A DNA stretch of 64,000 nt from a virus. Position numbers and translations under genes: made by a program. The DNA lies in IMG/VR virus record IMGVR_UViG_3300032397_000003, positions 91,574-155,573 of that record; one strand, given 5' to 3'. This document shows, in pieces, positions 1 through 64,000 of the stretch (the stretch's first letter is position 1; every line of letters starts with the position of its first letter). The notes below the pieces were generated by a model, which did not search any database, had not been told where the DNA came from, and saw only the letters and a program-made list of their open reading frames with translations.

Positions 1-142
1 CATAGTAACTGTTAATTTCGGTGGTAAAATAGTAACCTTAGATGAAAATGCTATAGAGTCTATTCTTGAGTATAAACCTAATAATAACTTTGATCTAGAT
101 GATTTAAAAGGATTATTTGGAATGAAATAATAAGGAGGAAGA

Positions 143-466
143 ATGAATAAAAAATATTTAATAGTAATACTATCTTTAATTATGTTTTCAATAATTCTTG
201 GTTTATGTATAGCGTTTTATACGCACGATAAAATAAATAAATTTGAAGCAAAACTTAAAGAAACTTATTCTGAAGTAGTATATATTAAAAATAGTCAATT
301 TATAGTCTCAGATAAAAAAGGAGATATTCATTTAATAAATATGTCAGGTAAAACTCAAATCTTACTTTCTCTACAGGACATCGAAAGTGGATTAAATAGA
401 GATTTCACTCTAAAGGATATTAGTAAACCAGATTTAAAATTAAAGCATAATTTTACTAATAAATAA
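143..466 (+). CDS. hypothetical membrane-anchored protein
   Basis: ORF with AGGAGG RBS; N-terminal hydrophobic helix (YLIVILSLIMFSIILGLCIAFY). Confidence 0.6.
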   Translation: MNKKYLIVILSLIMFSIILGLCIAFYTHDKINKFEAKLKETYSEVVYIKNSQFIVSDKKGDIHLINMSGKTQILLSLQDIESGLNRDFTLKDISKPDLKLKHNFTNK

Positions 467-480
467 TAAAGAGGGTAAAG

Positions 481-1287
481 ATGAAAAAATGGTTATGGAT
501 TTTTAGTGGATTACTGTTATGCTATACTGTATTATGTATTAGTCTTGCTAATAAGGGATTTGGAGCAGAATATGAAGAAAGTGTAACTAAATATAAAGAT
601 AACTATTTTTTGTTTGGTGATAAAGAAGCTCAAACAAAAGTACAGGTTTCGGTAAAATATAATATTCTTTATCCTTCTGAAACAGGATTTAATTTAGGAT
701 ATACCCAAACAAGTAACTGGATTGTTTATAGTGGAAGAGATACCTTTTATACAATGTATCAACCGGAAGCATTTTTTAATTTTGAATCAGGTAAAAATAT
801 ATTTAAAGATTATATTATTCCTTATGTGGATTATATTCAAGTATCTCCTATATGTCATAATAGTACTGGAGTAGAAGGGGATAATCATAGAAGTATAAAT
901 ATATATTATGCACAAGTACAAGCATCGATTGGTGATGTATATAACTTTGGATTAAATCTAAAAGGTTTTGGTTATTATACAATAGCAGATAAAAATAAAG
1001 ATATAAGAGACTACAAAGGATACTACGAGGCAAAGTTATTTTTTAAGTTAAAAAGTAAAACAGTTGAATACTTAGATAAAGAAGAATTAGCATTTTCATT
1101 TGGTGGTTATGATAAATCGGATTATGATCATACAAGAAAAGGTTGGTTTTGTATAGAGGCTAGATTTAGAATCATAACAACGTATGTACAACCAAAACTA
1201 TTTTGCCAATTTTATCGGGGGTATAATGAGTTCATGGTCCAGTACAACAAAAAAACAAACTCTGTTCGTGTAGGTTTAGTATTTTAA
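481..1287 (+). CDS. pldA: outer-membrane phospholipase A1 (OMPLA/PldA family)
   Basis: Signal peptide; OMPLA-like motifs YKDNYF, KVQVSVKY, GYTQTSNW, YQPE, catalytic HNSTG (cf. HxSNG) followed by RSIN (cf. RSWN), DIRDYKGY, YRGYNE..QYN; C-terminal Phe (VRVGLVF) typical of beta-barrels. Confidence 0.85.
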   Translation: MKKWLWIFSGLLLCYTVLCISLANKGFGAEYEESVTKYKDNYFLFGDKEAQTKVQVSVKYNILYPSETGFNLGYTQTSNWIVYSGRDTFYTMYQPEAFFNFESGKNIFKDYIIPYVDYIQVSPICHNSTGVEGDNHRSINIYYAQVQASIGDVYNFGLNLKGFGYYTIADKNKDIRDYKGYYEAKLFFKLKSKTVEYLDKEELAFSFGGYDKSDYDHTRKGWFCIEARFRIITTYVQPKLFCQFYRGYNEFMVQYNKKTNSVRVGLVF

Positions 1288-1300
1288 AGAGGTAGATTAA

Positions 1301-1717
1301 ATGGTAGTTAAAGAAAAGAAAACAATACTCAATCTAGGCTATGCACAATTATGGACAGCAGCTACGGTGATAGCGGGATTACTTGGTACTCTTTATGCAG
1401 CTGGAATAAAAACAGAAACAGAAATTAAGAAATTTGAGTTGATGAAACAAGCTCAGAAGTATGAAGATCAAATAGCTGAAATAAAAACAATTTCAAGAGA
1501 ATTTGAAGCAGATGCAATTTTCTTTAAAAGCCAATATATAAAAACTCATGCAAGATTGAGTGTATGTATGAAAGAGGACATTTCAAAATATCCATTAGAA
1601 AAATTAACTTCTCCATTTTTAGCTAAAGTAAAAACCTCTTCCACAGAAGAAACCTCGGTTAAGTTTAACGAGAAAGAAATTATTCCTGTCCTGAAGTTAC
1701 AGAGGAAAAAGAAATAA
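1301..1717 (+). CDS. single-TM coiled-coil membrane protein (spanin-like topology possible)
   Basis: N-terminal TM helix followed by a helical charged region with one Cys; directly downstream of the OMPLA gene. Confidence 0.45.
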   Translation: MVVKEKKTILNLGYAQLWTAATVIAGLLGTLYAAGIKTETEIKKFELMKQAQKYEDQIAEIKTISREFEADAIFFKSQYIKTHARLSVCMKEDISKYPLEKLTSPFLAKVKTSSTEETSVKFNEKEIIPVLKLQRKKK

Positions 1718-1751
1718 CCTACTAATTATCTAAAATAGTTGGGGGTTATAT

Positions 1752-2246
1752 ATGAGTAGGATATTTATAGGAGTGGATAATGGGGTCTCAGGAAGTGTGG
1801 GAATTATCTCCGATGAAGAGGTATTATTTTTTCTAACCCCAGTTAAACTTTGTACCAACTATCAAAAGAAAGCAAAGCAGTTAAATAGAATAGATTTTCC
1901 CGCTTTAATAGAAATATTTAAAAATTATCAAGAATTAGATGTAAAGGCTATACTGGAAAGACCGATGGTCAATCCCACAAGATTTGAAGCTACAGCATCA
2001 GCACTTAGAGCATTTGAAGCTACTCTTATTGTATTAGAAGAATTAAATATTTCTCATGAATTTGTAGATAGTAAACAATGGCAAAAAGAAATGCTTCCAA
2101 GTGGATTGAAAGGATCAGAGCAACAAAAGAAAGCTTCTATGGATGTTGCTTGTAGAATGTTTCCTCAATTCAAAGAAGATATTATTAAACATAAAGATGG
2201 GGATGGTCTTCTTATTGCTGAATGGGCTAGAAGGAATAATCTATGA
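1752..2246 (+). CDS. ruvC: RuvC-like Holliday junction resolvase
   Basis: IGVDNGVSGSVG, ILERP, KQWQK and DGLLIA motifs of phage RuvC-like resolvases. Confidence 0.8.
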   Translation: MSRIFIGVDNGVSGSVGIISDEEVLFFLTPVKLCTNYQKKAKQLNRIDFPALIEIFKNYQELDVKAILERPMVNPTRFEATASALRAFEATLIVLEELNISHEFVDSKQWQKEMLPSGLKGSEQQKKASMDVACRMFPQFKEDIIKHKDGDGLLIAEWARRNNL

Positions 2247-2446
2247 GTCACCTTTACGAAACAAGCACTAAAGAAAAATTAGAATTATTTTGTGAGATAA
2301 GAAATATTATACGCGATTGTATTGGTGATTGTGGAAATAACAATTTAATTGTTTTTAAAATAATGATGTTATTAGATGAAAAGACACTAGAGAAAGATAT
2401 CAGATTAAGAAGAGCTTTAGACCAAATTAACCACTCTAGTAATTAA
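2243..2446 (+). CDS. hypothetical protein
   Basis: ATGA-coupled ORF in the operon. Confidence 0.55.
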   Translation: MSHLYETSTKEKLELFCEIRNIIRDCIGDCGNNNLIVFKIMMLLDEKTLEKDIRLRRALDQINHSSN

Positions 2447-2456
2447 AGGGGAAAGT

Positions 2457-2714
2457 ATGTTCCAGTATAAAGTAGATGTATCAAAAGGAGAATCTGAAAT
2501 AGTACAGTTACATGCATTCACTCTTGGATATTTCTGGGAGTTTGATCAATGTAAACAAAATGATAGAAACTTCCCTTGTCATTTACATTCCCACTATTTA
2601 TACTTTAACAAGAATGGTGAAATCTGGTTTTCAGATGATTTACGTTACTTCAGAAATGAAAGAGAACATATGCTTATAACCCCCAGTGATTTTTTGCAAT
2701 TAAATAAAAAATAA
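2457..2714 (+). CDS. hypothetical protein
   Basis: ORF with AGGGG RBS. Confidence 0.55.
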   Translation: MFQYKVDVSKGESEIVQLHAFTLGYFWEFDQCKQNDRNFPCHLHSHYLYFNKNGEIWFSDDLRYFRNEREHMLITPSDFLQLNKK

Positions 2715-2716
2715 TT

Positions 2717-2745
2717 TTTAATTCTTTTTAAAAATTCTATATATT
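2717..2745 (+). promoter_or_regulatory. class II promoter TTTAAT-N12-TTCTA-TATATT (copy 1)
   Basis: Same motif with exact 17-nt spacing also starts at 3480, 5107, 24089 (TTTAAC), 41615, 52160, 56715 and 60082, always upstream of plus-strand genes. Confidence 0.75.
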
Positions 2746-2783
2746 ATAAGTAGAAAAGAAAAATTTAAATAAGGATTAAAATA

Positions 2784-3413
2784 ATGAGAAAATTTCTAAT
2801 ACTATGGTTTATAATTCTACTGGTTGTAAAGTGTTCAAATGAAAAATCAATAACAATAGATCCTCTTATAAATGCTTATAAAGTAGATAATGTTAAACTA
2901 GATAAAAGTATTATTAAAGATAGTTTAAATCATTTTTTACATAAGTATAATAGAAAATGGAGTCAAGAGAATAAACAGAAATGTATAGATGCTTTATACT
3001 ATGGACAACAAGAATTTGATATAGATTACAAGATAGTAATGTCTTTAATTTCTATCGAGAGTCAATATAGAATAGTAGTTACAGGAAAGAATATAAGAAG
3101 AGGAAAAGTCAAATCTATCGATTATGGGCTAACTCAACAGAACTCTAAATATATAAAACAGAGATATAAATCAACAGAGGAGTATCTCAATAAGTATAAA
3201 ATAAAATATACTAATTCAAACTTTGATATTGGAAAGAATATCTTCTCCTGTTATATGTTATTAAGAGATACAAATGAATATGGTTCTTTGATTATGTTTA
3301 GAGACTATATAGCAAGTTATAATGTTGGTATAAGAGGTGTTAGACAAGAACATACTCAGAAAATAGCTGATAAATATTTTAATAAATTTATGAAGGAGCT
3401 TTTAAGCATATGA
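2784..3413 (+). CDS. membrane-anchored lytic transglycosylase (SLT family)
   Basis: SLISIESQY (catalytic Glu), DYGLTQQN, IASYNVG motifs; N-terminal hydrophobic anchor. Confidence 0.8.
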   Translation: MRKFLILWFIILLVVKCSNEKSITIDPLINAYKVDNVKLDKSIIKDSLNHFLHKYNRKWSQENKQKCIDALYYGQQEFDIDYKIVMSLISIESQYRIVVTGKNIRRGKVKSIDYGLTQQNSKYIKQRYKSTEEYLNKYKIKYTNSNFDIGKNIFSCYMLLRDTNEYGSLIMFRDYIASYNVGIRGVRQEHTQKIADKYFNKFMKELLSI

Positions 3414-3479
3414 TAACACTACTTGTTATAATCGCATTGATTACTACCCTACTTATAATTCACAATTGCAAAAACGATT

Positions 3480-3508
3480 TTTAATTCTGATAGATATTTC
3501 TATATATT
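3480..3508 (+). promoter_or_regulatory. class II promoter
   Basis: TTTAAT-N17-TATATT with TTCTA before the -10, upstream of dnaX. Confidence 0.7.
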
Positions 3509-3528
3509 ACAAAAAAGGAGAATAATAA

Positions 3529-4707
3529 ATGAGTAATGATAATACCCTACTTTACAATAAGTATAGACCGAATAAACTTTCAGACGTAGTTGGACATAGT
3601 GCTACTGTAAAAGATTTACAGAAAAGATCAAAAGAAGGTAATCTTCCTAGAGTAATATTTTTATCAGGTATTACTGGAACAGGTAAAACAACTCTACAAA
3701 GAATTATTGCTAAAAATATTCTTTGTCTTAATAAAGATAAAGAAGGGAATAGCTGTAATGTATGTGAGATTTGTTCTTCTATTATAGAGGAGAAGATAAC
3801 AAATTATTATTTTGAGATTAACTGCTCTAATGTTAACATAGATGAGTCAAGACAGATAGCTGAGAATGCATCAGTTAAATCTTTTTCAAATGCTAAAGCA
3901 AAAGTATTCGTTCTCGATGAAGCACAGGAACTTAAAAAATCACAAGCTGCTATGAACAATCTTTTAAAACCAATAGAGAAAGATTATAAAAATGTTTATT
4001 TTATATTTGGTGCCATGGACGATAAATCTGTACCAAAGGCAATCGTTGGTAGGTGTACAACTTATAAACTCAAACCACATAATATGGAAGACATTGCTAC
4101 AAAACTCGCTGATATTTGTCAGAAGGAATCCGTTATATTAGATACAGAAGAAAAAGCTAATGTACTTCTTACTATATCTGAGAATAGTGGTGGAAGTTTA
4201 AGACAAGCAATTAGTTATTTAGAGAGGGTTATATATTCAGAACTATGGACAACTAAACAAGCAATAGAAGAACTTGGTATAGTATCTTCCAGCGAGCTTA
4301 ATCTAAAGATCAATGCTCTGTTTAAAGGTAAGCCAGAAGCATTTGATATTACGTATAATGAAGAACTCCTCACTTCAATAAGATATATGTTTAGTACTAT
4401 GTACAAGAAGTTATCTGGTATAGAAGTAGAAGAATGGCAAGTTAAAAAACTTATGGGAATAGACAAAACCATTACACTAGAACAAGTTGAATATGCTCTT
4501 GGCAAGATTTTTGAATTAAATAAGTTCCCCTATGTTAATCAAGAAATGATCGATTTCATTTTAGTTGATATTTTTAATTATAATAAGAGATATATAAATC
4601 AATTGGTTGAGATGAAAATAGATTCTTATAGAACTCAATCAACTACTCTAAACAAATCAACAGAGTCTAAACAAGCTGAACCAGTTAGAAGAAGGGGGCA
4701 AGCATAG
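3529..4707 (+). CDS. dnaX: DNA polymerase III gamma/tau-like clamp loader subunit
   Basis: LYNKYRP, Walker A GITGTGKTT, Zn module C..CNVCEIC, Walker B VLDEAQ, GRC (SRC), GSLRQA. Confidence 0.9.
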   Translation: MSNDNTLLYNKYRPNKLSDVVGHSATVKDLQKRSKEGNLPRVIFLSGITGTGKTTLQRIIAKNILCLNKDKEGNSCNVCEICSSIIEEKITNYYFEINCSNVNIDESRQIAENASVKSFSNAKAKVFVLDEAQELKKSQAAMNNLLKPIEKDYKNVYFIFGAMDDKSVPKAIVGRCTTYKLKPHNMEDIATKLADICQKESVILDTEEKANVLLTISENSGGSLRQAISYLERVIYSELWTTKQAIEELGIVSSSELNLKINALFKGKPEAFDITYNEELLTSIRYMFSTMYKKLSGIEVEEWQVKKLMGIDKTITLEQVEYALGKIFELNKFPYVNQEMIDFILVDIFNYNKRYINQLVEMKIDSYRTQSTTLNKSTESKQAEPVRRRGQA

Positions 4708-4710
4708 TTT

Positions 4711-5106
4711 ATGCCTACTAAAATTATTTTATGTGCCGATTGTGGATGTGAAGTAATAGTTACATATAAAGATGGTAGAACAAAAAGATGTAAAGAGCAC
4801 CAAAAGATTCGTGCTAAGAAATTACAAGAAGAGTGGCAAGATAAACATGGACATGAATATATAGGTCATATACCTATACCAGTTCAAGAGGGTAGAAAGA
4901 GGACTTATTTAAGAAGAGCAGTTGATTCAGTACAAGATATCGAATATTGTAAAGCTAATTGGAATTCTGTTAAGGGATGTTTGAATTGCATAATAAAAGA
5001 TTGTTTACAACCAACAGACAATGATTCATTTTTACCTTGGGAGGATGAAGGATTTTATGAAGATGATATTAAAATAGACATTGAATTAAAAAGGAGTATA
5101 GGATAA
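4711..5106 (+). CDS. hypothetical Zn-binding protein
   Basis: CADC, RCKEH and CLNC motifs. Confidence 0.55.
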   Translation: MPTKIILCADCGCEVIVTYKDGRTKRCKEHQKIRAKKLQEEWQDKHGHEYIGHIPIPVQEGRKRTYLRRAVDSVQDIEYCKANWNSVKGCLNCIIKDCLQPTDNDSFLPWEDEGFYEDDIKIDIELKRSIG

Positions 5107-5135
5107 TTTAATTTTTAGATTATTTTCTATATATT
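5107..5135 (+). promoter_or_regulatory. class II promoter
   Basis: TTTAAT-N17-TATATT. Confidence 0.7.
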
Positions 5136-5153
5136 ATAGATAAGAGGTAATAA

Positions 5154-5393
5154 ATGTATACAGTAGATATTGAGAATTGTAGATTTTTAGAATTCAGGAA
5201 TGAAGACAGTTCTTATGTTCAATCGTTCTATTTGTCTGATGTTAGTGCTTTATTCATTTATAATCAAAAAGTTAAAGAAGATACATTCTCTTTCGATCTA
5301 ATTATAAGAGGGGTCTCTTATTCTATATCAGATATTACCTCTAGTAAAGAACAAGCGAAAGAAATTTTAAGTACTTGGAAGTTAAGCAGGTGA
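5154..5393 (+). CDS. hypothetical protein
   Basis: ORF with GAGG RBS after the promoter. Confidence 0.55.
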   Translation: MYTVDIENCRFLEFRNEDSSYVQSFYLSDVSALFIYNQKVKEDTFSFDLIIRGVSYSISDITSSKEQAKEILSTWKLSR

Positions 5394-5632
5394 AAGATGT
5401 ATATTACAACTTTATAAATGAACATAACTTTAATGATAATTTAAGTGATATACCCGAGTTAAGCTATTCACAAAAGATTATCATATTAAAAGAATTACAA
5501 ATAGATTTTTCTAATGATACTGTATGTTTAGCACTAAATGATTATCATCAAAGATACATTAAAAAGAATAGAGTAAGAATCAAGTTGCTCTATAATACAT
5601 TAAAGGGGATTTGTCAAAGGTTGTTAAAATGA
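5375..5632 (+). CDS. hypothetical protein (start possibly GTG 5390)
   Basis: Coupled ORF in the operon. Confidence 0.45.
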   Translation: MEVKQVKDVYYNFINEHNFNDNLSDIPELSYSQKIIILKELQIDFSNDTVCLALNDYHQRYIKKNRVRIKLLYNTLKGICQRLLK

Positions 5633-6174
5633 ATTTTTATTCATCCGATCAACATTTTGGTCATGGAAACATAATTAAATATGAGAATCGTCCATTTAAA
5701 TCGGTGGAAGAAATGGATGAATATATGATCTATAAACATAATTTAAAAGTATCTCCAAAGGATAATGTCTATTTTTTAGGGGACTGTATTTTCAGTAACG
5801 ATGAAAATAAAACTGTAAAACTATTACAAAGACTTAATGGTAACAAACATTTAATATACGGGAATCATGATAAAATAGTTAGAACAAGTCAGCTCGTGCA
5901 ACAACAATTTAATTTTTGTAAAAACTATTATGTTAACTATGAAAATATAAATGGAAACAAAACACCAATTATTCTTTTTCATTATCCAATTCAAGTATGG
6001 GATAGAAAACATCATGGTAGTATTCATCTATATGGACATATTCATTCTAATAAAGATAATCACCATCCAATGGTCAATGATTTAGTTAATGCTTATAATG
6101 TTGGAGTGGATGTAAGAAACTTTGAACCTGTTACTATTGAGGAGATATTAAAAAATGCTAGAACGATTAAGTAA
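5629..6174 (+). CDS. calcineurin-like metallophosphoesterase
   Basis: SDQHFGH, LGD, GNHD, HYP and GHIH motifs; ATG 5629 is the likelier start. Confidence 0.88.
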   Translation: MNFYSSDQHFGHGNIIKYENRPFKSVEEMDEYMIYKHNLKVSPKDNVYFLGDCIFSNDENKTVKLLQRLNGNKHLIYGNHDKIVRTSQLVQQQFNFCKNYYVNYENINGNKTPIILFHYPIQVWDRKHHGSIHLYGHIHSNKDNHHPMVNDLVNAYNVGVDVRNFEPVTIEEILKNARTIK

Positions 6175-6300
6175 ACAAATAGTATGTGATCTTGAAACTG
6201 TAAGAGAACTTGTTGATGATTTTGAGAGTGAAGTCAATAGTCAAAGTGGTATTATAGAAATACTTGATAAACTGATAGATAAGTATAACAGGGGAATAGA

Positions 6301-7233
6301 ATGAGCTTAATTGTCATAGGGGATATTCATTTAAAAAACAAAGAACCATTTCTGTCTGCATCTAAAAAATTTTTAAATTGGTTGTCTGAAAATTATAACG
6401 AAGAGGATATGATATTTTTGGGGGACTGTTTTGATTCCAGTTCGCCTTTATGGGAAGTATATAAAGTGTTCAAAGAATTTCTTATGAATAGAAAAGCACT
6501 TACATATATACTTAATGGTAATCATGACAAATCGAAAAATAGGGGTTGTTCTTTATCAAGTTTTAATTTACTAGATAATGTTACCGTATTTGAAGAAGAA
6601 GAAGAATGTCAGATAGATATTTTAAATTGTATGTTGTTACCTTTTAAATATAACTATAGAGAGTATGCCGAATTAGAAGGAAAGTATGATTATATATTTT
6701 CTCATATAGTTCCTATTAAAGCTCAATTCTCAAGTGAAGGAATAAAGTTTAAAACCTTACATGGCATATTTATACATGGTCATACCCACATATTCAAAGA
6801 AAAAGACTATTTAGATGAGTATGGAAATAAACACATTATTTTAGGAGTCCCAATCAGCACTCGTCATGCAGAGGATCAACACCATCAGATTATAGAAATA
6901 AATTATGATAGAAATAAAACTTTAGAGTATATAGATGTTCCTTTTTACTTCAAACATGAAACAGTATCTTATGGAGAAGTACCAGAGAGTAAAGAGAATA
7001 TTATAAATGTTATAGATGCTCCAAATAAGAAACTTGTATTTGAAAAGTATAAAGAGTATTATATAAGAGAAGCAGGTATTAAACTATTAAGAACAGAAAA
7101 TACTCAAGGAACATTTAAACAAGAGTTTGAAAGTGCTAACATATTACAGAAGTTTCAAAAGTACTCAGCAGATAAAAATTTATCTAAGGAAGTGTCAGAA
7201 GAATGTTCTACAAGATTGTCTCAAATTATATAA
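6301..7233 (+). CDS. Mre11/SbcD-like recombination nuclease (T4 gp47-like)
   Basis: GDIH, LGDCFD, GNHD and GHTH motifs plus a C-terminal capping region. Confidence 0.75.
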   Translation: MSLIVIGDIHLKNKEPFLSASKKFLNWLSENYNEEDMIFLGDCFDSSSPLWEVYKVFKEFLMNRKALTYILNGNHDKSKNRGCSLSSFNLLDNVTVFEEEEECQIDILNCMLLPFKYNYREYAELEGKYDYIFSHIVPIKAQFSSEGIKFKTLHGIFIHGHTHIFKEKDYLDEYGNKHIILGVPISTRHAEDQHHQIIEINYDRNKTLEYIDVPFYFKHETVSYGEVPESKENIINVIDAPNKKLVFEKYKEYYIREAGIKLLRTENTQGTFKQEFESANILQKFQKYSADKNLSKEVSEECSTRLSQII

Positions 7234-7433
7234 AAGAAGAAAAGAGTAATTATGATAGAGTAATCAATAGAAGAAAAGAAAGATTTTTGGAATTAGTTGA
7301 ATTACATGCACCAAAGGAAATAATTATAAAAGAAATAGATTTACTAAGACAACCTTTTAAGTATTATATAGCAAAAAGTATAAAAGATAGGGTATCCATG
7401 ATATTAGGTAAATCACGATCCACTATATTGTAA
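7203..7433 (+). CDS. hypothetical protein
   Basis: Overlapping ORF before the terminator. Confidence 0.4.
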   Translation: MFYKIVSNYIKEEKSNYDRVINRRKERFLELVELHAPKEIIIKEIDLLRQPFKYYIAKSIKDRVSMILGKSRSTIL

Positions 7434-7470
7434 ATGATATCTATCTTTTCATAAACCTCCGTTTATTTTT

Positions 7471-7501
7471 AAGAGTGGTAAGAAATTACCACTCTTTTTT
7501 T
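7471..7501 (+). terminator. intrinsic terminator between convergent operons
   Basis: AAGAGTGGTAA-gaaa-TTACCACTCTT followed by a T run. Confidence 0.85.
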
Positions 7502-7502
7502 G

Positions 7503-8819
7503 TCAGGGTGCTTTGAAATCATTATAGAATATATGCGTTTTATCTACTTGTATTTGAGGTTTGGATATTGTAAGTTGTGAATAAGGAATACCGTCTTTCC
7601 CCATTGTATGAATTGAATCTACTATTAACCATTTACCATCAAACTCTTTTGCTAGTTCATTATCCTTGGTTTGTTTCTGTAGTGATATTTTTACAGTTTT
7701 ACCTGATACAATTAATGGACTGAAATCTACAACTATAACCATTCTATAACACATATGAGTATCTCTATAGAATTGATTTACAAATCCATTATATAGATTA
7801 TCATCGTCTTGAATACCTGCATAAGACACCCTTGTAGTATTTGTTGTATATTGATTTCTAATTAGAAGTTGTGTTTCAGAATCGTACTCTGATAATACAT
7901 TGTGAATATTTTTTGACGCATTACTACTTACACTACTTGGTTTATATCTATATATTTTCCTATTGTAGTTATCAAAGTTTACAGGCATACCACCATGAAA
8001 TACTCTATAATCTTTTATATACTTCTCATCCAGCATCATATCTTTGTTTAGGTCTATTATATATTCTTTTACTTCAGGTTGATCTAACATAGCTTGTATT
8101 GTCATAAAGTAAAATTCACCTTGACAATTAAAGAAGGTATAGAAGCCAGAGCCAGCATTGTTTTGACTGTATGCCCATTCTGCAAGTTTACAAATAAATT
8201 GTTTGTTCGTTATATTGTTTTGATTTAAGTATGGTGTTCCTGCGGTATCAGATATAGAGTGAAGAACTTTATCTGCTGTATCATTATTATATTTTTCTTT
8301 TGGAATACCCCAATCAGGTAATATAACATTTTTTAGTATCTCACTTATAGTTTGTTTTTTAGCTGTTGAATCTTCATGATTAAATGTTCTTGATTTAGGT
8401 ACATCAGATTTAAAATATTTAGATATCATCATAAATAGATTATCACCCGATACTGATTGAGCAATTTTAATATTGTTTATTTCATTAGCTGACCATACAT
8501 AAGTATGTTCTAAATACCCACCAATCTTTTTACCTGTTGCTTTACCATCTTTATCTTTCTGATCTTCTTCTGGGAAACCAAGTTTACAGGTTAAATCCAA
8601 TCCCTCTACAAAGAATACACTATCAATAATCTGTCCACCAGCATCTATAAAATATGTTTCACAATAAGGAAAGAAATCAAATAAAGAATCTTTAAAAAGA
8701 ATCTTATTCCAATTTCTTATAGGTGTACCTGTTTTATCATCTTCCTTCCAATCTTCTTGATGGAAGGATAGACAACTAGGATCAGATAACATTGAGAATT
8801 CATATTTAGATATTGACAT
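7503..8819 (-). CDS. baseplate hub protein (gp27/gpD-like)
   Basis: End of the baseplate operon; FYTFFNCQGEFYF and C-terminal GKWLIVDSIH motifs typical of hub proteins. Confidence 0.6.
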   Translation of the reverse strand: MSISKYEFSMLSDPSCLSFHQEDWKEDDKTGTPIRNWNKILFKDSLFDFFPYCETYFIDAGGQIIDSVFFVEGLDLTCKLGFPEEDQKDKDGKATGKKIGGYLEHTYVWSANEINNIKIAQSVSGDNLFMMISKYFKSDVPKSRTFNHEDSTAKKQTISEILKNVILPDWGIPKEKYNNDTADKVLHSISDTAGTPYLNQNNITNKQFICKLAEWAYSQNNAGSGFYTFFNCQGEFYFMTIQAMLDQPEVKEYIIDLNKDMMLDEKYIKDYRVFHGGMPVNFDNYNRKIYRYKPSSVSSNASKNIHNVLSEYDSETQLLIRNQYTTNTTRVSYAGIQDDDNLYNGFVNQFYRDTHMCYRMVIVVDFSPLIVSGKTVKISLQKQTKDNELAKEFDGKWLIVDSIHTMGKDGIPYSQLTISKPQIQVDKTHIFYNDFKAP

Positions 8820-8995
8820 CTATTATACTCACTTAGTTATACTTCATAGCGGTCTTGTCATCGCAGTTTAAAACGGCTTTGATATCGTTGAATAGATCGG
8901 TCTTTTCAAACTGGTTATATCTCTTGATTATTTGCTTTAGTTTATCGTTCATGCTATTAACCCGGATTATTTATTCTTTCAAATTCGTTTGCCAT

Positions 8996-10288
8996 TTATT
9001 GGCCTAAATACACAAAAGTAAATCTATTTTTTGCAGCATCATTAGGGGCGTTTCCAATTGTGTGTGGCCTAAATATATCCCCTTTTTTAAAGTACATACT
9101 TCCGGATAATTGGTGGAATGTATTTGCCTGAGTATACGCCATAGATACAATATCGGTAGTTGTAATAGATTGAATGATGGTCGTAAGCTGGTTCGAATTA
9201 AGACTTAAACCCCAATTTATATCGCCGCCGTCAGCTCCATGCATACACATATAGCTATACACACCGCTTCTATTTATTGTTATTTCAAGCCCTTTAGCGT
9301 TTGAACTGTAACCGCTGGAATGATTTTCAGAAAACATATTTCCGATATTTTCATCAAGATTAGTAAATCGCATAATTCTAATATCGGTTGAACCATAACC
9401 GGCATACGTTCTGAGTTTTAATTGACTTGTAATTCTTTCAGATACTATCTCCCAACATCCCGAATTTACACTTTCTTGTAGTACCAATATATTACCAACT
9501 TTAGGAAGTATAATTGATGCAAGTAAATCATTAGAAATTTTATTTGCATCTGTCGCATGAGGGTTTATTGTTAAAGTGTTTGTACCACCTTTTACATAAG
9601 CAATTTCTATTCTTCTCCTTCTATTATTAGACATTAAAGGAAGAGTATATATTACTGGACCTGCTGTTGTATCAAATTCTAATCTACTTATACCATCATT
9701 ATCTAATCCTACATAAGTAGCTTGCTTGTATGAAGTTAAATTACCATATGAAGTAAGTGCTTTTGTACTATTGTATAATCCATTAGCTCCTAGAATAGTA
9801 ACATCAGTTGATGCTGTAACCGTTGGAGTAATTACAGAGGTAGCCCCTCTAACATTACCACTTCTATCTATTAATCCCCATGTTTTAGATACATAAGAAA
9901 AAGAAGATAATACATTAGCTACATATACCCCCATACCAATTATAACATCAGTACTTAATAATTCACCCACTGCTTTAGCTGTAAAATCCATATAGTTAGT
10001 TGCTGAATTTATCCAAGTAAACTGACAAGTGATATATGGTTTAGCTTCTGTAATAGGAAATACTATTGTTGCAGATGTTTTTACATGAACCAGTTGATTC
10101 AATGATGTTTCTACTGCCACATCAAGTGGTGCGATATTAACATTGTTACCTGCATTGATAGTAAGATTACCACCATCATATACTCCGGGTTTAATCAGAT
10201 TATGAAGTAGCCCCCCAAGACTTGATGATAGAAGTTCTTGTCCATAACTAAAATTTATTGTTTGTGTACCATAATTTGTACTTCCCAT
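8996..10288 (-). CDS. tail fibre / receptor-binding protein 2
   Basis: N-terminal ~140 aa paralogous to 11051..12064 (PGVYxGG, KTWG); beta-rich C1q/TNF-like C-terminal end. Confidence 0.7.
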   Translation of the reverse strand: MGSTNYGTQTINFSYGQELLSSSLGGLLHNLIKPGVYDGGNLTINAGNNVNIAPLDVAVETSLNQLVHVKTSATIVFPITEAKPYITCQFTWINSATNYMDFTAKAVGELLSTDVIIGMGVYVANVLSSFSYVSKTWGLIDRSGNVRGATSVITPTVTASTDVTILGANGLYNSTKALTSYGNLTSYKQATYVGLDNDGISRLEFDTTAGPVIYTLPLMSNNRRRRIEIAYVKGGTNTLTINPHATDANKISNDLLASIILPKVGNILVLQESVNSGCWEIVSERITSQLKLRTYAGYGSTDIRIMRFTNLDENIGNMFSENHSSGYSSNAKGLEITINRSGVYSYMCMHGADGGDINWGLSLNSNQLTTIIQSITTTDIVSMAYTQANTFHQLSGSMYFKKGDIFRPHTIGNAPNDAAKNRFTFVYLGQ

Positions 10289-10299
10289 TTTTTACCTTC

Positions 10300-11049
10300 T
10301 TACCATATAATTGAATTAAGGGCTTCTATTGTTTGTGCATTATCTATTGATAATTCTAATGCTTCTTTTTTACCATAGAGATAAATACTATAAGCTATCA
10401 TTTCCTTTCTCATTAGTTTAATCTGAGCTAAAGTAGCCATCGTTTTTTGATTTTGATATCCTTTATACTCTGTTTCTGCTATTTCACTATCTGTCATAAA
10501 TTCAATAAGTACATCAACATTTTGAAGATCATTCTTAGTTGTATTTCTTCTGTAATCAATATTTATACCTAATACTTCTGAAGGAAAATGACCATTTATA
10601 AAATGTTGATTATAAGCATCAGATATTTCTTGATATTTTATAATCTTAAATTCTTCTATAGCTAGAATTCCATCAGTAGCAAGTTCAGAATTAGTTTTTT
10701 GAATAATTGTTTTCGTAATATCATCATACTTCTCTCTGTCAGATAACACGGTTAATCCTGCATCTATCTTTTCTTTAATAGTCATCTCAACAAATTCATT
10801 ACCTTCAATCTTTTTCCCTTCGGGAATATCAACAAAGTCTTTTCTTTCTGATAATGATAGTAATTCATATTTAGAATCAAATTCTCTTATATCCTGACCA
10901 ACTTTACCTGTGAAATAATCGTTAGGTATATGCTGAATAGAATCATAATCGGTAATTCCTCCATATTGCATTGAAGCAATTACTTTATCCTCTGATTGAG
11001 TTTCGCAACTATGAACGATCTTATTATCCTTTAATGCTATATATATCAT
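10300..11049 (-). CDS. tail fibre assembly chaperone (DUF4376-like)
   Basis: Lies between the fibre genes; C-terminal KKEALELSIDNAQTIEALNSIIW is typical of Tfa/DUF4376. Confidence 0.7.
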   Translation of the reverse strand: MIYIALKDNKIVHSCETQSEDKVIASMQYGGITDYDSIQHIPNDYFTGKVGQDIREFDSKYELLSLSERKDFVDIPEGKKIEGNEFVEMTIKEKIDAGLTVLSDREKYDDITKTIIQKTNSELATDGILAIEEFKIIKYQEISDAYNQHFINGHFPSEVLGINIDYRRNTTKNDLQNVDVLIEFMTDSEIAETEYKGYQNQKTMATLAQIKLMRKEMIAYSIYLYGKKEALELSIDNAQTIEALNSIIW

Positions 11050-11050
11050 A

Positions 11051-12064
11051 TTATAGTACCGTCCTTTTCCATAGTTTCATAAGTCTGTTTCTTGGTTCTG
11101 TAGTTGTTCCAGTTCTGGCAACGAGAGCCGAATTAAGTGTAATTGTATCAGCGTTGTAAGTCCCACCAGATGCACCACCAGAAGATGTTGACGATCGAGT
11201 AAACGCCCCAGTCGCTACATTTGCAGCCGTCATATATGTCCCAACCGTACCATTTATAACTTGACCCTGGTCAGCACTTAATCCAGTTGACCTTGCTTGT
11301 TGAGTTGTTCCATCCGTTCCCCCTGCTGTTCTGAAGTAGACATATTCCGTGTTAAACTGTTCAACCCAAGTACCACCGAATAGTGTCGCTGGTCTTGAAG
11401 CTGTAGGAAATGCTGTTGCATCTGTGTTACTTGCTGCATCCGGGTATTGAACGTAGAATGAACCTACGGGATACATAAAATCAGAAACAGCTTTAGATGT
11501 AGGAACTTTTGTTGTACTTGTTGAAAATACTGTTTCTACGTCACACCCATCTACTTGGTCAACATTTAAATTTGCTACTTTTGTGGTTGATGTAACATAA
11601 AAAGGAGTTGTACCAACAGGTACATCATTAGTTGTTTGTCTACCCCATGTTTTATTAGCATAAGTAACTGATGTTATTGCCCCTAAAGTAAATATACATT
11701 CTCCTAAACATACTTCATAAGGTAATGCTCCTGACCCAGATGCTCTTTGATTAAAGTCTAACCAATTTTCAGATACATCATCCCATGTATAAGTAAGTGC
11801 TATTACTGGGGTTGATGCGTTTACTGATATAGTAGTTGCTGATCTTGTCTCTACTCTTACAAGTTTATTAGAGCTAACTTCATCTGTTTTTATATAAGCA
11901 ACAAAAGGGGCTATTGTTGCCTGAGTTCCTGCATAAGTAATAGTACCACCACTATATACCCCTGGATTTATAGCTTCTCGTAAAAGAGTATTAAATTCTT
12001 TTGCTTGAGCTGGATGGTGATAATCAAATGTTATATATTGGTCACCTAAATTCGTTATTGACAT
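11051..12064 (-). CDS. tail fibre protein 1
   Basis: VANLNVDQVDG, YPVGSFYVQ, PATLFGGTW and EPRNRLMKLWKR fibre-tip motifs. Confidence 0.8.
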   Translation of the reverse strand: MSITNLGDQYITFDYHHPAQAKEFNTLLREAINPGVYSGGTITYAGTQATIAPFVAYIKTDEVSSNKLVRVETRSATTISVNASTPVIALTYTWDDVSENWLDFNQRASGSGALPYEVCLGECIFTLGAITSVTYANKTWGRQTTNDVPVGTTPFYVTSTTKVANLNVDQVDGCDVETVFSTSTTKVPTSKAVSDFMYPVGSFYVQYPDAASNTDATAFPTASRPATLFGGTWVEQFNTEYVYFRTAGGTDGTTQQARSTGLSADQGQVINGTVGTYMTAANVATGAFTRSSTSSGGASGGTYNADTITLNSALVARTGTTTEPRNRLMKLWKRTVL

Positions 12065-12075
12065 CTTTACCTCTC

Positions 12076-13242
12076 TTAAATAATTTGAAAATCAAACTTG
12101 ATATTTGAATAAGTACTATTATCCCATTGAACTTTTGGAAATGTACTATATAATAAACAACCACTGAATGAGTCTAGTATTGCAACTTCTGTAAATCCTG
12201 AAAAATGTTGTTGCTCTTTTATTAGTGTTCTAAAATTAAGGTGATCTAATTCTTCTGTTATCTTAGATACCCCACTTGTATAACTTATTTGAAATATAAA
12301 ATCATGTACATCTGTAATACCAGAATGTATAATTGAATGAGTTCCTGATCCAAAATTGATATACTTCATATTTGTGAAATCAGTTGAAGTTAGAACACTC
12401 TTTTGTAAAGTTGGAGTTAATCCTTGATAATCAGTCCATGTTTTATTAGTAACTGTATTATTACTATTCAATTCAATCTGTAAATATGGTTCATAATAGC
12501 ATCTATCTGTTACTCGTTTAAATTGATCTATATCATTTTTTAACACTTTGAGAGTTTCTAATGATTGAAATTCAGTAGCTGATTCTATAAATTTATGGGT
12601 GTAGTTGAATATCATATTTCTCGTTAAAGAAAATAATATAGCAGAGCCATCTAAGCTTGGAAATTCTACAAAGTCTAGATAAGATGGATTAAGCTCGGAA
12701 TACGTTCCTGTTGATACCCTCTCAGTTGTATCTAAAGCAAATGGTGGGGTATAGTCTAATGATATATATGCATCAAGACGTACTAAACTACCTCTATAAG
12801 TATACCCCCTATCTTCTCTGTCCAGATGGGTTGTACCTGCTTGTGATGATCCTAGTAAAGTTTCATCCCCAATATAAACATCATATATAGTATCATAAAC
12901 AACTGAATATCCATTAGATATTAAATTAAAAGGTATTCCTTGTATTTGATAACAAGATGGGGTAGTTTTAGATTTAAGCCTCGGTATTAAAAATAGTAAT
13001 TCTTTTTTTATGAAATCAAGGGTTGAAGTATATCCATTTAGAGTTCTTAAATTATAACCTAACATTACAGCCAAGTCTCTTAATTCTTGTTCGGTAGCAT
13101 TATCAAAGTCATATTGATTAAATATAGCTTTTACTTTATCATCTCTAATATCTGTATATATAGATTGCCATACTTCAGTGAGTGATCCCCACTTAGTATC
13201 CTGCATTGCTTTTGGAATAAATCTCTTAAAGGAAAAATTCAT
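12076..13242 (-). CDS. baseplate wedge protein (gpI/gp7-like)
   Basis: Follows the gp6-like gene; DFDNA..ELRDLAVMLG motif. Confidence 0.55.
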   Translation of the reverse strand: MNFSFKRFIPKAMQDTKWGSLTEVWQSIYTDIRDDKVKAIFNQYDFDNATEQELRDLAVMLGYNLRTLNGYTSTLDFIKKELLFLIPRLKSKTTPSCYQIQGIPFNLISNGYSVVYDTIYDVYIGDETLLGSSQAGTTHLDREDRGYTYRGSLVRLDAYISLDYTPPFALDTTERVSTGTYSELNPSYLDFVEFPSLDGSAILFSLTRNMIFNYTHKFIESATEFQSLETLKVLKNDIDQFKRVTDRCYYEPYLQIELNSNNTVTNKTWTDYQGLTPTLQKSVLTSTDFTNMKYINFGSGTHSIIHSGITDVHDFIFQISYTSGVSKITEELDHLNFRTLIKEQQHFSGFTEVAILDSFSGCLLYSTFPKVQWDNSTYSNIKFDFQII

Positions 13243-13254
13243 CTAAAAATCCTC

Positions 13255-15099
13255 TTATGATATATAAGACAAATCAGTGTTGATAAAGTCTTGGTCTATG
13301 TCAGTTATTTGGTAGAACCAGGGCAATCTTATACTATTCCGCTGTCCAGGTGTTGTATTACCATCTTCCATCTTGTAACTGAGATATAAAACATATCCAT
13401 CAGCATCAGCAGTACCTGGATTCTGTATTCCATAAATAGCATGAGTTACATCAGCTACTATTTCAACAATTAAAAACGAATACTGATTAGTACTGTAATT
13501 AACAAATCCACCTGAAACTGTGTAACCGTTCATCCCCGATATAACCACACCTGTAGTAGATGCTATTTGTAAAGGGGCTTGCCATACATCAGCTATTTTT
13601 CTTTTAATCCATATTTCAAAACTATTTAATAGCAACCAATTTTGCTTATCTAGATCACTGGTTTGGGGTGGTATAAAACTAGAGAGTAATCTTACATTAC
13701 TCATTGTAGGATTTATATCTTTTTCTAAGTAATAAATCTCTGAACTATGGTACACTATATCAGTTATAGCATCTATAACTCTATAAAAATTAGATTCATA
13801 AATATTTTGCTGAAAGTCTGCATTAAGAATATCATATTGGGTATTAAGAGCATCCTTAATATCTAAGTCCACAACTGAAAATGTTTTATTAGCTGAAATT
13901 TTTGCAGTTACATCAAATCTCGCATAAACTTTTTGAAGTGTTTCAAAAGATACAATCTCTGTTAAACATTTTTTTGGTAAAATATAATCAGTTTCTAAAC
14001 TTGTTTTTTGAGTTGCAGTTAAATCTTCTCCAGTATTAGATACTGCAGTTACATAAACTAAATTTTGATCTGAGACATTAGTTGAACCCCCTAGACTTTC
14101 TATAGTCCATACTTTAGATTTATTTACGTAAGGAGCTGCATCAATTGCTGCCATCCAATTTTCTACTGAAGATAGTATACCACCTATTTGAAATAGATTA
14201 GGTGCATTATTTCTTATTGATTCAATATCTTCAATCTCTGTTCCTCCAACTATACCATCCGCATGAGTACAATATAAAGTAGCTACTGTATTATCTTCAT
14301 CTGTTAAAGCTGTTTTAATTACTATTATAGCATCACTTGATGTAATATCACCAAGACTTCCCTTTGTATCAGCATATTTAATAAGTATCCTTTCTCCATT
14401 AGAAAGTTTTTTAGAGTTTATACCATCACCAAATATAATCTTTATATAATCGTATGCAGGAGAGTTTTCTATTTGACAGTAATAATCAGTGGTATTATTT
14501 ATAAGATAAAGATTAGAGGTAATATTCACATCGTATAAGAATCCATTTGCTGAGTCTACTACCCATATTTGCAATTCATCATTATCAGTAGAATCAGAAT
14601 ATAAAGATATAGTTTCATTTACTATTCCAGTTGCTATATAAAGAAATTCTTTCGGAGTACCTTCTTTAACAGCAACATCTATATCTCCTACTGTACCTGT
14701 ATAATAAAATACATTATCAGTAGCATACACACTAAGAGTATTATCTACATCTATAAATGTAGCCCAACGGGGTATTCTAATTTCCTTTCCTGCATAGGTG
14801 TAGGCGGGGTTGAAGGTAGAATCAGCACTTATCTGTAAAGTACCAATAGCCCCTGTTTTTCTATAAGGAATATATCCAAGCCATTTAGCAAGTTTGACAA
14901 GTGAGTCTCTTTTTTCTGCTGTAATCCATTTAGCTTCTCTATATAAGAATTCAGCGAGATAAACTAATTTTTCTCCTGTATAAGCAAGCATATCAACAAT
15001 TCGTTGATATACTCCATAATATAATATTTTATTCCAATCAGATAAAAGCGAAAGTCTTGATTGTATTTCTGTTACGAGTCCGTTATACGTATAAATCAT
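13255..15099 (-). CDS. baseplate wedge protein (T4 gp6 / baseplate J-like)
   Basis: LAKWLGYIP, IIFGDGINSK, GGTEIEDIESIRNNAP motifs. Confidence 0.85.
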   Translation of the reverse strand: MIYTYNGLVTEIQSRLSLLSDWNKILYYGVYQRIVDMLAYTGEKLVYLAEFLYREAKWITAEKRDSLVKLAKWLGYIPYRKTGAIGTLQISADSTFNPAYTYAGKEIRIPRWATFIDVDNTLSVYATDNVFYYTGTVGDIDVAVKEGTPKEFLYIATGIVNETISLYSDSTDNDELQIWVVDSANGFLYDVNITSNLYLINNTTDYYCQIENSPAYDYIKIIFGDGINSKKLSNGERILIKYADTKGSLGDITSSDAIIVIKTALTDEDNTVATLYCTHADGIVGGTEIEDIESIRNNAPNLFQIGGILSSVENWMAAIDAAPYVNKSKVWTIESLGGSTNVSDQNLVYVTAVSNTGEDLTATQKTSLETDYILPKKCLTEIVSFETLQKVYARFDVTAKISANKTFSVVDLDIKDALNTQYDILNADFQQNIYESNFYRVIDAITDIVYHSSEIYYLEKDINPTMSNVRLLSSFIPPQTSDLDKQNWLLLNSFEIWIKRKIADVWQAPLQIASTTGVVISGMNGYTVSGGFVNYSTNQYSFLIVEIVADVTHAIYGIQNPGTADADGYVLYLSYKMEDGNTTPGQRNSIRLPWFYQITDIDQDFINTDLSYIS

Positions 15100-15108
15100 T
15101 TTAAACCT

Positions 15109-15696
15109 CTAGCTTCCATTACAGACGATTAGTATGTCTGTAAATTTTGAATCAGTAGGAAGAAGGTTGACGAGTTTGTATTTATTCCACTTCCAACTGT
15201 TTAAATCATAATCATAAATCAATCTACTAGAACTTATAGAAGGTTTTTTAATTGTTACAAATTCTAATAGATTATCTTCTATATATAGTACTTCTTCATA
15301 TTCAAAACTATTAGTGCTAAATTTTGTATTAAGAAATAATGATAAGGCATCTGTTGTTCCTTCGTTTGGAATTGAGTATACAACTTCAATTTCAGTTATT
15401 CTATTTTCATAATCAGGAATTATATTTAACGCTTGTATAGTCACTTCAGGGGAGAATTCATTCATTAAAGCTGTCATCAATCTCATTTTTAAAGTCATAA
15501 AGTTTTCTGGATTTAATGTCTTAAAAGCAAAATTATCTAATGCCCCTCCTGCAAAAGGATTCATTAAGTATTCTCCTCTCTTGGAGTTTATCCATTGGTT
15601 CATTGCATTCTTAATAGCACTGGCTGCATAATAAGTTACAGGTGTACCATCTTTATTATCCCTACTGTATAAATCTATATCTTGGTAAGTTGACAT
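15109..15696 (-). CDS. baseplate wedge / sheath initiator (gp25-like)
   Basis: AIKNAMNQWINSKRGEYLMNPFAG gp25/gpW motif. Confidence 0.8.
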   Translation of the reverse strand: MSTYQDIDLYSRDNKDGTPVTYYAASAIKNAMNQWINSKRGEYLMNPFAGGALDNFAFKTLNPENFMTLKMRLMTALMNEFSPEVTIQALNIIPDYENRITEIEVVYSIPNEGTTDALSLFLNTKFSTNSFEYEEVLYIEDNLLEFVTIKKPSISSSRLIYDYDLNSWKWNKYKLVNLLPTDSKFTDILIVCNGS

Positions 15697-15714
15697 TTTC
15701 CCTCTTTATATTAT

Positions 15715-15723
15715 TTATTAGTA
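15715..15723 (-). promoter_or_regulatory. late promoter motif TACTAATAA
   Basis: Recurs upstream of structural genes (minus: 19063, 20439, 21654, 23900, 44801, 47527, 59985, 62281; plus: 454, 23931, 39905). Confidence 0.7.
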
Positions 15724-15729
15724 AAGAAT

Positions 15730-16425
15730 TTAATTATTTTTATTCTTAGCTGATAGGATAGTAGGTAGCTGAACTGTCTTAATCAAAGTAAATGCAGCTG
15801 CATTAACAGGAACAGATGAAGGACTACCAGGTGCAGTACATGTTACAGTAATGGCTGCAATAGCGTCAAGAATAGCTCCCAAAGTATCACTTAAAGTTTT
15901 ACCTAGAACCATTTTCTCAGATGGTACTGTTCCCCCTAATAATTCTATCTCAGTAGCTTTTATTTTAACTTTTCCATTTTTATCTATAAATATACTTGCA
16001 GTAGGGTGATATATAAATATTTCAGCATTACTAGAATTACTATCTACTCCTATACAAATTCCATTAGGATAATAAGTATATTTAGCATTAGGGTAAACCG
16101 AAGCTGATCCTATACTTGATTTTACATTGTCTTGAAATAAAGTATGAGGATGAAAGTCACTAAAATTTATATCTGATATATAATAAGGTTGTCTTTGAAA
16201 TTCATCTATATCTTCAAACCACACCCATACAAAAGAATTAACTTCTGGTATAAAAGAGGAACCGTGTAGATTACTTCCACCACATCCACCTGAATTACTT
16301 TGAATTGCCCATGGAAGTTCTTTGTCAGCTATACCATAATGAAGGTGCTCTATTTTTACTTGAACTCTTCCTTTCTTTTTTGTATCATTGTTTTTTATGA
16401 CTTTAGCTGGAAAATATCCTTGCAT
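15730..16425 (-). CDS. baseplate spike (gp5/gpV OB-fold)
   Basis: AKVIKNND..KGRVQVKI, LPWA, IPEVNSFVWVWFE motifs. Confidence 0.85.
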   Translation of the reverse strand: MQGYFPAKVIKNNDTKKKGRVQVKIEHLHYGIADKELPWAIQSNSGGCGGSNLHGSSFIPEVNSFVWVWFEDIDEFQRQPYYISDINFSDFHPHTLFQDNVKSSIGSASVYPNAKYTYYPNGICIGVDSNSSNAEIFIYHPTASIFIDKNGKVKIKATEIELLGGTVPSEKMVLGKTLSDTLGAILDAIAAITVTCTAPGSPSSVPVNAAAFTLIKTVQLPTILSAKNKNN

Positions 16426-16725
16426 CTATTGTCTCCATTTTAGGATAAAACTTTTTATATCTTCAATCTTCGGAATATATATCTCAGTCATAGGAATTAT
16501 TTCAAATATATCTTCTATATTATTTACAAGTAATATTATATCCCAATATTCAACTGATTGATAATATGTTTGAGATATAAGATAAGGTCTTTCTATTTCA
16601 ATCTTAGATATCTTATGAGTAAAGTATCCATTAGTCCATTCAAAATTTCTCCATAATACTGAAGAAGAATCTCTTATTATATTACCATCTGTATCACTTA
16701 ATATTGATTGTACTTTTTCTCTCAT
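16426..16725 (-). CDS. LysM-like baseplate protein (gp53/gpX-like)
   Basis: RPYLISQTYY...YWDIILLVNNI...IYIP. Confidence 0.75.
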   Translation of the reverse strand: MREKVQSILSDTDGNIIRDSSSVLWRNFEWTNGYFTHKISKIEIERPYLISQTYYQSVEYWDIILLVNNIEDIFEIIPMTEIYIPKIEDIKSFILKWRQ

Positions 16726-16730
16726 TTGTA

Positions 16731-17471
16731 TTATCTCATTCTAGGATTTGTTTTTACTGGGGCTGCAGGTGCTTCTGGTCCATAATAATTACCATTAGTG
16801 TCAAATAATCTCCCCATTTTAAAGAATTCTATGAAAGCAGGAACAAGACTTTGTATTTGTACATTAGCACTAGCCCACAAAGGGTAACCGTTCTCAGTGA
16901 CATGTTTAGAGTAGGTTGGAGAAACAGAAAAAACAAATGCTGCTGGGAGATATATAACTCCAGGGATAACAACTGAAAAAATAGAATCCTGTTGTTGATC
17001 TATAATTTTTTGCATTTCTTTTTTTTGTTGGTCTGTAATTTCTTCTCCACCTTTATCTTTTATGTCTTTTATTTCTTGATCTATTGATCTAACATTTTTT
17101 GCATTTAACCCAGGAACCAAAACTTGTTTTTTATCCCCTGTTCTAAGTATATGAGAACCTATAAGTAAGGTCATAGGGTCAAGAACATCAGTTAAAGGAT
17201 CAGTTTTTGTATAAAAAAACATATCAACTGTAATTTTTACAGGATTTGTTTTTGTCCATCTAGGAGCATCAAGTATTGATCTTAATCCTAATCCTGTCGA
17301 TCCAACTGTTCCACCCGAACTACTTAACATATTACCAACATCTACTAGAGAAGATATAGTGGGGCATAGATCACCAAAAGTACTAAACTCAGTAGCTGTT
17401 TCTATTTGAAAATCTTCTGTTATTGGAAGATCAATTTGACCACTTGCAAATTGCATTATTATTCTATTCAT
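16731..17471 (-). CDS. tail tube initiator / baseplate-tube junction protein
   Basis: Position after the tape measure gene; tube-fold-like beta pattern. Confidence 0.45.
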   Translation of the reverse strand: MNRIIMQFASGQIDLPITEDFQIETATEFSTFGDLCPTISSLVDVGNMLSSSGGTVGSTGLGLRSILDAPRWTKTNPVKITVDMFFYTKTDPLTDVLDPMTLLIGSHILRTGDKKQVLVPGLNAKNVRSIDQEIKDIKDKGGEEITDQQKKEMQKIIDQQQDSIFSVVIPGVIYLPAAFVFSVSPTYSKHVTENGYPLWASANVQIQSLVPAFIEFFKMGRLFDTNGNYYGPEAPAAPVKTNPRMR

Positions 17472-19030
17472 TTAGACCCCAGTACAAATGTTCCTTTTCT
17501 ATTCATATCAAAATCCATAGCTTTTGCTCTTCCTGCATCTCTTCCAGACTCATATTTATCTAATTTTTCTAATAAGCCAGCTTGTTTCGCTTCGGCATAT
17601 CTTTGAGTGGATACTCCCATTGTTTGTGCAGCCTCTCTTAATTGCTTAACATCTTCATAATCTGCAGCATTTAGTTGTTTTTTCAATTGCTCATCCGTAG
17701 CTGAAGAGGATGCCGCTTGAACTATGTAAGACTGAGATGCTGTCTTTCCCGCTTCTTGAATTTTTTCGGTATTTCTCATATAATCTACAGCGCCATAATC
17801 CCAAATAGCACCTAACCAATTGAGTAAATCCCCTATAACTTTTTGCACTGTATTTATAGCTGATGTTATACCACTAGTAATTTTATTAAAGAGATTACCA
17901 AAAAAATCTAATACAGGTCCAAGTTTTTTTAATACTGGTGCAGCCATTTTAGATAATTTAGAAAATAAATTTTTTATAGGTTTTATAAATATAGAATCAA
18001 ATAATGTACTTAGTATTGTATATCCTGATTTGAAAACTCTAATAGCTCCCATAACAAAATTGTATATTCCCGTTATAAGTTTAATAGGGAGTAATATAAT
18101 AAATTTCCATATTTTAAATTGAAGTATAAGAAATTTACCTAAAGCTTTAAATAAAAAACTACCTATTTTTTTAATGATAGGTAAAGCGGGAACTATGTAA
18201 TCAGTAAAAAATACTTTTAATGTATTAAAAAGATCAGATATAAGAGGTTCTATTTCTTTCCAGTTATCATAAATTAAATAGGCTATAAGAGCTGCTGCTG
18301 CAACTGCTGCAACTAGAGGCCAACTTAATACCGCCATTGCAGCACCTAAAGAACTTATTATTGGACCTAGAAATCCAACTGCCCAAACTATAGCAAGAAG
18401 TAGTGGAAGAAATTGAGCTATGAAATCAGTTATCTTTCCCCATATAGGGTCTTTTAACCCAAGCATATCAAGTATAGCTCTAAATATTTGTTTTAATACT
18501 TTTGGTATTACATTCCATAAAAGATTCCAGAACATTTTTAAAAGTGTTGGTAAGAATTTTATAAGACTTACAATAGCACTACCAATAATGCCTAAAATCC
18601 AAGGTAAGAACTTTTGTATGATTCCCATTCTAAGTAGAACAAGAAATACAATAAGTTCAGTTATAAAACTAACTGAAGCAAGTCCTTTTAAAAATCCTAA
18701 AGTCTTTTGAAAGAAATTTGATTTAATTACTTTTTGCCATTTTTCAGTAATCCAATGGCTTTTCTTTTTATCCCCATCTGAAGGTTCATTTTTTTTATCT
18801 TGTTTATTCCCATCTATTGATGCGCCATATACTTTTTCTACTATTTCTATAAGTCTAGTAAATCTAGTGATAAGCATATTATGAAGTCCTTTAATGGCTA
18901 AAGTAAACATACCATTATTACCAAGAAATTTCATAAGAAAAGGAGTATATATTTTATCAACTTTAGTTTGTTCTTTTTTTAATTCTTTACTAAGAGGTTT
19001 ATTAAAATCTGGTAAAACCATTCCATCCAT
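17468..19030 (-). CDS. tape measure protein
   Basis: Long amphipathic and hydrophobic helices with periodic W/F; follows the tail chaperones. Confidence 0.7.
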   Translation of the reverse strand: MDGMVLPDFNKPLSKELKKEQTKVDKIYTPFLMKFLGNNGMFTLAIKGLHNMLITRFTRLIEIVEKVYGASIDGNKQDKKNEPSDGDKKKSHWITEKWQKVIKSNFFQKTLGFLKGLASVSFITELIVFLVLLRMGIIQKFLPWILGIIGSAIVSLIKFLPTLLKMFWNLLWNVIPKVLKQIFRAILDMLGLKDPIWGKITDFIAQFLPLLLAIVWAVGFLGPIISSLGAAMAVLSWPLVAAVAAAALIAYLIYDNWKEIEPLISDLFNTLKVFFTDYIVPALPIIKKIGSFLFKALGKFLILQFKIWKFIILLPIKLITGIYNFVMGAIRVFKSGYTILSTLFDSIFIKPIKNLFSKLSKMAAPVLKKLGPVLDFFGNLFNKITSGITSAINTVQKVIGDLLNWLGAIWDYGAVDYMRNTEKIQEAGKTASQSYIVQAASSSATDEQLKKQLNAADYEDVKQLREAAQTMGVSTQRYAEAKQAGLLEKLDKYESGRDAGRAKAMDFDMNRKGTFVLGSK

Positions 19031-19083
19031 CTATGATAAACCCCCTTTTAAAAATTTTATAATTATTAGTAAGAAATTTCTTA

Positions 19084-19350
19084 TTATCTTCTCATTGAAG
19101 AACTTGAAGGCATCTTACTTGTTTCTTTTTTCATCTCAGCTTGTTTAGCTTTTTGATAAGTCTCATATTGACTATATCGTTTCTTAGCAATCCATCTAGG
19201 CATTGCTAAGACTTCATTTTCAGATAAACCTACCTTATATACCAAAATAAATATCAAGTCCTGAATTGAATTTAGGTTTTCTCTCGGTAACATCTCCCGT
19301 ATGTTGTTTACGATAGTTGAGTGGGAGAAGTTGCCTTGGATCGATGACAT
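19084..19350 (-). CDS. tail/baseplate assembly chaperone 2 (gp51-like); possibly a frameshift extension of the upstream gene
   Basis: GLSENEVLAMPRW motif; overlaps the upstream gene in the +1 frame; ATG 19350 has GAGG upstream. Confidence 0.55.
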   Translation of the reverse strand: MSSIQGNFSHSTIVNNIREMLPRENLNSIQDLIFILVYKVGLSENEVLAMPRWIAKKRYSQYETYQKAKQAEMKKETSKMPSSSSMRR

Positions 19351-20407
19351 CCCTAAGTAACCTCTTGTCTGATTCACCACACAAAGGACAAACTAATTCT
19401 GCCTCTGAGTTTAAACCAAACTCTATATTTTCAAATAAATCCTCTATGTTGCGCATTGTCTTTCTTTTAATGCCATTTTTAAATTCTTCATATTTCTGGT
19501 CATCTGAAAGAACAACATTATTTTTAGTTATAAGCATCATCGATTTTGCATATAATACTAAATCTTTTCCTTGCGCCTCTTTAAGAGCATTTATTTCATC
19601 TTCTTTCTTTTGTTTTAATTCGTGTAGAGGAACATTAGCTTCTCTTCTATTCTGAATATTCTTAATTTTTGAACCATATAACTTATCAGAAAACTTTTTA
19701 GCTTTAAGTACATCTTCAAGTCTTGGATATCTAATTGTATACAAAGCACCATCAGCCAATATAGTAAAAGGTTCTTTAACTTTTATCGTAGCTACTTCCA
19801 CTTCTCTTGTATGTAAATCAATATCATCTAATGGGTTATTTTTATATTTTCTTAATAGAAATTGTTTGAATTCATCATCAGACATTTCAGCAAATCTACT
19901 CGCCATATAAGCTCTCATTTCTTCATCAACTTGCTCCATAGACTTAAAAGTTAAATCAGAAAGTTCTATTATGTATTCATTTACTACTCTGTCTTTATCA
20001 CTTTTTTCAGATTGACATTGACATATCCAATAATGAATATGAGTATTACCTTCATATTGTTGTTTGATAGCTATTAGAGTTTCAAGTATATCTTCTGCTG
20101 TCATATCTTTAATATTGAAATCCGGTTCATTTCTTTTTAAATCATTAAGAATGACTACAAGATTTTCTAGAAGGTTATCTTGAGTTGATAATTCAATATC
20201 ATTAATATGTTTACCATTAAAGTCATCAAAATATAAAGTAGGAGGAGTAGCAAATCTTCCCTGTGATTCATAATCTATTTTTACAAACCCCGCAGTATTT
20301 TGAAATTCATCTTCTTTTTCCATATCAGCTTCTAGATTCTTTTTTTCTAAAGTCTGACTTCTTCTTCTTGCAACTTCTTCTGGTTTGAGAATAAGTGGTT
20401 CTGTCAT
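19235..20407 (-). CDS. tail/baseplate hub assembly chaperone (gp26-like)
   Basis: CQC and CPLC Zn motifs, IRYPRLED; upstream of the tape measure gene. Confidence 0.65.
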   Translation of the reverse strand: MTEPLILKPEEVARRRSQTLEKKNLEADMEKEDEFQNTAGFVKIDYESQGRFATPPTLYFDDFNGKHINDIELSTQDNLLENLVVILNDLKRNEPDFNIKDMTAEDILETLIAIKQQYEGNTHIHYWICQCQSEKSDKDRVVNEYIIELSDLTFKSMEQVDEEMRAYMASRFAEMSDDEFKQFLLRKYKNNPLDDIDLHTREVEVATIKVKEPFTILADGALYTIRYPRLEDVLKAKKFSDKLYGSKIKNIQNRREANVPLHELKQKKEDEINALKEAQGKDLVLYAKSMMLITKNNVVLSDDQKYEEFKNGIKRKTMRNIEDLFENIEFGLNSEAELVCPLCGESDKRLLRDVIDPRQLLPLNYRKQHTGDVTERKPKFNSGLDIYFGI

Positions 20408-20454
20408 TAGTCTTCTCCTGTAAGTTTATAAAAACTTTTTATTAGTATGTAAAG

Positions 20455-21099
20455 TTAAAGAGCAGATGTACCCTGGGATAATCTAATATTATCACAAGTA
20501 AACTCAGCAGTAATTATTTCATTTTCTCCTGAAGCATGGTCATATCCTATGCCTGTTACATTTTTAAACTTCATTCCATCTATTTTTATCCATTCAGGAG
20601 AAGGTAACATATCAGGTTGCATTGGAATTATAATAGCAGTTTTTTTACTAGCGTCTTGATCATCTTTAAATAAATAATCACCCCTTAAATTTTTAAATCC
20701 AAGTGAGCTTCCTTTAGAAAATGTTACAATCTCTTCTTCCCATTTTCTAAAATATCCTTTAACGTTACCAAAACTATTTTCTAGAAAAGTACAACTAAAA
20801 GTATCAGTATAAACTAAATCTTTTAGAAATTGTCTACCACCACTTCTTTGATATTCAAATCCAGTTAATGGGATATCATTTATAGCATATAGATTAACTC
20901 TCATCATAATGGTATCTAAAACTGATAAAGCTATACCACCCGGAGTTTTTGGAAATGTTTCTGGATAAATAAGCATTTCAAATAAACATTTATGTTGAAG
21001 TGAGAAAGTAGATGCTAAAGCTATATCAGCTTCATTTAGAATAGCTGCAGCATCTACTACAGACTTATAACCATTTATAACACTATTAGCAATAGCCAT
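20455..21099 (-). CDS. tail tube-like protein (gp54/gp19 paralog)
   Basis: FSCTFLE, YFRKW and ITAEFTCD tube-fold pattern; adjacent to the tube gene. Confidence 0.55.
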   Translation of the reverse strand: MAIANSVINGYKSVVDAAAILNEADIALASTFSLQHKCLFEMLIYPETFPKTPGGIALSVLDTIMMRVNLYAINDIPLTGFEYQRSGGRQFLKDLVYTDTFSCTFLENSFGNVKGYFRKWEEEIVTFSKGSSLGFKNLRGDYLFKDDQDASKKTAIIIPMQPDMLPSPEWIKIDGMKFKNVTGIGYDHASGENEIITAEFTCDNIRLSQGTSAL

Positions 21100-21106
21100 A
21101 TTATAA

Positions 21107-21619
21107 TTACTCTACAGTCATTACAACATATATGAATATAACAGTTATTCTTAATGGATCACCTGATTGGTTATCAAATGTTTGAATCTTAACAGATTTA
21201 GGTTTAGCATATTTAAAACTAATAGTTTTTACACCTGATTGAGTTCTATCTTCTGCTTGTACTATCACTGTTGATCTTGCCATTATTTCTGGAAGAGCTG
21301 TACCATTAGAATGATCGTAAGACATATCAGACCATTTTCTAATATCATCATATACTTTCCATGCTTGATCAAGTCTTATATCAATTGTAAATTCTTTTGT
21401 AGTTTCTTGTAACATACCTGTCTTAGGAATTTTAAATCCTTTTCTGAATATCTCATATACGTTTACTACATCTTCAGGTGGATCGAAAGTTTGATCACAT
21501 CTTAAAGATATTGCATTAGCATCACCACCACCTGGAATACCATTTGGAAATATAATTGAGAACTGCGATGCTAGGGCGTCGTCTCCAAGAGAGAGTATTT
21601 GATCTGTTGAAATCGCCAT
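21107..21619 (-). CDS. tail tube protein (gp19-like)
   Basis: Follows the sheath gene; FTIDIRLD..VYDDIRKW, ITVIFIY. Confidence 0.75.
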   Translation of the reverse strand: MAISTDQILSLGDDALASQFSIIFPNGIPGGGDANAISLRCDQTFDPPEDVVNVYEIFRKGFKIPKTGMLQETTKEFTIDIRLDQAWKVYDDIRKWSDMSYDHSNGTALPEIMARSTVIVQAEDRTQSGVKTISFKYAKPKSVKIQTFDNQSGDPLRITVIFIYVVMTVE

Positions 21620-21656
21620 TTATTTTACCTCTTTATTTATCTAAATTATTCTAATA

Positions 21657-21685
21657 TTAGTAAGGGAATATTTCATCCCTTACTA
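21657..21685 (-). terminator. hairpin between sheath and tube genes, overlapping a late motif
   Basis: TTAGTAAGGG...CCCTTACTAA inverted repeat. Confidence 0.5.
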
Positions 21686-21693
21686 AAATTTTA

Positions 21694-23844
21694 TTAAGCC
21701 GTTAAACTTTCAATTGAAATATTTTGCCCTATTCTAGTAAGTCTTAAAATAACCCACTGAGAATTTGGGGTGATCTGGCAATAAAAATCTAGGACGAACT
21801 GACGATTATTTAAAACAGTATTGGTATTATTTGTAGCGTCGCAAATAATTTTGTAGGCTCTAATCCATCCATTTGCCTTGATAGGTTCTACAAATTCTTC
21901 TGTTTGAACCTTAGCCATCATTCTATGAAGAGGATCGTTGATTTTAAATTCTTGTTTTCTAAGTATTTGCTTTGTAATAACTTCTATCATATACTTATAA
22001 ACTCTTCTTGTACCAACAAAACTTGTATCACTATTTGTTACTTGTAGAGTTTGATCTCCATAACACATAAGACCATAAGCCTGATCTAGTATAATAGGGT
22101 TGATTTGATTATTGTAGAATGAATCAAGCTCTGCTTGGGTATAATCAATTTCAACTTCTTTAACTACCCAATCATTTAACTGACCACCATGATTACTTTC
22201 ATCTAATCCTGCTGGAGATGCAGCATCATAAACATCTGACATATAAGCAAACTTTTTACCAACTGAACCAACATTTGAAATCCATGCAAAACTATTATTA
22301 TAATCATCTTGAATTTTTGCCCAGTTGTGATAAAGTCCTACATCATCAGTATCAAGAGCTAAACTTGATCTAAACGCTAATGCTTGAGAAGCACTTGCTC
22401 CAAGAGGAACACATGTAATACCTTGACCCCATACTTGATAAGTTTGAATAAGGGTATTTATAGTATTTGCATGAGTACCATAACAATCCATAAATATTTT
22501 AGCTTTATACTTATTAGCATATTGGAATTGATTCCATGCCGTAGTAAAATCACCTGTTACAGGATCATTACCTCTAGAACCACCTGTAAATGCTATTACT
22601 GCTGAATTAACTGTATAAGGAGTTGCTGTATAAGCAGGATTTAATTTAAAAGTTACATAAGGATTTTCATCAAATACATCTACATAATAAAGAGACTTTC
22701 CAAACGCATCTTTCTCATTTATAAGTGAATAATTATATGCTTGTATAAGTGAATTACCCGTTGATCCCACTTTGTAAAGAGTAAGAGTAAATTTACTTCC
22801 TGATACATAAGCAACTGAAGCTGCTAGATCATCTGTATAAGGAGAAGTGGTAAAGAAACTATGGGATACGGTGGTTGAAGTATCTGCTGTATAACGATAA
22901 TCAAAAGTTACTGCTCGTCCATATTGAGGAATAGATAAAGTTGGATTTGTTCCTGTACTTGCAAGACTTGTACCACCAGAACTAAATACTGCTGTTAATG
23001 CAGAATCTCCTGTAGCTGGATCACTTACTGTTATATTACCAGATGTACTTCCATTTCTTCCTACTATGTTTATAAAGTTCCCCGAAACTGAAGCTGCAGT
23101 ATAACCAAATGCTACATTTATAGCTGATATAACTGCTGTTCTTAAAGTTGTTGCAGATTGCCCTAGATTAAGAGTTTGTATTGAACCATCTATAATAATT
23201 TTAATATACTTATCTGTTGATCCAACACTTAAATTATAACTTGATGCTCCATTTACATCTGTAGTTACTGTAGCATAACTTCCAGCTACTCCTGCAAAAG
23301 TAAGAGAGAATACCCCTGTTGCTAAAGTTACTGAACCTGCTGTAATATCTGCTCCAGACAATGCACCACCTGTAGCCATAGTAACTGTTTTTTCAATTCC
23401 ATTAACTTTTACTTTAAAGTTAGGTTCATCTGATACTGGAATATTTGTTATTGTTCCTGAGAATGTAGCGGTTACTCCATTTCCTGTTCCTACTGCATGA
23501 GTAGCTCCTTTAGCAGTTGATCCATAGCTAAAAGTAGAAGGGGTTCTTCCTACTCCAAAAGCAGTTACTGTTGCTTTCCCTACATCAATTCCACCATAGG
23601 CTGAATTTGTTCCTATTGCAGAAGCTACCCATAAAGGTGCTCTTCTTGTAAATGCAATAGCTTCAAAAACACCTGGATAGGATGCTGAAGGTGTTCCAAG
23701 CTCTCTTAAACAATCCTCTTCAGATTGAAGATACATTGGAGTTGATTTTCCTTTAGCCGAATTTAAAACCATAGCCCCTGTCTCATCAACAAGAGTATTT
23801 ATAAATCCACTCAAATCGCGCTCTAAAACTTGCGTTCTACTCAT
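21694..23844 (-). CDS. tail sheath protein (gp18-like)
   Basis: SPAG, QINPI, GDQTLQ, VGTRR, EFKIND, IICDATNNT motifs. Confidence 0.92.
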   Translation of the reverse strand: MSRTQVLERDLSGFINTLVDETGAMVLNSAKGKSTPMYLQSEEDCLRELGTPSASYPGVFEAIAFTRRAPLWVASAIGTNSAYGGIDVGKATVTAFGVGRTPSTFSYGSTAKGATHAVGTGNGVTATFSGTITNIPVSDEPNFKVKVNGIEKTVTMATGGALSGADITAGSVTLATGVFSLTFAGVAGSYATVTTDVNGASSYNLSVGSTDKYIKIIIDGSIQTLNLGQSATTLRTAVISAINVAFGYTAASVSGNFINIVGRNGSTSGNITVSDPATGDSALTAVFSSGGTSLASTGTNPTLSIPQYGRAVTFDYRYTADTSTTVSHSFFTTSPYTDDLAASVAYVSGSKFTLTLYKVGSTGNSLIQAYNYSLINEKDAFGKSLYYVDVFDENPYVTFKLNPAYTATPYTVNSAVIAFTGGSRGNDPVTGDFTTAWNQFQYANKYKAKIFMDCYGTHANTINTLIQTYQVWGQGITCVPLGASASQALAFRSSLALDTDDVGLYHNWAKIQDDYNNSFAWISNVGSVGKKFAYMSDVYDAASPAGLDESNHGGQLNDWVVKEVEIDYTQAELDSFYNNQINPIILDQAYGLMCYGDQTLQVTNSDTSFVGTRRVYKYMIEVITKQILRKQEFKINDPLHRMMAKVQTEEFVEPIKANGWIRAYKIICDATNNTNTVLNNRQFVLDFYCQITPNSQWVILRLTRIGQNISIESLTA

Positions 23845-23899
23845 TATTTTGTATACCTCTGTGTAATCATAATTTCCCTTTTTCCATAAATTTCATTTA

Positions 23900-23939
23900 T
23901 TATTAGTAAAAAATTTTTAAAGAAAATAATTACTAATAA
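23900..23939. promoter_or_regulatory. back-to-back late motifs TTATTAGTA-N22-TACTAATAA
   Basis: Divergent copies between the sheath gene and the plus-strand island; same geometry at 47527-47566. Confidence 0.55.
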
Positions 23940-24088
23940 TAAATGAAAATAAAGGAGTTGTGTATTATGGGAGTATTTTTAATAAGTTTAGCTATTTCTG
24001 CATTTATAACCTATATAAAGGAAGAAATGAGAGAGGATTTTTATTGTCGATTTTTTTACACTTTTTTAGTAATTTTTTTAATAAAAAG

Positions 24089-24117
24089 TTTAACTTTTTA
24101 AGTTTTTTCTATATATT
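24089..24117 (+). promoter_or_regulatory. class II promoter
   Basis: TTTAAC-N17-TATATT with TTCTA. Confidence 0.7.
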
Positions 24118-24152
24118 ATAATTATAGAAAGAAATTAAAAAAGGAGTAAATT

Positions 24153-24528
24153 GTGACTAAAGAGCATAAATCAGTATTTGACTATGGAAGATTGTATGAG
24201 ATGTCTAATCTCTTTCCAGAAGATACTGGTTTAAAATTTAAAATTTAAAGTTTGGATTTCAACTAAATCTGGTAGAGAGGGATATAATGCTAGAATTAAA
24301 ATCTCTAATGCAGAGGGTACAGCATCAGTTATGATATGGGGAACCCCTAAAATTAAAGATACAAAAGGTAAGATAACTATTACAGGAAATGACTTGAAAG
24401 ATATAGTTAAATTTGTAGAATTAAATAGGGAAGAACTTTTAAAGCATTGGGGAGGGGAAACAAGCAGTAAACAATTTACAAATGCAATTAAGTCTATTAA
24501 AAAAAATAAAAAAGGAGAAATAAGATGA
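24153..24528 (+). pseudogene. frameshifted DUF4160-like (EMANL family) gene
   Basis: GTG 24153 with AAGGAG RBS reads ...LYEMSNLFPEDTGLKFKI* ; removing one TTTAAAA unit (24230-24250) gives a 122-aa ORF continuing KVWISTKSGREGYNARIK into the 24331 ORF, homologous to 49996 and 53819. Confidence 0.85.
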
Positions 24529-24926
24529 AAAAATTAGTAATGAGTACAGTATTGATGTTTATAGTAGTAGTTGGTTATGCAAAAGAAGTAAGTATATTAG
24601 ATGTAGATTACATAACAAGTTGGAAATTGTTGGGGATGTCTACATGGGGTAGTGATGAATATACAAATGGAGATATGAGAATAGCGGCAGTAATAGAAGC
24701 CGATCAAATTACTCTTGTAGGTATTGATGATATACCCCAAAAGATTAAAGAAGTGACTACAGCCATTGATGAAGAGGGTCTTAAAGTAACAACTATTAAA
24801 ATGGAAGGTAATAAATTCTATTATACTATTAAGCGAATCAGCTCAAATTCCATTATGTTTAAATTGATATTTGTTAAAAGTGGTAACGAGAGATTAAGAT
24901 ATATTCTGGGTAATGAAGAGCAGTAA
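24525..24926 (+). CDS. exported hypothetical protein
   Basis: Sec signal peptide (MKKLVMSTVLMFIVVVGYA). Confidence 0.6.
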   Translation: MKKLVMSTVLMFIVVVGYAKEVSILDVDYITSWKLLGMSTWGSDEYTNGDMRIAAVIEADQITLVGIDDIPQKIKEVTTAIDEEGLKVTTIKMEGNKFYYTIKRISSNSIMFKLIFVKSGNERLRYILGNEEQ

Positions 24927-25025
24927 TCGAATATGAAATAGAAAAATCTGAGAGAAAAATAGTTTAATTCTCTCAGATATTTCTATTTTATGATACATAA
25001 AAAATTTAAAAAACGGAGGATTTAA

Positions 25026-26396
25026 ATGAACAGTTTAAAAAGTTTAATTTGTATGGTTATTCTATCTGCATTTGTAGCATGTTCAGGAGGAGGTTCTGGG
25101 GAATCAACAGTAACTTATGTAAATAATACCCCAATAGTAGATACCGGTACTCCGGTAACTTTTCAAGGTACAATCGAAAAAGGGGCATTGCAAAGAGGGT
25201 CTAGAGTTATTGCATCAGAATGGAATGTATTAACTGGTTATTCGGGACTATGCTTTAAAACATATACCACTGATGATAAAGGAAGTTACACAATTAAAAG
25301 TTCTAAAATAAAGGATATGATAGATGTTGAAGCAGAGGGATATTTTTTTAACGAAAACGATGCTTCTACGAACAATAAAATTATATTATATGGTTTACTA
25401 GACAGTAATAAAGCAACTTGGAATATCAATATTTTAACTCATATTATAAGATATAGAGTTATAAAACTTTTAGAGGATGATGTTGATTTTGATGATGCAG
25501 TTACAAGTGCTGTTACCTCACTTTATAATAATTTAGGATGGGGAGTTGTAGATCCCTCTTTAATAAATGCAGTTGACAATCCACAATTATTATTTCTATC
25601 TAGTGCTATATGTAAAAATAGAACAGCTTCAGAAGTATCTAAACTATTAACTGATTTATCTTTAGACTTAGAGGATGGAAATATAGATATATCTATGCTT
25701 AATTCTTCTTTCGCTCTAGTGAATACAGCAACAGTAACTTCTAATATCATTGCAAAATATGGTAGTTGTCCTAATCTTGCAAATGTTAAATCTCAAGTAT
25801 TAGCTCAAAGAGGATTAGTGGATATAACCATTAAAATATTTACTGCTTCACCTATACCTTACTCTGGGGTAGATTGGTATATAAGAAATGCATCGAGTAT
25901 AATGTATATGAAAGATAATAAATTAGATAGTTTAGCCTCACTCCAGGTATCTATGTCTCATCTTGGAGTAACTACGAATAATATATCTAATAATATTCTA
26001 GAATTTTTTAGTATTACGGTTGATGGAGTAAAAACACTTTATTTTTCTCTGGGTTTTGAATCTAATAATATTATTAAACACTATAAGCAAGTAAATGGTA
26101 TTGTTACCGAGATATCTAGTTTACCTACAAAGCCTGTACCGGTTATTCAAACCCTTAATAATGGATTTTATAATTATTCAAATCCTAATCTATTAGATAG
26201 TAATTCCCATAGTTGGAACATAGGTACTTTATATGGATATAAGATATGTGAGGACTTTATTGAAGGTACGCTTCATAGAGGAAAAACAATATTTGTAGAA
26301 CAAGGAGCTGCGGGTATAAAAATATTAGGTTCTTATTGTGACTATACAGCAGATGGGGGATTTTTATATGGCACCTCTAACGCTAGATTTTGGTAA
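25026..26396 (+). CDS. lipoprotein
   Basis: Lipobox FVAC followed by SGGGSG; GTIEKG..GS.V, VEAEGYFFNE and NINILTHI motifs resemble the N-terminal region of Fibrobacter-type surface lipoproteins (by eye). Confidence 0.7.
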   Translation: MNSLKSLICMVILSAFVACSGGGSGESTVTYVNNTPIVDTGTPVTFQGTIEKGALQRGSRVIASEWNVLTGYSGLCFKTYTTDDKGSYTIKSSKIKDMIDVEAEGYFFNENDASTNNKIILYGLLDSNKATWNINILTHIIRYRVIKLLEDDVDFDDAVTSAVTSLYNNLGWGVVDPSLINAVDNPQLLFLSSAICKNRTASEVSKLLTDLSLDLEDGNIDISMLNSSFALVNTATVTSNIIAKYGSCPNLANVKSQVLAQRGLVDITIKIFTASPIPYSGVDWYIRNASSIMYMKDNKLDSLASLQVSMSHLGVTTNNISNNILEFFSITVDGVKTLYFSLGFESNNIIKHYKQVNGIVTEISSLPTKPVPVIQTLNNGFYNYSNPNLLDSNSHSWNIGTLYGYKICEDFIEGTLHRGKTIFVEQGAAGIKILGSYCDYTADGGFLYGTSNARFW

Positions 26397-26411
26397 TAAT
26401 TTTTAAAACAG

Positions 26412-26447
26412 AAAGTTTGGAAGAATTAAATTATTCTTCCAAACTTT
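26412..26447 (+). terminator. 15-bp perfect inverted repeat (terminator overlapping the next promoter)
   Basis: AAAGTTTGGAAGAAT / ATTCTTCCAAACTTT. Confidence 0.6.
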
Positions 26448-26576
26448 TCTATATAATTAAATAAGGAGAAATAGAATGACAAGACAGGAAAGAATTCAAG
26501 AGATTAAGAAACAAATTCCTAATACTATTAAAAATCCTGAAGTGATTGAAAAAGTAGCTGAAATAATAATGAAGCA

Positions 26577-27167
26577 ATGGGGAATGTAATGAAGTATATT
26601 TTTCAAGATATAAGGGACTGGTTACTTATAGAACCTTTTAAATTAAGTTATTTTACTTATATTTTCAGAAGACCTTATTACAGATGGCAATTATTTAAAA
26701 GATTCTGTAAAACTCCTTATTATGGATGTTGGGAATTATGTAATCCTATATTTGATTATTCATTTGAAATACTCTGCGAGTTCTACGAAAACTACGAAGA
26801 TAAAATTAAGTACCGTTGGAATATAGATGAAGCTAATGAGTATGAAAAAGAAATGATTATATATCAGAATAAAGCTAATGAGGAACTAGAATATCTTTAT
26901 AATTGGTATACAGTAACAAGACCAAGAAGAGAAGAAGAAATAGAGTACTTACTACATACATGGTGTGAACACCATGTTAGTTGGTGGGATAGATGCCAAG
27001 ATGAAACAGATAACGAAAAAGGTATGAGACAGTACTATTCTAATCCTAATAACAAGTATGCTGATTATTTACATAAAATGATGAATGAGGAAGAAACTCA
27101 GTTTGAACAAGAAAAAGAAGATAATCTAATCAGATTGATAAAATTAAGAAATAGGTTATGGGATTAA
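26577..27167 (+). CDS. hypothetical protein
   Basis: Aromatic-rich ORF ending LIKLRNRLWD. Confidence 0.6.
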   Translation: MGNVMKYIFQDIRDWLLIEPFKLSYFTYIFRRPYYRWQLFKRFCKTPYYGCWELCNPIFDYSFEILCEFYENYEDKIKYRWNIDEANEYEKEMIIYQNKANEELEYLYNWYTVTRPRREEEIEYLLHTWCEHHVSWWDRCQDETDNEKGMRQYYSNPNNKYADYLHKMMNEEETQFEQEKEDNLIRLIKLRNRLWD

Positions 27168-27197
27168 GAATTTTAAATTTATAAGGAGAGAATAAAT

Positions 27198-28541
27198 ATG
27201 AAGCTATCGGTGCAAGGAAATCCAAACTACTGTGCTACTATTGTAGCAATAGATAATGTAATAGAACTTGAGAATTGTCAAAATATTCAAGGAACTATTA
27301 TACAAGGTTGTCATGTAATTGTAAGTAAGGAAGTAAAGGTTGGTGATGTGGGGGTTTTCTTCCCTACAGAATGTTCTATCAAAGATATTTTTCTTAAAGC
27401 TAATAATCTTTACAGAGATAAAGAATTAAATACTGATAAAGAGAAAGCAGGGTTCTTTGAGTTAAATGGTAGAGTTCGTTGTATGAAGCTTAGAGGATTT
27501 AAGTCTGATGGATTCTTTATGCCTATGCATAGTTTAGCTAGCATTCCCGATATTAAAAATAATTTTGAGAAATATGTAGCCTCTGCTTCTATACCTATTG
27601 GAACAGACTTTGATCATATTGATGGACAAATGATTTGTGAGAAGTATATAATTAAATCTAAAACTCAAGGAGCACCAAATTCTAAAAAAGATAAAAAGAG
27701 TCTTAAAGTAAAAAGATTTAATAAACTCCGAGATGACATCTTTCGCTTCCACATCGATACTGCCCAGCTTGCAAAGAATATGCTTATGATAAATCCTGAT
27801 GACATAATTTCCATAACAGAAAAAGTTCATGGTACCTCGGCCATCGCATCTTATATTCTATGTAATAGAAAACTTACATGGAAAGATAAACTCGCTAAAC
27901 TTATTGGAGCTAAAGTAAATGAATTTGAATACGACCACATCTGGAGTTCCAGAAGAGTCATAAAAAATCAGTATTTATACGAAGATAAGTTGACTCATTT
28001 CTACTCAGAAGATATTTGGAAAACTGGAATGGACGAGCTTAAACCCTTTATCCAAAAAGATATGACAATCTATTATGAAATCGTTGGGTACTTATCAGAA
28101 GGGAAAATGATTCAAGGTCAATTTGATTATGGATGTCAAGTAGGCAAGCATGAGAAATATGTATACCGTATCACAACGACCAATGAAAGTGGGGTAGCTT
28201 TTGAATGGAGTATGAAGCAAGTTCAGGATTGGTGTAAACAGAATGGATTAAAAGCTGTTCCTCTTCATTACTATGGATATGCTAAAGACTTGTTTAAGGA
28301 TATTAGTGTTGAGAATCACTGGCATGAGAATTTTCTATCTAAACTACAGGACACTTATCTTGAAAAGAAATGTACTATGTGTCGTAATGATGTACCGGCA
28401 GAGGGAATCTGTTTAAGAAAGGAATCGCTCGACATTGAAGTCTGGAAATTAAAATCGTTTGCTTTCAGAGCTATGGAGACAAAAGAGATGGATTCTGGTA
28501 ATGAGAATATAGAAGACTCTCAAGAAATAGATGCTGTATAA
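27198..28541 (+). CDS. RNA ligase (Rnl2/DRB0094-like) with N-terminal OB domain
   Basis: TEKVHGTS (motif I), YYEIVG, AEGICLR, KLKS; N-terminal VKVGDVGVFF and LRGFKSDG. Confidence 0.85.
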   Translation: MKLSVQGNPNYCATIVAIDNVIELENCQNIQGTIIQGCHVIVSKEVKVGDVGVFFPTECSIKDIFLKANNLYRDKELNTDKEKAGFFELNGRVRCMKLRGFKSDGFFMPMHSLASIPDIKNNFEKYVASASIPIGTDFDHIDGQMICEKYIIKSKTQGAPNSKKDKKSLKVKRFNKLRDDIFRFHIDTAQLAKNMLMINPDDIISITEKVHGTSAIASYILCNRKLTWKDKLAKLIGAKVNEFEYDHIWSSRRVIKNQYLYEDKLTHFYSEDIWKTGMDELKPFIQKDMTIYYEIVGYLSEGKMIQGQFDYGCQVGKHEKYVYRITTTNESGVAFEWSMKQVQDWCKQNGLKAVPLHYYGYAKDLFKDISVENHWHENFLSKLQDTYLEKKCTMCRNDVPAEGICLRKESLDIEVWKLKSFAFRAMETKEMDSGNENIEDSQEIDAV

Positions 28542-28557
28542 GACTTCTTACTAAAAA

Positions 28558-28648
28558 TAATAATTCGCTCTGGTTATGAAAGAAATAAACAATATCGGCG
28601 TTGAGTCTACTGATTGCATTCATGACTCTTTTCCGAAGCGGATTATTA
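28558..28648 (+). ncRNA. candidate structured 5' leader RNA of the glycosylation operon
   Basis: Nested stems TAATAATTCGCT/AGCGGATTATTA, GGTTATGAA/TTCATGACT and ATCGG/CTGAT; locally GC-richer intergenic DNA. Confidence 0.45.
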
Positions 28649-28670
28649 AAAAATTTAAAGGATAAAATAA

Positions 28671-29801
28671 ATGAAAAAAATATTATACATATCCCCTTAT
28701 GAAGAATTTGTAGTAGCTCAGAATGGGGGGTATGGAGTTGTAGCTGAATCATTTAAAAGAATGTTTGATAATATGAGTAGTATAGAAGTTGAATATGTCA
28801 ATATAAATATTCTTGCTTCAGGAAATTTAAATAGAATAAATCAAAGATTTGATGTGTGCATACTACTCGTACATCCATCCTCTTTTGAAAATAAAATATT
28901 TAAACAAAATATGGAGTATGTTTCATCTATATGTGATAAAACATATATTCATATCTTTTGGGAAACAAGCCCTACGCCCTCTAAATGGAAATGGTTATGG
29001 CAATCTGATATCTTTACAGGATTTATTTCACCTTCAAAGTTTGTATTTGATATGATAAATTATGAAACTAAAAAATTCAATAAAGAAAATCATCTTATCT
29101 ATTGTCCTGTGTTTGAAGAAGATTATGAAAAGTATAAAATTAGTATTTCTAAAAAAGAAACAGAAGATGTATTTAATGTTCTCTATATGGGACAGTATAC
29201 AAAAAGAAAAGGAATGGAAGATGCTATAATCGGATTTGTTCAAGCTCTATCTGAATATAAAGATTGTAGACTGGTATTAAAGTATCATCCTTTATCAGAT
29301 AAAGAATTACCTGCATCTGATTTGATTTCAAATTTAGTAAGTACAAACACAAAAAAGATGAATGCTAAAATATATGAAGTCACGGGTAATCTCAGTAAGG
29401 ATGATATCTATAGTTTATATAATGAAGCTTCTGTATTATTATTTCCTTCAAGAGGAGAAGGATATGGTCTTCCTTTAGTTGAAGCAGGTATGATTGGACT
29501 TCCCTGCATTTATACTGATTGGTCATCCACAAAAGAAACAGGAAAGTTTAGAGGTAATAAATCTATAGCTTATATATTGGATACTGCTCAAGGAATGGCT
29601 CAGTATGATTATGAAGGCAATTCTGTATACGCAGTTCCATATATAAAAGACATTGTAAAGAATTTAAAAGAATGTTATGAAGCATGGAAGTATAGTAAAG
29701 AAGAATATTATGAATATACTAATAATAACGATATTGATATAATTAAGAAATTTGGCCCTAAAGTATTTATGGAACAAATTTCAAAGTTGATAGGAGAATA
29801 A
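28671..29801 (+). CDS. glycosyltransferase (GT-B, GT4-like)
   Basis: GGYG, IFWET, KRKG, FPSRGEGYGLPLVEA. Confidence 0.9.
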   Translation: MKKILYISPYEEFVVAQNGGYGVVAESFKRMFDNMSSIEVEYVNINILASGNLNRINQRFDVCILLVHPSSFENKIFKQNMEYVSSICDKTYIHIFWETSPTPSKWKWLWQSDIFTGFISPSKFVFDMINYETKKFNKENHLIYCPVFEEDYEKYKISISKKETEDVFNVLYMGQYTKRKGMEDAIIGFVQALSEYKDCRLVLKYHPLSDKELPASDLISNLVSTNTKKMNAKIYEVTGNLSKDDIYSLYNEASVLLFPSRGEGYGLPLVEAGMIGLPCIYTDWSSTKETGKFRGNKSIAYILDTAQGMAQYDYEGNSVYAVPYIKDIVKNLKECYEAWKYSKEEYYEYTNNNDIDIIKKFGPKVFMEQISKLIGE

Positions 29802-29806
29802 ACAAT

Positions 29807-30823
29807 TTGAGTAATGAAATAATTTCTTTAATAACAGGTGATGGACAGGATACATTATGGCTTAGTAAATTTCTTTTAGAGAAAGGTCACACAGTTATAG
29901 TGGGTTCAAGAAGAAGTGGATCAAATACTATCTGGAAGTATAAAGAACAAGGTATATATGATAATCCTAAATTAAAATTTGTACTTATGGATTTAAATGA
30001 ATTCCATAATGTTAATAATGTAGTTAAAAAATATAAACCTGATTATATTTATAATCTAGGTGCTCAAAGTTTTGTAGCTGCTTCATGGGATAACCCTTTA
30101 ATGACTATGCAAACAAATAGTTTAGGAGTTATATACTTACTGGACTCTATCAAAAATAATTATTTAAATACCAAATTTTATCAAGCAGGAACTTCAGAAA
30201 TGTTTGGAAAGGTGCAAGAGATGCCACAAACAGAAAAAACACCTTTCTATCCAAGATCAATGTATGGTGTATCAAAATTGGCAGCTTATTGGTCTATTGT
30301 TAATTATAGAGAATCTTATGGGATGTTTGCTTGTAATGGAATACTCTTTAATCATGAGAGTTGTTATAGAGGGTCAGAATTTTTAACCAAGAAAGTTGTT
30401 GAGAATGTGGTTTTAATAAAAAAAGGAAAACAAGATTTTTTTGAACTTGGAAATCTTAATGCTAAAAGAGATTGGGGATTTGCAGGTGACTACTGTGAAG
30501 CGATGTATTTAATGTTGAAGCAAGATATACCCCAAGATTTTGTTATAGCAACAGGGAAGACTCATTCAGTAAAAGAGTTTGTTGAAAAATGTTTTCAATA
30601 TGTTGGCATAGATATCTATTGGGAAGGTAGTGAAGAAAATGAAATTGGATTTGATGGAAGTGGGAAAACTTTAATAAAAGTTAATAAACAATTTTATAGA
30701 CCAACAGAAGTTGATATATTACTGGGTAATCCCCAAAAAGCAAAAAACATATTGAATTGGAAACCTAAAATGTCATTTGATGATCTTGTTTCTCATATGA
30801 TGGAATATGAGGTAAAAAAGTGA
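29807..30823 (+). CDS. gmd: GDP-mannose 4,6-dehydratase
   Basis: YNLGAQSFV, QAGTSEMFG, TPFYPRSMYGVSK, GILFNHES, LGNLNAKRDWG, YRPTEVD. Confidence 0.92.
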   Translation: MSNEIISLITGDGQDTLWLSKFLLEKGHTVIVGSRRSGSNTIWKYKEQGIYDNPKLKFVLMDLNEFHNVNNVVKKYKPDYIYNLGAQSFVAASWDNPLMTMQTNSLGVIYLLDSIKNNYLNTKFYQAGTSEMFGKVQEMPQTEKTPFYPRSMYGVSKLAAYWSIVNYRESYGMFACNGILFNHESCYRGSEFLTKKVVENVVLIKKGKQDFFELGNLNAKRDWGFAGDYCEAMYLMLKQDIPQDFVIATGKTHSVKEFVEKCFQYVGIDIYWEGSEENEIGFDGSGKTLIKVNKQFYRPTEVDILLGNPQKAKNILNWKPKMSFDDLVSHMMEYEVKK

Positions 30824-31923
30824 TACTCTATGGTGCAGGGGAACTAGGAAAACTTGCCCATCAATTTTTAGACTTCTATAATATAGAACATATTGTATGT
30901 GATGACAACCCTGAAAATTATATGCATGATAGTTTTTGGGTTGGTAAACCTATATTTAAATTAAGTAATTTATCTATTGATCTCCTTAATACTAGTTTAC
31001 TGGTTTGTATTTCAACAGCTTCATACAATACGATAAGACAGAAATTAAATAATAAAGGGTTTACAAATGTTAAACCTTTCTTTCAGGTAGCAGAGGAAAT
31101 AAATAAAGCTAATGCATATAAACATCCTTGTACAAATGGATGGAAAATAAAAAATCATTCTGAATATACTTATGATGTGATTGAAAGTTCTTTTAAAGAT
31201 ACTTATTCCAAATATGCTTATGCACAATTTTTTGATTGGCATAACGACTATACAGAATTTATAAATAATGATTTCCCAATTAATTGTAATGATAGATATT
31301 TTATTCCTGAAGTGTTAGATGTGTTACATGATAATGAAGTATTTATTGATGTTGGTGCTTATGACGGAAGAGTTACTAAAAAGTTTATAGAGATAGTTAG
31401 AGGTAAGTATGAACATATTTATATGTTTGAGCCTACCGATTCTATGTGTGTAAGTTATGAAAAGATATACAAATATAATTATGCTTTAGGTGATACTGAA
31501 GATAAATTTATTAATTTTAATAAAGAGCAAGGATATTTATGCAAGGTAGATAAACTCTCAAAAGAAAAAGTTGGGATACTTAGATTAGACAATCTTGAAC
31601 TTACCCCAACATTCATTAAGTATCATCTTGAAGGGTATGAATTAAAAGCAATTAAAGGATCGATTAAAACTATTAAAAAACATAGACCAATTATTACAGT
31701 TACTACTTATCACACTGAAGAAGGATTATATAAACTTCCTATGCATCTTATTAAAAATTTGAAAGATTATAATTTCTATTGGAGAAATCATAATTATCAA
31801 GGGCAGGGGGCTGTAATGTATTGTATACCTAAAGAAAGATGGAGTATATCATTTTCAACAACTATCCATGTAAATGATAATTGGCAAGTATATCAAGATT
31901 TAAAAAAATGGGCAGGATTATGA
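30820..31923 (+). CDS. FkbM-family SAM methyltransferase with N-terminal Rossmann-like domain
   Basis: ILYGAGELG; FIDVGAYDG, FEP, FIKYHLEGYE. Confidence 0.85.
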   Translation: MILYGAGELGKLAHQFLDFYNIEHIVCDDNPENYMHDSFWVGKPIFKLSNLSIDLLNTSLLVCISTASYNTIRQKLNNKGFTNVKPFFQVAEEINKANAYKHPCTNGWKIKNHSEYTYDVIESSFKDTYSKYAYAQFFDWHNDYTEFINNDFPINCNDRYFIPEVLDVLHDNEVFIDVGAYDGRVTKKFIEIVRGKYEHIYMFEPTDSMCVSYEKIYKYNYALGDTEDKFINFNKEQGYLCKVDKLSKEKVGILRLDNLELTPTFIKYHLEGYELKAIKGSIKTIKKHRPIITVTTYHTEEGLYKLPMHLIKNLKDYNFYWRNHNYQGQGAVMYCIPKERWSISFSTTIHVNDNWQVYQDLKKWAGL

Positions 31924-33224
31924 ATATAGTTCATATAACACCCCATCTTGGAGGAGGGGTAAAAACAGTTCTACTCGGTTGGGCAAAAGAAGATAAAGAA
32001 AATAAACATATTTTTTTATCCCTTGGTTATACTGATAATGAAGTAAAAGAAACCTTTTTAAAATTAAATATTGCTCTGTATGATAATCTATATAAAGATT
32101 ATGATTTTATATCTGAATTAGTTTTTTTTGCTGATGTGGTGGTAATTCATTATTGGAACTTCCCGCCTCTTATTCACCTCTTATTAAATAGTAATATACC
32201 TGAATGTAGAGTTATTACATGGTGTCATAATTCAGGATTCCATGCTCCGTATACTATACCAAAAGGAGTAGTAGAATATTCTGATAAATTTATATTTACT
32301 TCCCCTATAAGTTATAATTTAGGTATATGCAAAGAATATCCTCCTGATAAATTTGATTGTATATGGTCAACAGGTGGTGTTGATAAATATCAGAAGATAC
32401 AAAAGAAAAGGCATGAAGGATTTAATATTCTTTATATAGGTACATTAGATTTTGCAAAACTTAGAAATGATTTTGTTTATATATGTTCTGAAATACTAGA
32501 GGAGATTCCTGAAGCAATTATCACTGTATGTGGTAATGGTTCATCTATGAAAGAAATTGAATATTCTATTTCTGATTTAGAATTACAAGATAGAATTAAA
32601 CTAGAAGGATTAGTAGAAGATATAAAACCTTATCTTCAAGTAGCGGATGTATTTTTATATCCTTTAGACTCATATCATTATGGTACAGCAGAACAAATTC
32701 TAGGTGAAGTGATGGCTTGTGGATTAGTTCCTATTGTGTTTGATAATCCATGTGAAATGGAAATTGTAGAAGATGAGATGACAGGATTCGTAGTAAGTAC
32801 AATTCAACAATGTATAGACAGGGTTAAAGAATTATATATTGATAATGAAGATGGAATCACTTGGAGTCAACTAACTTTAAATGCTTCTCTATCGGCTTTA
32901 GAAAAGTATTCTATAAGTAATATGATAGATGATTGGAATAAATTATTTAAAGAATCAACATCTCTTCCAAAGAAAAAAAGAGAATGGAATACTTGTTTTG
33001 AAGGGATGTATGGTATAGGTACAGTTACTTTTTTAGAATCACTTAATGAACAGGAAGCAAATATATTCCATAATTATATTTCTTATGAAAGACAATTAAA
33101 GACTTTATTAAAATCTTCTCTTCAATGGAATTCAGAAAGTAAAGGATCAATAAAACAGTATCTAAAATATTTTCCTGAAGATGTATATTTAAATAGATTT
33201 AAAAAACTAATGGAGGAGAACTAA
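31920..33224 (+). CDS. glycosyltransferase (GT-B, GT4-like)
   Basis: HITPHLGGG, ADVFLYP..GTAEQILGEVMACG, TGFVV; likely start at the ATGA overlap, 31920. Confidence 0.85.
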   Translation: MNIVHITPHLGGGVKTVLLGWAKEDKENKHIFLSLGYTDNEVKETFLKLNIALYDNLYKDYDFISELVFFADVVVIHYWNFPPLIHLLLNSNIPECRVITWCHNSGFHAPYTIPKGVVEYSDKFIFTSPISYNLGICKEYPPDKFDCIWSTGGVDKYQKIQKKRHEGFNILYIGTLDFAKLRNDFVYICSEILEEIPEAIITVCGNGSSMKEIEYSISDLELQDRIKLEGLVEDIKPYLQVADVFLYPLDSYHYGTAEQILGEVMACGLVPIVFDNPCEMEIVEDEMTGFVVSTIQQCIDRVKELYIDNEDGITWSQLTLNASLSALEKYSISNMIDDWNKLFKESTSLPKKKREWNTCFEGMYGIGTVTFLESLNEQEANIFHNYISYERQLKTLLKSSLQWNSESKGSIKQYLKYFPEDVYLNRFKKLMEEN

Positions 33225-34252
33225 TGACAATAGGTACAAGATATATACAAGAGGGAAGAGTTCCCTTACAAACATTACTTCCATTAGAAGCACCACTTGT
33301 TCTTTTTATTGACCCATCTGATAAATGTTGTTTAAAATGTTCCTTTTGCCCTACTGGAGATTTTAAATTAATGAAGGAAGTAAAAAGACCTCTTCAGTCT
33401 ATAAATTTTAATCTATATAAGAAAATAATTGATGACTTACAAAAATTTGAAACTAAAGTAAAAGTAATTCGTTTATATGGACATGGCGAACCACTATTGA
33501 ATCCTCACTTTATAGATATGGTTAAGTATGCTAAACAATCTGATAAAGTAGAGACAGTAGATACAACTACGAATGGAATGTGTTTATATCCTCAATTTAA
33601 TATAGAGATTATAGAGTCAGGAATAGATAGAATAAATATTTCAGTTAATGGATTAAGTGACGAACAATATTTTGAATTTACTAAAACAAAAGTAAATTTT
33701 AAAAGATATGTTGCTAATATAAAACACCTTTATGAAAATAAAAAAAACACTTACATATTTATAAAAATAAATGGTGATACTATATCTAAAGACGATGAAC
33801 AAAAGTTCTTAGATATTTTTGAACCTATTGCTGATTCAGTTGCAATAGAAAAATCTATGGGATGTTGGCATGGATTCGATCCAAAAGGATTTATACGTTC
33901 AGATAATAATGTTGGTATCTATGGACAAGCTTTAGAAGAAGAAGCTTTAGTTTGTCCCTACATTACATATTCTATGATGATAAATTCAGATGGCATGGTT
34001 TCAGCTTGTTTTCTTGATTGGAATAGAAACCTCCAAGTAGGTAATATATTTGATAATTCTGTTTATGATATATGGAATGGAAAGCCTTTAAACAGTTTAA
34101 GAAAATTTATGTTAGAAGGAAAAAGAAGATTACATACTTATTGTAATACATGTGATCAACTTAAAAAAGGTATGCCTTCTAACATTGATAAATATGCAAA
34201 AGAACTTTACGGTAAATATAATTTTGAGGGTATAGAAGAGGATGGACAATAA
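33224..34252 (+). CDS. radical SAM protein with SPASM/twitch domain
   Basis: CCLKCSFC (CX3CX2C), GEPLL, TTNG; CPY..DGMVSAC..GNI..CNTC. Confidence 0.9.
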   Translation: MTIGTRYIQEGRVPLQTLLPLEAPLVLFIDPSDKCCLKCSFCPTGDFKLMKEVKRPLQSINFNLYKKIIDDLQKFETKVKVIRLYGHGEPLLNPHFIDMVKYAKQSDKVETVDTTTNGMCLYPQFNIEIIESGIDRINISVNGLSDEQYFEFTKTKVNFKRYVANIKHLYENKKNTYIFIKINGDTISKDDEQKFLDIFEPIADSVAIEKSMGCWHGFDPKGFIRSDNNVGIYGQALEEEALVCPYITYSMMINSDGMVSACFLDWNRNLQVGNIFDNSVYDIWNGKPLNSLRKFMLEGKRRLHTYCNTCDQLKKGMPSNIDKYAKELYGKYNFEGIEEDGQ

Positions 34253-34919
34253 TTTAATTTTTGATTTAGGTTTTTGTGATGGAACAGATACAACTTTTTA
34301 TTTAGAAAAAGGATTTAAAGTTGTTGCAGTAGAAGGTAACCCCTCACTTGCTGAAATAGGTAGTAGAAGATTTAAAGATGAGATAGATTCCGGTCAATTG
34401 ATCTTATTGAATAGGGTTGTTGCTGAAGGAGTATCTAAAATGGATTTCTACATACATCCAGAAAAAATAGAATGGAGTAGTATCTATAAGCATATAGCAG
34501 AACAAGATGAAAAAGAAAGTATAATGGTATCTGTTGATTCAATAAGTATATTTGAATTGTTCAAGACTTTTGATACTCCTCATTATATGAAAGTGGATAT
34601 AGAAGGTTGTGATGTATTAACATCTTTTCATTTAAGTCAAGCTAAAGAAAAACCTAAGTTTGTTTCATTTGAACTTAATCGAAAAGATTATTTATCTTTA
34701 TTCTATAATCTTCATAAAGCAGGGTATACTGAGTTTCAATTAATAAATCAAGCAAATAATAAACCACTTAGTTCAGGAAAATTTGGACAATTGCTTCCAG
34801 AGAACAATTGGATAAGTTTAGAAGAAGCATTATTTAGATACTGTAAATTTAATGAACTAAGAGCATTGGATTATGATAATCTAAGTTTTGGTTGGTTAGA
34901 TTTACATGCTAGGAGATAA
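34242..34919 (+). CDS. FkbM-family methyltransferase
   Basis: IFDLGFCDG, VVAVEGNP, YMKVDIEG. Confidence 0.85.
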   Translation: MDNNLIFDLGFCDGTDTTFYLEKGFKVVAVEGNPSLAEIGSRRFKDEIDSGQLILLNRVVAEGVSKMDFYIHPEKIEWSSIYKHIAEQDEKESIMVSVDSISIFELFKTFDTPHYMKVDIEGCDVLTSFHLSQAKEKPKFVSFELNRKDYLSLFYNLHKAGYTEFQLINQANNKPLSSGKFGQLLPENNWISLEEALFRYCKFNELRALDYDNLSFGWLDLHARR

Positions 34920-34922
34920 ATA

Positions 34923-35489
34923 ATGAAAGAAAATAATTTTGAAAAAATATTTAAAAATTGTGATACAGATAAATGTGTGAATTACTCACAAGCTTACCAT
35001 GATTCATTTGATGACATAAGACAAGATATAAATCTTATTTTTGAAGTGGGGGTTAATAGAGGTGGTAGCGTTAAAGGATGGAAAGAATATTTTCCTAATG
35101 CTCTTATAGTAGGAATTGATATTGACAGTACATGGTATTTTGAAGACCCCGATGGGAGAATTAAAATAGAAATAGGAAGTGCTAATCAAAAAGATTTTAT
35201 AGAGTATCTAATAAGTAAATATGGATACCCTGATATTGTTATAGATGATGGGTCACATTTAAGTAGTGATATTAAAGATACATATAATTTACTTTATGAT
35301 TATACTAAACTATGTTATGTTATAGAAGACTATGGAGTACAGTTTAAAGAATTTGAGAATGGAATGTATATAAATGACGGAGTGTCTGCTACAAATATTT
35401 TACATAATCACGTAGATCATTTACTATTACACAAAGACTCTATCAAGTCTATTAGAGTATATCATTCTATTTGTTTATTGTTCAAATGA
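34923..35489 (+). CDS. class I SAM methyltransferase (sugar O-methyltransferase-like)
   Basis: TDK, FEVGVNRGGS, GIDI, IVIDDGSH, YVIED. Confidence 0.85.
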   Translation: MKENNFEKIFKNCDTDKCVNYSQAYHDSFDDIRQDINLIFEVGVNRGGSVKGWKEYFPNALIVGIDIDSTWYFEDPDGRIKIEIGSANQKDFIEYLISKYGYPDIVIDDGSHLSSDIKDTYNLLYDYTKLCYVIEDYGVQFKEFENGMYINDGVSATNILHNHVDHLLLHKDSIKSIRVYHSICLLFK

Positions 35490-36139
35490 AGATACACTTA
35501 ATATCGGCTTTTTATAGAAAACACTTAGTTCCTACTTTAATCAATTATTTTGAATCTATGGGAATAGAATGGTATCCTGTATGTGATTATAATGATATAG
35601 AAGTATTCAAAGATAATAAGAGGACATGGATTCATCCTATATTGTGTCCCCCATTGAATCTACCAGGAGATCAAGCATTTAAAAAACTTAATGACTTCAT
35701 AGATCAAAAAATAATAATAGATGAAGATTATTATTGTTTCTGTGGAGACGATGATATGTATGAACAAGGATTCTTTGAGGAGATAAAAAAGCAGACAGCT
35801 AAAATAATATTTGTTTCTATTGCTTGTGGTGATACTATTCCATCAACTTCACCTCATAATATACATCCAATGATTATAAAAACTTTTGATGATGTTGCTG
35901 TATGTAGAATAGGACTTCCTCAATATATAATTAAAGGAGAAATATTAAAACAGATTAGATTTAAGAATGAACAACCTTATGATGATGGAACATTTGCTGT
36001 AGAATTAAAAACTAGATTTCCTAATGACTGTATATTTCTACCTGACTTATTTGCATTTGGAAATTATTTTGAATTGGGTAGATATACTAATGATAATTGG
36101 AAATTAAAACCACAATGGGAGTTACCAAAGATAATATGA
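35486..36139 (+). CDS. GT-A (GT2-like) glycosyltransferase
   Basis: FCGDDD DXD motif, YDDGTF; start at the ATGA overlap, 35486. Confidence 0.6.
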   Translation: MKIHLISAFYRKHLVPTLINYFESMGIEWYPVCDYNDIEVFKDNKRTWIHPILCPPLNLPGDQAFKKLNDFIDQKIIIDEDYYCFCGDDDMYEQGFFEEIKKQTAKIIFVSIACGDTIPSTSPHNIHPMIIKTFDDVAVCRIGLPQYIIKGEILKQIRFKNEQPYDDGTFAVELKTRFPNDCIFLPDLFAFGNYFELGRYTNDNWKLKPQWELPKII

Positions 36140-37125
36140 TTAAACACTCAGATAAAAGATGGTATATTCTACAACCAGTCTATGGAGGTAAGTGGTCTAT
36201 TCCAGATGCTTCTCTTCCTTGGACTAATGATTGTAATATAGCATTAGGGAGATTACTACAAGCTCCTGCAAGTCACTTTTCAAATGAAGATATAGATTTA
36301 ACTGCTGATATCTACTACATGATTATATTTAATGTTGATCATTATGAAAAAGAGTTAGAACTTATAAAAAAATTAAAATCACTAAATAAAAAAGTTATAC
36401 TTACTTTCTCTGCTGATATGAGATTCTTAACTGGGGAGGGATTACTTGGACATCAAGGAATAAATTATACTGATCTATGTGCTGAAGCTGATTTAGTTAT
36501 TTCAGGAGTTCCAGAAAATATAAAATTTTATGGAAGATATCAACATAAAGTTATTTCAATGGGAGTATTCCTAGAGAGACTGAATTTTTCAAATTCAGTT
36601 CTACCAAAAGATATAGATATACTAATGTCAGGTTCTATATTTAGGAATGAACCATCACTATCATTTGCATTAGAACTTATGTGTATTTTAAAAGAAAAAT
36701 ACCCTGATAAGAAAATATCTTATCCTACTAGACATAAATGGCTTCTTCAACCTAGATATCCTCAAATTGATTTTATTGAAGCAGAAGATTATATGTATAA
36801 TACAGGTTTAGTTCCTTTACTACAAAGATCAAAAGTATATATAAATCCTGAGTTAAGACCTAATCCTGGTAGAGCAATGATAGAAGCATTTTATTGTAGA
36901 GTACCTTATATATGTAGTAGCATGAGTTACCCTGCAAAATATATACCAGACTTTACTTATGATAATATGAACTTTGATACTATTATAAATCAATATGAAA
37001 TGTTGATAAATTCAGATTTAACTAAAATAATGAGAACAGCAGAAGAATTAGCAGAAGAAGATTATTTTGACAATGCTATACAGAGAATAATGGATAGATT
37101 ATACCCTGAAGGAGATTCAATTTGA
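36136..37125 (+). CDS. GT-B-like glycosyltransferase
   Basis: SKVYINPE..PGRAMIEAFYCRVPYI. Confidence 0.6.
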   Translation: MIKHSDKRWYILQPVYGGKWSIPDASLPWTNDCNIALGRLLQAPASHFSNEDIDLTADIYYMIIFNVDHYEKELELIKKLKSLNKKVILTFSADMRFLTGEGLLGHQGINYTDLCAEADLVISGVPENIKFYGRYQHKVISMGVFLERLNFSNSVLPKDIDILMSGSIFRNEPSLSFALELMCILKEKYPDKKISYPTRHKWLLQPRYPQIDFIEAEDYMYNTGLVPLLQRSKVYINPELRPNPGRAMIEAFYCRVPYICSSMSYPAKYIPDFTYDNMNFDTIINQYEMLINSDLTKIMRTAEELAEEDYFDNAIQRIMDRLYPEGDSI

Positions 37126-37595
37126 AAATTTTATATCTAAGTCTTTTCCCAGAAACAAATAATTGTAATGAAATAGCTAATTTGGAATATTTTATAGATT
37201 CAACCTATTACTATGGAATATCCGACCTATTTTCCTATCGTTTATTTTCTAATCACGAATCTATGGTAGATACCCTCAGAACTGTTTTCAAGTGTGAAAA
37301 AGACAGTGGAGTTACTTGTCCTGATTTTACGAAAGTGGCTACTGCATATGGAATAGCAACCACTCGAATTATAAACCATACAGACATAGAATATATTATT
37401 AAAAGTGCTTTAGACTACGAAGGTCCAATGTTAATAGAAGTAATGATTGATCATTTTCAACCATTTCATCCTAGAGTAATGACTGAAAAGAAACCAGATG
37501 GAAAACTAGTGTCTAAACCCCTTGAAGACATGTATCCTTTTTTAGATCGTGAATTGTTTAAAAATCAAATGATAGTGGAGCCAGTTAATGAATAA
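37122..37595 (+). CDS. chimeric protein: N-terminus of the 39128 paralog fused to the C-terminal tail of a TPP-dependent (acetolactate synthase-like) enzyme
   Basis: aa 1-59 are 50/59 identical to 39128..39883; the remainder SGVTCPDFTKVATAYGI...GPMLIEV...KPLEDMYPFLDRE matches the TPP-enzyme C-terminus. Confidence 0.75.
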   Translation: MKILYLSLFPETNNCNEIANLEYFIDSTYYYGISDLFSYRLFSNHESMVDTLRTVFKCEKDSGVTCPDFTKVATAYGIATTRIINHTDIEYIIKSALDYEGPMLIEVMIDHFQPFHPRVMTEKKPDGKLVSKPLEDMYPFLDRELFKNQMIVEPVNE

Positions 37596-38592
37596 AATAA
37601 TACAACAAGATTTACAATACATAATAGAATCACCTATAATTGATTGGAAAAGATTTGCTAATAAAACTATTCTAATTACAGGAGCTAATGGTATGTTAGC
37701 CTCTTATACGGTAGAAACCCTACTTTATTTAAATAATGAAGTATTAAAAGATAATCCTTGTACTGTTATTGCTTTAGTTAGAAATGCAGAAAAAGCTTCA
37801 AAAAAGTTTGGAGAAAATAGAAAAGGATTAGTAAAAATATGTCAAGATGTTTCTAGTCCTTTGTATAATATCCCTAAAGTAAATTTCATTATACATGCTG
37901 CAAGTTTAGCTTCACCAAAATATTATAATGAATCTCCTGTAGATGTACTACTCCCTAATATTATTGGAACTAAAAATACTCTAGCTTTGGCTTATCAGTT
38001 TAATATAGAAGGTTATTTATTTTTTAGTACTGGAGAAATATATAATCATATGGATACTTTGAATATTCGTTCTTGCTATGGGGAGAGTAAACGAATGGGA
38101 GAAGTTCTATGTACTAGTTATCATCACCAATATAAAGTTCCAACAAAGATAGCAAGAATATTTCATACGTATGGTCCAGGAATGGATTTAGAAGGAGGAA
38201 GAGTATTTGAAGACTTTGTGAAGAATATAATAAATAATGAAAATATTGAACTCAAGAGTGATGGTAGTGCTATAAGACAATTCTGTTATATAGCTGATGC
38301 TACTATTGCATTCTTTAAAATCCTACTTGATGGTGAATCAGGACAAGCATATGATGTTGCTAATAATTCACAAAAGATATCTGTAAGAGATTTAGCTGAA
38401 GTTATGGTAAATCTCTACCCAGAAAAAAATCTAAATTATTCTTTTGTTCCTCAAGATAAAGCGTATTTAAAAAGTATGACCAAAGAATATATACCGGATA
38501 TCTATAGTATAAATAAATTAGGTTGGTATCCTAATATAACAATAGAACAAGGATTTAAAAGAACGATAGAAAGTTTTGAAACTAATAATTAA
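37588..38592 (+). CDS. NAD-dependent epimerase/dehydratase (UDP-glucuronate decarboxylase-like)
   Basis: LITGANGMLA, IIHAASLASP, RSCYGESKRMGE, RIFHTYGPG. Confidence 0.9.
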   Translation: MNKIIQQDLQYIIESPIIDWKRFANKTILITGANGMLASYTVETLLYLNNEVLKDNPCTVIALVRNAEKASKKFGENRKGLVKICQDVSSPLYNIPKVNFIIHAASLASPKYYNESPVDVLLPNIIGTKNTLALAYQFNIEGYLFFSTGEIYNHMDTLNIRSCYGESKRMGEVLCTSYHHQYKVPTKIARIFHTYGPGMDLEGGRVFEDFVKNIINNENIELKSDGSAIRQFCYIADATIAFFKILLDGESGQAYDVANNSQKISVRDLAEVMVNLYPEKNLNYSFVPQDKAYLKSMTKEYIPDIYSINKLGWYPNITIEQGFKRTIESFETNN

Positions 38593-38767
38593 AGAGGTAT
38601 TATGGAATGAACTTATGATTAAATCCCAAGATGAATTACATGATTTTATAGCACTAACTCAAAAGATGTCTAATGAATATATAGAAGACTTAGGATCACC
38701 AGAACCACATTCTTGGATTGCTTTAGGATTCTGGTCTGATTTTTTTAGTCTATTTAAGGAGAGATAA
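38576..38767 (+). CDS. hypothetical protein
   Basis: Short ORF in the operon; start uncertain. Confidence 0.4.
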   Translation: MKLIIKEVLWNELMIKSQDELHDFIALTQKMSNEYIEDLGSPEPHSWIALGFWSDFFSLFKER

Positions 38768-38769
38768 AA

Positions 38770-38898
38770 ATGGGAATAAATCCACCCAAACTACCAATAA
38801 AACCTAAACCAATTATTTTAAGTAATAACATAAAATGTAATTATTGTGGTTCTGATATAGAAGTAAACGAAGTTTGTAAAGGGTGTGGAAATAAATGA
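38770..38898 (+). CDS. small Zn-ribbon protein (42 aa, not in ORF track)
   Basis: MGINPPKLPIKPKP...CNYCG...CKGCG; AGGAG RBS. Confidence 0.5.
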   Translation: MGINPPKLPIKPKPIILSNNIKCNYCGSDIEVNEVCKGCGNK

Positions 38899-39125
38899 TA
38901 CACCTAATTACTCCATTCAGTCGTCCAGAAAATTTACAATTTTATCTTGATAATCTAAAGGATAAGAATGTTATTTGGCATCCTATTTTTCAAGGGGGCG
39001 TACCAGAAGAATTAGAGGCATTTGATTGGGTAAGAGCTTCTAATGTATTTGAAGTCCCTGAAGGAATATTTCCTAATATTTATAAGTGCAATACATTTAT
39101 TACGCCATTTAATAAAGGAGTTTAA
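38895..39125 (+). CDS. truncated GT-A-like fragment, paralog of the 35486 N-terminus
   Basis: MIHLITPFSR..W.P..K.N.FI pattern shared with 35486; ends before the DXD motif. Confidence 0.45.
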   Translation: MIHLITPFSRPENLQFYLDNLKDKNVIWHPIFQGGVPEELEAFDWVRASNVFEVPEGIFPNIYKCNTFITPFNKGV

Positions 39126-39127
39126 AT

Positions 39128-39883
39128 TTGAAAATATTATATTTAAGTCTTTTTCCTGAAACAAATAGCTGTAATGAAATAGCAAATTTAGAATACTTTA
39201 GAAATTCTGCTGAATACTATGGAATATCAGATTTATTTTCTTATAGATTATTTTCTAATCATGACTGCATGGTTAATACTTTAAGAACCGTTTTTGATTG
39301 TGAAGATTATAAACAAGAGAAACTATTTGATTTTGAAAAATACCCTATACAAGTTGAGAGATTATTCTTTGATACTGTATATAGAGACACTATGAATGAG
39401 AAAAGAGCACATGAAATAGCCTGGTCTAAACAAAGAATATTTGCTTATACTACTTTCAAACATGTATTAGATAGATTTGATTATATATTTTATAATGATG
39501 CAGATATTAAAATAGATGCTAAAGATATACATGAATTATGTAAAGTACTAGAAGTTAGAAATTTTGATGAAACAATATATCCGAGTTTTATAAATATACC
39601 TTATGTTATAAAACTTAAAAAACAAATTGTATCTGATAGCTTTGGATCATTTATTATACCAACTAAAGTGATAGAAGATGTTGCCCATGTAGAAAAAAGT
39701 CTATATGAAATATATGAACAAGATGGAAAGTTTTATAGGAAAAATGCTCCTGATTGGATATTAAGACAGCAACTTATCAGAGAAGGGTATAAGGAAATAA
39801 GAGGGGAAAGTTGTAATACAAAGCATTATATAAATGATAATAAGTATTATGAATTTGATGCAGGTAAATTAACATTTAATTAA
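39128..39883 (+). CDS. putative GT-A glycosyltransferase
   Basis: FDYIFYNDAD DXD motif, FGSFII, C-terminal KH. Confidence 0.6.
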   Translation: MKILYLSLFPETNSCNEIANLEYFRNSAEYYGISDLFSYRLFSNHDCMVNTLRTVFDCEDYKQEKLFDFEKYPIQVERLFFDTVYRDTMNEKRAHEIAWSKQRIFAYTTFKHVLDRFDYIFYNDADIKIDAKDIHELCKVLEVRNFDETIYPSFINIPYVIKLKKQIVSDSFGSFIIPTKVIEDVAHVEKSLYEIYEQDGKFYRKNAPDWILRQQLIREGYKEIRGESCNTKHYINDNKYYEFDAGKLTFN

Positions 39884-39904
39884 AATTATCTCAGAAATTG
39901 TTTT

Positions 39905-39913
39905 TACTAATAA
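39905..39913 (+). promoter_or_regulatory. late promoter motif
   Basis: TACTAATAA overlapping a 16-bp inverted repeat (39895-39910 / 39946-39961). Confidence 0.65.
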
Positions 39914-39982
39914 TAAAATGATATAGGACTTAGGTTCTTAATTGTTTAATAAAAACAATTTTATCAGAAGAGGTAATTTATT

Positions 39983-40264
39983 ATGGCTCAGAGTTGGAAA
40001 AAACTAAAAACCGTCACCGCAACAGTTTCAGCGGCAGATGACTCAGCAGCAAAAAAGTTTATATTCATTGGAACAGGTGTTCCTGCAACCGCAACAGGTT
40101 CTTTTGCTTATGTATTAGGAGTAACTAGATCAGGAGTTGATTTTACAAACAAAGCAAAACATGCTTACAGTACTGTATCAGGGGCAGTTGTTATTCAAGA
40201 TAACGCATCTGATTATGTATTAACAAGTGGTGACATCGTTACTATTATAGGTACTTATATTTAG
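39983..40264 (+). CDS. small Ser/Thr/Ala-rich beta protein, putative virion decoration protein
   Basis: Late motif upstream, GAGG RBS, hairpin downstream, composition like structural proteins, ends LTSGDIVTIIG. Confidence 0.6.
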   Translation: MAQSWKKLKTVTATVSAADDSAAKKFIFIGTGVPATATGSFAYVLGVTRSGVDFTNKAKHAYSTVSGAVVIQDNASDYVLTSGDIVTIIGTYI

Positions 40265-40278
40265 TATCTAATTTTTAA

Positions 40279-40302
40279 ACTCCTCTTGAAATACAGAGGA
40301 GT
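40279..40302 (+). terminator. hairpin after the 93-aa gene (no U tract on plus strand; possibly stabiliser or partial terminator)
   Basis: ACTCCTCT-N8-AGAGGAGT. Confidence 0.5.
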
Positions 40303-40324
40303 AAAAAATTCAAGGAGAACTCTT

Positions 40325-41599
40325 TTGAAATCCCAACAAAAAGTTTTAATCTGTGGAGATTCATTTAAAAATATATCAGGTCTTTCTTACGTGTCTTTAA
40401 GTTTAGCTAAATTCTTTATTCAAAAGAATTATGAAGTAGCCTATTGTATTCTTTCTGGAGCAGATTGTACTAGTAAGGATTTAATAAATAAAGGACATTT
40501 CTTTTATGAGAATCTTATAGATTTAAAGGTATATAATTGTCAAAATAAAAAAGATGGATCATTACAACTATTTAATAACTGTATCAAAGACCATAAACCT
40601 ACTATAGTTCTATCTGTACATGATCTATGGCAATTTGAAAATATATATGTATCCGCCTATAGAGACACCTATACCTGGATTTCCTACTGCCCTATAGAAA
40701 GTGCTTATTATTCTGAATATATAGTTAATCCTACAAAGACAGATAATAATATTAGAAAATCGTTGAGTGCATTGTGTGAGAATATGGATTATGCTATTGC
40801 TTATAATAATGTTGGTAAATCTCAATTAGCTAAATTTAAATCTAGTGTTACTGACAGTCTACCTAATGGATTAGATGATTTTTATTTTGATGAAAGTGAA
40901 ATAGATAGACAAGTAATGTTTAAAGGGGTAGCTAAAGAAGATGATTTTATATTTATGTCTACTGGTCATAACTTTAATCGTAAAGGATTAGATTATGTAG
41001 TAGATGCTTTCTATAAGTTTTTAAAAGCTAATAGTATGAATAAAAAATATAAACTATATCTACACGGTTATCTTGATACTATTGATGCAGGTACAGATAT
41101 TAAATCTATGATATATGAAATGGGAATATCTGATTATGTTATAATGTCACAGGATAATACAAAGACTCCTAAACGAGAACTGTATAAGAGATATAGATGT
41201 TGTGATGCTTATATTGGATTACCTCTAGCAGAAGGATTTGGATATGGATTCTTTGAAGCCATGCAAAGTGGTCTTCCTATTATATATCATAATGTTGGTG
41301 GTATACAACAATATCTAAAATCAAGTGTCAGTTATCCTATAGATAGCGTTGCTACTATGAGACCTAATAATTATTTTTGTGAATGGAAGATTCCTGGTGT
41401 AGATCAGGCTGTTCAAGCTATGATCAAAGTATCTCAATTTTCAAAAGAAGAACTGGAAGATATCAAAGTAAATAATATGAAACAAAGTAAAAAGTATTTA
41501 TGGAGTGAAGTTTATAAACAACTTGAAGTTATAATAGATTTTGATACAGTAGGAAAAACAGGAATATTTAATAAACTAAATATTAAAAGAATGGCATAA
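40325..41599 (+). CDS. glycosyltransferase (GT-B, GT4-like)
   Basis: SGLS, NRKG, AEGFGYGFFEAMQSGLPII; likely TTG start at 40325 after AAGGAG. Confidence 0.88.
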   Translation: MKSQQKVLICGDSFKNISGLSYVSLSLAKFFIQKNYEVAYCILSGADCTSKDLINKGHFFYENLIDLKVYNCQNKKDGSLQLFNNCIKDHKPTIVLSVHDLWQFENIYVSAYRDTYTWISYCPIESAYYSEYIVNPTKTDNNIRKSLSALCENMDYAIAYNNVGKSQLAKFKSSVTDSLPNGLDDFYFDESEIDRQVMFKGVAKEDDFIFMSTGHNFNRKGLDYVVDAFYKFLKANSMNKKYKLYLHGYLDTIDAGTDIKSMIYEMGISDYVIMSQDNTKTPKRELYKRYRCCDAYIGLPLAEGFGYGFFEAMQSGLPIIYHNVGGIQQYLKSSVSYPIDSVATMRPNNYFCEWKIPGVDQAVQAMIKVSQFSKEELEDIKVNNMKQSKKYLWSEVYKQLEVIIDFDTVGKTGIFNKLNIKRMA

Positions 41600-41614
41600 T
41601 TTTTAAATAAAAAG

Positions 41615-41643
41615 TTTAATTTTACCCACTATTTCTATATATT
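41615..41643 (+). promoter_or_regulatory. class II promoter
   Basis: TTTAAT-N17-TATATT. Confidence 0.72.
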
Positions 41644-41680
41644 ATAGGTATAAGAAAAATTTCATTAAGGAGAAAGACTT

Positions 41681-42013
41681 ATGATGAAACAAGTAATGAC
41701 AAAAGAACATAGACAATTTTTAGAGAATTGTAGATCAAGAGAAACTTATCTAAAATATGTTCGAGCAAGGGTTAGGAATGCCTTTGACTTTAACGAAGAG
41801 GAATTACAAACATATCATAAAGCATATACTAAACTTGCTGATAGTGTTGAAAGTTTTAATGGATCACAATTTAAACATCACATTATGACTATTATGAATT
41901 CTGTCTCATCTTATGATGAGAGATATTTTAATTACAAGAAAGCAATTGAAGAAGCTTCTGAATTATATAATAAAGTTAATGTATTACATAAATCAAAACT
42001 AATTAAACTTTAA
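41681..42013 (+). CDS. hypothetical protein
   Basis: AAGGAG RBS after the promoter. Confidence 0.6.
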   Translation: MMKQVMTKEHRQFLENCRSRETYLKYVRARVRNAFDFNEEELQTYHKAYTKLADSVESFNGSQFKHHIMTIMNSVSSYDERYFNYKKAIEEASELYNKVNVLHKSKLIKL

Positions 42014-42023
42014 GGGGGAAGGA

Positions 42024-42224
42024 GTGAAAGAAATACATAACTTATCTGATGCAGTTAAATATTATGCTTTTAATTTTTTATGTGAACACCTAAATAATAA
42101 AATTAAAGAAGTAGAGTTTGATAAACTTGGAGATGCTTGGGATAAAGTAGTTTCCTATAATGCAACTATAACATTTGAGCAGTATATAAATTCTTGGAAA
42201 AGTAGGGGGTATAGAATTGTATGA
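42024..42224 (+). CDS. hypothetical protein
   Basis: GTG start with strong RBS. Confidence 0.55.
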   Translation: MKEIHNLSDAVKYYAFNFLCEHLNNKIKEVEFDKLGDAWDKVVSYNATITFEQYINSWKSRGYRIV

Positions 42225-42481
42225 AACTAATAGCATTGATTATATTTTCAATTATACTTTTTGTTGTATTATGTATAATAGCTAAAGCATCAAGTAACAA
42301 TAGAGATAGATATAACTTTTTATGGGAAGGATTTGAAAAAGATGTTAAGGAGAAAAAAGATGTTCAGTAGAACGTTTATCACAATAATTTTATGCTGTCA
42401 TATAATAGATATCCCTAAAACTGTCTCCGTATCAAATCAAGGGATAGTTTTATTTGTTTATATACTAGCAATTATTTTATT

Positions 42482-42844
42482 ATGGGGGTTACAATGAAAA
42501 AATATACTATACTTTTAATTCTAATATTTATACTACCAACTTTCTCCTATACTCAGAATTATTTTACAAAAGATGGGGAGCAGATATTTATTATTCAAGC
42601 AGATCAATTTAAAGTGTTTCATATACCTCTTAAAGGTAAGAGTACTCAGTATCTTTTTAAACTTACAGGGGAATCTATTTTTAGTATTCAAATTATAGAA
42701 CCCTCGGGAAATAAATGGGATATACATGTTTCAGATAACAATGAAATAATGGTGTGGGAAAATATAATGGACGAAGGGATTTATGAAATAAGGGTATTTA
42801 CGATTACTAAGAATAAAGTTACGTTCATCTGGGGAGAATACTAA
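42482..42844 (+). CDS. exported hypothetical protein
   Basis: Signal peptide from the internal MKKYTILLILIF; beta-sandwich-like mature part. Confidence 0.55.
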   Translation: MGVTMKKYTILLILIFILPTFSYTQNYFTKDGEQIFIIQADQFKVFHIPLKGKSTQYLFKLTGESIFSIQIIEPSGNKWDIHVSDNNEIMVWENIMDEGIYEIRVFTITKNKVTFIWGEY

Positions 42845-42858
42845 TATTAAAAGAAGAG

Positions 42859-43056
42859 GTGCAAATGAATAATAGAAAATTATTAACAAGACAAGATATA
42901 GTTAAATTATGGCAGTCTCAGCCACAGGAATATCTTAACTCTTATTGTTGTCCTTATTGTAGAGATATTCTACATGGGATAGAAGATAAGTTGGTATGTA
43001 AAAATCATATGTGTAAAGGGACTTCTATAAAACATGAAGTCAGTTCTTCAAAATAA
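42859..43056 (+). CDS. small Zn-finger protein
   Basis: CPYC...CKNHMC. Confidence 0.5.
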   Translation: MQMNNRKLLTRQDIVKLWQSQPQEYLNSYCCPYCRDILHGIEDKLVCKNHMCKGTSIKHEVSSSK

Positions 43057-43084
43057 AATAAACTAATAAATAGTAAAAATAAGG

Positions 43085-43507
43085 ATGTCTATAATGAGTA
43101 AAGTTATGTTCAAGAAATTTGTAGTAAAATTCTTTGGTCTTACAGATATAAGTGATATGATTCTTCAAGGAAAGAAAACTCAAAAGGAACTTGATGAAAG
43201 ATATTGGAAAGAAAGATTAGCTGATCTGAGGTTATCTCTTAATAGAGAACATCAGTTAGAACTGTCTGAAAAAGATGCTCAGATATCCATGCTTGAAGAT
43301 TCTGTTAGAGGGTATAAAGCAAGAGAGAAAGAGTTAGATAGCAGGGAACATAAAATGAAATTACAAGTCAAAGATAACTCATTTGTTGTTACTAAAATAT
43401 CTAGTGCTGTTGATGATCTTAGTATGACAATAAGTTCTTTTGTTGGAACTATGAGAGGAATAAAATCTGAAGCAGACGAACATAAACTAAGAATTGAAAA
43501 AAAATGA
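43085..43507 (+). CDS. coiled-coil hypothetical protein
   Basis: Heptad-like charged helix; ACTAATAA motif upstream. Confidence 0.55.
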   Translation: MSIMSKVMFKKFVVKFFGLTDISDMILQGKKTQKELDERYWKERLADLRLSLNREHQLELSEKDAQISMLEDSVRGYKAREKELDSREHKMKLQVKDNSFVVTKISSAVDDLSMTISSFVGTMRGIKSEADEHKLRIEKK

Positions 43508-43668
43508 AATATAGAAAATGCAGTAAATGTAATAGAATCATAGAAGGAACTATAACAAAATATTTTTTAAACAGAATTAAATACAATTGTATATGTGGTC
43601 GTAATTGTATAGTAGATGAGGGAAACAATGGTTTTACAAAACAGTTTGAAGAGTTATTCAATAAGTGA
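43504..43668 (+). CDS. small Zn-ribbon protein (54 aa, not in ORF track)
   Basis: MKYRKCSKC...CICG; ATGA-coupled. Confidence 0.5.
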   Translation: MKYRKCSKCNRIIEGTITKYFLNRIKYNCICGRNCIVDEGNNGFTKQFEELFNK

Positions 43669-43841
43669 GTGACTACGATCCTGATTACACTATCTGCTGT
43701 GATTCAAGAAAAGAGATTAAGAAAGGAATATGTAAGCATATGGTTAAAGATAGCTGTATGCTTTGTTCTATACACAACAATATCAAATGCATGTGTTGGA
43801 CTGACTGTGTAAAGAAAGAACTAAATAGTCTTACCAAGTAG
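43665..43841 (+). CDS. small Cys-rich protein (58 aa, not in ORF track)
   Basis: GTGA-coupled; ICCD..CKH..CMLC..CMCWTDC. Confidence 0.4.
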   Translation: MSDYDPDYTICCDSRKEIKKGICKHMVKDSCMLCSIHNNIKCMCWTDCVKKELNSLTK

Positions 43842-44018
43842 TCTCAACACTTCAGTCACTTTCATCCAATCAAAATCTATTCCATCTTCATCATTGGGCT
43901 TTAACATAGATTCAGCAGTCATGAAAAATTCTAAGAAAGAAAATACAGAGTGCCATTCCTCTTCTGTTAAAACAGGGAGCTTATGTCCTAACTCCCCTAA
44001 ATATCTCATGGGTGCCAT
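43821..44018 (-). CDS. hypothetical protein
   Basis: Follows the neck gene; AGG RBS. Confidence 0.5.
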   Translation of the reverse strand: MAPMRYLGELGHKLPVLTEEEWHSVFSFLEFFMTAESMLKPNDEDGIDFDWMKVTEVLRLLGKTI

Positions 44019-44024
44019 ATATAC

Positions 44025-44780
44025 CTATACTGAATGCAAAAACACAATATCATGGATGCTACTCCAAGCCTCTGCGACCTTGTCTTTCAAATCTGTTGCT
44101 CTAGTGCGAAGAGCCTCGATGTTAATGGTAATTTCCAATCCTGTGTCTGAAAGTATTGAAGCACTATCTGCTATATGATCAAGTAGCTCTGCTTGACAAA
44201 GTTTAATAACATCATCTCTTCTTTCCATACTAACCGCATCAAAATTATTACTGAATTTAGCCCAAGTAACATTCAATGCACCAGTAGTGGAACTATATAC
44301 AATGAGTCTTCTATTTTCTAAATCTACTCTTGATTTTACTGTAGTATAATTATTCTGCTGTGATTTAAACTTTTGTCTCTCTACATCTCTTTGATAAAGT
44401 AATCCTGATGGATTATATCCTTTTACTCCATAAGCACCAATACCTTTCGTAGATGAACCAACCGAGGTAGTCGTCTGAAACATTATGAGATCCCAGAATG
44501 AAGTTCCACTACCAGGAAGTAATCCCATATCAACCACACGAGCATCTAAAACTCCAAAGGTATACGCATCGGGAAAAGCTATAAACTGTTCTCCATTTAT
44601 AGCCCCAACTTGTTCTGCTTTAATAGGAAACTTAACAAAATATTTTTGTAACGAGGGATACACGCAGTAGTCCAGAATGTCGTCATCCGAAAGTAAAAGT
44701 GAATCCACGGCGGGATAGGCTAAAACTTTTTTTATGAGAGCTAAATGTAAATCAGATATTGTTACGCCAGATAATGACAT
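44025..44780 (-). CDS. neck / head-tail adaptor protein (gp13-like)
   Basis: IKKVLAYPAV...LSDDDI; C-terminal ITINIEAL..A..LK pattern; late motif upstream. Confidence 0.65.
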   Translation of the reverse strand: MSLSGVTISDLHLALIKKVLAYPAVDSLLLSDDDILDYCVYPSLQKYFVKFPIKAEQVGAINGEQFIAFPDAYTFGVLDARVVDMGLLPGSGTSFWDLIMFQTTTSVGSSTKGIGAYGVKGYNPSGLLYQRDVERQKFKSQQNNYTTVKSRVDLENRRLIVYSSTTGALNVTWAKFSNNFDAVSMERRDDVIKLCQAELLDHIADSASILSDTGLEITINIEALRTRATDLKDKVAEAWSSIHDIVFLHSV

Positions 44781-44792
44781 ATTTATAAACCT

Positions 44793-45230
44793 CTATAATA
44801 ATATTAGTAAAAGAAAAACTAATAATCCTCCAGCTATAGGAAAACCAACTTCAGCAACATCTCTATATATGATTCTCCATTCTGGTAATCCTTTTGATTT
44901 ATCATTATCTATATTGAGATTCAGATTGGCTACTATATAGTTTAACTCTCTTCCTTCTTTATCTTTCCATATAATTTTAATATTTGTTGTATATAGTCCA
45001 TCTATTTTAGATGCTACTACTTTATCACATTCTATTGTAACTCTATTTTCTTTTTGTGCTAACATAAGTTCTACATACTGCTCTGATCCTATTACAAGAT
45101 TCTCATATTGATCAGGAGTCATTCTTCCTATTGCTATACCATTCTGGGATATAACTATATCATTTGATTTAGCATGAAGTAATCCTGTAAAACATATTAG
45201 AAGCATTATTGCTATGATTAGTTTTTTCAT
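44793..45230 (-). CDS. exported protein with C-terminal TM helix (candidate lysis/spanin-type protein)
   Basis: N-terminal signal peptide, beta-rich middle, C-terminal GFPIAGGLLVFLLLILL. Confidence 0.5.
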   Translation of the reverse strand: MKKLIIAIMLLICFTGLLHAKSNDIVISQNGIAIGRMTPDQYENLVIGSEQYVELMLAQKENRVTIECDKVVASKIDGLYTTNIKIIWKDKEGRELNYIVANLNLNIDNDKSKGLPEWRIIYRDVAEVGFPIAGGLLVFLLLILL

Positions 45231-46481
45231 TTACTTTTTATCCTTTGTTGGTATGTATTGATAGGGTACTCCACCAAATCCAAATTCTACTTTACCTTTT
45301 ATATTAGACATTTTTCTTATATCGTCTTCTGAATATATTTTAGCCATAGAATACTCGACTGTTAAATCACCCCCTATAAATTTAGGTAATCCCTCTAATG
45401 ATTTTAATTGTGGATTTCTATCACATATAAAATCATCCCCTACAGTATCAGGACTATTTTTTAAAGATGTTAGATTATTCATATGACAAGCAAAGTGCCC
45501 ATCAACAGTTCCAAATTTAAAAGGAATTTCTTTTAAGTGTTTATTCCCTATATCAACATATCCCTCAAAATCAACAGTTAAATCCATATTTATAATATAA
45601 TCTTTATTCTCTAAACCTAAATTTTTAATATTATATTCTATCTTTTGTTTCGGATCATGGATATTTATAGTTTTCTTAGCTGGAACATTATCTACTCTTG
45701 TTATAACTTCAAATGCTCTTGTATTAAAGAATACAGCTTGCATAGGTTCTGATGGATGTATATATCCTTTACCTGATTTATCTGCAAATCCACTATAACC
45801 TAAATCTTTTGATAGAATAAGATTCCATTTAGTTGATGATTGCTTTGAATCTGCTGATAAAAAATCAGACAACAATCTTGTTATATTCCACATAGAAACT
45901 GATGGATTTTTTTCTTTAGCTTCTTTTAAAGAGTAATCTATAAACTCTAACCATAGCTCTTTTTCATTATCAAAAATTTGTACATCAAAATACTTTCTTA
46001 TATGTCTAATAGCTTTTTCGGTCTTATATTCTTTAAACATTATTTCTTTATATTTCTTTTCTAATATCTTTATATCCATATCATACTTATCACTACCATA
46101 ATCCTTATACATATCTTCTATAAAATGTGATTTATCTTTTACTCTAATAAATGAAATGTATTTAGCACTACCGGCAAAGGGAGCATAAGAACCAACTGAC
46201 TTAGTATATATATTTTTACTTTCTGAACTTTCAAATCCTTTTGATAAGTTCATAAAGGGTGTGTAATTTTTAACAAATTCTCTAAGTGGGTATGTGTAAA
46301 TCCCTACAGGCGTATTGAACTTACTTTTAGGATTTATACCTATCTTATCTATTTCTGTAAATGATATATAAACATCTTTATCATCTTTATATTTATCTAC
46401 ATAATCCCAAGCACTTATATGAGGATTCTGCTCAGGATTTCTTCTTGCTTCATTGAAATTAAATGGTTTATATCTTTTCAT
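45231..46481 (-). CDS. putative internal head protein: ART-like domain plus C-terminal LRR-like repeats
   Basis: MKRY..FNE leader; TPVGIY and LGYSGFAD..IHPSEPMQAVFF; repeats NNLTSLKNSP / QLKSLEGLPKFIGGD. Confidence 0.55.
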   Translation of the reverse strand: MKRYKPFNFNEARRNPEQNPHISAWDYVDKYKDDKDVYISFTEIDKIGINPKSKFNTPVGIYTYPLREFVKNYTPFMNLSKGFESSESKNIYTKSVGSYAPFAGSAKYISFIRVKDKSHFIEDMYKDYGSDKYDMDIKILEKKYKEIMFKEYKTEKAIRHIRKYFDVQIFDNEKELWLEFIDYSLKEAKEKNPSVSMWNITRLLSDFLSADSKQSSTKWNLILSKDLGYSGFADKSGKGYIHPSEPMQAVFFNTRAFEVITRVDNVPAKKTINIHDPKQKIEYNIKNLGLENKDYIINMDLTVDFEGYVDIGNKHLKEIPFKFGTVDGHFACHMNNLTSLKNSPDTVGDDFICDRNPQLKSLEGLPKFIGGDLTVEYSMAKIYSEDDIRKMSNIKGKVEFGFGGVPYQYIPTKDKK

Positions 46482-46711
46482 TTCTTAACCTTACTCAGTA
46501 TATCTTTTGCGATCTCAATCGATTCACTTAATGCATCTATATTAGGATCAACCTTTGCATCTATAATTTTAAACTCAGGTACTATAACAAGTTTCTTACC
46601 AGACTTTCTAAAATACATTACAGCAAATACTATACCTGCAAATATTGCTATGATGAATATAATAGTAAATAGTGATACTAGGTTGTCTTTAATTGATTTT
46701 AAAAAATTCAT
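46478..46711 (-). CDS. small membrane protein (holin-like candidate)
   Basis: Single strong TM segment in a late operon. Confidence 0.45.
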   Translation of the reverse strand: MNFLKSIKDNLVSLFTIIFIIAIFAGIVFAVMYFRKSGKKLVIVPEFKIIDAKVDPNIDALSESIEIAKDILSKVKK

Positions 46712-46712
46712 C

Positions 46713-47000
46713 TTAATTCCTCTTTAGATATTGCTCTACTTCATTTATAAAATCCCTTCTTTTTATATTCCCACAATTTCCTTTGTCCCAGTCATCTATA
46801 ATTTTAAGAACAGATGTGGCAGTACCATAAGTTCCAAATTTAGTATCCGATATCTTTTTCATTATACTATCATGATCTTTTTGATTCTTAACATCATCCC
46901 ATTGTTGAAATAATTTATTAACAATAGCACCATTATTTATGTCTGGTGATACTATAGTTTGATTGCTTTTTTCTTTAAAATAACTTTCATATCTTTTCAT
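46713..47000 (-). CDS. putative internal head protein
   Basis: MKRYESYFKE leader. Confidence 0.55.
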   Translation of the reverse strand: MKRYESYFKEKSNQTIVSPDINNGAIVNKLFQQWDDVKNQKDHDSIMKKISDTKFGTYGTATSVLKIIDDWDKGNCGNIKRRDFINEVEQYLKRN

Positions 47001-47003
47001 TTA

Positions 47004-47375
47004 TTACACTCCAAAAATACTTAAATTTACGTTCATTGGTGAGGTACTATCTGTGCTTATATCTACACTTGATATTAGTTCTGCAAAAACTGAATCTACT
47101 GAATAAACAAATATTCCATTGATAGGAATAACTATACCTGATGGAACTCCACTATATACTACTCTTAGATTAGCTGTAGCAAGTACTTCATTAGGGTCTT
47201 CTACATTAGCTATAATTTTAGATATAGTACCTACTTTAGATACAGGAACAGTTATCCATCCATCTGTATCAATTAGTTGATAGAACTCCCTCTCAATTTT
47301 CCCAGCCAAAGTAATGTCTTGTGAATTGTATTGACTTGACGTCCCAACCACTTCTACATTTAATTGTATTGTCAT
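47004..47375 (-). CDS. putative virion structural protein
   Basis: Beta-rich protein in a late operon. Confidence 0.5.
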   Translation of the reverse strand: MTIQLNVEVVGTSSQYNSQDITLAGKIEREFYQLIDTDGWITVPVSKVGTISKIIANVEDPNEVLATANLRVVYSGVPSGIVIPINGIFVYSVDSVFAELISSVDISTDSTSPMNVNLSIFGV

Positions 47376-47521
47376 TCTATATCACCTTTATATTTTTCTC
47401 TTTTATATTTTCTACGATTAGACTCAACCCTTGGCTTCTGGACAATAATATGTCTCTTACACATAGATAGTATCTGTTCCTTTTTATCCTTATATAATTT
47501 AATTGTGGCTATTGTTTTCAT
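47372..47521 (-). CDS. small basic protein (49 aa, not in ORF track)
   Basis: MKTIATIKLYKDKKEQ...; TGA overlaps the next ATG; directly after the late motif. Confidence 0.4.
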   Translation of the reverse strand: MKTIATIKLYKDKKEQILSMCKRHIIVQKPRVESNRRKYKREKYKGDIE

Positions 47522-47573
47522 AATAATTATTAGTAAATAAATAATAGAAAATTAAATTACTAATAATTATAAG

Positions 47574-49649
47574 TTATAAATGAGGGCGGGCTTTTAACAA
47601 ATGTTGAATAGCCTTAGTAGCAATCTCCTTCTTATCCCCCTCTTTATCTGAAAACCGTTTATTTTCCATTTCATATATCGTTGTAGGAATTGATTGATGG
47701 TTAAATGCTCCAAAGACAGCATTACAAGATGTATCTGAACAGTCCTTCGCATAAGTTCCAGCGGTGGATTTATCCCAATCTCCATTATACTTTTGATTTC
47801 TTGTTCCTTCCTCATGGTCTATTTTATCTTTTCCAGATTCTGATTTAGTTACTTTAAGAGCTTGTAGGTTATTCTTTAAGAATATGTTTCTACCTGATTT
47901 AATCAATCCATTATTAAGACAAGTAAGATATATCATATATGGGTTAATGGTACGATCTACAGATTGGATGAATATCTGTACATGATTTCTTTCTAAGAAT
48001 TGTTTACCGTGTCTTGATTGAAATGTATCTGTATATATTCCATATATAGGTAGACTAGCTTTACTCATTAAATCCATTATAAAGTATATAGGGGCTTCTA
48101 GTGATGTTTCTTTTTTAGCCCCTATTATAACACAACATAGATCATGAACAAATATAGAAGCTTTCTTTTCTATGCTCCACTCTTTATGAAGAATAGTTAT
48201 CCCCATTGCATCCCCTGCTAGCGAATAAGCGTTGTCAATTGAGATATATCGCGGTTCATTTGGTGCTCTAACAATTCTATATTCTCCCGTTGAATTTCTG
48301 TGAAAAAACTTGTCCTTAATTTGATCCCAAATTAACCCTTCTGGCAAATCAACCGCATCGGCAATTATTGCCCCTTCAACGTTCTTGAGTATATTATTCT
48401 CGAAAATATTTTCTATTAAGCTTATATCGTTAATAAATTTATTCTCAGATACAGTCGGTCTTCCCGCTATGTCCTTTATACTCTTAGCTAGATTATCTTT
48501 AAAAGCATCATAAGCATCTATAGGAACATATATAATTAAGTCACCTGGAATTCCTTCTAGTTGTCTTTCATCGGTAACTATAGCAGCTGGTATTGATCCA
48601 TTCCCTGTTATTACTTTAAACATAAGCCCCCTATCAAACAGGTCTTTGTTTAACCCTTCTACGCTCTCATATTCTTTTTGTTTTAAAAGTTCTTCCTTTC
48701 CTTTATTATACTTTTTAAAATTCTTTCCATTATTAGGAAGAGCTTCCCATCTCGTAGTCCAATTGAATCTTACTCCTTCCCTGTATCTTAGTTCAGTAAG
48801 TACGTGTTTCTCTATTACGGAATCAACATTGTTTGCTGATGTATCTAAGTATAAGAAAGTTAGATAATCTTCACCTACTGTAGCTTTAATTCTATCTGCT
48901 ACGTCCGTATATAATCTGAAGATACTTTCTTCAGTAGCACCCGCATTCTCAACCCAAAAACTTATTTCGCTGATATAGGCACTCAACAAATTTGCACCGA
49001 TGAATGCTAGAGCATCATCATTACCAAGTTGTAATTGTAATCCAGAGGCTAAAGTAATTTCCCCTGAAGTAGATGCTTTACTGTATACTATTTTTCCTCT
49101 ACCTAATCTATTCTGTTCTGGTATTACTTTATCTTGAAATTTAACCTGAATAAATCTATTTGATTTCTCCATCATTTTAAACATCGGTCTCAGATAGAGT
49201 TCTCTAGTCTTATCATACTTAAATGAAATAATATATACAGCTAAATCTGTAAGAGGGGATAGTCCATAATACATAGCAGGTTCTCTCACATGATGTATAA
49301 AGACCATTGTATATGCAATAAGCAGAATAGCTAAATATGTTTTACCTATCCTTGTTGAACCATACTGTACAATCTTATTATATTTCTTTGTAGGATCAAG
49401 GCATTCTAAAAATTCAGCTCTTATCCAAGGATATATACTTTGAGTAAATGTCTCTGGTAACCATCCATTCTTAGGATCAAGGAATTCTGCTGGAGTTGGG
49501 GGAGTAGAAAAATATATAATACTTTCAACTTGCTTCTTTAATTCTTCTTGTGTACTCTTATCAAAATACATCTTATACATCATCTCTCTTTCTTCTACTG
49601 AAAGATGACTATAGGATTCTTCTATTATTTGTTCTCTTGATTTCTCCAT
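47574..49649 (-). CDS. terL: terminase large subunit
   Basis: Walker A GSTRIGKT, Walker B-like AYISEI, coupling motif LDTSA, RNase H-like YISIDNA..GDAMG, TDTFQS, KDCSD. Confidence 0.85.
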   Translation of the reverse strand: MEKSREQIIEESYSHLSVEEREMMYKMYFDKSTQEELKKQVESIIYFSTPPTPAEFLDPKNGWLPETFTQSIYPWIRAEFLECLDPTKKYNKIVQYGSTRIGKTYLAILLIAYTMVFIHHVREPAMYYGLSPLTDLAVYIISFKYDKTRELYLRPMFKMMEKSNRFIQVKFQDKVIPEQNRLGRGKIVYSKASTSGEITLASGLQLQLGNDDALAFIGANLLSAYISEISFWVENAGATEESIFRLYTDVADRIKATVGEDYLTFLYLDTSANNVDSVIEKHVLTELRYREGVRFNWTTRWEALPNNGKNFKKYNKGKEELLKQKEYESVEGLNKDLFDRGLMFKVITGNGSIPAAIVTDERQLEGIPGDLIIYVPIDAYDAFKDNLAKSIKDIAGRPTVSENKFINDISLIENIFENNILKNVEGAIIADAVDLPEGLIWDQIKDKFFHRNSTGEYRIVRAPNEPRYISIDNAYSLAGDAMGITILHKEWSIEKKASIFVHDLCCVIIGAKKETSLEAPIYFIMDLMSKASLPIYGIYTDTFQSRHGKQFLERNHVQIFIQSVDRTINPYMIYLTCLNNGLIKSGRNIFLKNNLQALKVTKSESGKDKIDHEEGTRNQKYNGDWDKSTAGTYAKDCSDTSCNAVFGAFNHQSIPTTIYEMENKRFSDKEGDKKEIATKAIQHLLKARPHL

Positions 49650-49705
49650 TTATACTATTTTATATTAAAATTTTAATATAAATTACTCCTATTTTATTTA
49701 GATAA

Positions 49706-49771
49706 AAAACTGCAACTTTTTTTAAAAATAATAAAAAAAGTGTAGACATTTTTTATATAGTTTATTAGTAT
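49706..49771 (+). promoter_or_regulatory. class I (sigma70-type early) promoter, repeated cassette
   Basis: A-tract UP element then TAGACA-N17-TAGTAT; ~46 bp near-identical to 53184-53228. Confidence 0.75.
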
Positions 49772-49995
49772 TATATTAAGTTAGTTAAATAAGAAGTTTA
49801 AGGAGAAATAATATGCCACAACTAATTGCAGAAAAGGTAGATAATTCAATAATGATAATAGATACATTCTCCTCTAATATTGTAAGATTTGATGCTAATA
49901 AAATTCCATTTAGGGTGCTAAAAGTAAATTTTGATTGGACTAGAAAACAGATCATTGAAGCAATAAAAAATATTTAAAAATAAAGGAGAAGATGA

Positions 49996-50337
49996 ATGGA
50001 AAAGAAAATTGAAAAATATCAACCATTATTTGAAATGGCAAATTTGACTAAATCTGATACAGGTTTAAACTACAGACTTTGGATTCAAACTCAAACAGGG
50101 AAAGAAAAACATTGGGCTATACTTAAAGTGGAAGTAGATAATGAATTTATTCCTATATCTATTACTGATGAGCCTGAAATAATGATAAAGAGTAAAAAAG
50201 ATATTCTTGATGCTAAGGATTTCAATGCTATTAAAAAATGGATTGTAATGAATCAAGAAGTACTACTTAAATACTGGAATAGTAAAGGAGAAATGAGCTT
50301 ACAAGATTTCTTTAAGAAAATGAAAAAATTTAAATAG
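49996..50337 (+). CDS. DUF4160-like (EMANL family) protein
   Basis: KYQPLFEMANLTKSDTGL..LWI..GKEKH..LKV..KKWI..N.E.LLKYWN; paralog of 53819 and 24153. Confidence 0.65.
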   Translation: MEKKIEKYQPLFEMANLTKSDTGLNYRLWIQTQTGKEKHWAILKVEVDNEFIPISITDEPEIMIKSKKDILDAKDFNAIKKWIVMNQEVLLKYWNSKGEMSLQDFFKKMKKFK

Positions 50338-50351
50338 TATTAAAAAAGTAG

Positions 50352-50379
50352 TAGACATTACAAGTAGTTACTATATAAC
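50352..50379 (+). promoter_or_regulatory. class I promoter
   Basis: A-tract then TAGACA-N16-TATAAC. Confidence 0.6.
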
Positions 50380-50400
50380 TAAATTAAAAAGGAGAAGATA

Positions 50401-50796
50401 ATGGAAAGATATTTAACAGAGGATCAGAAACAAATTAAAATTTGGAGAGAAAAAGAAAAGTTTACTGAAATGTCAAGAATAGGTAATTTACCTAAGCATA
50501 AAGATATTTCAGTATGGGTAAATGAAAAAGGGGAAGAAAGAGAAGAGCCTCATTTTCATATTAGATTTGCAAATAATGAAGTATTTAGATTAAGATTCAA
50601 AGATTTAAGCACTATGGATAAAAAAGGATTTGATAGTGTCTTATTAAAAGAATTTATAAAATGGTTAAAATCCCCAAGCAAGCTTGATAAAGATATTACA
50701 AATGTAAAAGTATCTCTACTGATTTGGAACGCACAAGAATACAATACCCACAGAGTTAAAATGTCTGATTTAAAATGGTTAAAAAATATTGAATAA
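50401..50796 (+). CDS. DUF4160-like protein
   Basis: EMSRIG..ISVWVNE..EEPHFHI motif. Confidence 0.65.
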   Translation: MERYLTEDQKQIKIWREKEKFTEMSRIGNLPKHKDISVWVNEKGEEREEPHFHIRFANNEVFRLRFKDLSTMDKKGFDSVLLKEFIKWLKSPSKLDKDITNVKVSLLIWNAQEYNTHRVKMSDLKWLKNIE

Positions 50797-50821
50797 AAAA
50801 TTAAAAAATTAAAAAAAGTAG

Positions 50822-50849
50822 TAGACATTTTTAATAGGTAGTTTACTAT
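50822..50849 (+). promoter_or_regulatory. class I promoter
   Basis: A-tract then TAGACA-N16-TACTAT. Confidence 0.65.
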
Positions 50850-50890
50850 AGTATTTAATAAGAAGTTAAAAATAAATAAGGAGAAAAACA

Positions 50891-51040
50891 ATGACAGCAA
50901 AACAGATTCAAAAAGCATTTTCAAAAGAAGACTCAAGAGAAGAATCAATGGCATTTGTTTCAACATTCAAAAAAGACAAAAGAGATTCATCCAAATGGTC
51001 TAAACGTAAAGTTGATTACTATGGTAACAACGTAAAATAA
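50891..51040 (+). CDS. small early protein (49 aa, not in ORF track)
   Basis: AAGGAG RBS; MTAKQIQKAFSKEDSREES...YYGNNVK. Confidence 0.6.
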   Translation: MTAKQIQKAFSKEDSREESMAFVSTFKKDKRDSSKWSKRKVDYYGNNVK

Positions 51041-51053
51041 TTTAAAAAATTAA

Positions 51054-51692
51054 ATGGAGAAATTACCAATGGCAAAATTAAACAGTATCTACATAACAAA
51101 AACAGATGAAGAAGTAATTGATATTTACAGGAATAATGCTCACTATAGAACTAAACAAGAAATTGAAACTTATTTTTACAAAAAGTATTCACCACTATTT
51201 AAAGCTCTTTCAAGAAAATTTTACTATGCTGAATCAGTAGAAGATAATATGCAAGAGTGCTATTTAAAAATGATTGAAATACTTGAAGATTCTTCTTATA
51301 CTGTAGGGGAGGATACTTTAGGTTTAATGTTAAGAAAAAAAATAAATTCTCATTTACAGTATCAAGGTAAAAAAGCTCAAGAGTATATGGTAGAGGAGTA
51401 TATAGAACTTGATGAGGAAGATGAAGATGCTATAATAACAAAACAAAGTAAAATACACAGTGAAGAATTTGTTTCAGAACTTATATTTAATATTACTCTT
51501 AAAGATTTTAGAAAACAACTTAGTACATATGAAAATAAACTTATGGACCTACTACCTAGCAGTATGGAAAAAAAGGAAATAGCAAAAGAATTAGGATATA
51601 AACATACTGCTAATTTAGCCCCTATAAGAAAAAGTCTAAAAGAAAGATATATTACTTTTATGAATGAAGCTGGATATGAATTAGCTATATAA
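51054..51692 (+). CDS. phage sigma-70-family sigma factor
   Basis: Region 2-like KYSPLFKALSRKFY..VEDNMQECYL; region 4 HTH LSTYE....MEKKEIAKELG. Confidence 0.75.
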   Translation: MEKLPMAKLNSIYITKTDEEVIDIYRNNAHYRTKQEIETYFYKKYSPLFKALSRKFYYAESVEDNMQECYLKMIEILEDSSYTVGEDTLGLMLRKKINSHLQYQGKKAQEYMVEEYIELDEEDEDAIITKQSKIHSEEFVSELIFNITLKDFRKQLSTYENKLMDLLPSSMEKKEIAKELGYKHTANLAPIRKSLKERYITFMNEAGYELAI

Positions 51693-51761
51693 GAGATTAT
51701 TTGTAACTGCTTTATAATTATTATAAGGCAGATATAAAAAATTTTAAAAGGAGAAAGAAAA

Positions 51762-51980
51762 ATGAATACACAGGATGTTACAAAAATAAAAGAGTTTATG
51801 TTTTATAATTTTGTTAGTTATACAAATCAATTAACAGAGGAAGAAAAATTTACAAATGATTTTGATGCATTTAAAATGACTGAAACTCTTAGTATATTAC
51901 TAAATACAACAAAACAAAAAATAATGACAGATTACCTTAATTATTATAAGGTACAAAAGCAATTAGGACTTTTTAAATGA
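51762..51980 (+). CDS. hypothetical protein
   Basis: AAGGAG RBS. Confidence 0.55.
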   Translation: MNTQDVTKIKEFMFYNFVSYTNQLTEEEKFTNDFDAFKMTETLSILLNTTKQKIMTDYLNYYKVQKQLGLFK

Positions 51981-52171
51981 AATGTCAACACTTTCACATA
52001 TGCGTAAATAGTTATAACCCTCTCTGTTCTGATAGTAAATGTTCTCTTATTAAACAGGAACAAGGGAGAGAAGATCAAAGTAGGTTAGAATCTGTTAGAC
52101 GAGCAATAGATAAGTATAAGACTAATGAGAAAATAAAAAGTTTTTTAGATAGAAAAAGTTTTAATTGTTGA
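51977..52171 (+). CDS. hypothetical protein
   Basis: ATGA-coupled, Cys-rich N-terminus. Confidence 0.5.
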   Translation: MKCQHFHICVNSYNPLCSDSKCSLIKQEQGREDQSRLESVRRAIDKYKTNEKIKSFLDRKSFNC

Positions 52172-52188
52172 TAAAATTTCTATATATT
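52160..52188 (+). promoter_or_regulatory. class II promoter
   Basis: TTTAAT-N17-TATATT. Confidence 0.7.
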
Positions 52189-52225
52189 ATAATTAGAGAA
52201 TGAATTTAAATAAGGGGTAAATATA

Positions 52226-52411
52226 ATGACAAAGAAACAATTACTTAAGCTGTTAAAAGATATTCCTGATGATTATGAAATTATAGCAGAGACTATTCCT
52301 GTAAATGATGAAGCAATAAAAGGACGGTCTCGATATACAGAATTTAAAATTGATAGTGATGCTATTGCTTATGATGATCATAGAAAAGTAATAATAATGA
52401 CTTTGATATAA
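52226..52411 (+). CDS. hypothetical protein
   Basis: MTKKQLLKLLKDIPDD N-terminus; RBS present. Confidence 0.55.
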   Translation: MTKKQLLKLLKDIPDDYEIIAETIPVNDEAIKGRSRYTEFKIDSDAIAYDDHRKVIIMTLI

Positions 52412-52422
52412 GGAGAAGAGTT

Positions 52423-52683
52423 ATGTTAACCAACGAAGAACTTGAACAAGTAGATATAAATCAATTTCTTAAAGATTATGTAAATGGTAGAACATATAGA
52501 GATATAAATGCTGTACTTAAAAGATTAGATATACCGGAAGAAGATAAAGAGTATATTCAGAAGTATATTCAGAAGTATATCAAATGGAGAAAAAGTTTTT
52601 TCTATAAAAAAGGTATAGAAAATGGAAAGGAAAGATTTAAAAAAGATTTATGGGAAATGATTAAACCGGATTTGGAGGATTGA
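52423..52683 (+). CDS. hypothetical protein
   Basis: AAGGAG RBS; contains an in-frame 12-bp tandem duplication (YIQK repeated). Confidence 0.55.
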   Translation: MLTNEELEQVDINQFLKDYVNGRTYRDINAVLKRLDIPEEDKEYIQKYIQKYIKWRKSFFYKKGIENGKERFKKDLWEMIKPDLED

Positions 52684-52937
52684 ATATGAGAAAGTTTATA
52701 ACATATGATGGTAAATATACTACAACAAATGATGCAGGACTTTTAAAAGTATGGAGATATGATATTGAATGTATAGGAGAACCTTGGAGAGAGGAAGATT
52801 TAATTGGAGATGGTTATGTTCTTTCTCTAATACATAGAATAGAAGAATTGGAAGATGAACTTAGTAAAACAAAAGAGGATTTATATATTTCTAAAGAAGT
52901 AATTAAGCCAGCAGGGCAAGGAGATTATTGCGAATGA
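52680..52937 (+). CDS. hypothetical protein
   Basis: GGAGG RBS. Confidence 0.55.
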   Translation: MNMRKFITYDGKYTTTNDAGLLKVWRYDIECIGEPWREEDLIGDGYVLSLIHRIEELEDELSKTKEDLYISKEVIKPAGQGDYCE

Positions 52938-52946
52938 AATATATAT

Positions 52947-53135
52947 GTGGATATTTATATAAGAATACTAAGTATTGACAATGTAGCTGATGCTGTAGTA
53001 AAACTATTAGGTGTAAGGTATGCAAAAAGCATAAAGTCTGAAACAGTTATTACTGATTGGACGACTTTTGGGATGGATAACATAAGATTAGCAACAGCAG
53101 AAGAACTTCAAGAATATTTTAAGGAGAATAAGTAA
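52947..53135 (+). CDS. hypothetical protein
   Basis: Ends IRLATAEELQEYF. Confidence 0.5.
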   Translation: MDIYIRILSIDNVADAVVKLLGVRYAKSIKSETVITDWTTFGMDNIRLATAEELQEYFKENK

Positions 53136-53183
53136 TTTTATACTAAAAATAAAATAGATATTATAACTTAAATATATAGAAAT

Positions 53184-53248
53184 AAAACTGCAACTTTTTT
53201 AAAAATAATAAAAAAAGTGTAGACATTTCTACATATGTTTTGTACTAT
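53184..53248 (+). promoter_or_regulatory. class I promoter, repeated cassette
   Basis: TAGACA-N17-TACTAT; repeat of the 49706 cassette. Confidence 0.75.
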
Positions 53249-53287
53249 ATACTTAAGTTAATAAAAAGAAGTTAAAGGAGAAACAAA

Positions 53288-53545
53288 ATGAAAAAAGAAA
53301 TAATTACTATTGAAAGACTTAAAGGATTACAAGACAGCATTTCCTACTTGGGTAGTTTCGGGGTTAGTTATAAATCATCTAATGTTTTAATATCTCAGGA
53401 TCATAAAAATTATAAAGATATTGATATAGTTTGTGAAAATGGGGATATCTCATATTCTCTTACTGATAAACTATATAAACTTGCAGAGCTTAATATCGAA
53501 AGAGATAGAATCATAAATGAAATAATGAATTCTAAGGGGGAATGA
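53288..53545 (+). CDS. hypothetical early protein
   Basis: AAGGAG RBS after a class I promoter. Confidence 0.6.
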   Translation: MKKEIITIERLKGLQDSISYLGSFGVSYKSSNVLISQDHKNYKDIDIVCENGDISYSLTDKLYKLAELNIERDRIINEIMNSKGE

Positions 53546-53817
53546 AAATGAGAGAATCAGAAATTGAAAAAGTAATCTATAATTTATTAGATGTGCCACA
53601 ACATAAAATTAAATATGCTATAAGAACCAATCTTATTGAATGTATGTTTCTAACACTTAAAAATTATGGAATTAAATTAACTGAAGATGTATTTGAAATT
53701 TTCAATGATATTATAATCGAAAAACTTTCTGGTTCTGTTGATATTGATTATAAGTTTGAAGATGAAGAAGAATATAACAATATTATGAATCTCAAAAATT
53801 TAATAAAGGAGAAATAA
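53542..53817 (+). CDS. hypothetical protein
   Basis: Coupled ORF. Confidence 0.55.
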   Translation: MKMRESEIEKVIYNLLDVPQHKIKYAIRTNLIECMFLTLKNYGIKLTEDVFEIFNDIIIEKLSGSVDIDYKFEDEEEYNNIMNLKNLIKEK

Positions 53818-53818
53818 A

Positions 53819-54142
53819 ATGGAAAATGAAAGATACCAAAAGTTTTTTGAAATGGCAAATATCTCTATTAAAAAAACTGGATTAGATTATATAGTTTGGA
53901 TATCTCCTCAATCGGGAAAAGAGAAACATAACGCTAGAATTAAAATTCAAATTGATAATGATTTTGTTCCTATAACAATCTCTGATAATCCAGAATTAAA
54001 AAGTAAAACCAAAATAGATTCAAAGAAACTCAACAAAGTGTATAAATGGATTATACTCAATAAAGAAACACTTTTAAAATATTGGAATGGTAAAGGTAAA
54101 ATTGGTATAGATGAGATACTGGATGAACTAAAGAAAATTTAA
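53819..54142 (+). CDS. DUF4160-like (EMANL family) protein
   Basis: RYQKFFEMANISIKKTGL..VWI..GKEKHNARIKI..KWI..NKETLLKYWN. Confidence 0.65.
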   Translation: MENERYQKFFEMANISIKKTGLDYIVWISPQSGKEKHNARIKIQIDNDFVPITISDNPELKSKTKIDSKKLNKVYKWIILNKETLLKYWNGKGKIGIDEILDELKKI

Positions 54143-54157
54143 ATAAGGAGAAATAAG

Positions 54158-54346
54158 ATGGGAACAAAAATAGCAAGCAAGATGGCAGAAGCAAAACTTA
54201 AGGTTCATAATAATTTAATGAATAAGTATATGCAAATTGGGCTAACTAGAGAAGATGCTTCCACAAGAGTATATGATGAAATCAATTCAGGATTACATAA
54301 TAAGGATATTAAAAACTGTGAAAAGATTCTCAGTGGAAGAGGGTAG
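54158..54346 (+). CDS. hypothetical protein
   Basis: AAGGAG RBS. Confidence 0.55.
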   Translation: MGTKIASKMAEAKLKVHNNLMNKYMQIGLTREDASTRVYDEINSGLHNKDIKNCEKILSGRG

Positions 54347-54351
54347 TAAAA

Positions 54352-54876
54352 ATGAAAAAATATGAACGATACCAGGAATCAATTACTGTAGGATATAAAG
54401 GTAGAAAAATTATTGATACTTATCATTCTATCGACAGATTAGTTGATAAAACTAGATTTGTCAATTTAGAAAAGGATCAAGTTATTACTGTTATCAATAA
54501 TGGAATAAAAAAGATTATAGATAACTATAAAGATGAAAGTACCACTTATGGTATATGGTCTAAATCAACTGGAATATGTATCATATTAGAACGGAGAAAA
54601 GATAATCAGAATAATAAGGATAAAAATAATCATGCTATCATTATTACTCTTCCACCTATTAAGAAAAATTTTAAGGACTTTCATACTAAGTCAGTGGATA
54701 CCAGAATAATAGTAGAGAGTTATTTACACTCTTATATAATGAAAATAGCTCAAAAAGAAATAGGGTGTAGTGCTAATGAAATAATAACAATTAAACTTAA
54801 TGAAAATGTTAATGTCACCTATCACGAAGGAGAACTTTGGGATAGTGGAATAGCATACTGTATAGAAGTAGAATAA
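54352..54876 (+). CDS. putative internal head protein
   Basis: MKKYERYQES leader; TYHSIDR..R motif. Confidence 0.5.
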   Translation: MKKYERYQESITVGYKGRKIIDTYHSIDRLVDKTRFVNLEKDQVITVINNGIKKIIDNYKDESTTYGIWSKSTGICIILERRKDNQNNKDKNNHAIIITLPPIKKNFKDFHTKSVDTRIIVESYLHSYIMKIAQKEIGCSANEIITIKLNENVNVTYHEGELWDSGIAYCIEVE

Positions 54877-54897
54877 AGGATAAAAGGAGAAATAACA

Positions 54898-56706
54898 ATG
54901 ATACAGAAAACAGTTACAAAACTTATTGAAGCAAAGGAAGCTTATTATAATAATGAACCTATTATGACAGATGAAGACTTTGATTATTTAGAATACACTC
55001 TTAGACAAATGGACCCTGATAATAATTATTTTAATCTAGTTGGGGTAGCTCCTATAGGGGATAAAATAAAACATCAATATCCTATGCTATCTATGGCAAA
55101 AGCAAAATCAGTTTCTGATGTAGAAGTATGGTTGAAAAAGATTTTAGACGAACGAGTTCATCTTATTATCGAACCTAAGATAGATGGACTATCTGCAAGT
55201 TGTATATATGAAAATGGTAAACTTCAATATATAGTTACAAGAGGGGATGGGGTAGAAGGAAGAAATATATCACAAATAAAAGATTATATTGATATCCCCA
55301 AAACTATTTCTGTTACTGATAGAATAGAAATTAGGGGGGAGTTATTTATTCCACAGAATAGTGATTTTCCTAATCCCGAGGGTAAACCTCTAAGAAATCT
55401 TGCAGTAGGTCTTGTGAATAGAAAAGATACTGGACTAGAAGATTTGAAATATCTCAAGTTTGTAGCTTATCAAGTATTTGGTTCTGATAAAGAAACAGAA
55501 ATGGAAAAACTCCTATTTATAAAAGATAATAATTTTAATATCGTAGAATCTTTTGTAGCAAAATCTATAGAGGATATTCAAACTTATTTTAATGATTATA
55601 AAGAACACTATAGAACAGTATGGGAATATGAAACTGATGGTCTTATCATTATAGTAAATGATTGTAAGCTACATGAAGAAATCAATGCTAAGTATACCGT
55701 AAGTCACCATAATCATTATGCTATAGCTCTTAAACCTGAATCTGAATCTATGTGGACTATTGTAAATGATATTACATGGCAAGTAAGTAAAAGTGGTTCA
55801 GTTATACCCGTAGTTAATATTGACCCAGTTACTATTGGAGGAGCTGTAATAAGAAATGTTACCGCTAATAATTATGAGAATGTTAAAAAACTTAAAATCA
55901 ATATTGGTGATAAAATTCATGTGGCGCGGAGTAATGATGTCATACCCTACTTAATTGAAACTATACCAAGTTTTGATCAATCAAATTTAATTCCAAAACT
56001 ATGCCCATCTTGTGATAATCATCTAATAGAAAAAGGGGTTCATATAGTTTGTGATAATCCTAAATGTGAAGAAAAGAATATCCAACTTATCACTTCATGG
56101 GTCAAGTCATGTGATATGGATCAAGTATCTGAATCAACTGTAAGGGCTTTATATAATAATCAATATATTAAATATATACAGGACTTATATGTATTAAAAG
56201 CTAAACATATTTCACTAGATGGATTTGGAGATAAGAAAATAACAAATCTATTAGCTCAAATTGAAAAATCAAGAACAATGAATATTCAACAATTTATAGC
56301 AAGACTATCCATCAATCTTGTAGGAGAAAAGGCAGTAAAAAAGCTTGGAATAAATACTATTGACGATTTCTTTAATTTCAATGATAGACAATCTGTGGTA
56401 GGACAAAATATAATAGATTATAGAAAGGAGAATGAAAAACAAATAGAGAATCTTATACAATACCTACATATAGAAGATATAGTTTCTAAATCAGCAACTA
56501 AAGGGAAAGTCTGTATGACAGGTTCTGGACCCCGTGGAAGAAAAGAACTGATTAAAGAGATAGAAGATAAAGGTTATGAATTTACAGACAGTATCAATAA
56601 AGAAACTTCCATATTACTTTGTGAAGATGTTAATGGATCATCTTCTAAACTTGAAAAAGCTAAGAAACTTGGAATACAGCTAATGAATTATTCAGAATTT
56701 TTTTAA
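54898..56706 (+). CDS. ligA: NAD-dependent DNA ligase
   Basis: HQYPMLSM, EPKIDG, TRGDG, EIRGE, TDGLII, AIALK, RSNDVIP, Zn finger CPSC..C..C, C-terminal BRCT domain. Confidence 0.95.
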   Translation: MIQKTVTKLIEAKEAYYNNEPIMTDEDFDYLEYTLRQMDPDNNYFNLVGVAPIGDKIKHQYPMLSMAKAKSVSDVEVWLKKILDERVHLIIEPKIDGLSASCIYENGKLQYIVTRGDGVEGRNISQIKDYIDIPKTISVTDRIEIRGELFIPQNSDFPNPEGKPLRNLAVGLVNRKDTGLEDLKYLKFVAYQVFGSDKETEMEKLLFIKDNNFNIVESFVAKSIEDIQTYFNDYKEHYRTVWEYETDGLIIIVNDCKLHEEINAKYTVSHHNHYAIALKPESESMWTIVNDITWQVSKSGSVIPVVNIDPVTIGGAVIRNVTANNYENVKKLKINIGDKIHVARSNDVIPYLIETIPSFDQSNLIPKLCPSCDNHLIEKGVHIVCDNPKCEEKNIQLITSWVKSCDMDQVSESTVRALYNNQYIKYIQDLYVLKAKHISLDGFGDKKITNLLAQIEKSRTMNIQQFIARLSINLVGEKAVKKLGINTIDDFFNFNDRQSVVGQNIIDYRKENEKQIENLIQYLHIEDIVSKSATKGKVCMTGSGPRGRKELIKEIEDKGYEFTDSINKETSILLCEDVNGSSSKLEKAKKLGIQLMNYSEFF

Positions 56707-56714
56707 ATAAAAAG

Positions 56715-56743
56715 TTTAATTTATAGGAAAAATTCTATATATT
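56715..56743 (+). promoter_or_regulatory. class II promoter
   Basis: TTTAAT-N17-TATATT. Confidence 0.72.
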
Positions 56744-56775
56744 ATATATAGGAATTTAAATAAGAAGAAAAACAA

Positions 56776-57249
56776 ATGGAAAGAATTAAAAAATATCAAA
56801 GAATATTACAAGAGATGGATTTTAAGCGTTCTGAAATTGAACAGGAAATTAGAAGTTCAGACCGTAATAGAAGAGAACATTTGGTACTGTGTTATTATCT
56901 TCCTAAACATACTGCTAATAACCACTGGCAACAAGAAATCTATGCTGATATAAAAGATATAGCGGATAGAAAATGGAAAAATAATAATTGGTATTTATCG
57001 GAAAAAGAGTACTTAGATAATCTCTGGAATAAACCATATGAGAATAAGGATGAGTATGAAATCATAGATAAGACTATTGAAGGACTTATTTATGATAAGT
57101 ACAAAATCCCTAAAGACTGGAAAGATGAAAAAGATGATTTGGTTATTTCACTTCATAATCTTTATCAAGAAATTTCAAAATTACTGTCAGAAGGTAAAAT
57201 AAGTAGATTGGTTGTTTATAAGTTAATAGAAAAATATATTATTAAATAA
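56776..57249 (+). CDS. DUF29-like helical protein with internal-protein-type leader
   Basis: KYQRILQEM leader; EHL....NHWQQEI motif. Confidence 0.5.
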   Translation: MERIKKYQRILQEMDFKRSEIEQEIRSSDRNRREHLVLCYYLPKHTANNHWQQEIYADIKDIADRKWKNNNWYLSEKEYLDNLWNKPYENKDEYEIIDKTIEGLIYDKYKIPKDWKDEKDDLVISLHNLYQEISKLLSEGKISRLVVYKLIEKYIIK

Positions 57250-57261
57250 GGAGAAAAACAA

Positions 57262-57849
57262 ATGGACAATAAACAAGCTATACTTGAATTACTCAACTCA
57301 GTTAAAAGAAGAAACATGTATATACTTATCAAATGGATAGAGGAAGATACAGATTTCTTTACTGCTCCTGCTTCTTCAAAGTTTCATGGTAATTATAAAG
57401 GCGGATTAGCAGAACACTGTATGGATACATATCAATGTTTTTTACAGTTAATGGAAACACCTCAATTTAAGAAATATGATTTTCCAATGGAGTCAGTGAT
57501 TTTAATTACACTACTTCATGATATGTGTAAAACTAATTTCTATTTTGAGACTACAAGGAATTGGAAAAATCCTGACACAGGACAGTGGGAGCAAGTTCCT
57601 TATTATGAGATAGTAGATAGTCATCCTTATGGTCATGGCGAGTGCTCTGTGATGCTCATAAGTGATTATATTAAACTTACTACAGAAGAGAAGTATGCAA
57701 TACGTTGGCATCAAGGTGGTTTTGATAAACTTGTACAAGCAGGAGACTTTACTGTCAATAGGGTATTTGAAGTATCTCCTATCAGTGTTTGTTTGCATAT
57801 AGCTGATATGATGGCTACATATACTTGTAATAGAAAACAAGAAAAATAA
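57262..57849 (+). CDS. HD-domain phosphohydrolase
   Basis: TAPASSKFHG..GGLAEH, LLHDMCK, GHG, AIRWH, HIAD. Confidence 0.88.
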   Translation: MDNKQAILELLNSVKRRNMYILIKWIEEDTDFFTAPASSKFHGNYKGGLAEHCMDTYQCFLQLMETPQFKKYDFPMESVILITLLHDMCKTNFYFETTRNWKNPDTGQWEQVPYYEIVDSHPYGHGECSVMLISDYIKLTTEEKYAIRWHQGGFDKLVQAGDFTVNRVFEVSPISVCLHIADMMATYTCNRKQEK

Positions 57850-57930
57850 GGGGAAATAAAAAATGAATAAACCAATTAAGAAGCAAAGTTAAGTAAGAGG
57901 GATAAAGAAGCAAATATTATTACAGATATA

Positions 57931-58284
57931 GTGAATGAATCGTTGTGTTATGAATATGAATACGATAAAGAGGATAATTGGATTATATTTGGATTAGGTA
58001 TTATCTATAACTATAATAATAAGTGGTTTATATCCATTGATCACTCGGAATTAAATAATAGGATTGATAATATATCACTATTAGGAATAATGTATGAACT
58101 TACTCTACATAAAATTATAGTAAAACCTGATTTAGGTTATATATCAGTTTACAAAAATAAAAAACACAAAGGAATATTATTACAGCAGGATATATATGAT
58201 TATGCAAAAAATAATAATATTAGTGAGATGGAAGCTGAAAAGGCATTAAAGAAAATTTTTCTATCTAAACAAAAAACCCTCTAA
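57931..58284 (+). CDS. hypothetical protein
   Basis: ORF before the terminator; start uncertain. Confidence 0.45.
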   Translation: MNESLCYEYEYDKEDNWIIFGLGIIYNYNNKWFISIDHSELNNRIDNISLLGIMYELTLHKIIVKPDLGYISVYKNKKHKGILLQQDIYDYAKNNNISEMEAEKALKKIFLSKQKTL

Positions 58285-58301
58285 TTTCTTAGAGGGTTTT
58301 T
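58271..58301. terminator. bidirectional intrinsic terminator
   Basis: AAAAAACCCTCTAA-tttc-TTAGAGGGTTTTT between convergent genes. Confidence 0.88.
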
Positions 58302-58333
58302 CTTTATCTAAGTAAAACTATTTTCTTTAAATA

Positions 58334-59794
58334 TTAAAGTGAACCTAGCTGCATAAGTCTGCAAAACTTGCCATTAATGACACGAGAATCTTCGATGACG
58401 CAAGAATTTCCCTCAGTAACAAAGTTAGGGTATCTTAAGCTGGCATCTAATTCTGTCAACGTTCCGAAAAGGATACTCACATCCATGGCCTCCTGTGGAT
58501 TCTTGTATACAAGTAACATCTCGTTATTTGCTACAAGTGATGCATCTGCTGGACAAGTATAAACATCCATATCTGACAATGTACCAGACTGGTATACACC
58601 ATTCTTAACATCTCCAGTTACATCTTTCCAAAGGTCATGATTTTTCATATACTCAGTTGCTTTAGAACCTGCAACGATATCAGTAATACCACCCCTTTTG
58701 ATATCATCATAAATTACTGCTCCAACTCTTCCAATTTCAGTAAGAAGTCTTTGTGCATGTGATTTATAACTGATCTCACCAGCAGCCGCAAAGTCTGTAT
58801 CAAATGAAGCTACTGCATTTCCAAGTGCTACTCTTCTTGCTTGTGCAATTGCTCTATAGTCTTTTGCTCTTGCATGCTCTTGTCCAACTGCTTGTGCCAT
58901 ATAATCTTTAGCATCACCAAGACCAGTTGTCTCAAACATGATTTGAGTCATATCAGAAATTCTATATCCAAGAGGCATAGGACGTGCATTGAATCTAGTT
59001 TTCACAAGTTCAAGAGCCATAGTACCATAGTTAGAATAGTTTGTTGCATCTTCTGAGTTCCAGTTATATACACAAACGATAGCTGCTCCTACTGCTGGAC
59101 CACGACCTGCTAAGAAGTTAAGAGTAACAACACCAGTTGAATATACAACAGTGTTTGTAGCTGCAGGATCAAGTAAAGGACCAACAAGTGTTCCAGAACC
59201 ATTATCTACTGCTATTTGTGCACCAGCAACTGTAATTACAGTCTTAAAAGGAATAAGTGGAAGATATGCCATTGCTGCAGAAACGAATGTTATTGTACCT
59301 GCACCAGCACCTGTTCCAACTGCTCCATAATATTGCTCGCCAGAGTAATAAGGAGCTATACTTTCGTATGATCTTGCAGCTGCAACTCCACCTCTAAGAG
59401 ACTGCTCATAAGTCGCTTGGATGTAGAATAATGCATCATCAGTAGAAGTTAGAGGATACTCAGTAAAAATATCACCTCTTTTTGAATTAGCTGCTCCAAG
59501 GAAAACTGCTTTAAGCATATGTTCTGGTTTTACAGATGTTCCAAAAGTAGTAGAATAAAGATTTTCTCTCATGATCTGTTTTAGAACTTTTTCTTGGTTC
59601 TCAAGCATAATTGCTGCTTTACGAATTTTAGCAGGATTAGCTTGATAAGCTTTAAGCATTTCTGGTCCTACTAGGTCAGTTTTTGACCATTTGGATACAC
59701 ATGCTTCTCCCATTTTTGATTTAGAACTCCACTCTCTTTGAACGATTTCGTTCATTTGAGCTTCACTCAATTTTTCTTGTCTTCCGTGTTTCAT
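58334..59794 (-). CDS. major capsid protein (T4 gp23-like)
   Basis: AAIMLENQ, YPL..ALFY, ARPMPL, GVYQSGTL..VYTCP..MLLVYK; late motif upstream. Confidence 0.88.
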   Translation of the reverse strand: MKHGRQEKLSEAQMNEIVQREWSSKSKMGEACVSKWSKTDLVGPEMLKAYQANPAKIRKAAIMLENQEKVLKQIMRENLYSTTFGTSVKPEHMLKAVFLGAANSKRGDIFTEYPLTSTDDALFYIQATYEQSLRGGVAAARSYESIAPYYSGEQYYGAVGTGAGAGTITFVSAAMAYLPLIPFKTVITVAGAQIAVDNGSGTLVGPLLDPAATNTVVYSTGVVTLNFLAGRGPAVGAAIVCVYNWNSEDATNYSNYGTMALELVKTRFNARPMPLGYRISDMTQIMFETTGLGDAKDYMAQAVGQEHARAKDYRAIAQARRVALGNAVASFDTDFAAAGEISYKSHAQRLLTEIGRVGAVIYDDIKRGGITDIVAGSKATEYMKNHDLWKDVTGDVKNGVYQSGTLSDMDVYTCPADASLVANNEMLLVYKNPQEAMDVSILFGTLTELDASLRYPNFVTEGNSCVIEDSRVINGKFCRLMQLGSL

Positions 59795-59984
59795 AAGTAC
59801 TATTGTACCTCGTATAATTTTAAATTTGTGAGACTTTGTTAAAAATCTTTATAAAGTTTTTTAAGTCTATATTAAACTGTTTATTATTCAAACCCTTGTG
59901 AGTAATTTAGCTGGCTTTTTGTAGCACCTTATTTAATTTATGAGAAATAGCTTTAAGCTTCCTATGTGAATCTTTTTATATTAT

Positions 59985-59993
59985 TTATTAGTA
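59985..59993 (-). promoter_or_regulatory. late promoter motif for the major capsid gene
   Basis: TACTAATAA about 190 nt upstream of the ATG; second copy at 60041-60049. Confidence 0.65.
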
Positions 59994-60081
59994 AGAATAG
60001 ATTTAATAATATATTTTATTAAATCTATATTTTACTGTATTTATTAGTATAAATAGATTTTAAAACTATTTTAATTAAAAG

Positions 60082-60110
60082 TTTAATTATCTTTAATTTT
60101 TCTATATATT
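60082..60110 (+). promoter_or_regulatory. class II promoter driving the HNH gene
   Basis: TTTAAT-N17-TATATT. Confidence 0.7.
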
Positions 60111-60128
60111 TATAATAGGAGGTTATAG

Positions 60129-60821
60129 ATGGAAATATGTAATAAATGTAAAAAAGAACTAGATGAATCTAATTTTTATAAAGATAAATCTAGATCAAGA
60201 GGGTACAACTATACTTGTAAAATATGTATGAAAGATAAATATAAAATTGATGCTGCATCACTATCTATAAGTGATATTGAAAAAAGAAAACAAAAAGATA
60301 AAGAAAAATATCATCAAAATTTAGATAAATCTAGGGAGGATAATAGAAAAAGAAAAATAAAGTATAACATAAAACACACAGAAAAAATCAAAGAGGAAAA
60401 GGATAAAAAGAAAAAAATAAAAGAAGAAAAAAGAAAAACTAAAGAAGAAAAAAGAGAAGGAAATTCAAAATATAGACGAAATAGATTAAAAAATGATCCT
60501 TTATATAAATTGATTAATACTATTAGAAGTAGAATTACTATGGCAATTAAATGTCAATATGGGGAAAAACAAAATAAAACAATAGAACTTTTAGGTTGTA
60601 CAGTAGATGAATGTAGAAACCATCTTGAAAAACAATTTACAGAAGGGATGACTTGGGAAAATCATAGTCGATATGGTTGGCATATAAATCATATTATTCC
60701 TTGTAATGCATTTGATTTAACATGCCCATTGCAACAAAAGATATGTTTTCATTATACAAACTTACAACCTCTTTGGTGGAAGGATAATATATCTAAAGGA
60801 AAGAAGATAAAAAAGTCCTAA
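60129..60821 (+). mobile_element. free-standing HNH homing endonuclease
   Basis: N-terminal CNKC..CKIC; WHINHIIP..FHYTNLQPLW..DNISKG; inserted antisense within the head operon. Confidence 0.82.
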
Positions 60822-60842
60822 CCATTTCTGATTAGGACTTTT
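60811..60842. terminator. bidirectional intrinsic terminator
   Basis: AAAAGTCCTAA..TTAGGACTTTT. Confidence 0.82.
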
Positions 60843-60866
60843 CTTTAATAAAATAAAGGAGGATAC

Positions 60867-62918
60867 TTATATCTTAAATTTATAGTTTGTGAATTGTGAA
60901 GATTGTTCTTTTCTAGATTCTTTCAACTTGTGAATATCATTACCAAATTTAGTTTCAAACAAGGTAACTTTTTTAATTGCTTCTGCAATAGAACCTGATT
61001 TAAGAACCGCTTCTTTGATATCTCTGATAGATGGTTTAGCTTCTACTATTGCTTTATAATAAGCTACAACTTCTTTTACAGGGGCTTTAGATTCTTTTAC
61101 AGATTTTTTCTTAGCATCTACTTTAGCTTGAAGTCTTTTTGCTTCTTGTCTTTTCTTACGTCTAATAGCCTCTTTCTTTGCTGCTCTTACTGCTGCCATT
61201 TTATCATCAGCATTATCTTCAGAATCATCTTCTTTTTCATCATCTTCTTTATCGTCTTCTTCAGCTTCGTCTAGTTCTTCATCATCTTCGTCTTCATCAT
61301 CAGACTCGTCCATTTTTTCTTCTTCGTCATCTTCATCTTCGTCATCTGATTCTTCCATTTCTTCTTCGTCTTCGTCACTATCTTCAGAATCATCTTCCTC
61401 AGCTTCTTTTCTTTTTTTAGATTTAGATTTTTTAGATTCTTTTTTAGCTTCTTCTTTGTCATCTTCATCGTCTTTTTCTTCGTCTTCTTTTCCATCTTCA
61501 TCTGCTTCGAAGATATACTCATCATTTTCTACATCGTCATCAAAAAGACCACCATCTATATCAGCACCAGAAAGATCGTCTTCATCATCCATAATTTCAT
61601 CATCAAAATCATAATCAAAGTCTTCTTTAAGTATTTTTTCAAGCTCTTTAATATGTTTTTCGGCTACTTTAAGTGCCTTAGATTTTGTAGATGATTTTAA
61701 TTTCATTTTCTCCCTTTCTTCTTTAAATTTTGCAATGTCCTTTTCTCTCAACTCAGTGTCTTCTTCATACACTTTAAGATCAGAATCTCTCTTTTGAACT
61801 TCCTCTACAAGAACTTTAATATCAGCTTCCATAAGTTCCCTATCTTCTGAGAATTGTTTAAGATCAGCTTCCATCATTTTTACAGATTTAACAATATCTT
61901 TGTCATTAGCTTTTTCAACAATTTTAGATGCTTTATCAAGATTCTCTTTAAGTACTTTAATAGTCTCACAAGATGCTTCATATTTTTTAGATAGACTTTC
62001 AAGAGTTTCTTTTGATTCTTTTAATTCTTGTTTAGCATTATTTTTCTGCTCTTCAAGTGTATTTTGAATCTGTACAATCGTTGCTTCGACTTGAGCTTTT
62101 TGTTCTGCCATCTCAGGAATGATTGTTTCGGAAACTTCTTTAAGCCCTTTTATAGCTTCAACGCAGTTTTCATTAGCAATCGCTTCCTTGATGGTAGCTT
62201 TAATTTGATTCTTAATAGACAATTCCAAATATTTATCCATTTTTCCTTTTACCTCTACCATTTTAATTTTTTCTTCTACTTTATTAGTAATAATACTTTC
62301 TGAAATTTTATTTTCTTTTTGTACTATTGACTTTTCTTCTAAGTTTTCTTGAGTAGCAAATACTCCTTGAGAAGGTTTCATTACCCAGTCGGTTTGAGAA
62401 TATTCATAACTAGATGGATTAACCTCTTTACCTGCTAAAGGACCATCCTCGTTTAGCTCCCCGAAGCCTACGGTTGAGAAACCTGTTTTTCCACCTGCTT
62501 TAATCTTCTCTAATAAAAGATTCCCTGCTGCCCCTATACAATATAAATCAGCAGTAGATACTTCCTCTCCTATCTGAAAATTATGCCATACTCCTACTTG
62601 ATCGAGCACATCTCCGTCATCATCGGCATGGTTGGCCAACGAATCACTCCCTTCAAACATTCCTGATTTATGTACAGCTTCCCATAGTTCTTTGGAATAT
62701 ACTCTACCGTTAGCATTTTCGGTATAACGAGTAATAGGAACATTTTTAAGTATCCCTCTTGCTTCAAATTGTTTTCCTGATTTAGCTTCAGTAAACTTAT
62801 TATCCTTTGATGTAAATACAATAACATCTTCTGCTTTAGGAGAATAGGATACGCTCTCTATTAAAAGTTGTTTCCCTTTTGCTTTAGCTTGTTCTTGTAA
62901 TGTTTTATACTTGTTCAT
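60867..62918 (-). CDS. prohead protease (gp21-like) fused to acidic coiled-coil scaffold (gp22-like)
   Basis: NANGRVYS, LANH (His), GFSTVGFG (Ser), DWVMKPS; then coiled coil and a D/E tract with many (hydrophobic)xE sites. Confidence 0.85.
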   Translation of the reverse strand: MNKYKTLQEQAKAKGKQLLIESVSYSPKAEDVIVFTSKDNKFTEAKSGKQFEARGILKNVPITRYTENANGRVYSKELWEAVHKSGMFEGSDSLANHADDDGDVLDQVGVWHNFQIGEEVSTADLYCIGAAGNLLLEKIKAGGKTGFSTVGFGELNEDGPLAGKEVNPSSYEYSQTDWVMKPSQGVFATQENLEEKSIVQKENKISESIITNKVEEKIKMVEVKGKMDKYLELSIKNQIKATIKEAIANENCVEAIKGLKEVSETIIPEMAEQKAQVEATIVQIQNTLEEQKNNAKQELKESKETLESLSKKYEASCETIKVLKENLDKASKIVEKANDKDIVKSVKMMEADLKQFSEDRELMEADIKVLVEEVQKRDSDLKVYEEDTELREKDIAKFKEEREKMKLKSSTKSKALKVAEKHIKELEKILKEDFDYDFDDEIMDDEDDLSGADIDGGLFDDDVENDEYIFEADEDGKEDEEKDDEDDKEEAKKESKKSKSKKRKEAEEDDSEDSDEDEEEMEESDDEDEDDEEEKMDESDDEDEDDEELDEAEEDDKEDDEKEDDSEDNADDKMAAVRAAKKEAIRRKKRQEAKRLQAKVDAKKKSVKESKAPVKEVVAYYKAIVEAKPSIRDIKEAVLKSGSIAEAIKKVTLFETKFGNDIHKLKESRKEQSSQFTNYKFKI

Positions 62919-62927
62919 ATATTACCT

Positions 62928-63134
62928 TTAATTACCAATTTTTCCATCTTGTATTCGGCTAAGAGCTATACCATAAATATCTCCATTACCGAAGTCTACA
63001 TTAACCATATCTTTCATAACTTTTATTACTTTACCTTTTTTCTTATCAAGTAATGAGCCTTTGAAATCTCCTATAAGAGTATCACCAACTTTTATATCGT
63101 CTGCTTCTTCAAACTTTCTTTTATATCTTTTCAT
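62928..63134 (-). CDS. putative internal head protein (SH3/KOW-like)
   Basis: MKRYKRKFEE leader; IKVGD..KGKVIKV..VNVDF. Confidence 0.55.
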   Translation of the reverse strand: MKRYKRKFEEADDIKVGDTLIGDFKGSLLDKKKGKVIKVMKDMVNVDFGNGDIYGIALSRIQDGKIGN

Positions 63135-63403
63135 AATCCCTCTGTATCCTGTCCATAGTTTATTAGTTCATCCCCGATACTTGTGAATAAGTCCCCAATC
63201 GCTTTAAAGGCTTTTCGAGACCTTTTATCCTTTGAATTGTGCAAGCTTGTAAAAATATCAATCATACTCTTACGAGACTCCTCGTTGCCATAATCATTAT
63301 CCCTAAGTACTCCTAATAATTCGGTTACCTTGTCATCTAACCAATCAGGAGTAGTATCCTTATCATCTTCATCTTCACTGTAATATCTTATGTATCTATT
63401 CAT
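63131..63403 (-). CDS. putative prohead core / internal protein
   Basis: MNRYIRYYSE leader; in the head operon. Confidence 0.55.
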   Translation of the reverse strand: MNRYIRYYSEDEDDKDTTPDWLDDKVTELLGVLRDNDYGNEESRKSMIDIFTSLHNSKDKRSRKAFKAIGDLFTSIGDELINYGQDTEGL

Positions 63404-63412
63404 AATAAATAC

Positions 63413-63790
63413 CTATCTAAACGACCACTCTTTAGTTTCATAGTTATACAGTGATGTAAGTAATTCAGTACCATTTGAGCCCCCTGATTTATATTCAAAC
63501 CTAAAATCTAAAGTCATCCACCACGTAGGTTCCTTATCATTTATTGCAGAGTTAAAAGTCTTTAAAATAAAGCTGCTATAAATGTTTTTAAGTATACCAG
63601 TTAACTTAGTTAAATCCTTAGATTGCACGGATAAGTACTCTTTTCTAGAAGAAATTTTTGAAATAGATAGAGGTATACTCACACCTAATCTTTTTTTAAC
63701 TTCATTTTCTAAAGGTGTTAAATCTATCGTTGAAATTATTTGATCTAATAATTGATTATCTTCTTTAAACTTGCTCACATATCTTTTCAT
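63413..63790 (-). CDS. putative internal head protein
   Basis: MKRYVSKFKE leader. Confidence 0.55.
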   Translation of the reverse strand: MKRYVSKFKEDNQLLDQIISTIDLTPLENEVKKRLGVSIPLSISKISSRKEYLSVQSKDLTKLTGILKNIYSSFILKTFNSAINDKEPTWWMTLDFRFEYKSGGSNGTELLTSLYNYETKEWSFR

Positions 63791-63796
63791 TTTTAT

Positions 63797-63973
63797 TTAC
63801 CTATTTCTTAAATTATTTATAACTTGTTTTATTTCTTCTTCTGTTAGAAATCTTTGCATAGATTCGTAAAGTCCATCAGAGAATACAGAAATATTCTTAG
63901 ATTCATTATAAAACTTAATAAATTCTTCAAATATTTTTAAAGTACCTTCTTCTAATCTTTTATATCTTTTCAT
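63797..63973 (-). CDS. putative internal head protein (58 aa, not in ORF track)
   Basis: MKRYKRLEEGTLKIFEEF...LRNR*. Confidence 0.55.
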   Translation of the reverse strand: MKRYKRLEEGTLKIFEEFIKFYNESKNISVFSDGLYESMQRFLTEEEIKQVINNLRNR

Positions 63974-64000
63974 CTATTACACTCTATCCATAACATTTTT

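Follow-up and report, generated by a model that had tools for sequence, protein, structure and literature searches.

Introduction

Does this sediment phage encode a genuine outer-membrane phospholipase A (OMPLA), and if it does, what would such an enzyme do during infection? The question is raised by one gene at the beginning of the window, by which the whole stretch of DNA analyzed here is meant, namely the last 64 kb of an IMG/VR virus record. The earlier note on this DNA had read the gene as a phage-encoded OMPLA behind a late promoter motif, an unusual cargo for a lytic phage, and had proposed that it may serve late in infection to breach the outer membrane, as an alternative or aid to spanins, or to remodel the envelope. 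The gene, called PLA1 in the following, and the features surrounding it are:

143..466, plus strand: upstream neighbor ORF of 107 aa, with a single N-terminal transmembrane segment in a hydropathy scan
454..462, plus strand: promoter-like motif TACTAATAA, 27 nt 5′ of the PLA1 ATG, overlapping the last codons of the upstream ORF
471..475, plus strand: GAGGG ribosome-binding site, 5 nt 5′ of the PLA1 ATG, read directly from the sequence
481..1287, plus strand: OMPLA-type phospholipase A gene (PLA1), an ORF of 268 aa that matches PF02253
1301..1717, plus strand: downstream neighbor ORF of 138 aa, which begins 13 nt past the PLA1 stop
2784..3413, plus strand: candidate secreted SLT-like lytic transglycosylase of 209 aa (Pfam SLT, E 2.6e-4; score 21.0 bits, just under the cut-off of 21.3)

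Phage origin of the locus

The record is 155,573 bp long, carries a 127-bp direct terminal repeat, and has a CheckV completeness of 100%. Its genes for a tail sheath, a tape-measure-like protein, and baseplate-wedge proteins identify the phage as a myovirus, and it also encodes a full-length anaerobic ribonucleotide reductase. A tyrosine integrase was not found in the genome, which makes lysogenic conversion unlikely. The tail sheath and the clamp loader share at most about 35% identity with proteins of cultured phages, the hosts of which are many and different.

The reading of PLA1 as host DNA or as an assembly artifact was tested and rejected on completeness, composition, and recurrence of the locus; it is almost certainly wrong, and nothing was found in its favor. 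In addition to the completeness of the genome and its terminal repeat, phage genes lie on either side of PLA1, and the composition of the gene (GC 28.1%, GC3 16.4%) equals that of the phage, in which the genome distribution is 29.6 ± 3.3% and 17.7 ± 3.7%, respectively. The locus is also present on an independent IMG/VR contig, and at least eight runs of sediment metagenomes contain DNA of the phage. When PLA1 alone was used as a query, no relative was found in the bacterial genome collection, and an alignment of its clade (see below) retrieved a single match of 36% identity, located on an 8-kb, 25%-GC contig of an Aminicenantes metagenome-assembled genome. In that phylum, any match was seen in only 3 of 151 genomes, two of them weak, and the contig looks like a mis-binned related phage. 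The phage origin claimed in the earlier note, which had named host DNA as what would speak against it, is thus upheld.

The locus can be followed in two relatives. In a 97%-identical strain (L002/L011), the codon changes in PLA1 are five synonymous and two non-synonymous. In the diverged relative L016, PLA1 (57% identity) is followed in the same order by the downstream membrane protein, an 85-residue protein, the SLT-like protein (53%), and the clamp loader (69%), a synteny which indicates that PLA1 has been retained over a long time in the lineage.

Within the phage, PLA1 has three small bitopic membrane proteins on its flanks and the secreted SLT-like candidate 1.5 kb downstream. Its other neighbors include a resolvase and a clamp loader, and the surroundings form a long replication and repair block with no compact lysis cassette; no intrinsic terminator was found around PLA1 (positions 1–4000 of the window). 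The upstream ORF, which presumably belongs to the same system as PLA1, has no convincing match in Pfam (best E 0.058, under the cut-off) and none in PHROG, NCBIfam, or PADLOC. The downstream ORF starts with a Gly/Ala-rich hydrophobic segment; the region behind it is charged and, to the eye, looks helical. The ORF resembles an i-spanin by eye and in topology only; no family match was obtained in Pfam, PHROG, NCBIfam, or PADLOC. Its counterpart adjoins PLA1 in L016 as well. As a widespread partner of PLA1 it was rejected, given that only one other homolog was found among 5.8 billion proteins.

Membership of the OMPLA family

Against the Pfam family PF02253, PLA1 scores 77.2 bits (E 2e-21), with a cut-off of 27, over profile positions 50–256 of 257, and comparison with the sequences of solved OMPLA structures gives E values of about 1e-5. 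The AlphaFold (AF2) model, computed from 23 homologs, has a mean pLDDT of 86.5 and 13 strand segments assigned by DSSP. In a Foldseek comparison, the best eight PDB matches to this model are all OMPLA structures (E 5e-11 to 5e-10, TM 0.68–0.76), among them 1qd5 with an E value of 5e-11 and a TM of 0.70–0.76, and the matches that come after them are unrelated porins with E values above 3e-3. Profile search and structure prediction, the two computational checks suggested beforehand, therefore both bear out the proposed OMPLA barrel. The residues on which the identification had been based, and those mapped since, are located as follows:

about residues 1–28 of PLA1, plus strand: putative signal peptide, from the sequence and the alignment of homologs
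His126 (856–858), Ser128 (862–864), and Asn140 (898–900), plus strand: PLA1 triad, by residue mapping
residues 126–130 (nt 856–870), plus strand: HNSTG, read from the sequence
residues 137–140 (nt 889–900), plus strand: RSIN, read from the sequence
Phe268, plus strand: C-terminal residue of PLA1, read from the sequence

The signal peptide, the HNSTG and RSIN motifs, the C-terminal Phe, and TACTAATAA at 454–462 are each present as the earlier note had listed them. The N-terminus consists of MKK and a hydrophobic stretch ending in …SLANKGFG|AEY, with which homologs align cleavage-type sites of the form …YA|xEY. In an alignment with Salmonella PldA, the catalytic triad His142, Ser144, and Asn156 corresponds to His126, Ser128, and Asn140 of PLA1, and the residues Gln94, Tyr92, and Phe109 of the dimer interface correspond to Gln76, Tyr74, and Phe89. 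Taken with the model, these matches support PLA1 as a genuine OMPLA-family β-barrel with an intact triad.

The OMPLA of E. coli and Salmonella (PldA; PF02253; 1QD5, 1QD6, 7EZZ) and PLA1 thus have in common the Pfam family, the barrel fold, the His-Ser-Asn triad, the equivalents of the interface residues Gln94, Tyr92, and Phe109, a signal peptide, and a C-terminal Phe. In contrast, PLA1 is encoded by a phage, shares only about 22% identity with the enterobacterial protein, and lacks the long N-terminal extension of the latter. On the NCBIfam model NF008031, which is the PldA equivalog, it reaches 37.8 bits, where the cut-off is 369. By its sequence, PLA1 is a distant member of the family and not an orthologue of enterobacterial PldA.

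A clade of phage-borne relatives

A search of 5.8 billion proteins returned 35 relatives of PLA1 with identities of 42–99%, all of them metagenomic and none from NCBI or UniRef, and an exhaustive HMMER search collected 530 representatives at E ≤ 1e-3. In a FastTree phylogeny of 185 sequences, PLA1 lies within a clade of 43 rows, each a sequence cluster, with an SH-like support of 94, which is provisional as FastTree gives no bootstrap. All 13 gene neighborhoods checked in this clade are phage-like and include terminase and portal genes, tail fibers, DnaB, Pol III alpha, RecA, and homing endonucleases. Directly outside the clade are chromosomal bacterial genes, such as the pldA of L020, which adjoins recQ as it does in Salmonella, and the likewise bacterial L022. 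The phylogeny against bacterial PldA that had been called for therefore separates the phage clade from bacterial genes; two further phage copies, L021 and L010, fall outside the 43 rows. The nearest cluster of the ESM Atlas is labeled 71% viral.

Among described phages, the gene is hard to find. No matching family was obtained in PHROG, nor in PADLOC, and none of the predicted viral structures in BFVD matches the PLA1 model at E ≤ 1e-3. A tblastn search of 50,697 GenBank phage records yielded no genuine phage with PLA1, only mis-filed bacterial contigs and an unverified 4.3-kb fragment, and a literature search, the coverage of which lay outside most subscription journals, found no paper on a phage-encoded OMPLA. 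This supports the description of PLA1 as an unusual phage cargo. The position of PLA1 differs from phage to phage, and other carriers have it among replication or tail-fiber genes.

Replacement of the calcium ligands

In the E. coli OMPLA structure 1QD6, the ligands of the catalytic calcium are Ser152 and the backbone of Arg147 in one chain and Ser106 in its partner (bioRxiv 10.1101/2020.01.08.898262). In PLA1, Ser152 is replaced by His136, Arg147 by Val131, and Ser106, which comes from the partner monomer, by Arg86. The two side chains are encoded here:

736–738 and 886–888, plus strand: Arg86 and His136 of PLA1, at the positions of the E. coli calcium ligands Ser106 and Ser152

Of the 43 clade members, 31 have the pair [R/K]106 and H152. 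The pair is absent from all 142 sequences outside the clade, about 115 of which keep Ser/Ser. The seven members of the clade that have both Ser152 and Ser106 also retain the ancestral SNG[R/K] motif. Judged by these alignments, the paired replacement is specific to the phage clade, and a joint change of the two positions is unlikely to be drift because residues from opposite monomers converge on one site. This replacement had been missed in the earlier note.

The two ligands are needed for catalysis in E. coli OMPLA, and their loss, along with the rejection by the PldA equivalog model, would fit a barrel that has given up classical activity and taken on a different function that involves no lipolysis, such as anchoring the downstream membrane protein or forming a pore. 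This is very unlikely, as the catalytic residues tell otherwise: the triad His and Ser are invariant in the 185 sequences, and the Asn is kept in 40 of the 43 clade clusters, which share only about 50–60% identity, a pattern that argues for retained catalysis. The equivalent of the interface residue Gln94 is likewise kept in 41 of the 43 members. PLA1 is therefore best regarded as a putatively competent, phage-adapted outer-membrane phospholipase A, the enzyme activity of which we infer from its conserved residues. The change from Ser to Arg and His probably alters how the enzyme is switched on: a positive side chain may take the place of the metal, so that calcium might no longer be needed, or activation may be rewired in another way.

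Promoter-like motif and timing

The 9-mer TACTAATAA upstream of PLA1 occurs 15 times in the window, where 3.6 copies are expected, and none of 100 shuffles reached 15. In the whole genome, 25 of the 44 copies of TACTAATA are located 18–50 nt 5′ of a start on the same strand, for an expectation of 1.1, and permuted 8-mers of the same composition average 0.86 in this position. The motif precedes the genes for the tail sheath, the tape-measure-like protein, and a baseplate-wedge protein, and the 27-nt leader of PLA1 hardly differs from the leader of the baseplate-wedge gene at 15109–15696. By copy number and placement, it is a real phage promoter-like element, common to PLA1 and virion genes.

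The share of genes preceded by the motif is 5 of 16 in the tail block, 14 of 56 in the first block, and 7 of 98 in the replication block that holds PLA1. As it also stands 5′ of genes that are not structural, a DHH phosphoesterase and a ClpP-like protease among them, the label “late” is something that we infer, reasonably, and do not read from the motif itself. Hence, the late promoter motif of the earlier note holds as a promoter-like element shared with tail genes, whereas its lateness stays a matter of interpretation.

Lysis genes in this phage and its relatives

According to a preprint, approximately 15% of the phages of Gram-negative bacteria have no recognizable spanins (bioRxiv 10.1101/515445). 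The present phage appears to be such a case. All 155,573 bases were scanned in six frames for a lipobox, the target being an outer-membrane lipoprotein of about 40–130 aa with a lipobox Cys, or a unimolecular one whose transmembrane segment is C-terminal. This left one credible lipoprotein only, of 456 aa (window positions 25026–26396), a size that leaves the genome with no o-spanin or u-spanin candidate. Spanin families gave no match anywhere in it, and PHROGs were blank for about 15 small membrane or secreted phage proteins. Searches of the genome with Amidase_2, Phage_lysozyme, and SLT were blank too, but these were weak, for they also missed the 21-bit SLT match that hmmscan reports. The protein behind that match, encoded at 2784..3413, shows the motifs ES, GLTQ, and SYNVG of lytic transglycosylases in its translation and is the best endolysin candidate in the genome; L016 keeps a homolog, which is located behind a holin-like protein with two transmembrane segments.

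In other carriers, the surroundings of PLA1 look more like those of lysis genes. In L004, L013, L017, and L015, PLA1 adjoins a family of papain-like Cys/His/Asp peptidases of 169–188 aa with invariant Cys, His, Asp, and Arg and a papain-like fold model of pLDDT 96, an assignment based on the fold and the invariant Cys, His, and Asp only. The model matches C39 peptidases, staphopain, and the pseudomurein endoisopeptidase PeiR equally well (Z 9.0–9.3), and as these scores are tied across three groups, an identity as endolysin is not established; the protein could be a leader peptidase instead. In L004, L013, and L017, either the peptidase or PLA1 has small membrane proteins next to it, and in the latter two a lipoprotein gene, flagged by a simpler lipobox test and encoding precursors of 84–110 aa, directly follows PLA1. 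The layout of these three loci resembles a lysis cassette, with neighbors of PLA1 for which neither Pfam nor PHROG gave a convincing annotation. Given the lipoproteins alongside, PLA1 of L013 and L017 would accompany a spanin-like component and not replace it. In L030, an Amidase_2 gene is found 2.3 kb from PLA1.

The survey of neighboring lysis genes that had been suggested gave a mixed picture: candidate lysis-like neighbors are present in L004, L013, L017, L015, and L030, but in at least five carrier loci (L007, L009, L018, L021, and L031) no lysis-type neighbor is recognizable.

Possible roles during infection

A role of PLA1 in disrupting the outer membrane at lysis is plausible, and the case for it is circumstantial and falls somewhat short of making it probable. 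Sec would export PLA1, and the BAM machinery would place it in the outer membrane of the host, a route suggested by the signal peptide and the C-terminal Phe. Transcribed from the promoter-like motif that tail genes use, it would probably accumulate late. It would then hydrolyze outer-membrane phospholipids into lysophospholipids and fatty acids, and the outer membrane weakened in this way could complete or speed lysis once the cell wall has been cut. As long as membranes are intact, E. coli OMPLA is dormant, and expression of PLA1 alone therefore need not be lytic. Counted against the lysis role were the replication and repair location, the carrier loci without lysis-type neighbors, of which there are at least five, and the occurrence of the motif on non-structural genes.

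Bacterial PldA has an established housekeeping role in clearing phospholipids that have strayed into the outer leaflet, and the phage enzyme could do the same, maintaining or remodeling the envelope so that the outer membrane stays intact until the time of lysis, or recycling lipids. In this phage, as well as in L009 and L021, PLA1 lies among genes of replication or nucleotide metabolism, and its varied position among phages looks like that of an accessory gene, both of which would suit such a function. An enzyme for housekeeping, however, should presumably have retained the ancestral calcium site, and the phage clade has replaced both ligands; neither the motif shared with tail genes nor the four relatives in which PLA1 occurs with a Cys peptidase, membrane proteins, and lipoproteins fit maintenance well. 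We consider it unlikely, though worth keeping in mind.

Phage-encoded outer-membrane proteins with exclusion roles exist, and the genes for exclusion are usually expressed early. PLA1 might belong with them if an altered outer membrane or the shedding of vesicles made competitors adsorb poorly or spared the progeny from being lost on debris, and pldA mutations do affect vesiculation in Bordetella, as stated in one report (PMC9743053). Yet PLA1 shares its motif with the tail genes, the missing tyrosine integrase speaks against conversion of a lysogen, and nothing in the present data points to exclusion in particular, so that superinfection exclusion or decoy formation is improbable.

The lysis role, which we favor, can be carried further: the Arg/His-substituted, phage-only OMPLA clade would be a new class of enzymatic lysis proteins with a calcium-free active site, in which an Arg of the partner monomer sits in the place of the metal, and which, as infection ends, would dissolve the outer membrane and replace spanins in such phages. 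This extended proposal is doubtful as a whole.

Relation to known systems

If the lysis role is true, PLA1 would be an enzymatic counterpart of the spanins, and its mechanism would echo that of the colicin lysis proteins together with host OMPLA. Spanins, such as lambda Rz/Rz1 and T1 gp11, carry out the step proposed for PLA1, namely disrupting the outer membrane as the final act of lysis. They fuse membranes and are not enzymes, and unlike the o-spanin, which is a lipoprotein, PLA1 is a β-barrel without a lipobox. Colicin lysis proteins, also called bacteriocin release proteins, act through host OMPLA, and the likeness to PLA1 lies in permeabilization and release by lysophospholipids that OMPLA makes. 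The lipoprotein gene after PLA1 in L013 and L017 provides a parallel, although the precursors encoded there are much longer than colicin lysis proteins. The difference is that colicin systems use the OMPLA of the host, while here the mobile element carries the enzyme, and this phage is without the small lipoprotein.

Disruption of the outer membrane by means other than spanins has precedents. LysB of mycobacteriophages, a soluble esterase of the cutinase-like type, is lipolytic; its substrate is mycolyl-arabinogalactan, and it detaches the outer membrane of mycobacteria. The protein phiKT gp28, the “disruptin”, is a cationic peptide; unlike PLA1, neither is an integral outer-membrane barrel. 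Both are named as such precedents in the preprint cited above (bioRxiv 10.1101/515445). Lambda Lom, Bor, and the barrels of BFVD resemble PLA1 as phage products that are inserted in the host outer membrane; they are not enzymes of its family, and no BFVD entry matched it at the threshold given above. PLA1 is a member of the OMPLA family of Pfam and of none of the families of colicin lysis proteins, spanins, or gp28/LysB.

In phages that lack spanins, the breach of the outer membrane is mostly unexplained, and an OMPLA carried by the phage could account for it by simple enzymatic means. A phage carrying the enzyme on which colicin release depends would also be a first. For the OMPLA family, the replaced pair of calcium-binding serines in the phage clade offers a direct handle on how the activity is switched on, and the PLA1 gene is a useful metagenome marker for phages of bacteria that have an outer membrane.

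Genes adjoining the phospholipase in related phages

In four loci that carry relatives of PLA1, the OMPLA-type phospholipase A gene, this gene is adjoined by a member of an unannotated protein family of 169-188 residues, for which a papain-like fold is predicted with confidence. The members are located as follows:

L013:7222-7779, papain-like family member
L004:7289-7798, papain-like family member
L017:7420-7986, papain-like family member
L015:8775-9338, papain-like family member

Cys53, His143, Asp160 and Arg164 are invariant in the alignment of the family (A2), and no signal peptide is found in its members. These proteins are candidates for a cysteine-peptidase endolysin or a processing enzyme.

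A small gene, whose peptide product of 48-67 residues is similar to the glycyl-radical portion at the C-terminus of anaerobic ribonucleotide reductase (PF13597), adjoins PLA1 or lies near it in five different phage loci:

L004:8759-8905, PF13597-like peptide
L013:8750-8917, PF13597-like peptide
L019:7348-7509 (-), PF13597-like peptide
L021:8714-8917, PF13597-like peptide
L030:9928-10110 (-), PF13597-like peptide

Its role may be that of a spare-part radical domain. In place of it, the window phage has a full-length NrdD at positions 64331-66349 of its genome.

The SLT-like gene (window 2784-3413, +) encodes a candidate secreted lytic transglycosylase. In the diverged contig L016, a holin-like protein with two transmembrane segments is encoded immediately upstream of it, and no counterpart of this holin-like gene is present upstream of 2784-3413 in the window:

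L016:3616-3915, holin-like protein of 99 residues
L016:4020-4640, SLT-like gene

In L011, a strain 97-99% identical to the window phage, the SLT-like gene and the clamp loader gene are set apart by approximately 3.5 kb of additional DNA (L011:4643-8112), which the window lacks; the corresponding window interval is 3413-3529.

Lipoprotein and u-spanin-like candidates

The sole credible lipoprotein of the phage is followed by a glycan-synthesis island and has the lipobox FVAC, after which comes a Gly/Ser-rich linker. Neither this protein nor the secreted one encoded just before it has a family match in NCBIfam or PHROG:

24525-24926 (+), secreted protein of 133 residues
25026-26396 (+), lipoprotein of 456 residues

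A further protein begins with a signal sequence and has a transmembrane segment near its C-terminus. It is similar to a u-spanin in topology but lacks a lipobox, and the PHROG search gave no match for it:

44793-45230 (-), protein of 145 residues

Its gene adjoins a 416-residue ORF, just past which lies a 77-residue ORF with a single transmembrane segment.

Phage and chromosomal records

The search of the bacterial genome collection for PLA1 relatives gave a single match, L010 (JAUXFB010000041.1; 8.2 kb, 25% GC), which is binned into an Aminicenantes MAG. It has ORFs that start with ...ERYKPLFE-type leaders, similar to the MKRY leaders of the window phage, and it carries a homologue of the window ORF 6301-7233; L010 is probably a mis-binned related phage.

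In the bacterial relative with 39% identity (L020:8001-10504 and L023), a RecQ-type helicase adjoins pldA, the same neighbourhood as in Salmonella, and this relative is therefore a chromosomal pldA. Four pldA-bearing entries of the phage collection (AGRM01000003.1, AFYI01000004.1, CAKLQH020000031.1 and CAKLQF020000008.1) look like bacterial chromosome contigs mis-filed as phage, and they should not be taken as examples of phage-borne pldA.

Follow-up and report, generated by a model that had tools for sequence, protein, structure and literature searches.

Proteins that a phage carries in its capsid and injects before gene expression form a first line of counter-defence, and to our knowledge, outside a few cultured models, such capsid-carried proteins have been found only by virion proteomics. 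[quoted passage not shown] In T4 this CTS sits on IPI, IPII, IPIII and Alt and is removed by the prohead protease gp21 (PMC9026906, PMC3012670), residues 4 and 7 of the leader serving in targeting and residues 8 and 10 in processing (PMC9026906). The internal-protein loci of the T-even phages encode diverse proteins in which only the CTS is conserved (PMC3012670; PMC9026906). In the giant phages phiKZ and SPN3US, a gp21-related protease (gp175 and gp245, respectively) cuts many head and ejection proteins after the Glu of an (S/A/G)-x-E motif, and the propeptides, often >100 aa long and with no common sequence, are believed to direct proteins into the prohead (PMC5694885, PMC10052503). For DarB of phage P1, an N-terminal signal is sufficient to load a foreign protein into the capsid for delivery, the Dar signal being 10–30 aa long with no consensus among Dar proteins (PMC9024508).

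The leader described here, read from sequence, belongs to a phage of an uncultured lineage. The 155,573-bp (155.6-kb) genome is complete and circularly assembled; the window, by which we mean the whole stretch of 64,000 nucleotides that was analysed, is its final 64 kb. Genome-wide, the full pattern M-x-[R/K]-Y-(2–8 aa)-hydrophobic-x-E stands at the N-terminus of 21 of 240 ORFs, as against 0.44 ± 0.66 matches (maximum 4) in 2000 shuffles of residues 2–20, and at none of 750 internal Met positions, so that the enrichment over shuffled N-termini that the initial annotation had named as a check is clearly there. The M-x-[RK]-Y start taken by itself opens 24 of the 240 ORFs, where 1.5 would be expected from the internal frequency of [RK]Y, and in 21 of these 24 a hydrophobic-x-E ends at residue 9–14, an arrangement seen in 27% of the remaining N-termini and in 22% of internal windows. 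Matrix scores are bimodal, with 22 ORFs at ≥14 bits and all remaining ORFs at ≤10 bits. The leader observation is thus real and larger than first stated: twelve of the "about 13" leaders originally counted are firm, with the starts assigned to them, but the thirteenth (24153) is a GTG-started stub of 31 aa, and the figure itself is an effect of the window, the genome total reaching ~30 leader genes (about 12% of ORFs) once short-extension variants are included.

Position by position, the leader resembles the CTS of T4, as had been proposed: in both, a leader within the range of 10–20 aa on otherwise unrelated proteins has Met-Lys at 1–2, Tyr at 4, a hydrophobic residue at 8 and, in part of the leaders, at 7, and Glu at 10, with the T4 cut falling after (L/I)-x-E. 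A matrix trained solely on the leaders of this phage ranks T4 IPIII and IPII, which begin M-K-T-Y-Q-E-F-I-A-E in the T4 record, first and second of 270 T4 N-termini. In this genome the leader runs to 9–14 aa. The search pattern imposed Tyr4 and Glu10 and restricted position 8 to hydrophobic residues, so that these are not independent evidence of conservation. Free of the pattern are a modal length of 10 among 87 leaders of relatives and, in the 52 of these leaders that have ten residues, F, L or I at position 8 in 49 cases and I, L, V or Y at position 7 in 29. Against the T4-type reading, position 7 in this phage is often Lys rather than hydrophobic. The two signals also differ at position 3, Thr in T4 and Arg or Lys here, where the leader is strongly basic, and at position –2, which is F, L, I or Y, often Phe or Tyr, and so broader than the L/I of T4.

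Immediately upstream of the protease-scaffold gene is a cluster of ten small tagged ORFs that runs across the contig junction (127-bp terminal overlap). Its first in-window member is a 58-aa ORF (63797..63973, minus strand, as are the seven further window genes that follow up to the 416-aa ORF), with a Shine-Dalgarno-like site upstream and the 9-aa leader M-K-R-Y-K-R-L-E-E (26.4 bits). Next to it stand a 125-aa ORF (63413..63790; 10-aa leader ending F-K-E, 25.5 bits) for which Pfam and PHROG searches gave no match, a 90-aa ORF (63131..63403; 10-aa leader ending Y-S-E, 22.6 bits) with an acidic mature part of pI 4.4, and a 68-aa ORF (62928..63134; 10-aa leader ending F-E-E, 28.7 bits). The protease-scaffold fusion itself (683 aa, 60867..62918) has a leader-like N-terminus with L-Q-E at residues 7–9, and it adjoins the gene for the 486-aa major capsid protein (58334..59794; phrog_1014), whose N-terminus has a short K-H-G-R motif and after it L-S-E at residues 9–11. 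Here, as in T4, the gene order is small core proteins, protease, scaffold and capsid, small tagged genes lying just upstream of the protease and further tagged genes scattered elsewhere. Two of the latter are a 95-aa ORF (46713..47000; 10-aa leader ending F-K-E, 23.1 bits), a distant paralogue of the ORF at genome 32155–32436, and the largest tagged cargo of the window, a 416-aa ORF (45231..46481; 11-aa leader ending F-N-E and followed by Ala, 26.8 bits); for the latter Pfam and PHROG gave no match, and a protein Atlas search returned viral hypothetical proteins only. A PDB sequence search with a 691-aa neighbour at 47574–49649 gave no identification.

The gene at 62918 is, in keeping with its first description as a protease-scaffold, a prohead protease (residues about 1–190) fused to a coiled-coil and acidic scaffold. 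The fold search used an alignment-based model of the protease domain (pLDDT 85.8), single-sequence AlphaFold having given a pLDDT of 35. With this model, Foldseek returned T4 gp21 (5JBL) as the only significant fold match in the PDB (E 2.4e-7, TM 0.61/0.73), the second-best match having an E of 0.36, and hhalign aligned the domain to gp21 with 92% probability (E 6e-7), pairing the catalytic residues His97 with His85 and Ser148 with Ser140, and Q-L-L-I-E with Q-L-L-I-E (this phage and gp21, respectively). His97, Ser148 and E21 are invariant in 133 protease homologues, with L, F or I always two residues before E21; the N-terminal region has conserved L-L-I-E21 and F-T-E44 sites. As judged from this modelled fold and profile comparison, the protease is a member of the gp21 family (MEROPS S77), and we call it a distant one because the gp21 model PF03420 finds nothing; neither PF03420 nor PF04586 matches anywhere in the genome, and identity to gp21 is 17–25%. 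PDB sequences searched with a profile of the whole fusion yielded coiled-coil proteins only. Hydrophobic-x-E sites do recur in the scaffold, as the initial annotation had noted (36 observed against 20.9 ± 3.6 in shuffles), but part of this excess could stem from coiled-coil periodicity. The hydrophobic-x-E of the capsid protein is retained in the 12 relatives whose N-terminus reads K-H-G-R (or K-F-G-R); the protein has no Pfam match, and its hhalign alignment to T4 gp23, collinear over 368 columns, is weak (11.7% probability, E 0.0025).

The explanation that we favour, and which we regard as likely, is that the leader serves as a T4-type propeptide that directs proteins to the capsid, in a greatly expanded system. 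Read in this way from its sequence, a protein bearing the tag is probably one that the virus particle carries inside it. Docking of each new protein to the assembling prohead core, which would be built from the protease-scaffold fusion, would fall to the leader's N-terminal half (M-[K/E/N]-[R/K]-Y). Once the shell had closed, the gp21-type protease domain would cut after the Glu of the leader's hydrophobic-x-E, with like cuts at the N-terminus of the capsid protein and at L-x-E sites in the protease's own N-terminus and in the scaffold. Mature proteins would then remain in the head with the DNA, and many would probably enter the host with it. Because the predicted capsid-protein and protease sites are hydrophobic-x-E without [RK]-Y, the N-terminal half of the tag would be dispensable for cutting and must presumably serve otherwise. 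Counted against this reading, if with little weight, is the absence of depletion of internal hydrophobic-x-E in the mature cargo, where observed/expected is 1.0.

What the cargo does is less easily read. BLAST among 35 candidate mature regions found only two pairs at E<1e-3, as had been claimed in calling the proteins mostly unrelated after the Glu, and recognisable domains occur on few tagged proteins only: a DUF2204 nucleotidyltransferase, whose match exceeds the Pfam cut-off, a phosphoribosyltransferase domain, and DUF4160. It is conceivable, if on balance unlikely, that the tag is a protease-removed propeptide while most of the small cargo consists of core or assembly parts, resembling T4 gp67 and gp68, or of DNA-packing counter-ions, degraded or expelled at maturation. 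The ten tagged ORFs of the cluster, 58–168 aa long, do occupy the place of T4 gp67 and gp68 between upstream virion genes and the protease, several tagged ORFs are acidic (pI 4.4–5.3), and most have no recognisable domain. However, the first two of the domains just named make some tagged proteins enzymes, and the mature tagged parts have a median pI of 8.3 as against 6.2 genome-wide, as in the basic internal proteins of T4. Moreover, in relatives the region upstream of the protease-scaffold gene contains up to 19 small tagged ORFs in tandem, none related to another (19 members in L026 and 14 in L023, with no related pairs within either; 14–19 per 10 kb), and these arrays, together with the replacement of one cargo in a near-identical strain, suggest dispensable genes with fast turnover.

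Five further tagged genes lie on the plus strand (49996–57249), among small ORFs and a DNA ligase. Three encode DUF4160-like proteins: one of 113 aa (49996..50337; 13-aa leader ending L-F-E), one of 131 aa (50401..50796; L-T-E at 5–7 and F-T-E at 21–23), which has a weak DUF4160 match and is also present in the relative L002, and one of 107 aa (53819..54142; 11-aa leader ending F-F-E), which is 46% identical to the first. The others are a 174-aa ORF (54352..54876; 9-aa leader ending Y-Q-E, 22.1 bits), whose leader is retained in a relative's orthologue (L004/L005) and for which a protein Atlas search gave no function, and a 157-aa ORF (56776..57249), which at 8.2 bits is an offset variant, its 13-aa leader having [K]-Y at 6–7 and L-Q-E at 11–13; in some relatives, too, [KR]-Y is shifted 2–6 residues from the start. 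A Met directly following the Glu, as first reported, is the mature start of all three DUF4160-like paralogues and of the 157-aa ORF. A degenerate, interrupted DUF4160-like paralogue lies at 24153..24528 (plus strand); its 31-aa stub, with L-Y-E and then Met, and a separate 65-aa C-terminal ORF (24331–24528) together look like a broken fourth copy.

The TACTAATA box found ahead of virion genes is absent from the five plus-strand genes, and they may therefore be made early, before proheads exist, which counts against a capsid role; a sigma-70 promoter scan of this region found 61 where 60.9 were expected, which is background. Tagged genes outside the virion clusters that may be early, and the basic N-terminus common to export signals, would also suit a signal that has nothing to do with the capsid and serves sorting or regulation (export, a degron, or activation by cleavage in the cytoplasm). 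We nevertheless consider this very unlikely, given that the basic residues of the leader are followed by acidic or polar residues without a hydrophobic core, that the protease whose motif closes the tag is physically fused to the scaffold, and that in every relative examined the densest concentration of tagged genes lies immediately upstream of the protease-scaffold gene.

Selection acts on the leader peptide and not on its DNA, because hardly any mature parts are related to one another, synonymous codons vary without constraint, and upstream DNA is not shared. Leader codon use equals that of the genome; across relatives the tag's Arg appears as AGA, CGA, CGT, CGG and AGG and its Ser as TCA, AGT, AGC and TCG, and for Tyr, Lys and Phe both codons of each are used with the peptide unchanged. 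Upstream of the leaders, the only common DNA is the ribosome-binding site. The leader also behaves as a module ahead of pre-existing domains, which supports the earlier suggestion that it was added to existing genes. In a near-identical strain, the cargo at 62928..63134 is replaced by an unrelated 48-aa cargo, identity stopping just past six leader codons and returning at the next gene's ribosome-binding site; shorter nucleotidyltransferase homologues have neither leader nor linker; and in 16 of 16 DUF4160-like homologues a variable leader ends in hydrophobic-x-E, followed by a conserved Met or Ala mature start. The leader Glu has been lost in some nucleotidyltransferase homologues, which, like the shifted [KR]-Y of some relatives, counts against the T4-type reading.

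That same break past six codons means that leader DNA can be a recombination boundary, and the commonest coding form is A-rich and includes TATAAA, as might be expected if the shared start were an in-frame nucleic-acid element (a translation enhancer, promoter or recombination site) rather than a functional peptide. The peptide stays constant although Arg is encoded by five codons, Ser by four drawn from two families, and Tyr, Lys and Phe by both of theirs, and this led us to reject the nucleic-acid reading, which we think extremely improbable: position 2 is K, E or N, the distance to the Glu varies, upstream DNA is unconserved, and a reversed-pattern control gave 0–1 matches against 10–20. 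Just as improbable is descent from a single gene family that has diverged, or coincidence in a genome rich in AT, without any tag function, for although two paralogous pairs do occur and low-GC genomes commonly have Lys-rich starts, conservation ends abruptly at the Glu with the remainder unalignable, the tag precedes Pfam domains whose shorter homologues are tagless, and this reading is rejected on the shuffle and internal-Met controls and on T4, also AT-rich, whose maximum matrix score is 0.9 bits against 14–30 here.

The lineage is large, with 364 protease-scaffold clusters at 50% identity. A tblastn search of 50,697 phage records with the protease domain as query gave no match and hence no cultured relative, megablast against cultured phages gave none either, and the capsid protein found a single match there (24%, a Pseudomonas phage). 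A scan of a genome collection yielded only two short contigs, from metagenome bins that carry the labels Saccharibacteria and Tangfeifania; neither is long enough for a host to be named.

We infer packaging, docking, cleavage, retention and injection of the tagged proteins, and effector or anti-defence roles for them. More tentatively, and with some doubt, the whole uncultured lineage may use a portable ten-residue address label by which more than one-tenth of the genes are preloaded into the capsid, rapidly exchanging arrays of up to ~19 unrelated mini-proteins among them, for co-injection to counter host defences. Metagenomes would then yield injected effectors by direct reading, and a label logic near-identical to that of T4 across proteases ~20% identical would point to an ancient and transplantable feature of gp21-type head assembly. 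A tag paired with a gp21-type protease would allow hundreds of candidate packaged proteins to be listed from the reading frames themselves, would reveal cargo exchange by cassette swaps behind the tag, and suggests that the packaging signal of T4 long predates the T-even phages and extends far beyond them, which bears on the evolution of head assembly and on the use of the tag for loading foreign proteins into phage particles.

Set beside T4, then, the system has a protease of the same predicted fold and family, with L-L-I-E near its N-terminus, but protease and scaffold form one polypeptide, and Pfam does not identify the capsid protein as gp23. The T4 capsid propeptide is 65 aa long, whereas that of this phage, as predicted from sequence, is about 11 aa. 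T4 has a handful of tagged genes, in contrast to ~30 here and as many as 19 per array in relatives; ~30 tagged species would far exceed what T4 loads by the CTS route, and we have counted this against the T4-type reading. The turnover of cargo behind a conserved leader recalls the T-even internal-protein loci, from which the present case differs in its tandem arrays of 14–19 in 10 kb, its uncultured lineage and its divergent protease. With the phiKZ-like giant phages it shares a gp21-related protease with a Glu motif at which cleavage is here predicted; a propeptide system of their kind was rejected, since the leaders are short, uniform and readable in sequence, with a hydrophobic residue at –2 rather than the S, A or G of the giant-phage motif. 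Finally, P1 DarB offers a parallel for the predicted loading role of an N-terminal signal, but the P1 signal is not tied to a gp21-type cleavage motif.

The tag, an N-terminal M-x-[R/K]-Y followed some ten residues in by hydrophobic-x-E, is present at every position at which the initial annotation had listed a leader in the window. The count of about 13 given there is an effect of the window, the feature being ~2.5 times larger genome-wide. Across the 240 genes (simple non-overlapping ORF call) of this single 155,573-bp record, of which the window covers 91574-155573, an M-x-[R/K]-Y start is found in 24 ORFs, as opposed to 1.5 expected, and 21 of these 24 have a hydrophobic-x-E ending at residue 9-14, a feature of only 22-27% of control windows. 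The predicted enrichment over shuffled N-termini is thus borne out: upon permuting residues 2-20 of every protein, 2000 trials gave 0.44 +/- 0.66 matches to the combined pattern (maximum 4) versus the 21 ORFs observed, and none of 750 internal Met positions matched. When the 21 leaders are turned into a position matrix, the proteome splits cleanly, with 22 ORFs at or above 14 bits and all others at or below 10. About 30 genes, or roughly 12% of ORFs, count as tagged once variants are included: ORFs with [K/R]-Y displaced 1-5 residues inward, a single internal start (genome 18736) and the window ORF at 50401. A looser thirteenth case, at 24153, survives only in part; L-Y-E followed by Met is indeed there, at the close of a degenerate leader, but it lies in a 31-aa GTG-started stub. 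Together with a 65-aa ORF (24331-24528) encoding the C-terminal part of a DUF4160-like domain, this stub looks like the remains of an interrupted fourth DUF4160-like paralogue (24153-24528, plus strand).

What is conserved is the peptide. In the 45 nt 5' of the 21 leader starts, the sole common element is a Shine-Dalgarno-like GAGG/AGGT; many tagged genes directly adjoin the preceding stop codon, and leader codon choice is that of the genome, with its GC content of ~29%. Relatives encode M-K-R-Y-K with the Arg codons AGA, CGA, CGT, CGG and AGG, Tyr and Lys each occur in both of their codons, and the Ser that follows is drawn from two codon families. Matches to a degenerate pattern number 20, 17 and 10 in whole related records, versus 0-1 for the reversed control. 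The synonymous variation and these control counts together show that selection acts on the peptide.

Beyond the Glu, the proteins are mostly unrelated, as had been proposed: only two BLAST pairs with E<1e-3 emerge among 35 candidates, one between DUF4160-like proteins and the other weak. Recognizable tagged cargo comprises a DUF2204 nucleotidyltransferase (genome 23849-24511, above the Pfam cut-off), a phosphoribosyltransferase domain (67712-68431), weak matches to an AbiEii-like nucleotidyltransferase (81498-82076) and to DUF5661, and three intact DUF4160-like proteins; the remaining tagged proteins have no match in Pfam or PHROG. Mature parts are more basic overall (median pI 8.3 vs 6.2 for the proteome), several small ones being acidic.

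The modularity of the tag is seen in strain L001, near-identical over this region, where a 48-aa unrelated cargo stands in place of the 68-aa ORF at window 62928-63134, DNA identity stopping right after leader codon six and restarting where the protease gene has its ribosome-binding site. The tagged nucleotidyltransferase shares its N-terminal linker with 26 homologues (199-277 aa), of which most, not all, start with a leader-like [K/R]-[Y/W]...Glu, while 10 of 11 short homologues (150-196 aa, some from NCBI assemblies) start at the catalytic core. Homologues of the DUF4160-like protein carry a leader in 16 of 16 cases, with differing leader lengths, and here the hydrophobic-x-E directly abuts the conserved Met/Ala start of the mature domain. 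In contigs with a 70-85% identical capsid protein, the tag is found on non-orthologous small ORFs 5' of the protease-scaffold gene and elsewhere. Relatives with a protease domain 41-53% identical feature tandem tagged arrays, with 19 tagged ORFs in contig L026 and 14 in L023 over ~10 kb each; by BLAST within each of these arrays, no two mature parts are alike. The most distant loci (protease identity at most 35%) have few tagged ORFs or none. Two contigs from metagenome bins likewise carry tagged arrays, in which [K]-R-Y at times lies further in. These two, of 13.9 kb and 6.4 kb (L033 and L034), alone matched the protease-scaffold among species-representative genomes; their bins are labelled Candidatus Saccharibacteria and Tangfeifania sp., and they are probably phage contigs swept into bins. 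Searches of cultured phages yielded no cultured relative.

A candidate for the cleaving enzyme is the 683-aa protein at window 60867-62918 (minus strand), in which a 190-residue N-terminal domain leads into a long coiled coil, with an acidic tract next and, last, a C-terminal segment that is conserved. Searched with the N-terminal domain, a set of 1.84 billion representative proteins yielded 364 clusters, and among the matches listed the domain is nearly always N-terminal in proteins of 500-750 aa. Alignment of 133 of these matches shows E21, N68, N70, R72, Y74, H97 and S148 to be invariant. The alignment-based model of this domain is confident (pLDDT 85.8, pTM 0.81), and its sole significant match among solved structures is T4 gp21 (5JBL; E 2.4e-7, probability 1.00, TM 0.61/0.73), the next best having an E of 0.36. 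When its profile is compared with gp21 as found in the T4 record, the probability is 92% (E 6e-7, 25% identity, 162 columns), and the alignment pairs His97 with gp21 His85, Ser148 with Ser140, and Q-L-L-I-E 17-21 with Q-L-L-I-E 5-9, the likely autocleavage site of gp21 (PMC9026906). L-x-E sites in the protease N-terminus are kept family-wide (E21 in 133/133, E44 in 114/120 and E9 in 75/88 where present). By alignment and model, then, this is a gp21-type enzyme fused to its own scaffold, and hydrophobic-x-E specificity would be expected of it. The recurrence of hydrophobic-x-E through the scaffold, also remarked upon initially, is an enrichment, but coiled-coil periodicity may explain part of it.

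The capsid protein (58334-59794, minus strand) has a candidate site of its own, its N-terminal K-H-G-R motif being succeeded by L-S-E (residues 9-11). Of the relatives with a K-H-G-R (or K-F-G-R) start, 12 of 12 keep hydrophobic-x-E a few residues past it, a count that omits three aligned capsid genes with other starts (L018, L028 and L031). Residues 152-243 give a profile match (E 5e-10) to a solved 568-aa chain named 'Gp23' (PDB 9ukm, 9vl4). The match spans only ~90 residues and is probably a shared insertion domain. Antisense between the protease-scaffold and capsid genes lies a 230-aa Cys-rich ORF (60129-60821, plus strand) with no match in Pfam. L001 lacks it and has a gap of 300 nt rather than ~1070 nt; the ORF looks like a mobile insertion, in a position comparable with that of T4 segD beside gene 23.

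The first 127 bases of the record recur at its end, and with this terminal repeat the assembly is circular, so that the minus-strand genes reaching the right end of the window carry on at genome position 1. The window's minus strand carries tail sheath, tube and baseplate-size genes. An 8-mer, TACTAATA, has 44 copies in the whole genome, mostly 26-42 nt 5' of virion-gene starts; it sits before sheath, tube, baseplate and capsid genes and some tagged genes (window examples: 21661, 23907, 47534, 49769, 59992 and 60048, minus strand; 47559, plus strand). Two copies precede the capsid gene, copies lie back-to-back at strand switches, and the tagged arrays of L023 and L026 contain the box as well. 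It also stands in front of a 691-aa protein (47574-49649, minus strand) conserved past the capsid gene in relatives, which has no match in Pfam, PHROG or PDB sequences and is a candidate for a portal or terminase invisible to current profiles.

The simplest account of these sequences is a capsid-targeting propeptide system of the T4 type. Docking onto the scaffold core would fall to the tag's N-terminal half; once the shell has closed, the gp21-type protease would cut the tag off after Glu, and the mature protein would stay inside the head. The predicted capsid and protease sites have hydrophobic-x-E without [R/K]-Y, so [R/K]-Y would not be needed for cutting, which suggests separate roles for the two halves. 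Among the weak points of this account, the virion-type promoter box is absent from five tagged plus-strand genes, and internal hydrophobic-x-E is not depleted in the cargo. Once in the head, cargo might enter the host as injected effectors, or else be cleared like components of the core. For at least part of the set, rapid turnover and enzyme domains point to effectors. Array members, given their position and small size, could serve in the core or in packing.

In the T4 record (AF158101), IPII and IPIII begin M-K-T-Y-Q-E-F-I-A-E, then Ala, and IPI has a related leader of 19 residues. For IPIII, targeting has been assigned to residues 4 and 7 and processing to residues 8 and 10 (PMC9026906, a review of Black's work). 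The 87 distinct leaders gathered at 14 related loci are most often 10 residues long (52/87), and their consensus is M-K-R-Y-K-S-[I/L/V]-F-K-E, with S, D, E or A next. The collecting pattern demanded Tyr4, Glu10 and a hydrophobic position 8, so constancy there is not evidence; within that limit, 49 of the 52 leaders of ten residues have F, L or I at position 8, and 29 have I, L, V or Y at position 7, which was left unconstrained. Trained only on the leaders of this phage, the matrix gives IPIII the top rank and IPII the next among 270 T4 N-termini, a ranking very unlikely by chance; absolute T4 scores are low (0.9 bits) owing to the difference at position 3. Third is the product of gene 61.1 (18966-19130, minus strand), which starts M-K-T-F-K-E-F-I-K-E; uncharacterised so far, it may be a T4 tagged protein that has gone unrecognised.

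That a short common leader loads diverse proteins into the T4 head is well established, with looser counterparts in phiKZ-like phages and P1. The literature searched holds no description of this logic with a scaffold-fused protease only ~20% identical to gp21, nor of such scale (~12% of genes, tandem arrays of up to 19), nor of leader uniformity like that of this phage, by virtue of which the tag is readable from sequence. The gene order around protease, scaffold and capsid matches that of T4: there, portal, gp67, gp68, gp21, gp22 and gp23; in this phage, tagged small ORFs, ten in number (genome 2032-2214 scoring only 1.4 bits), with one untagged 72-aa ORF interspersed, then the protease-scaffold gene, then the capsid gene.
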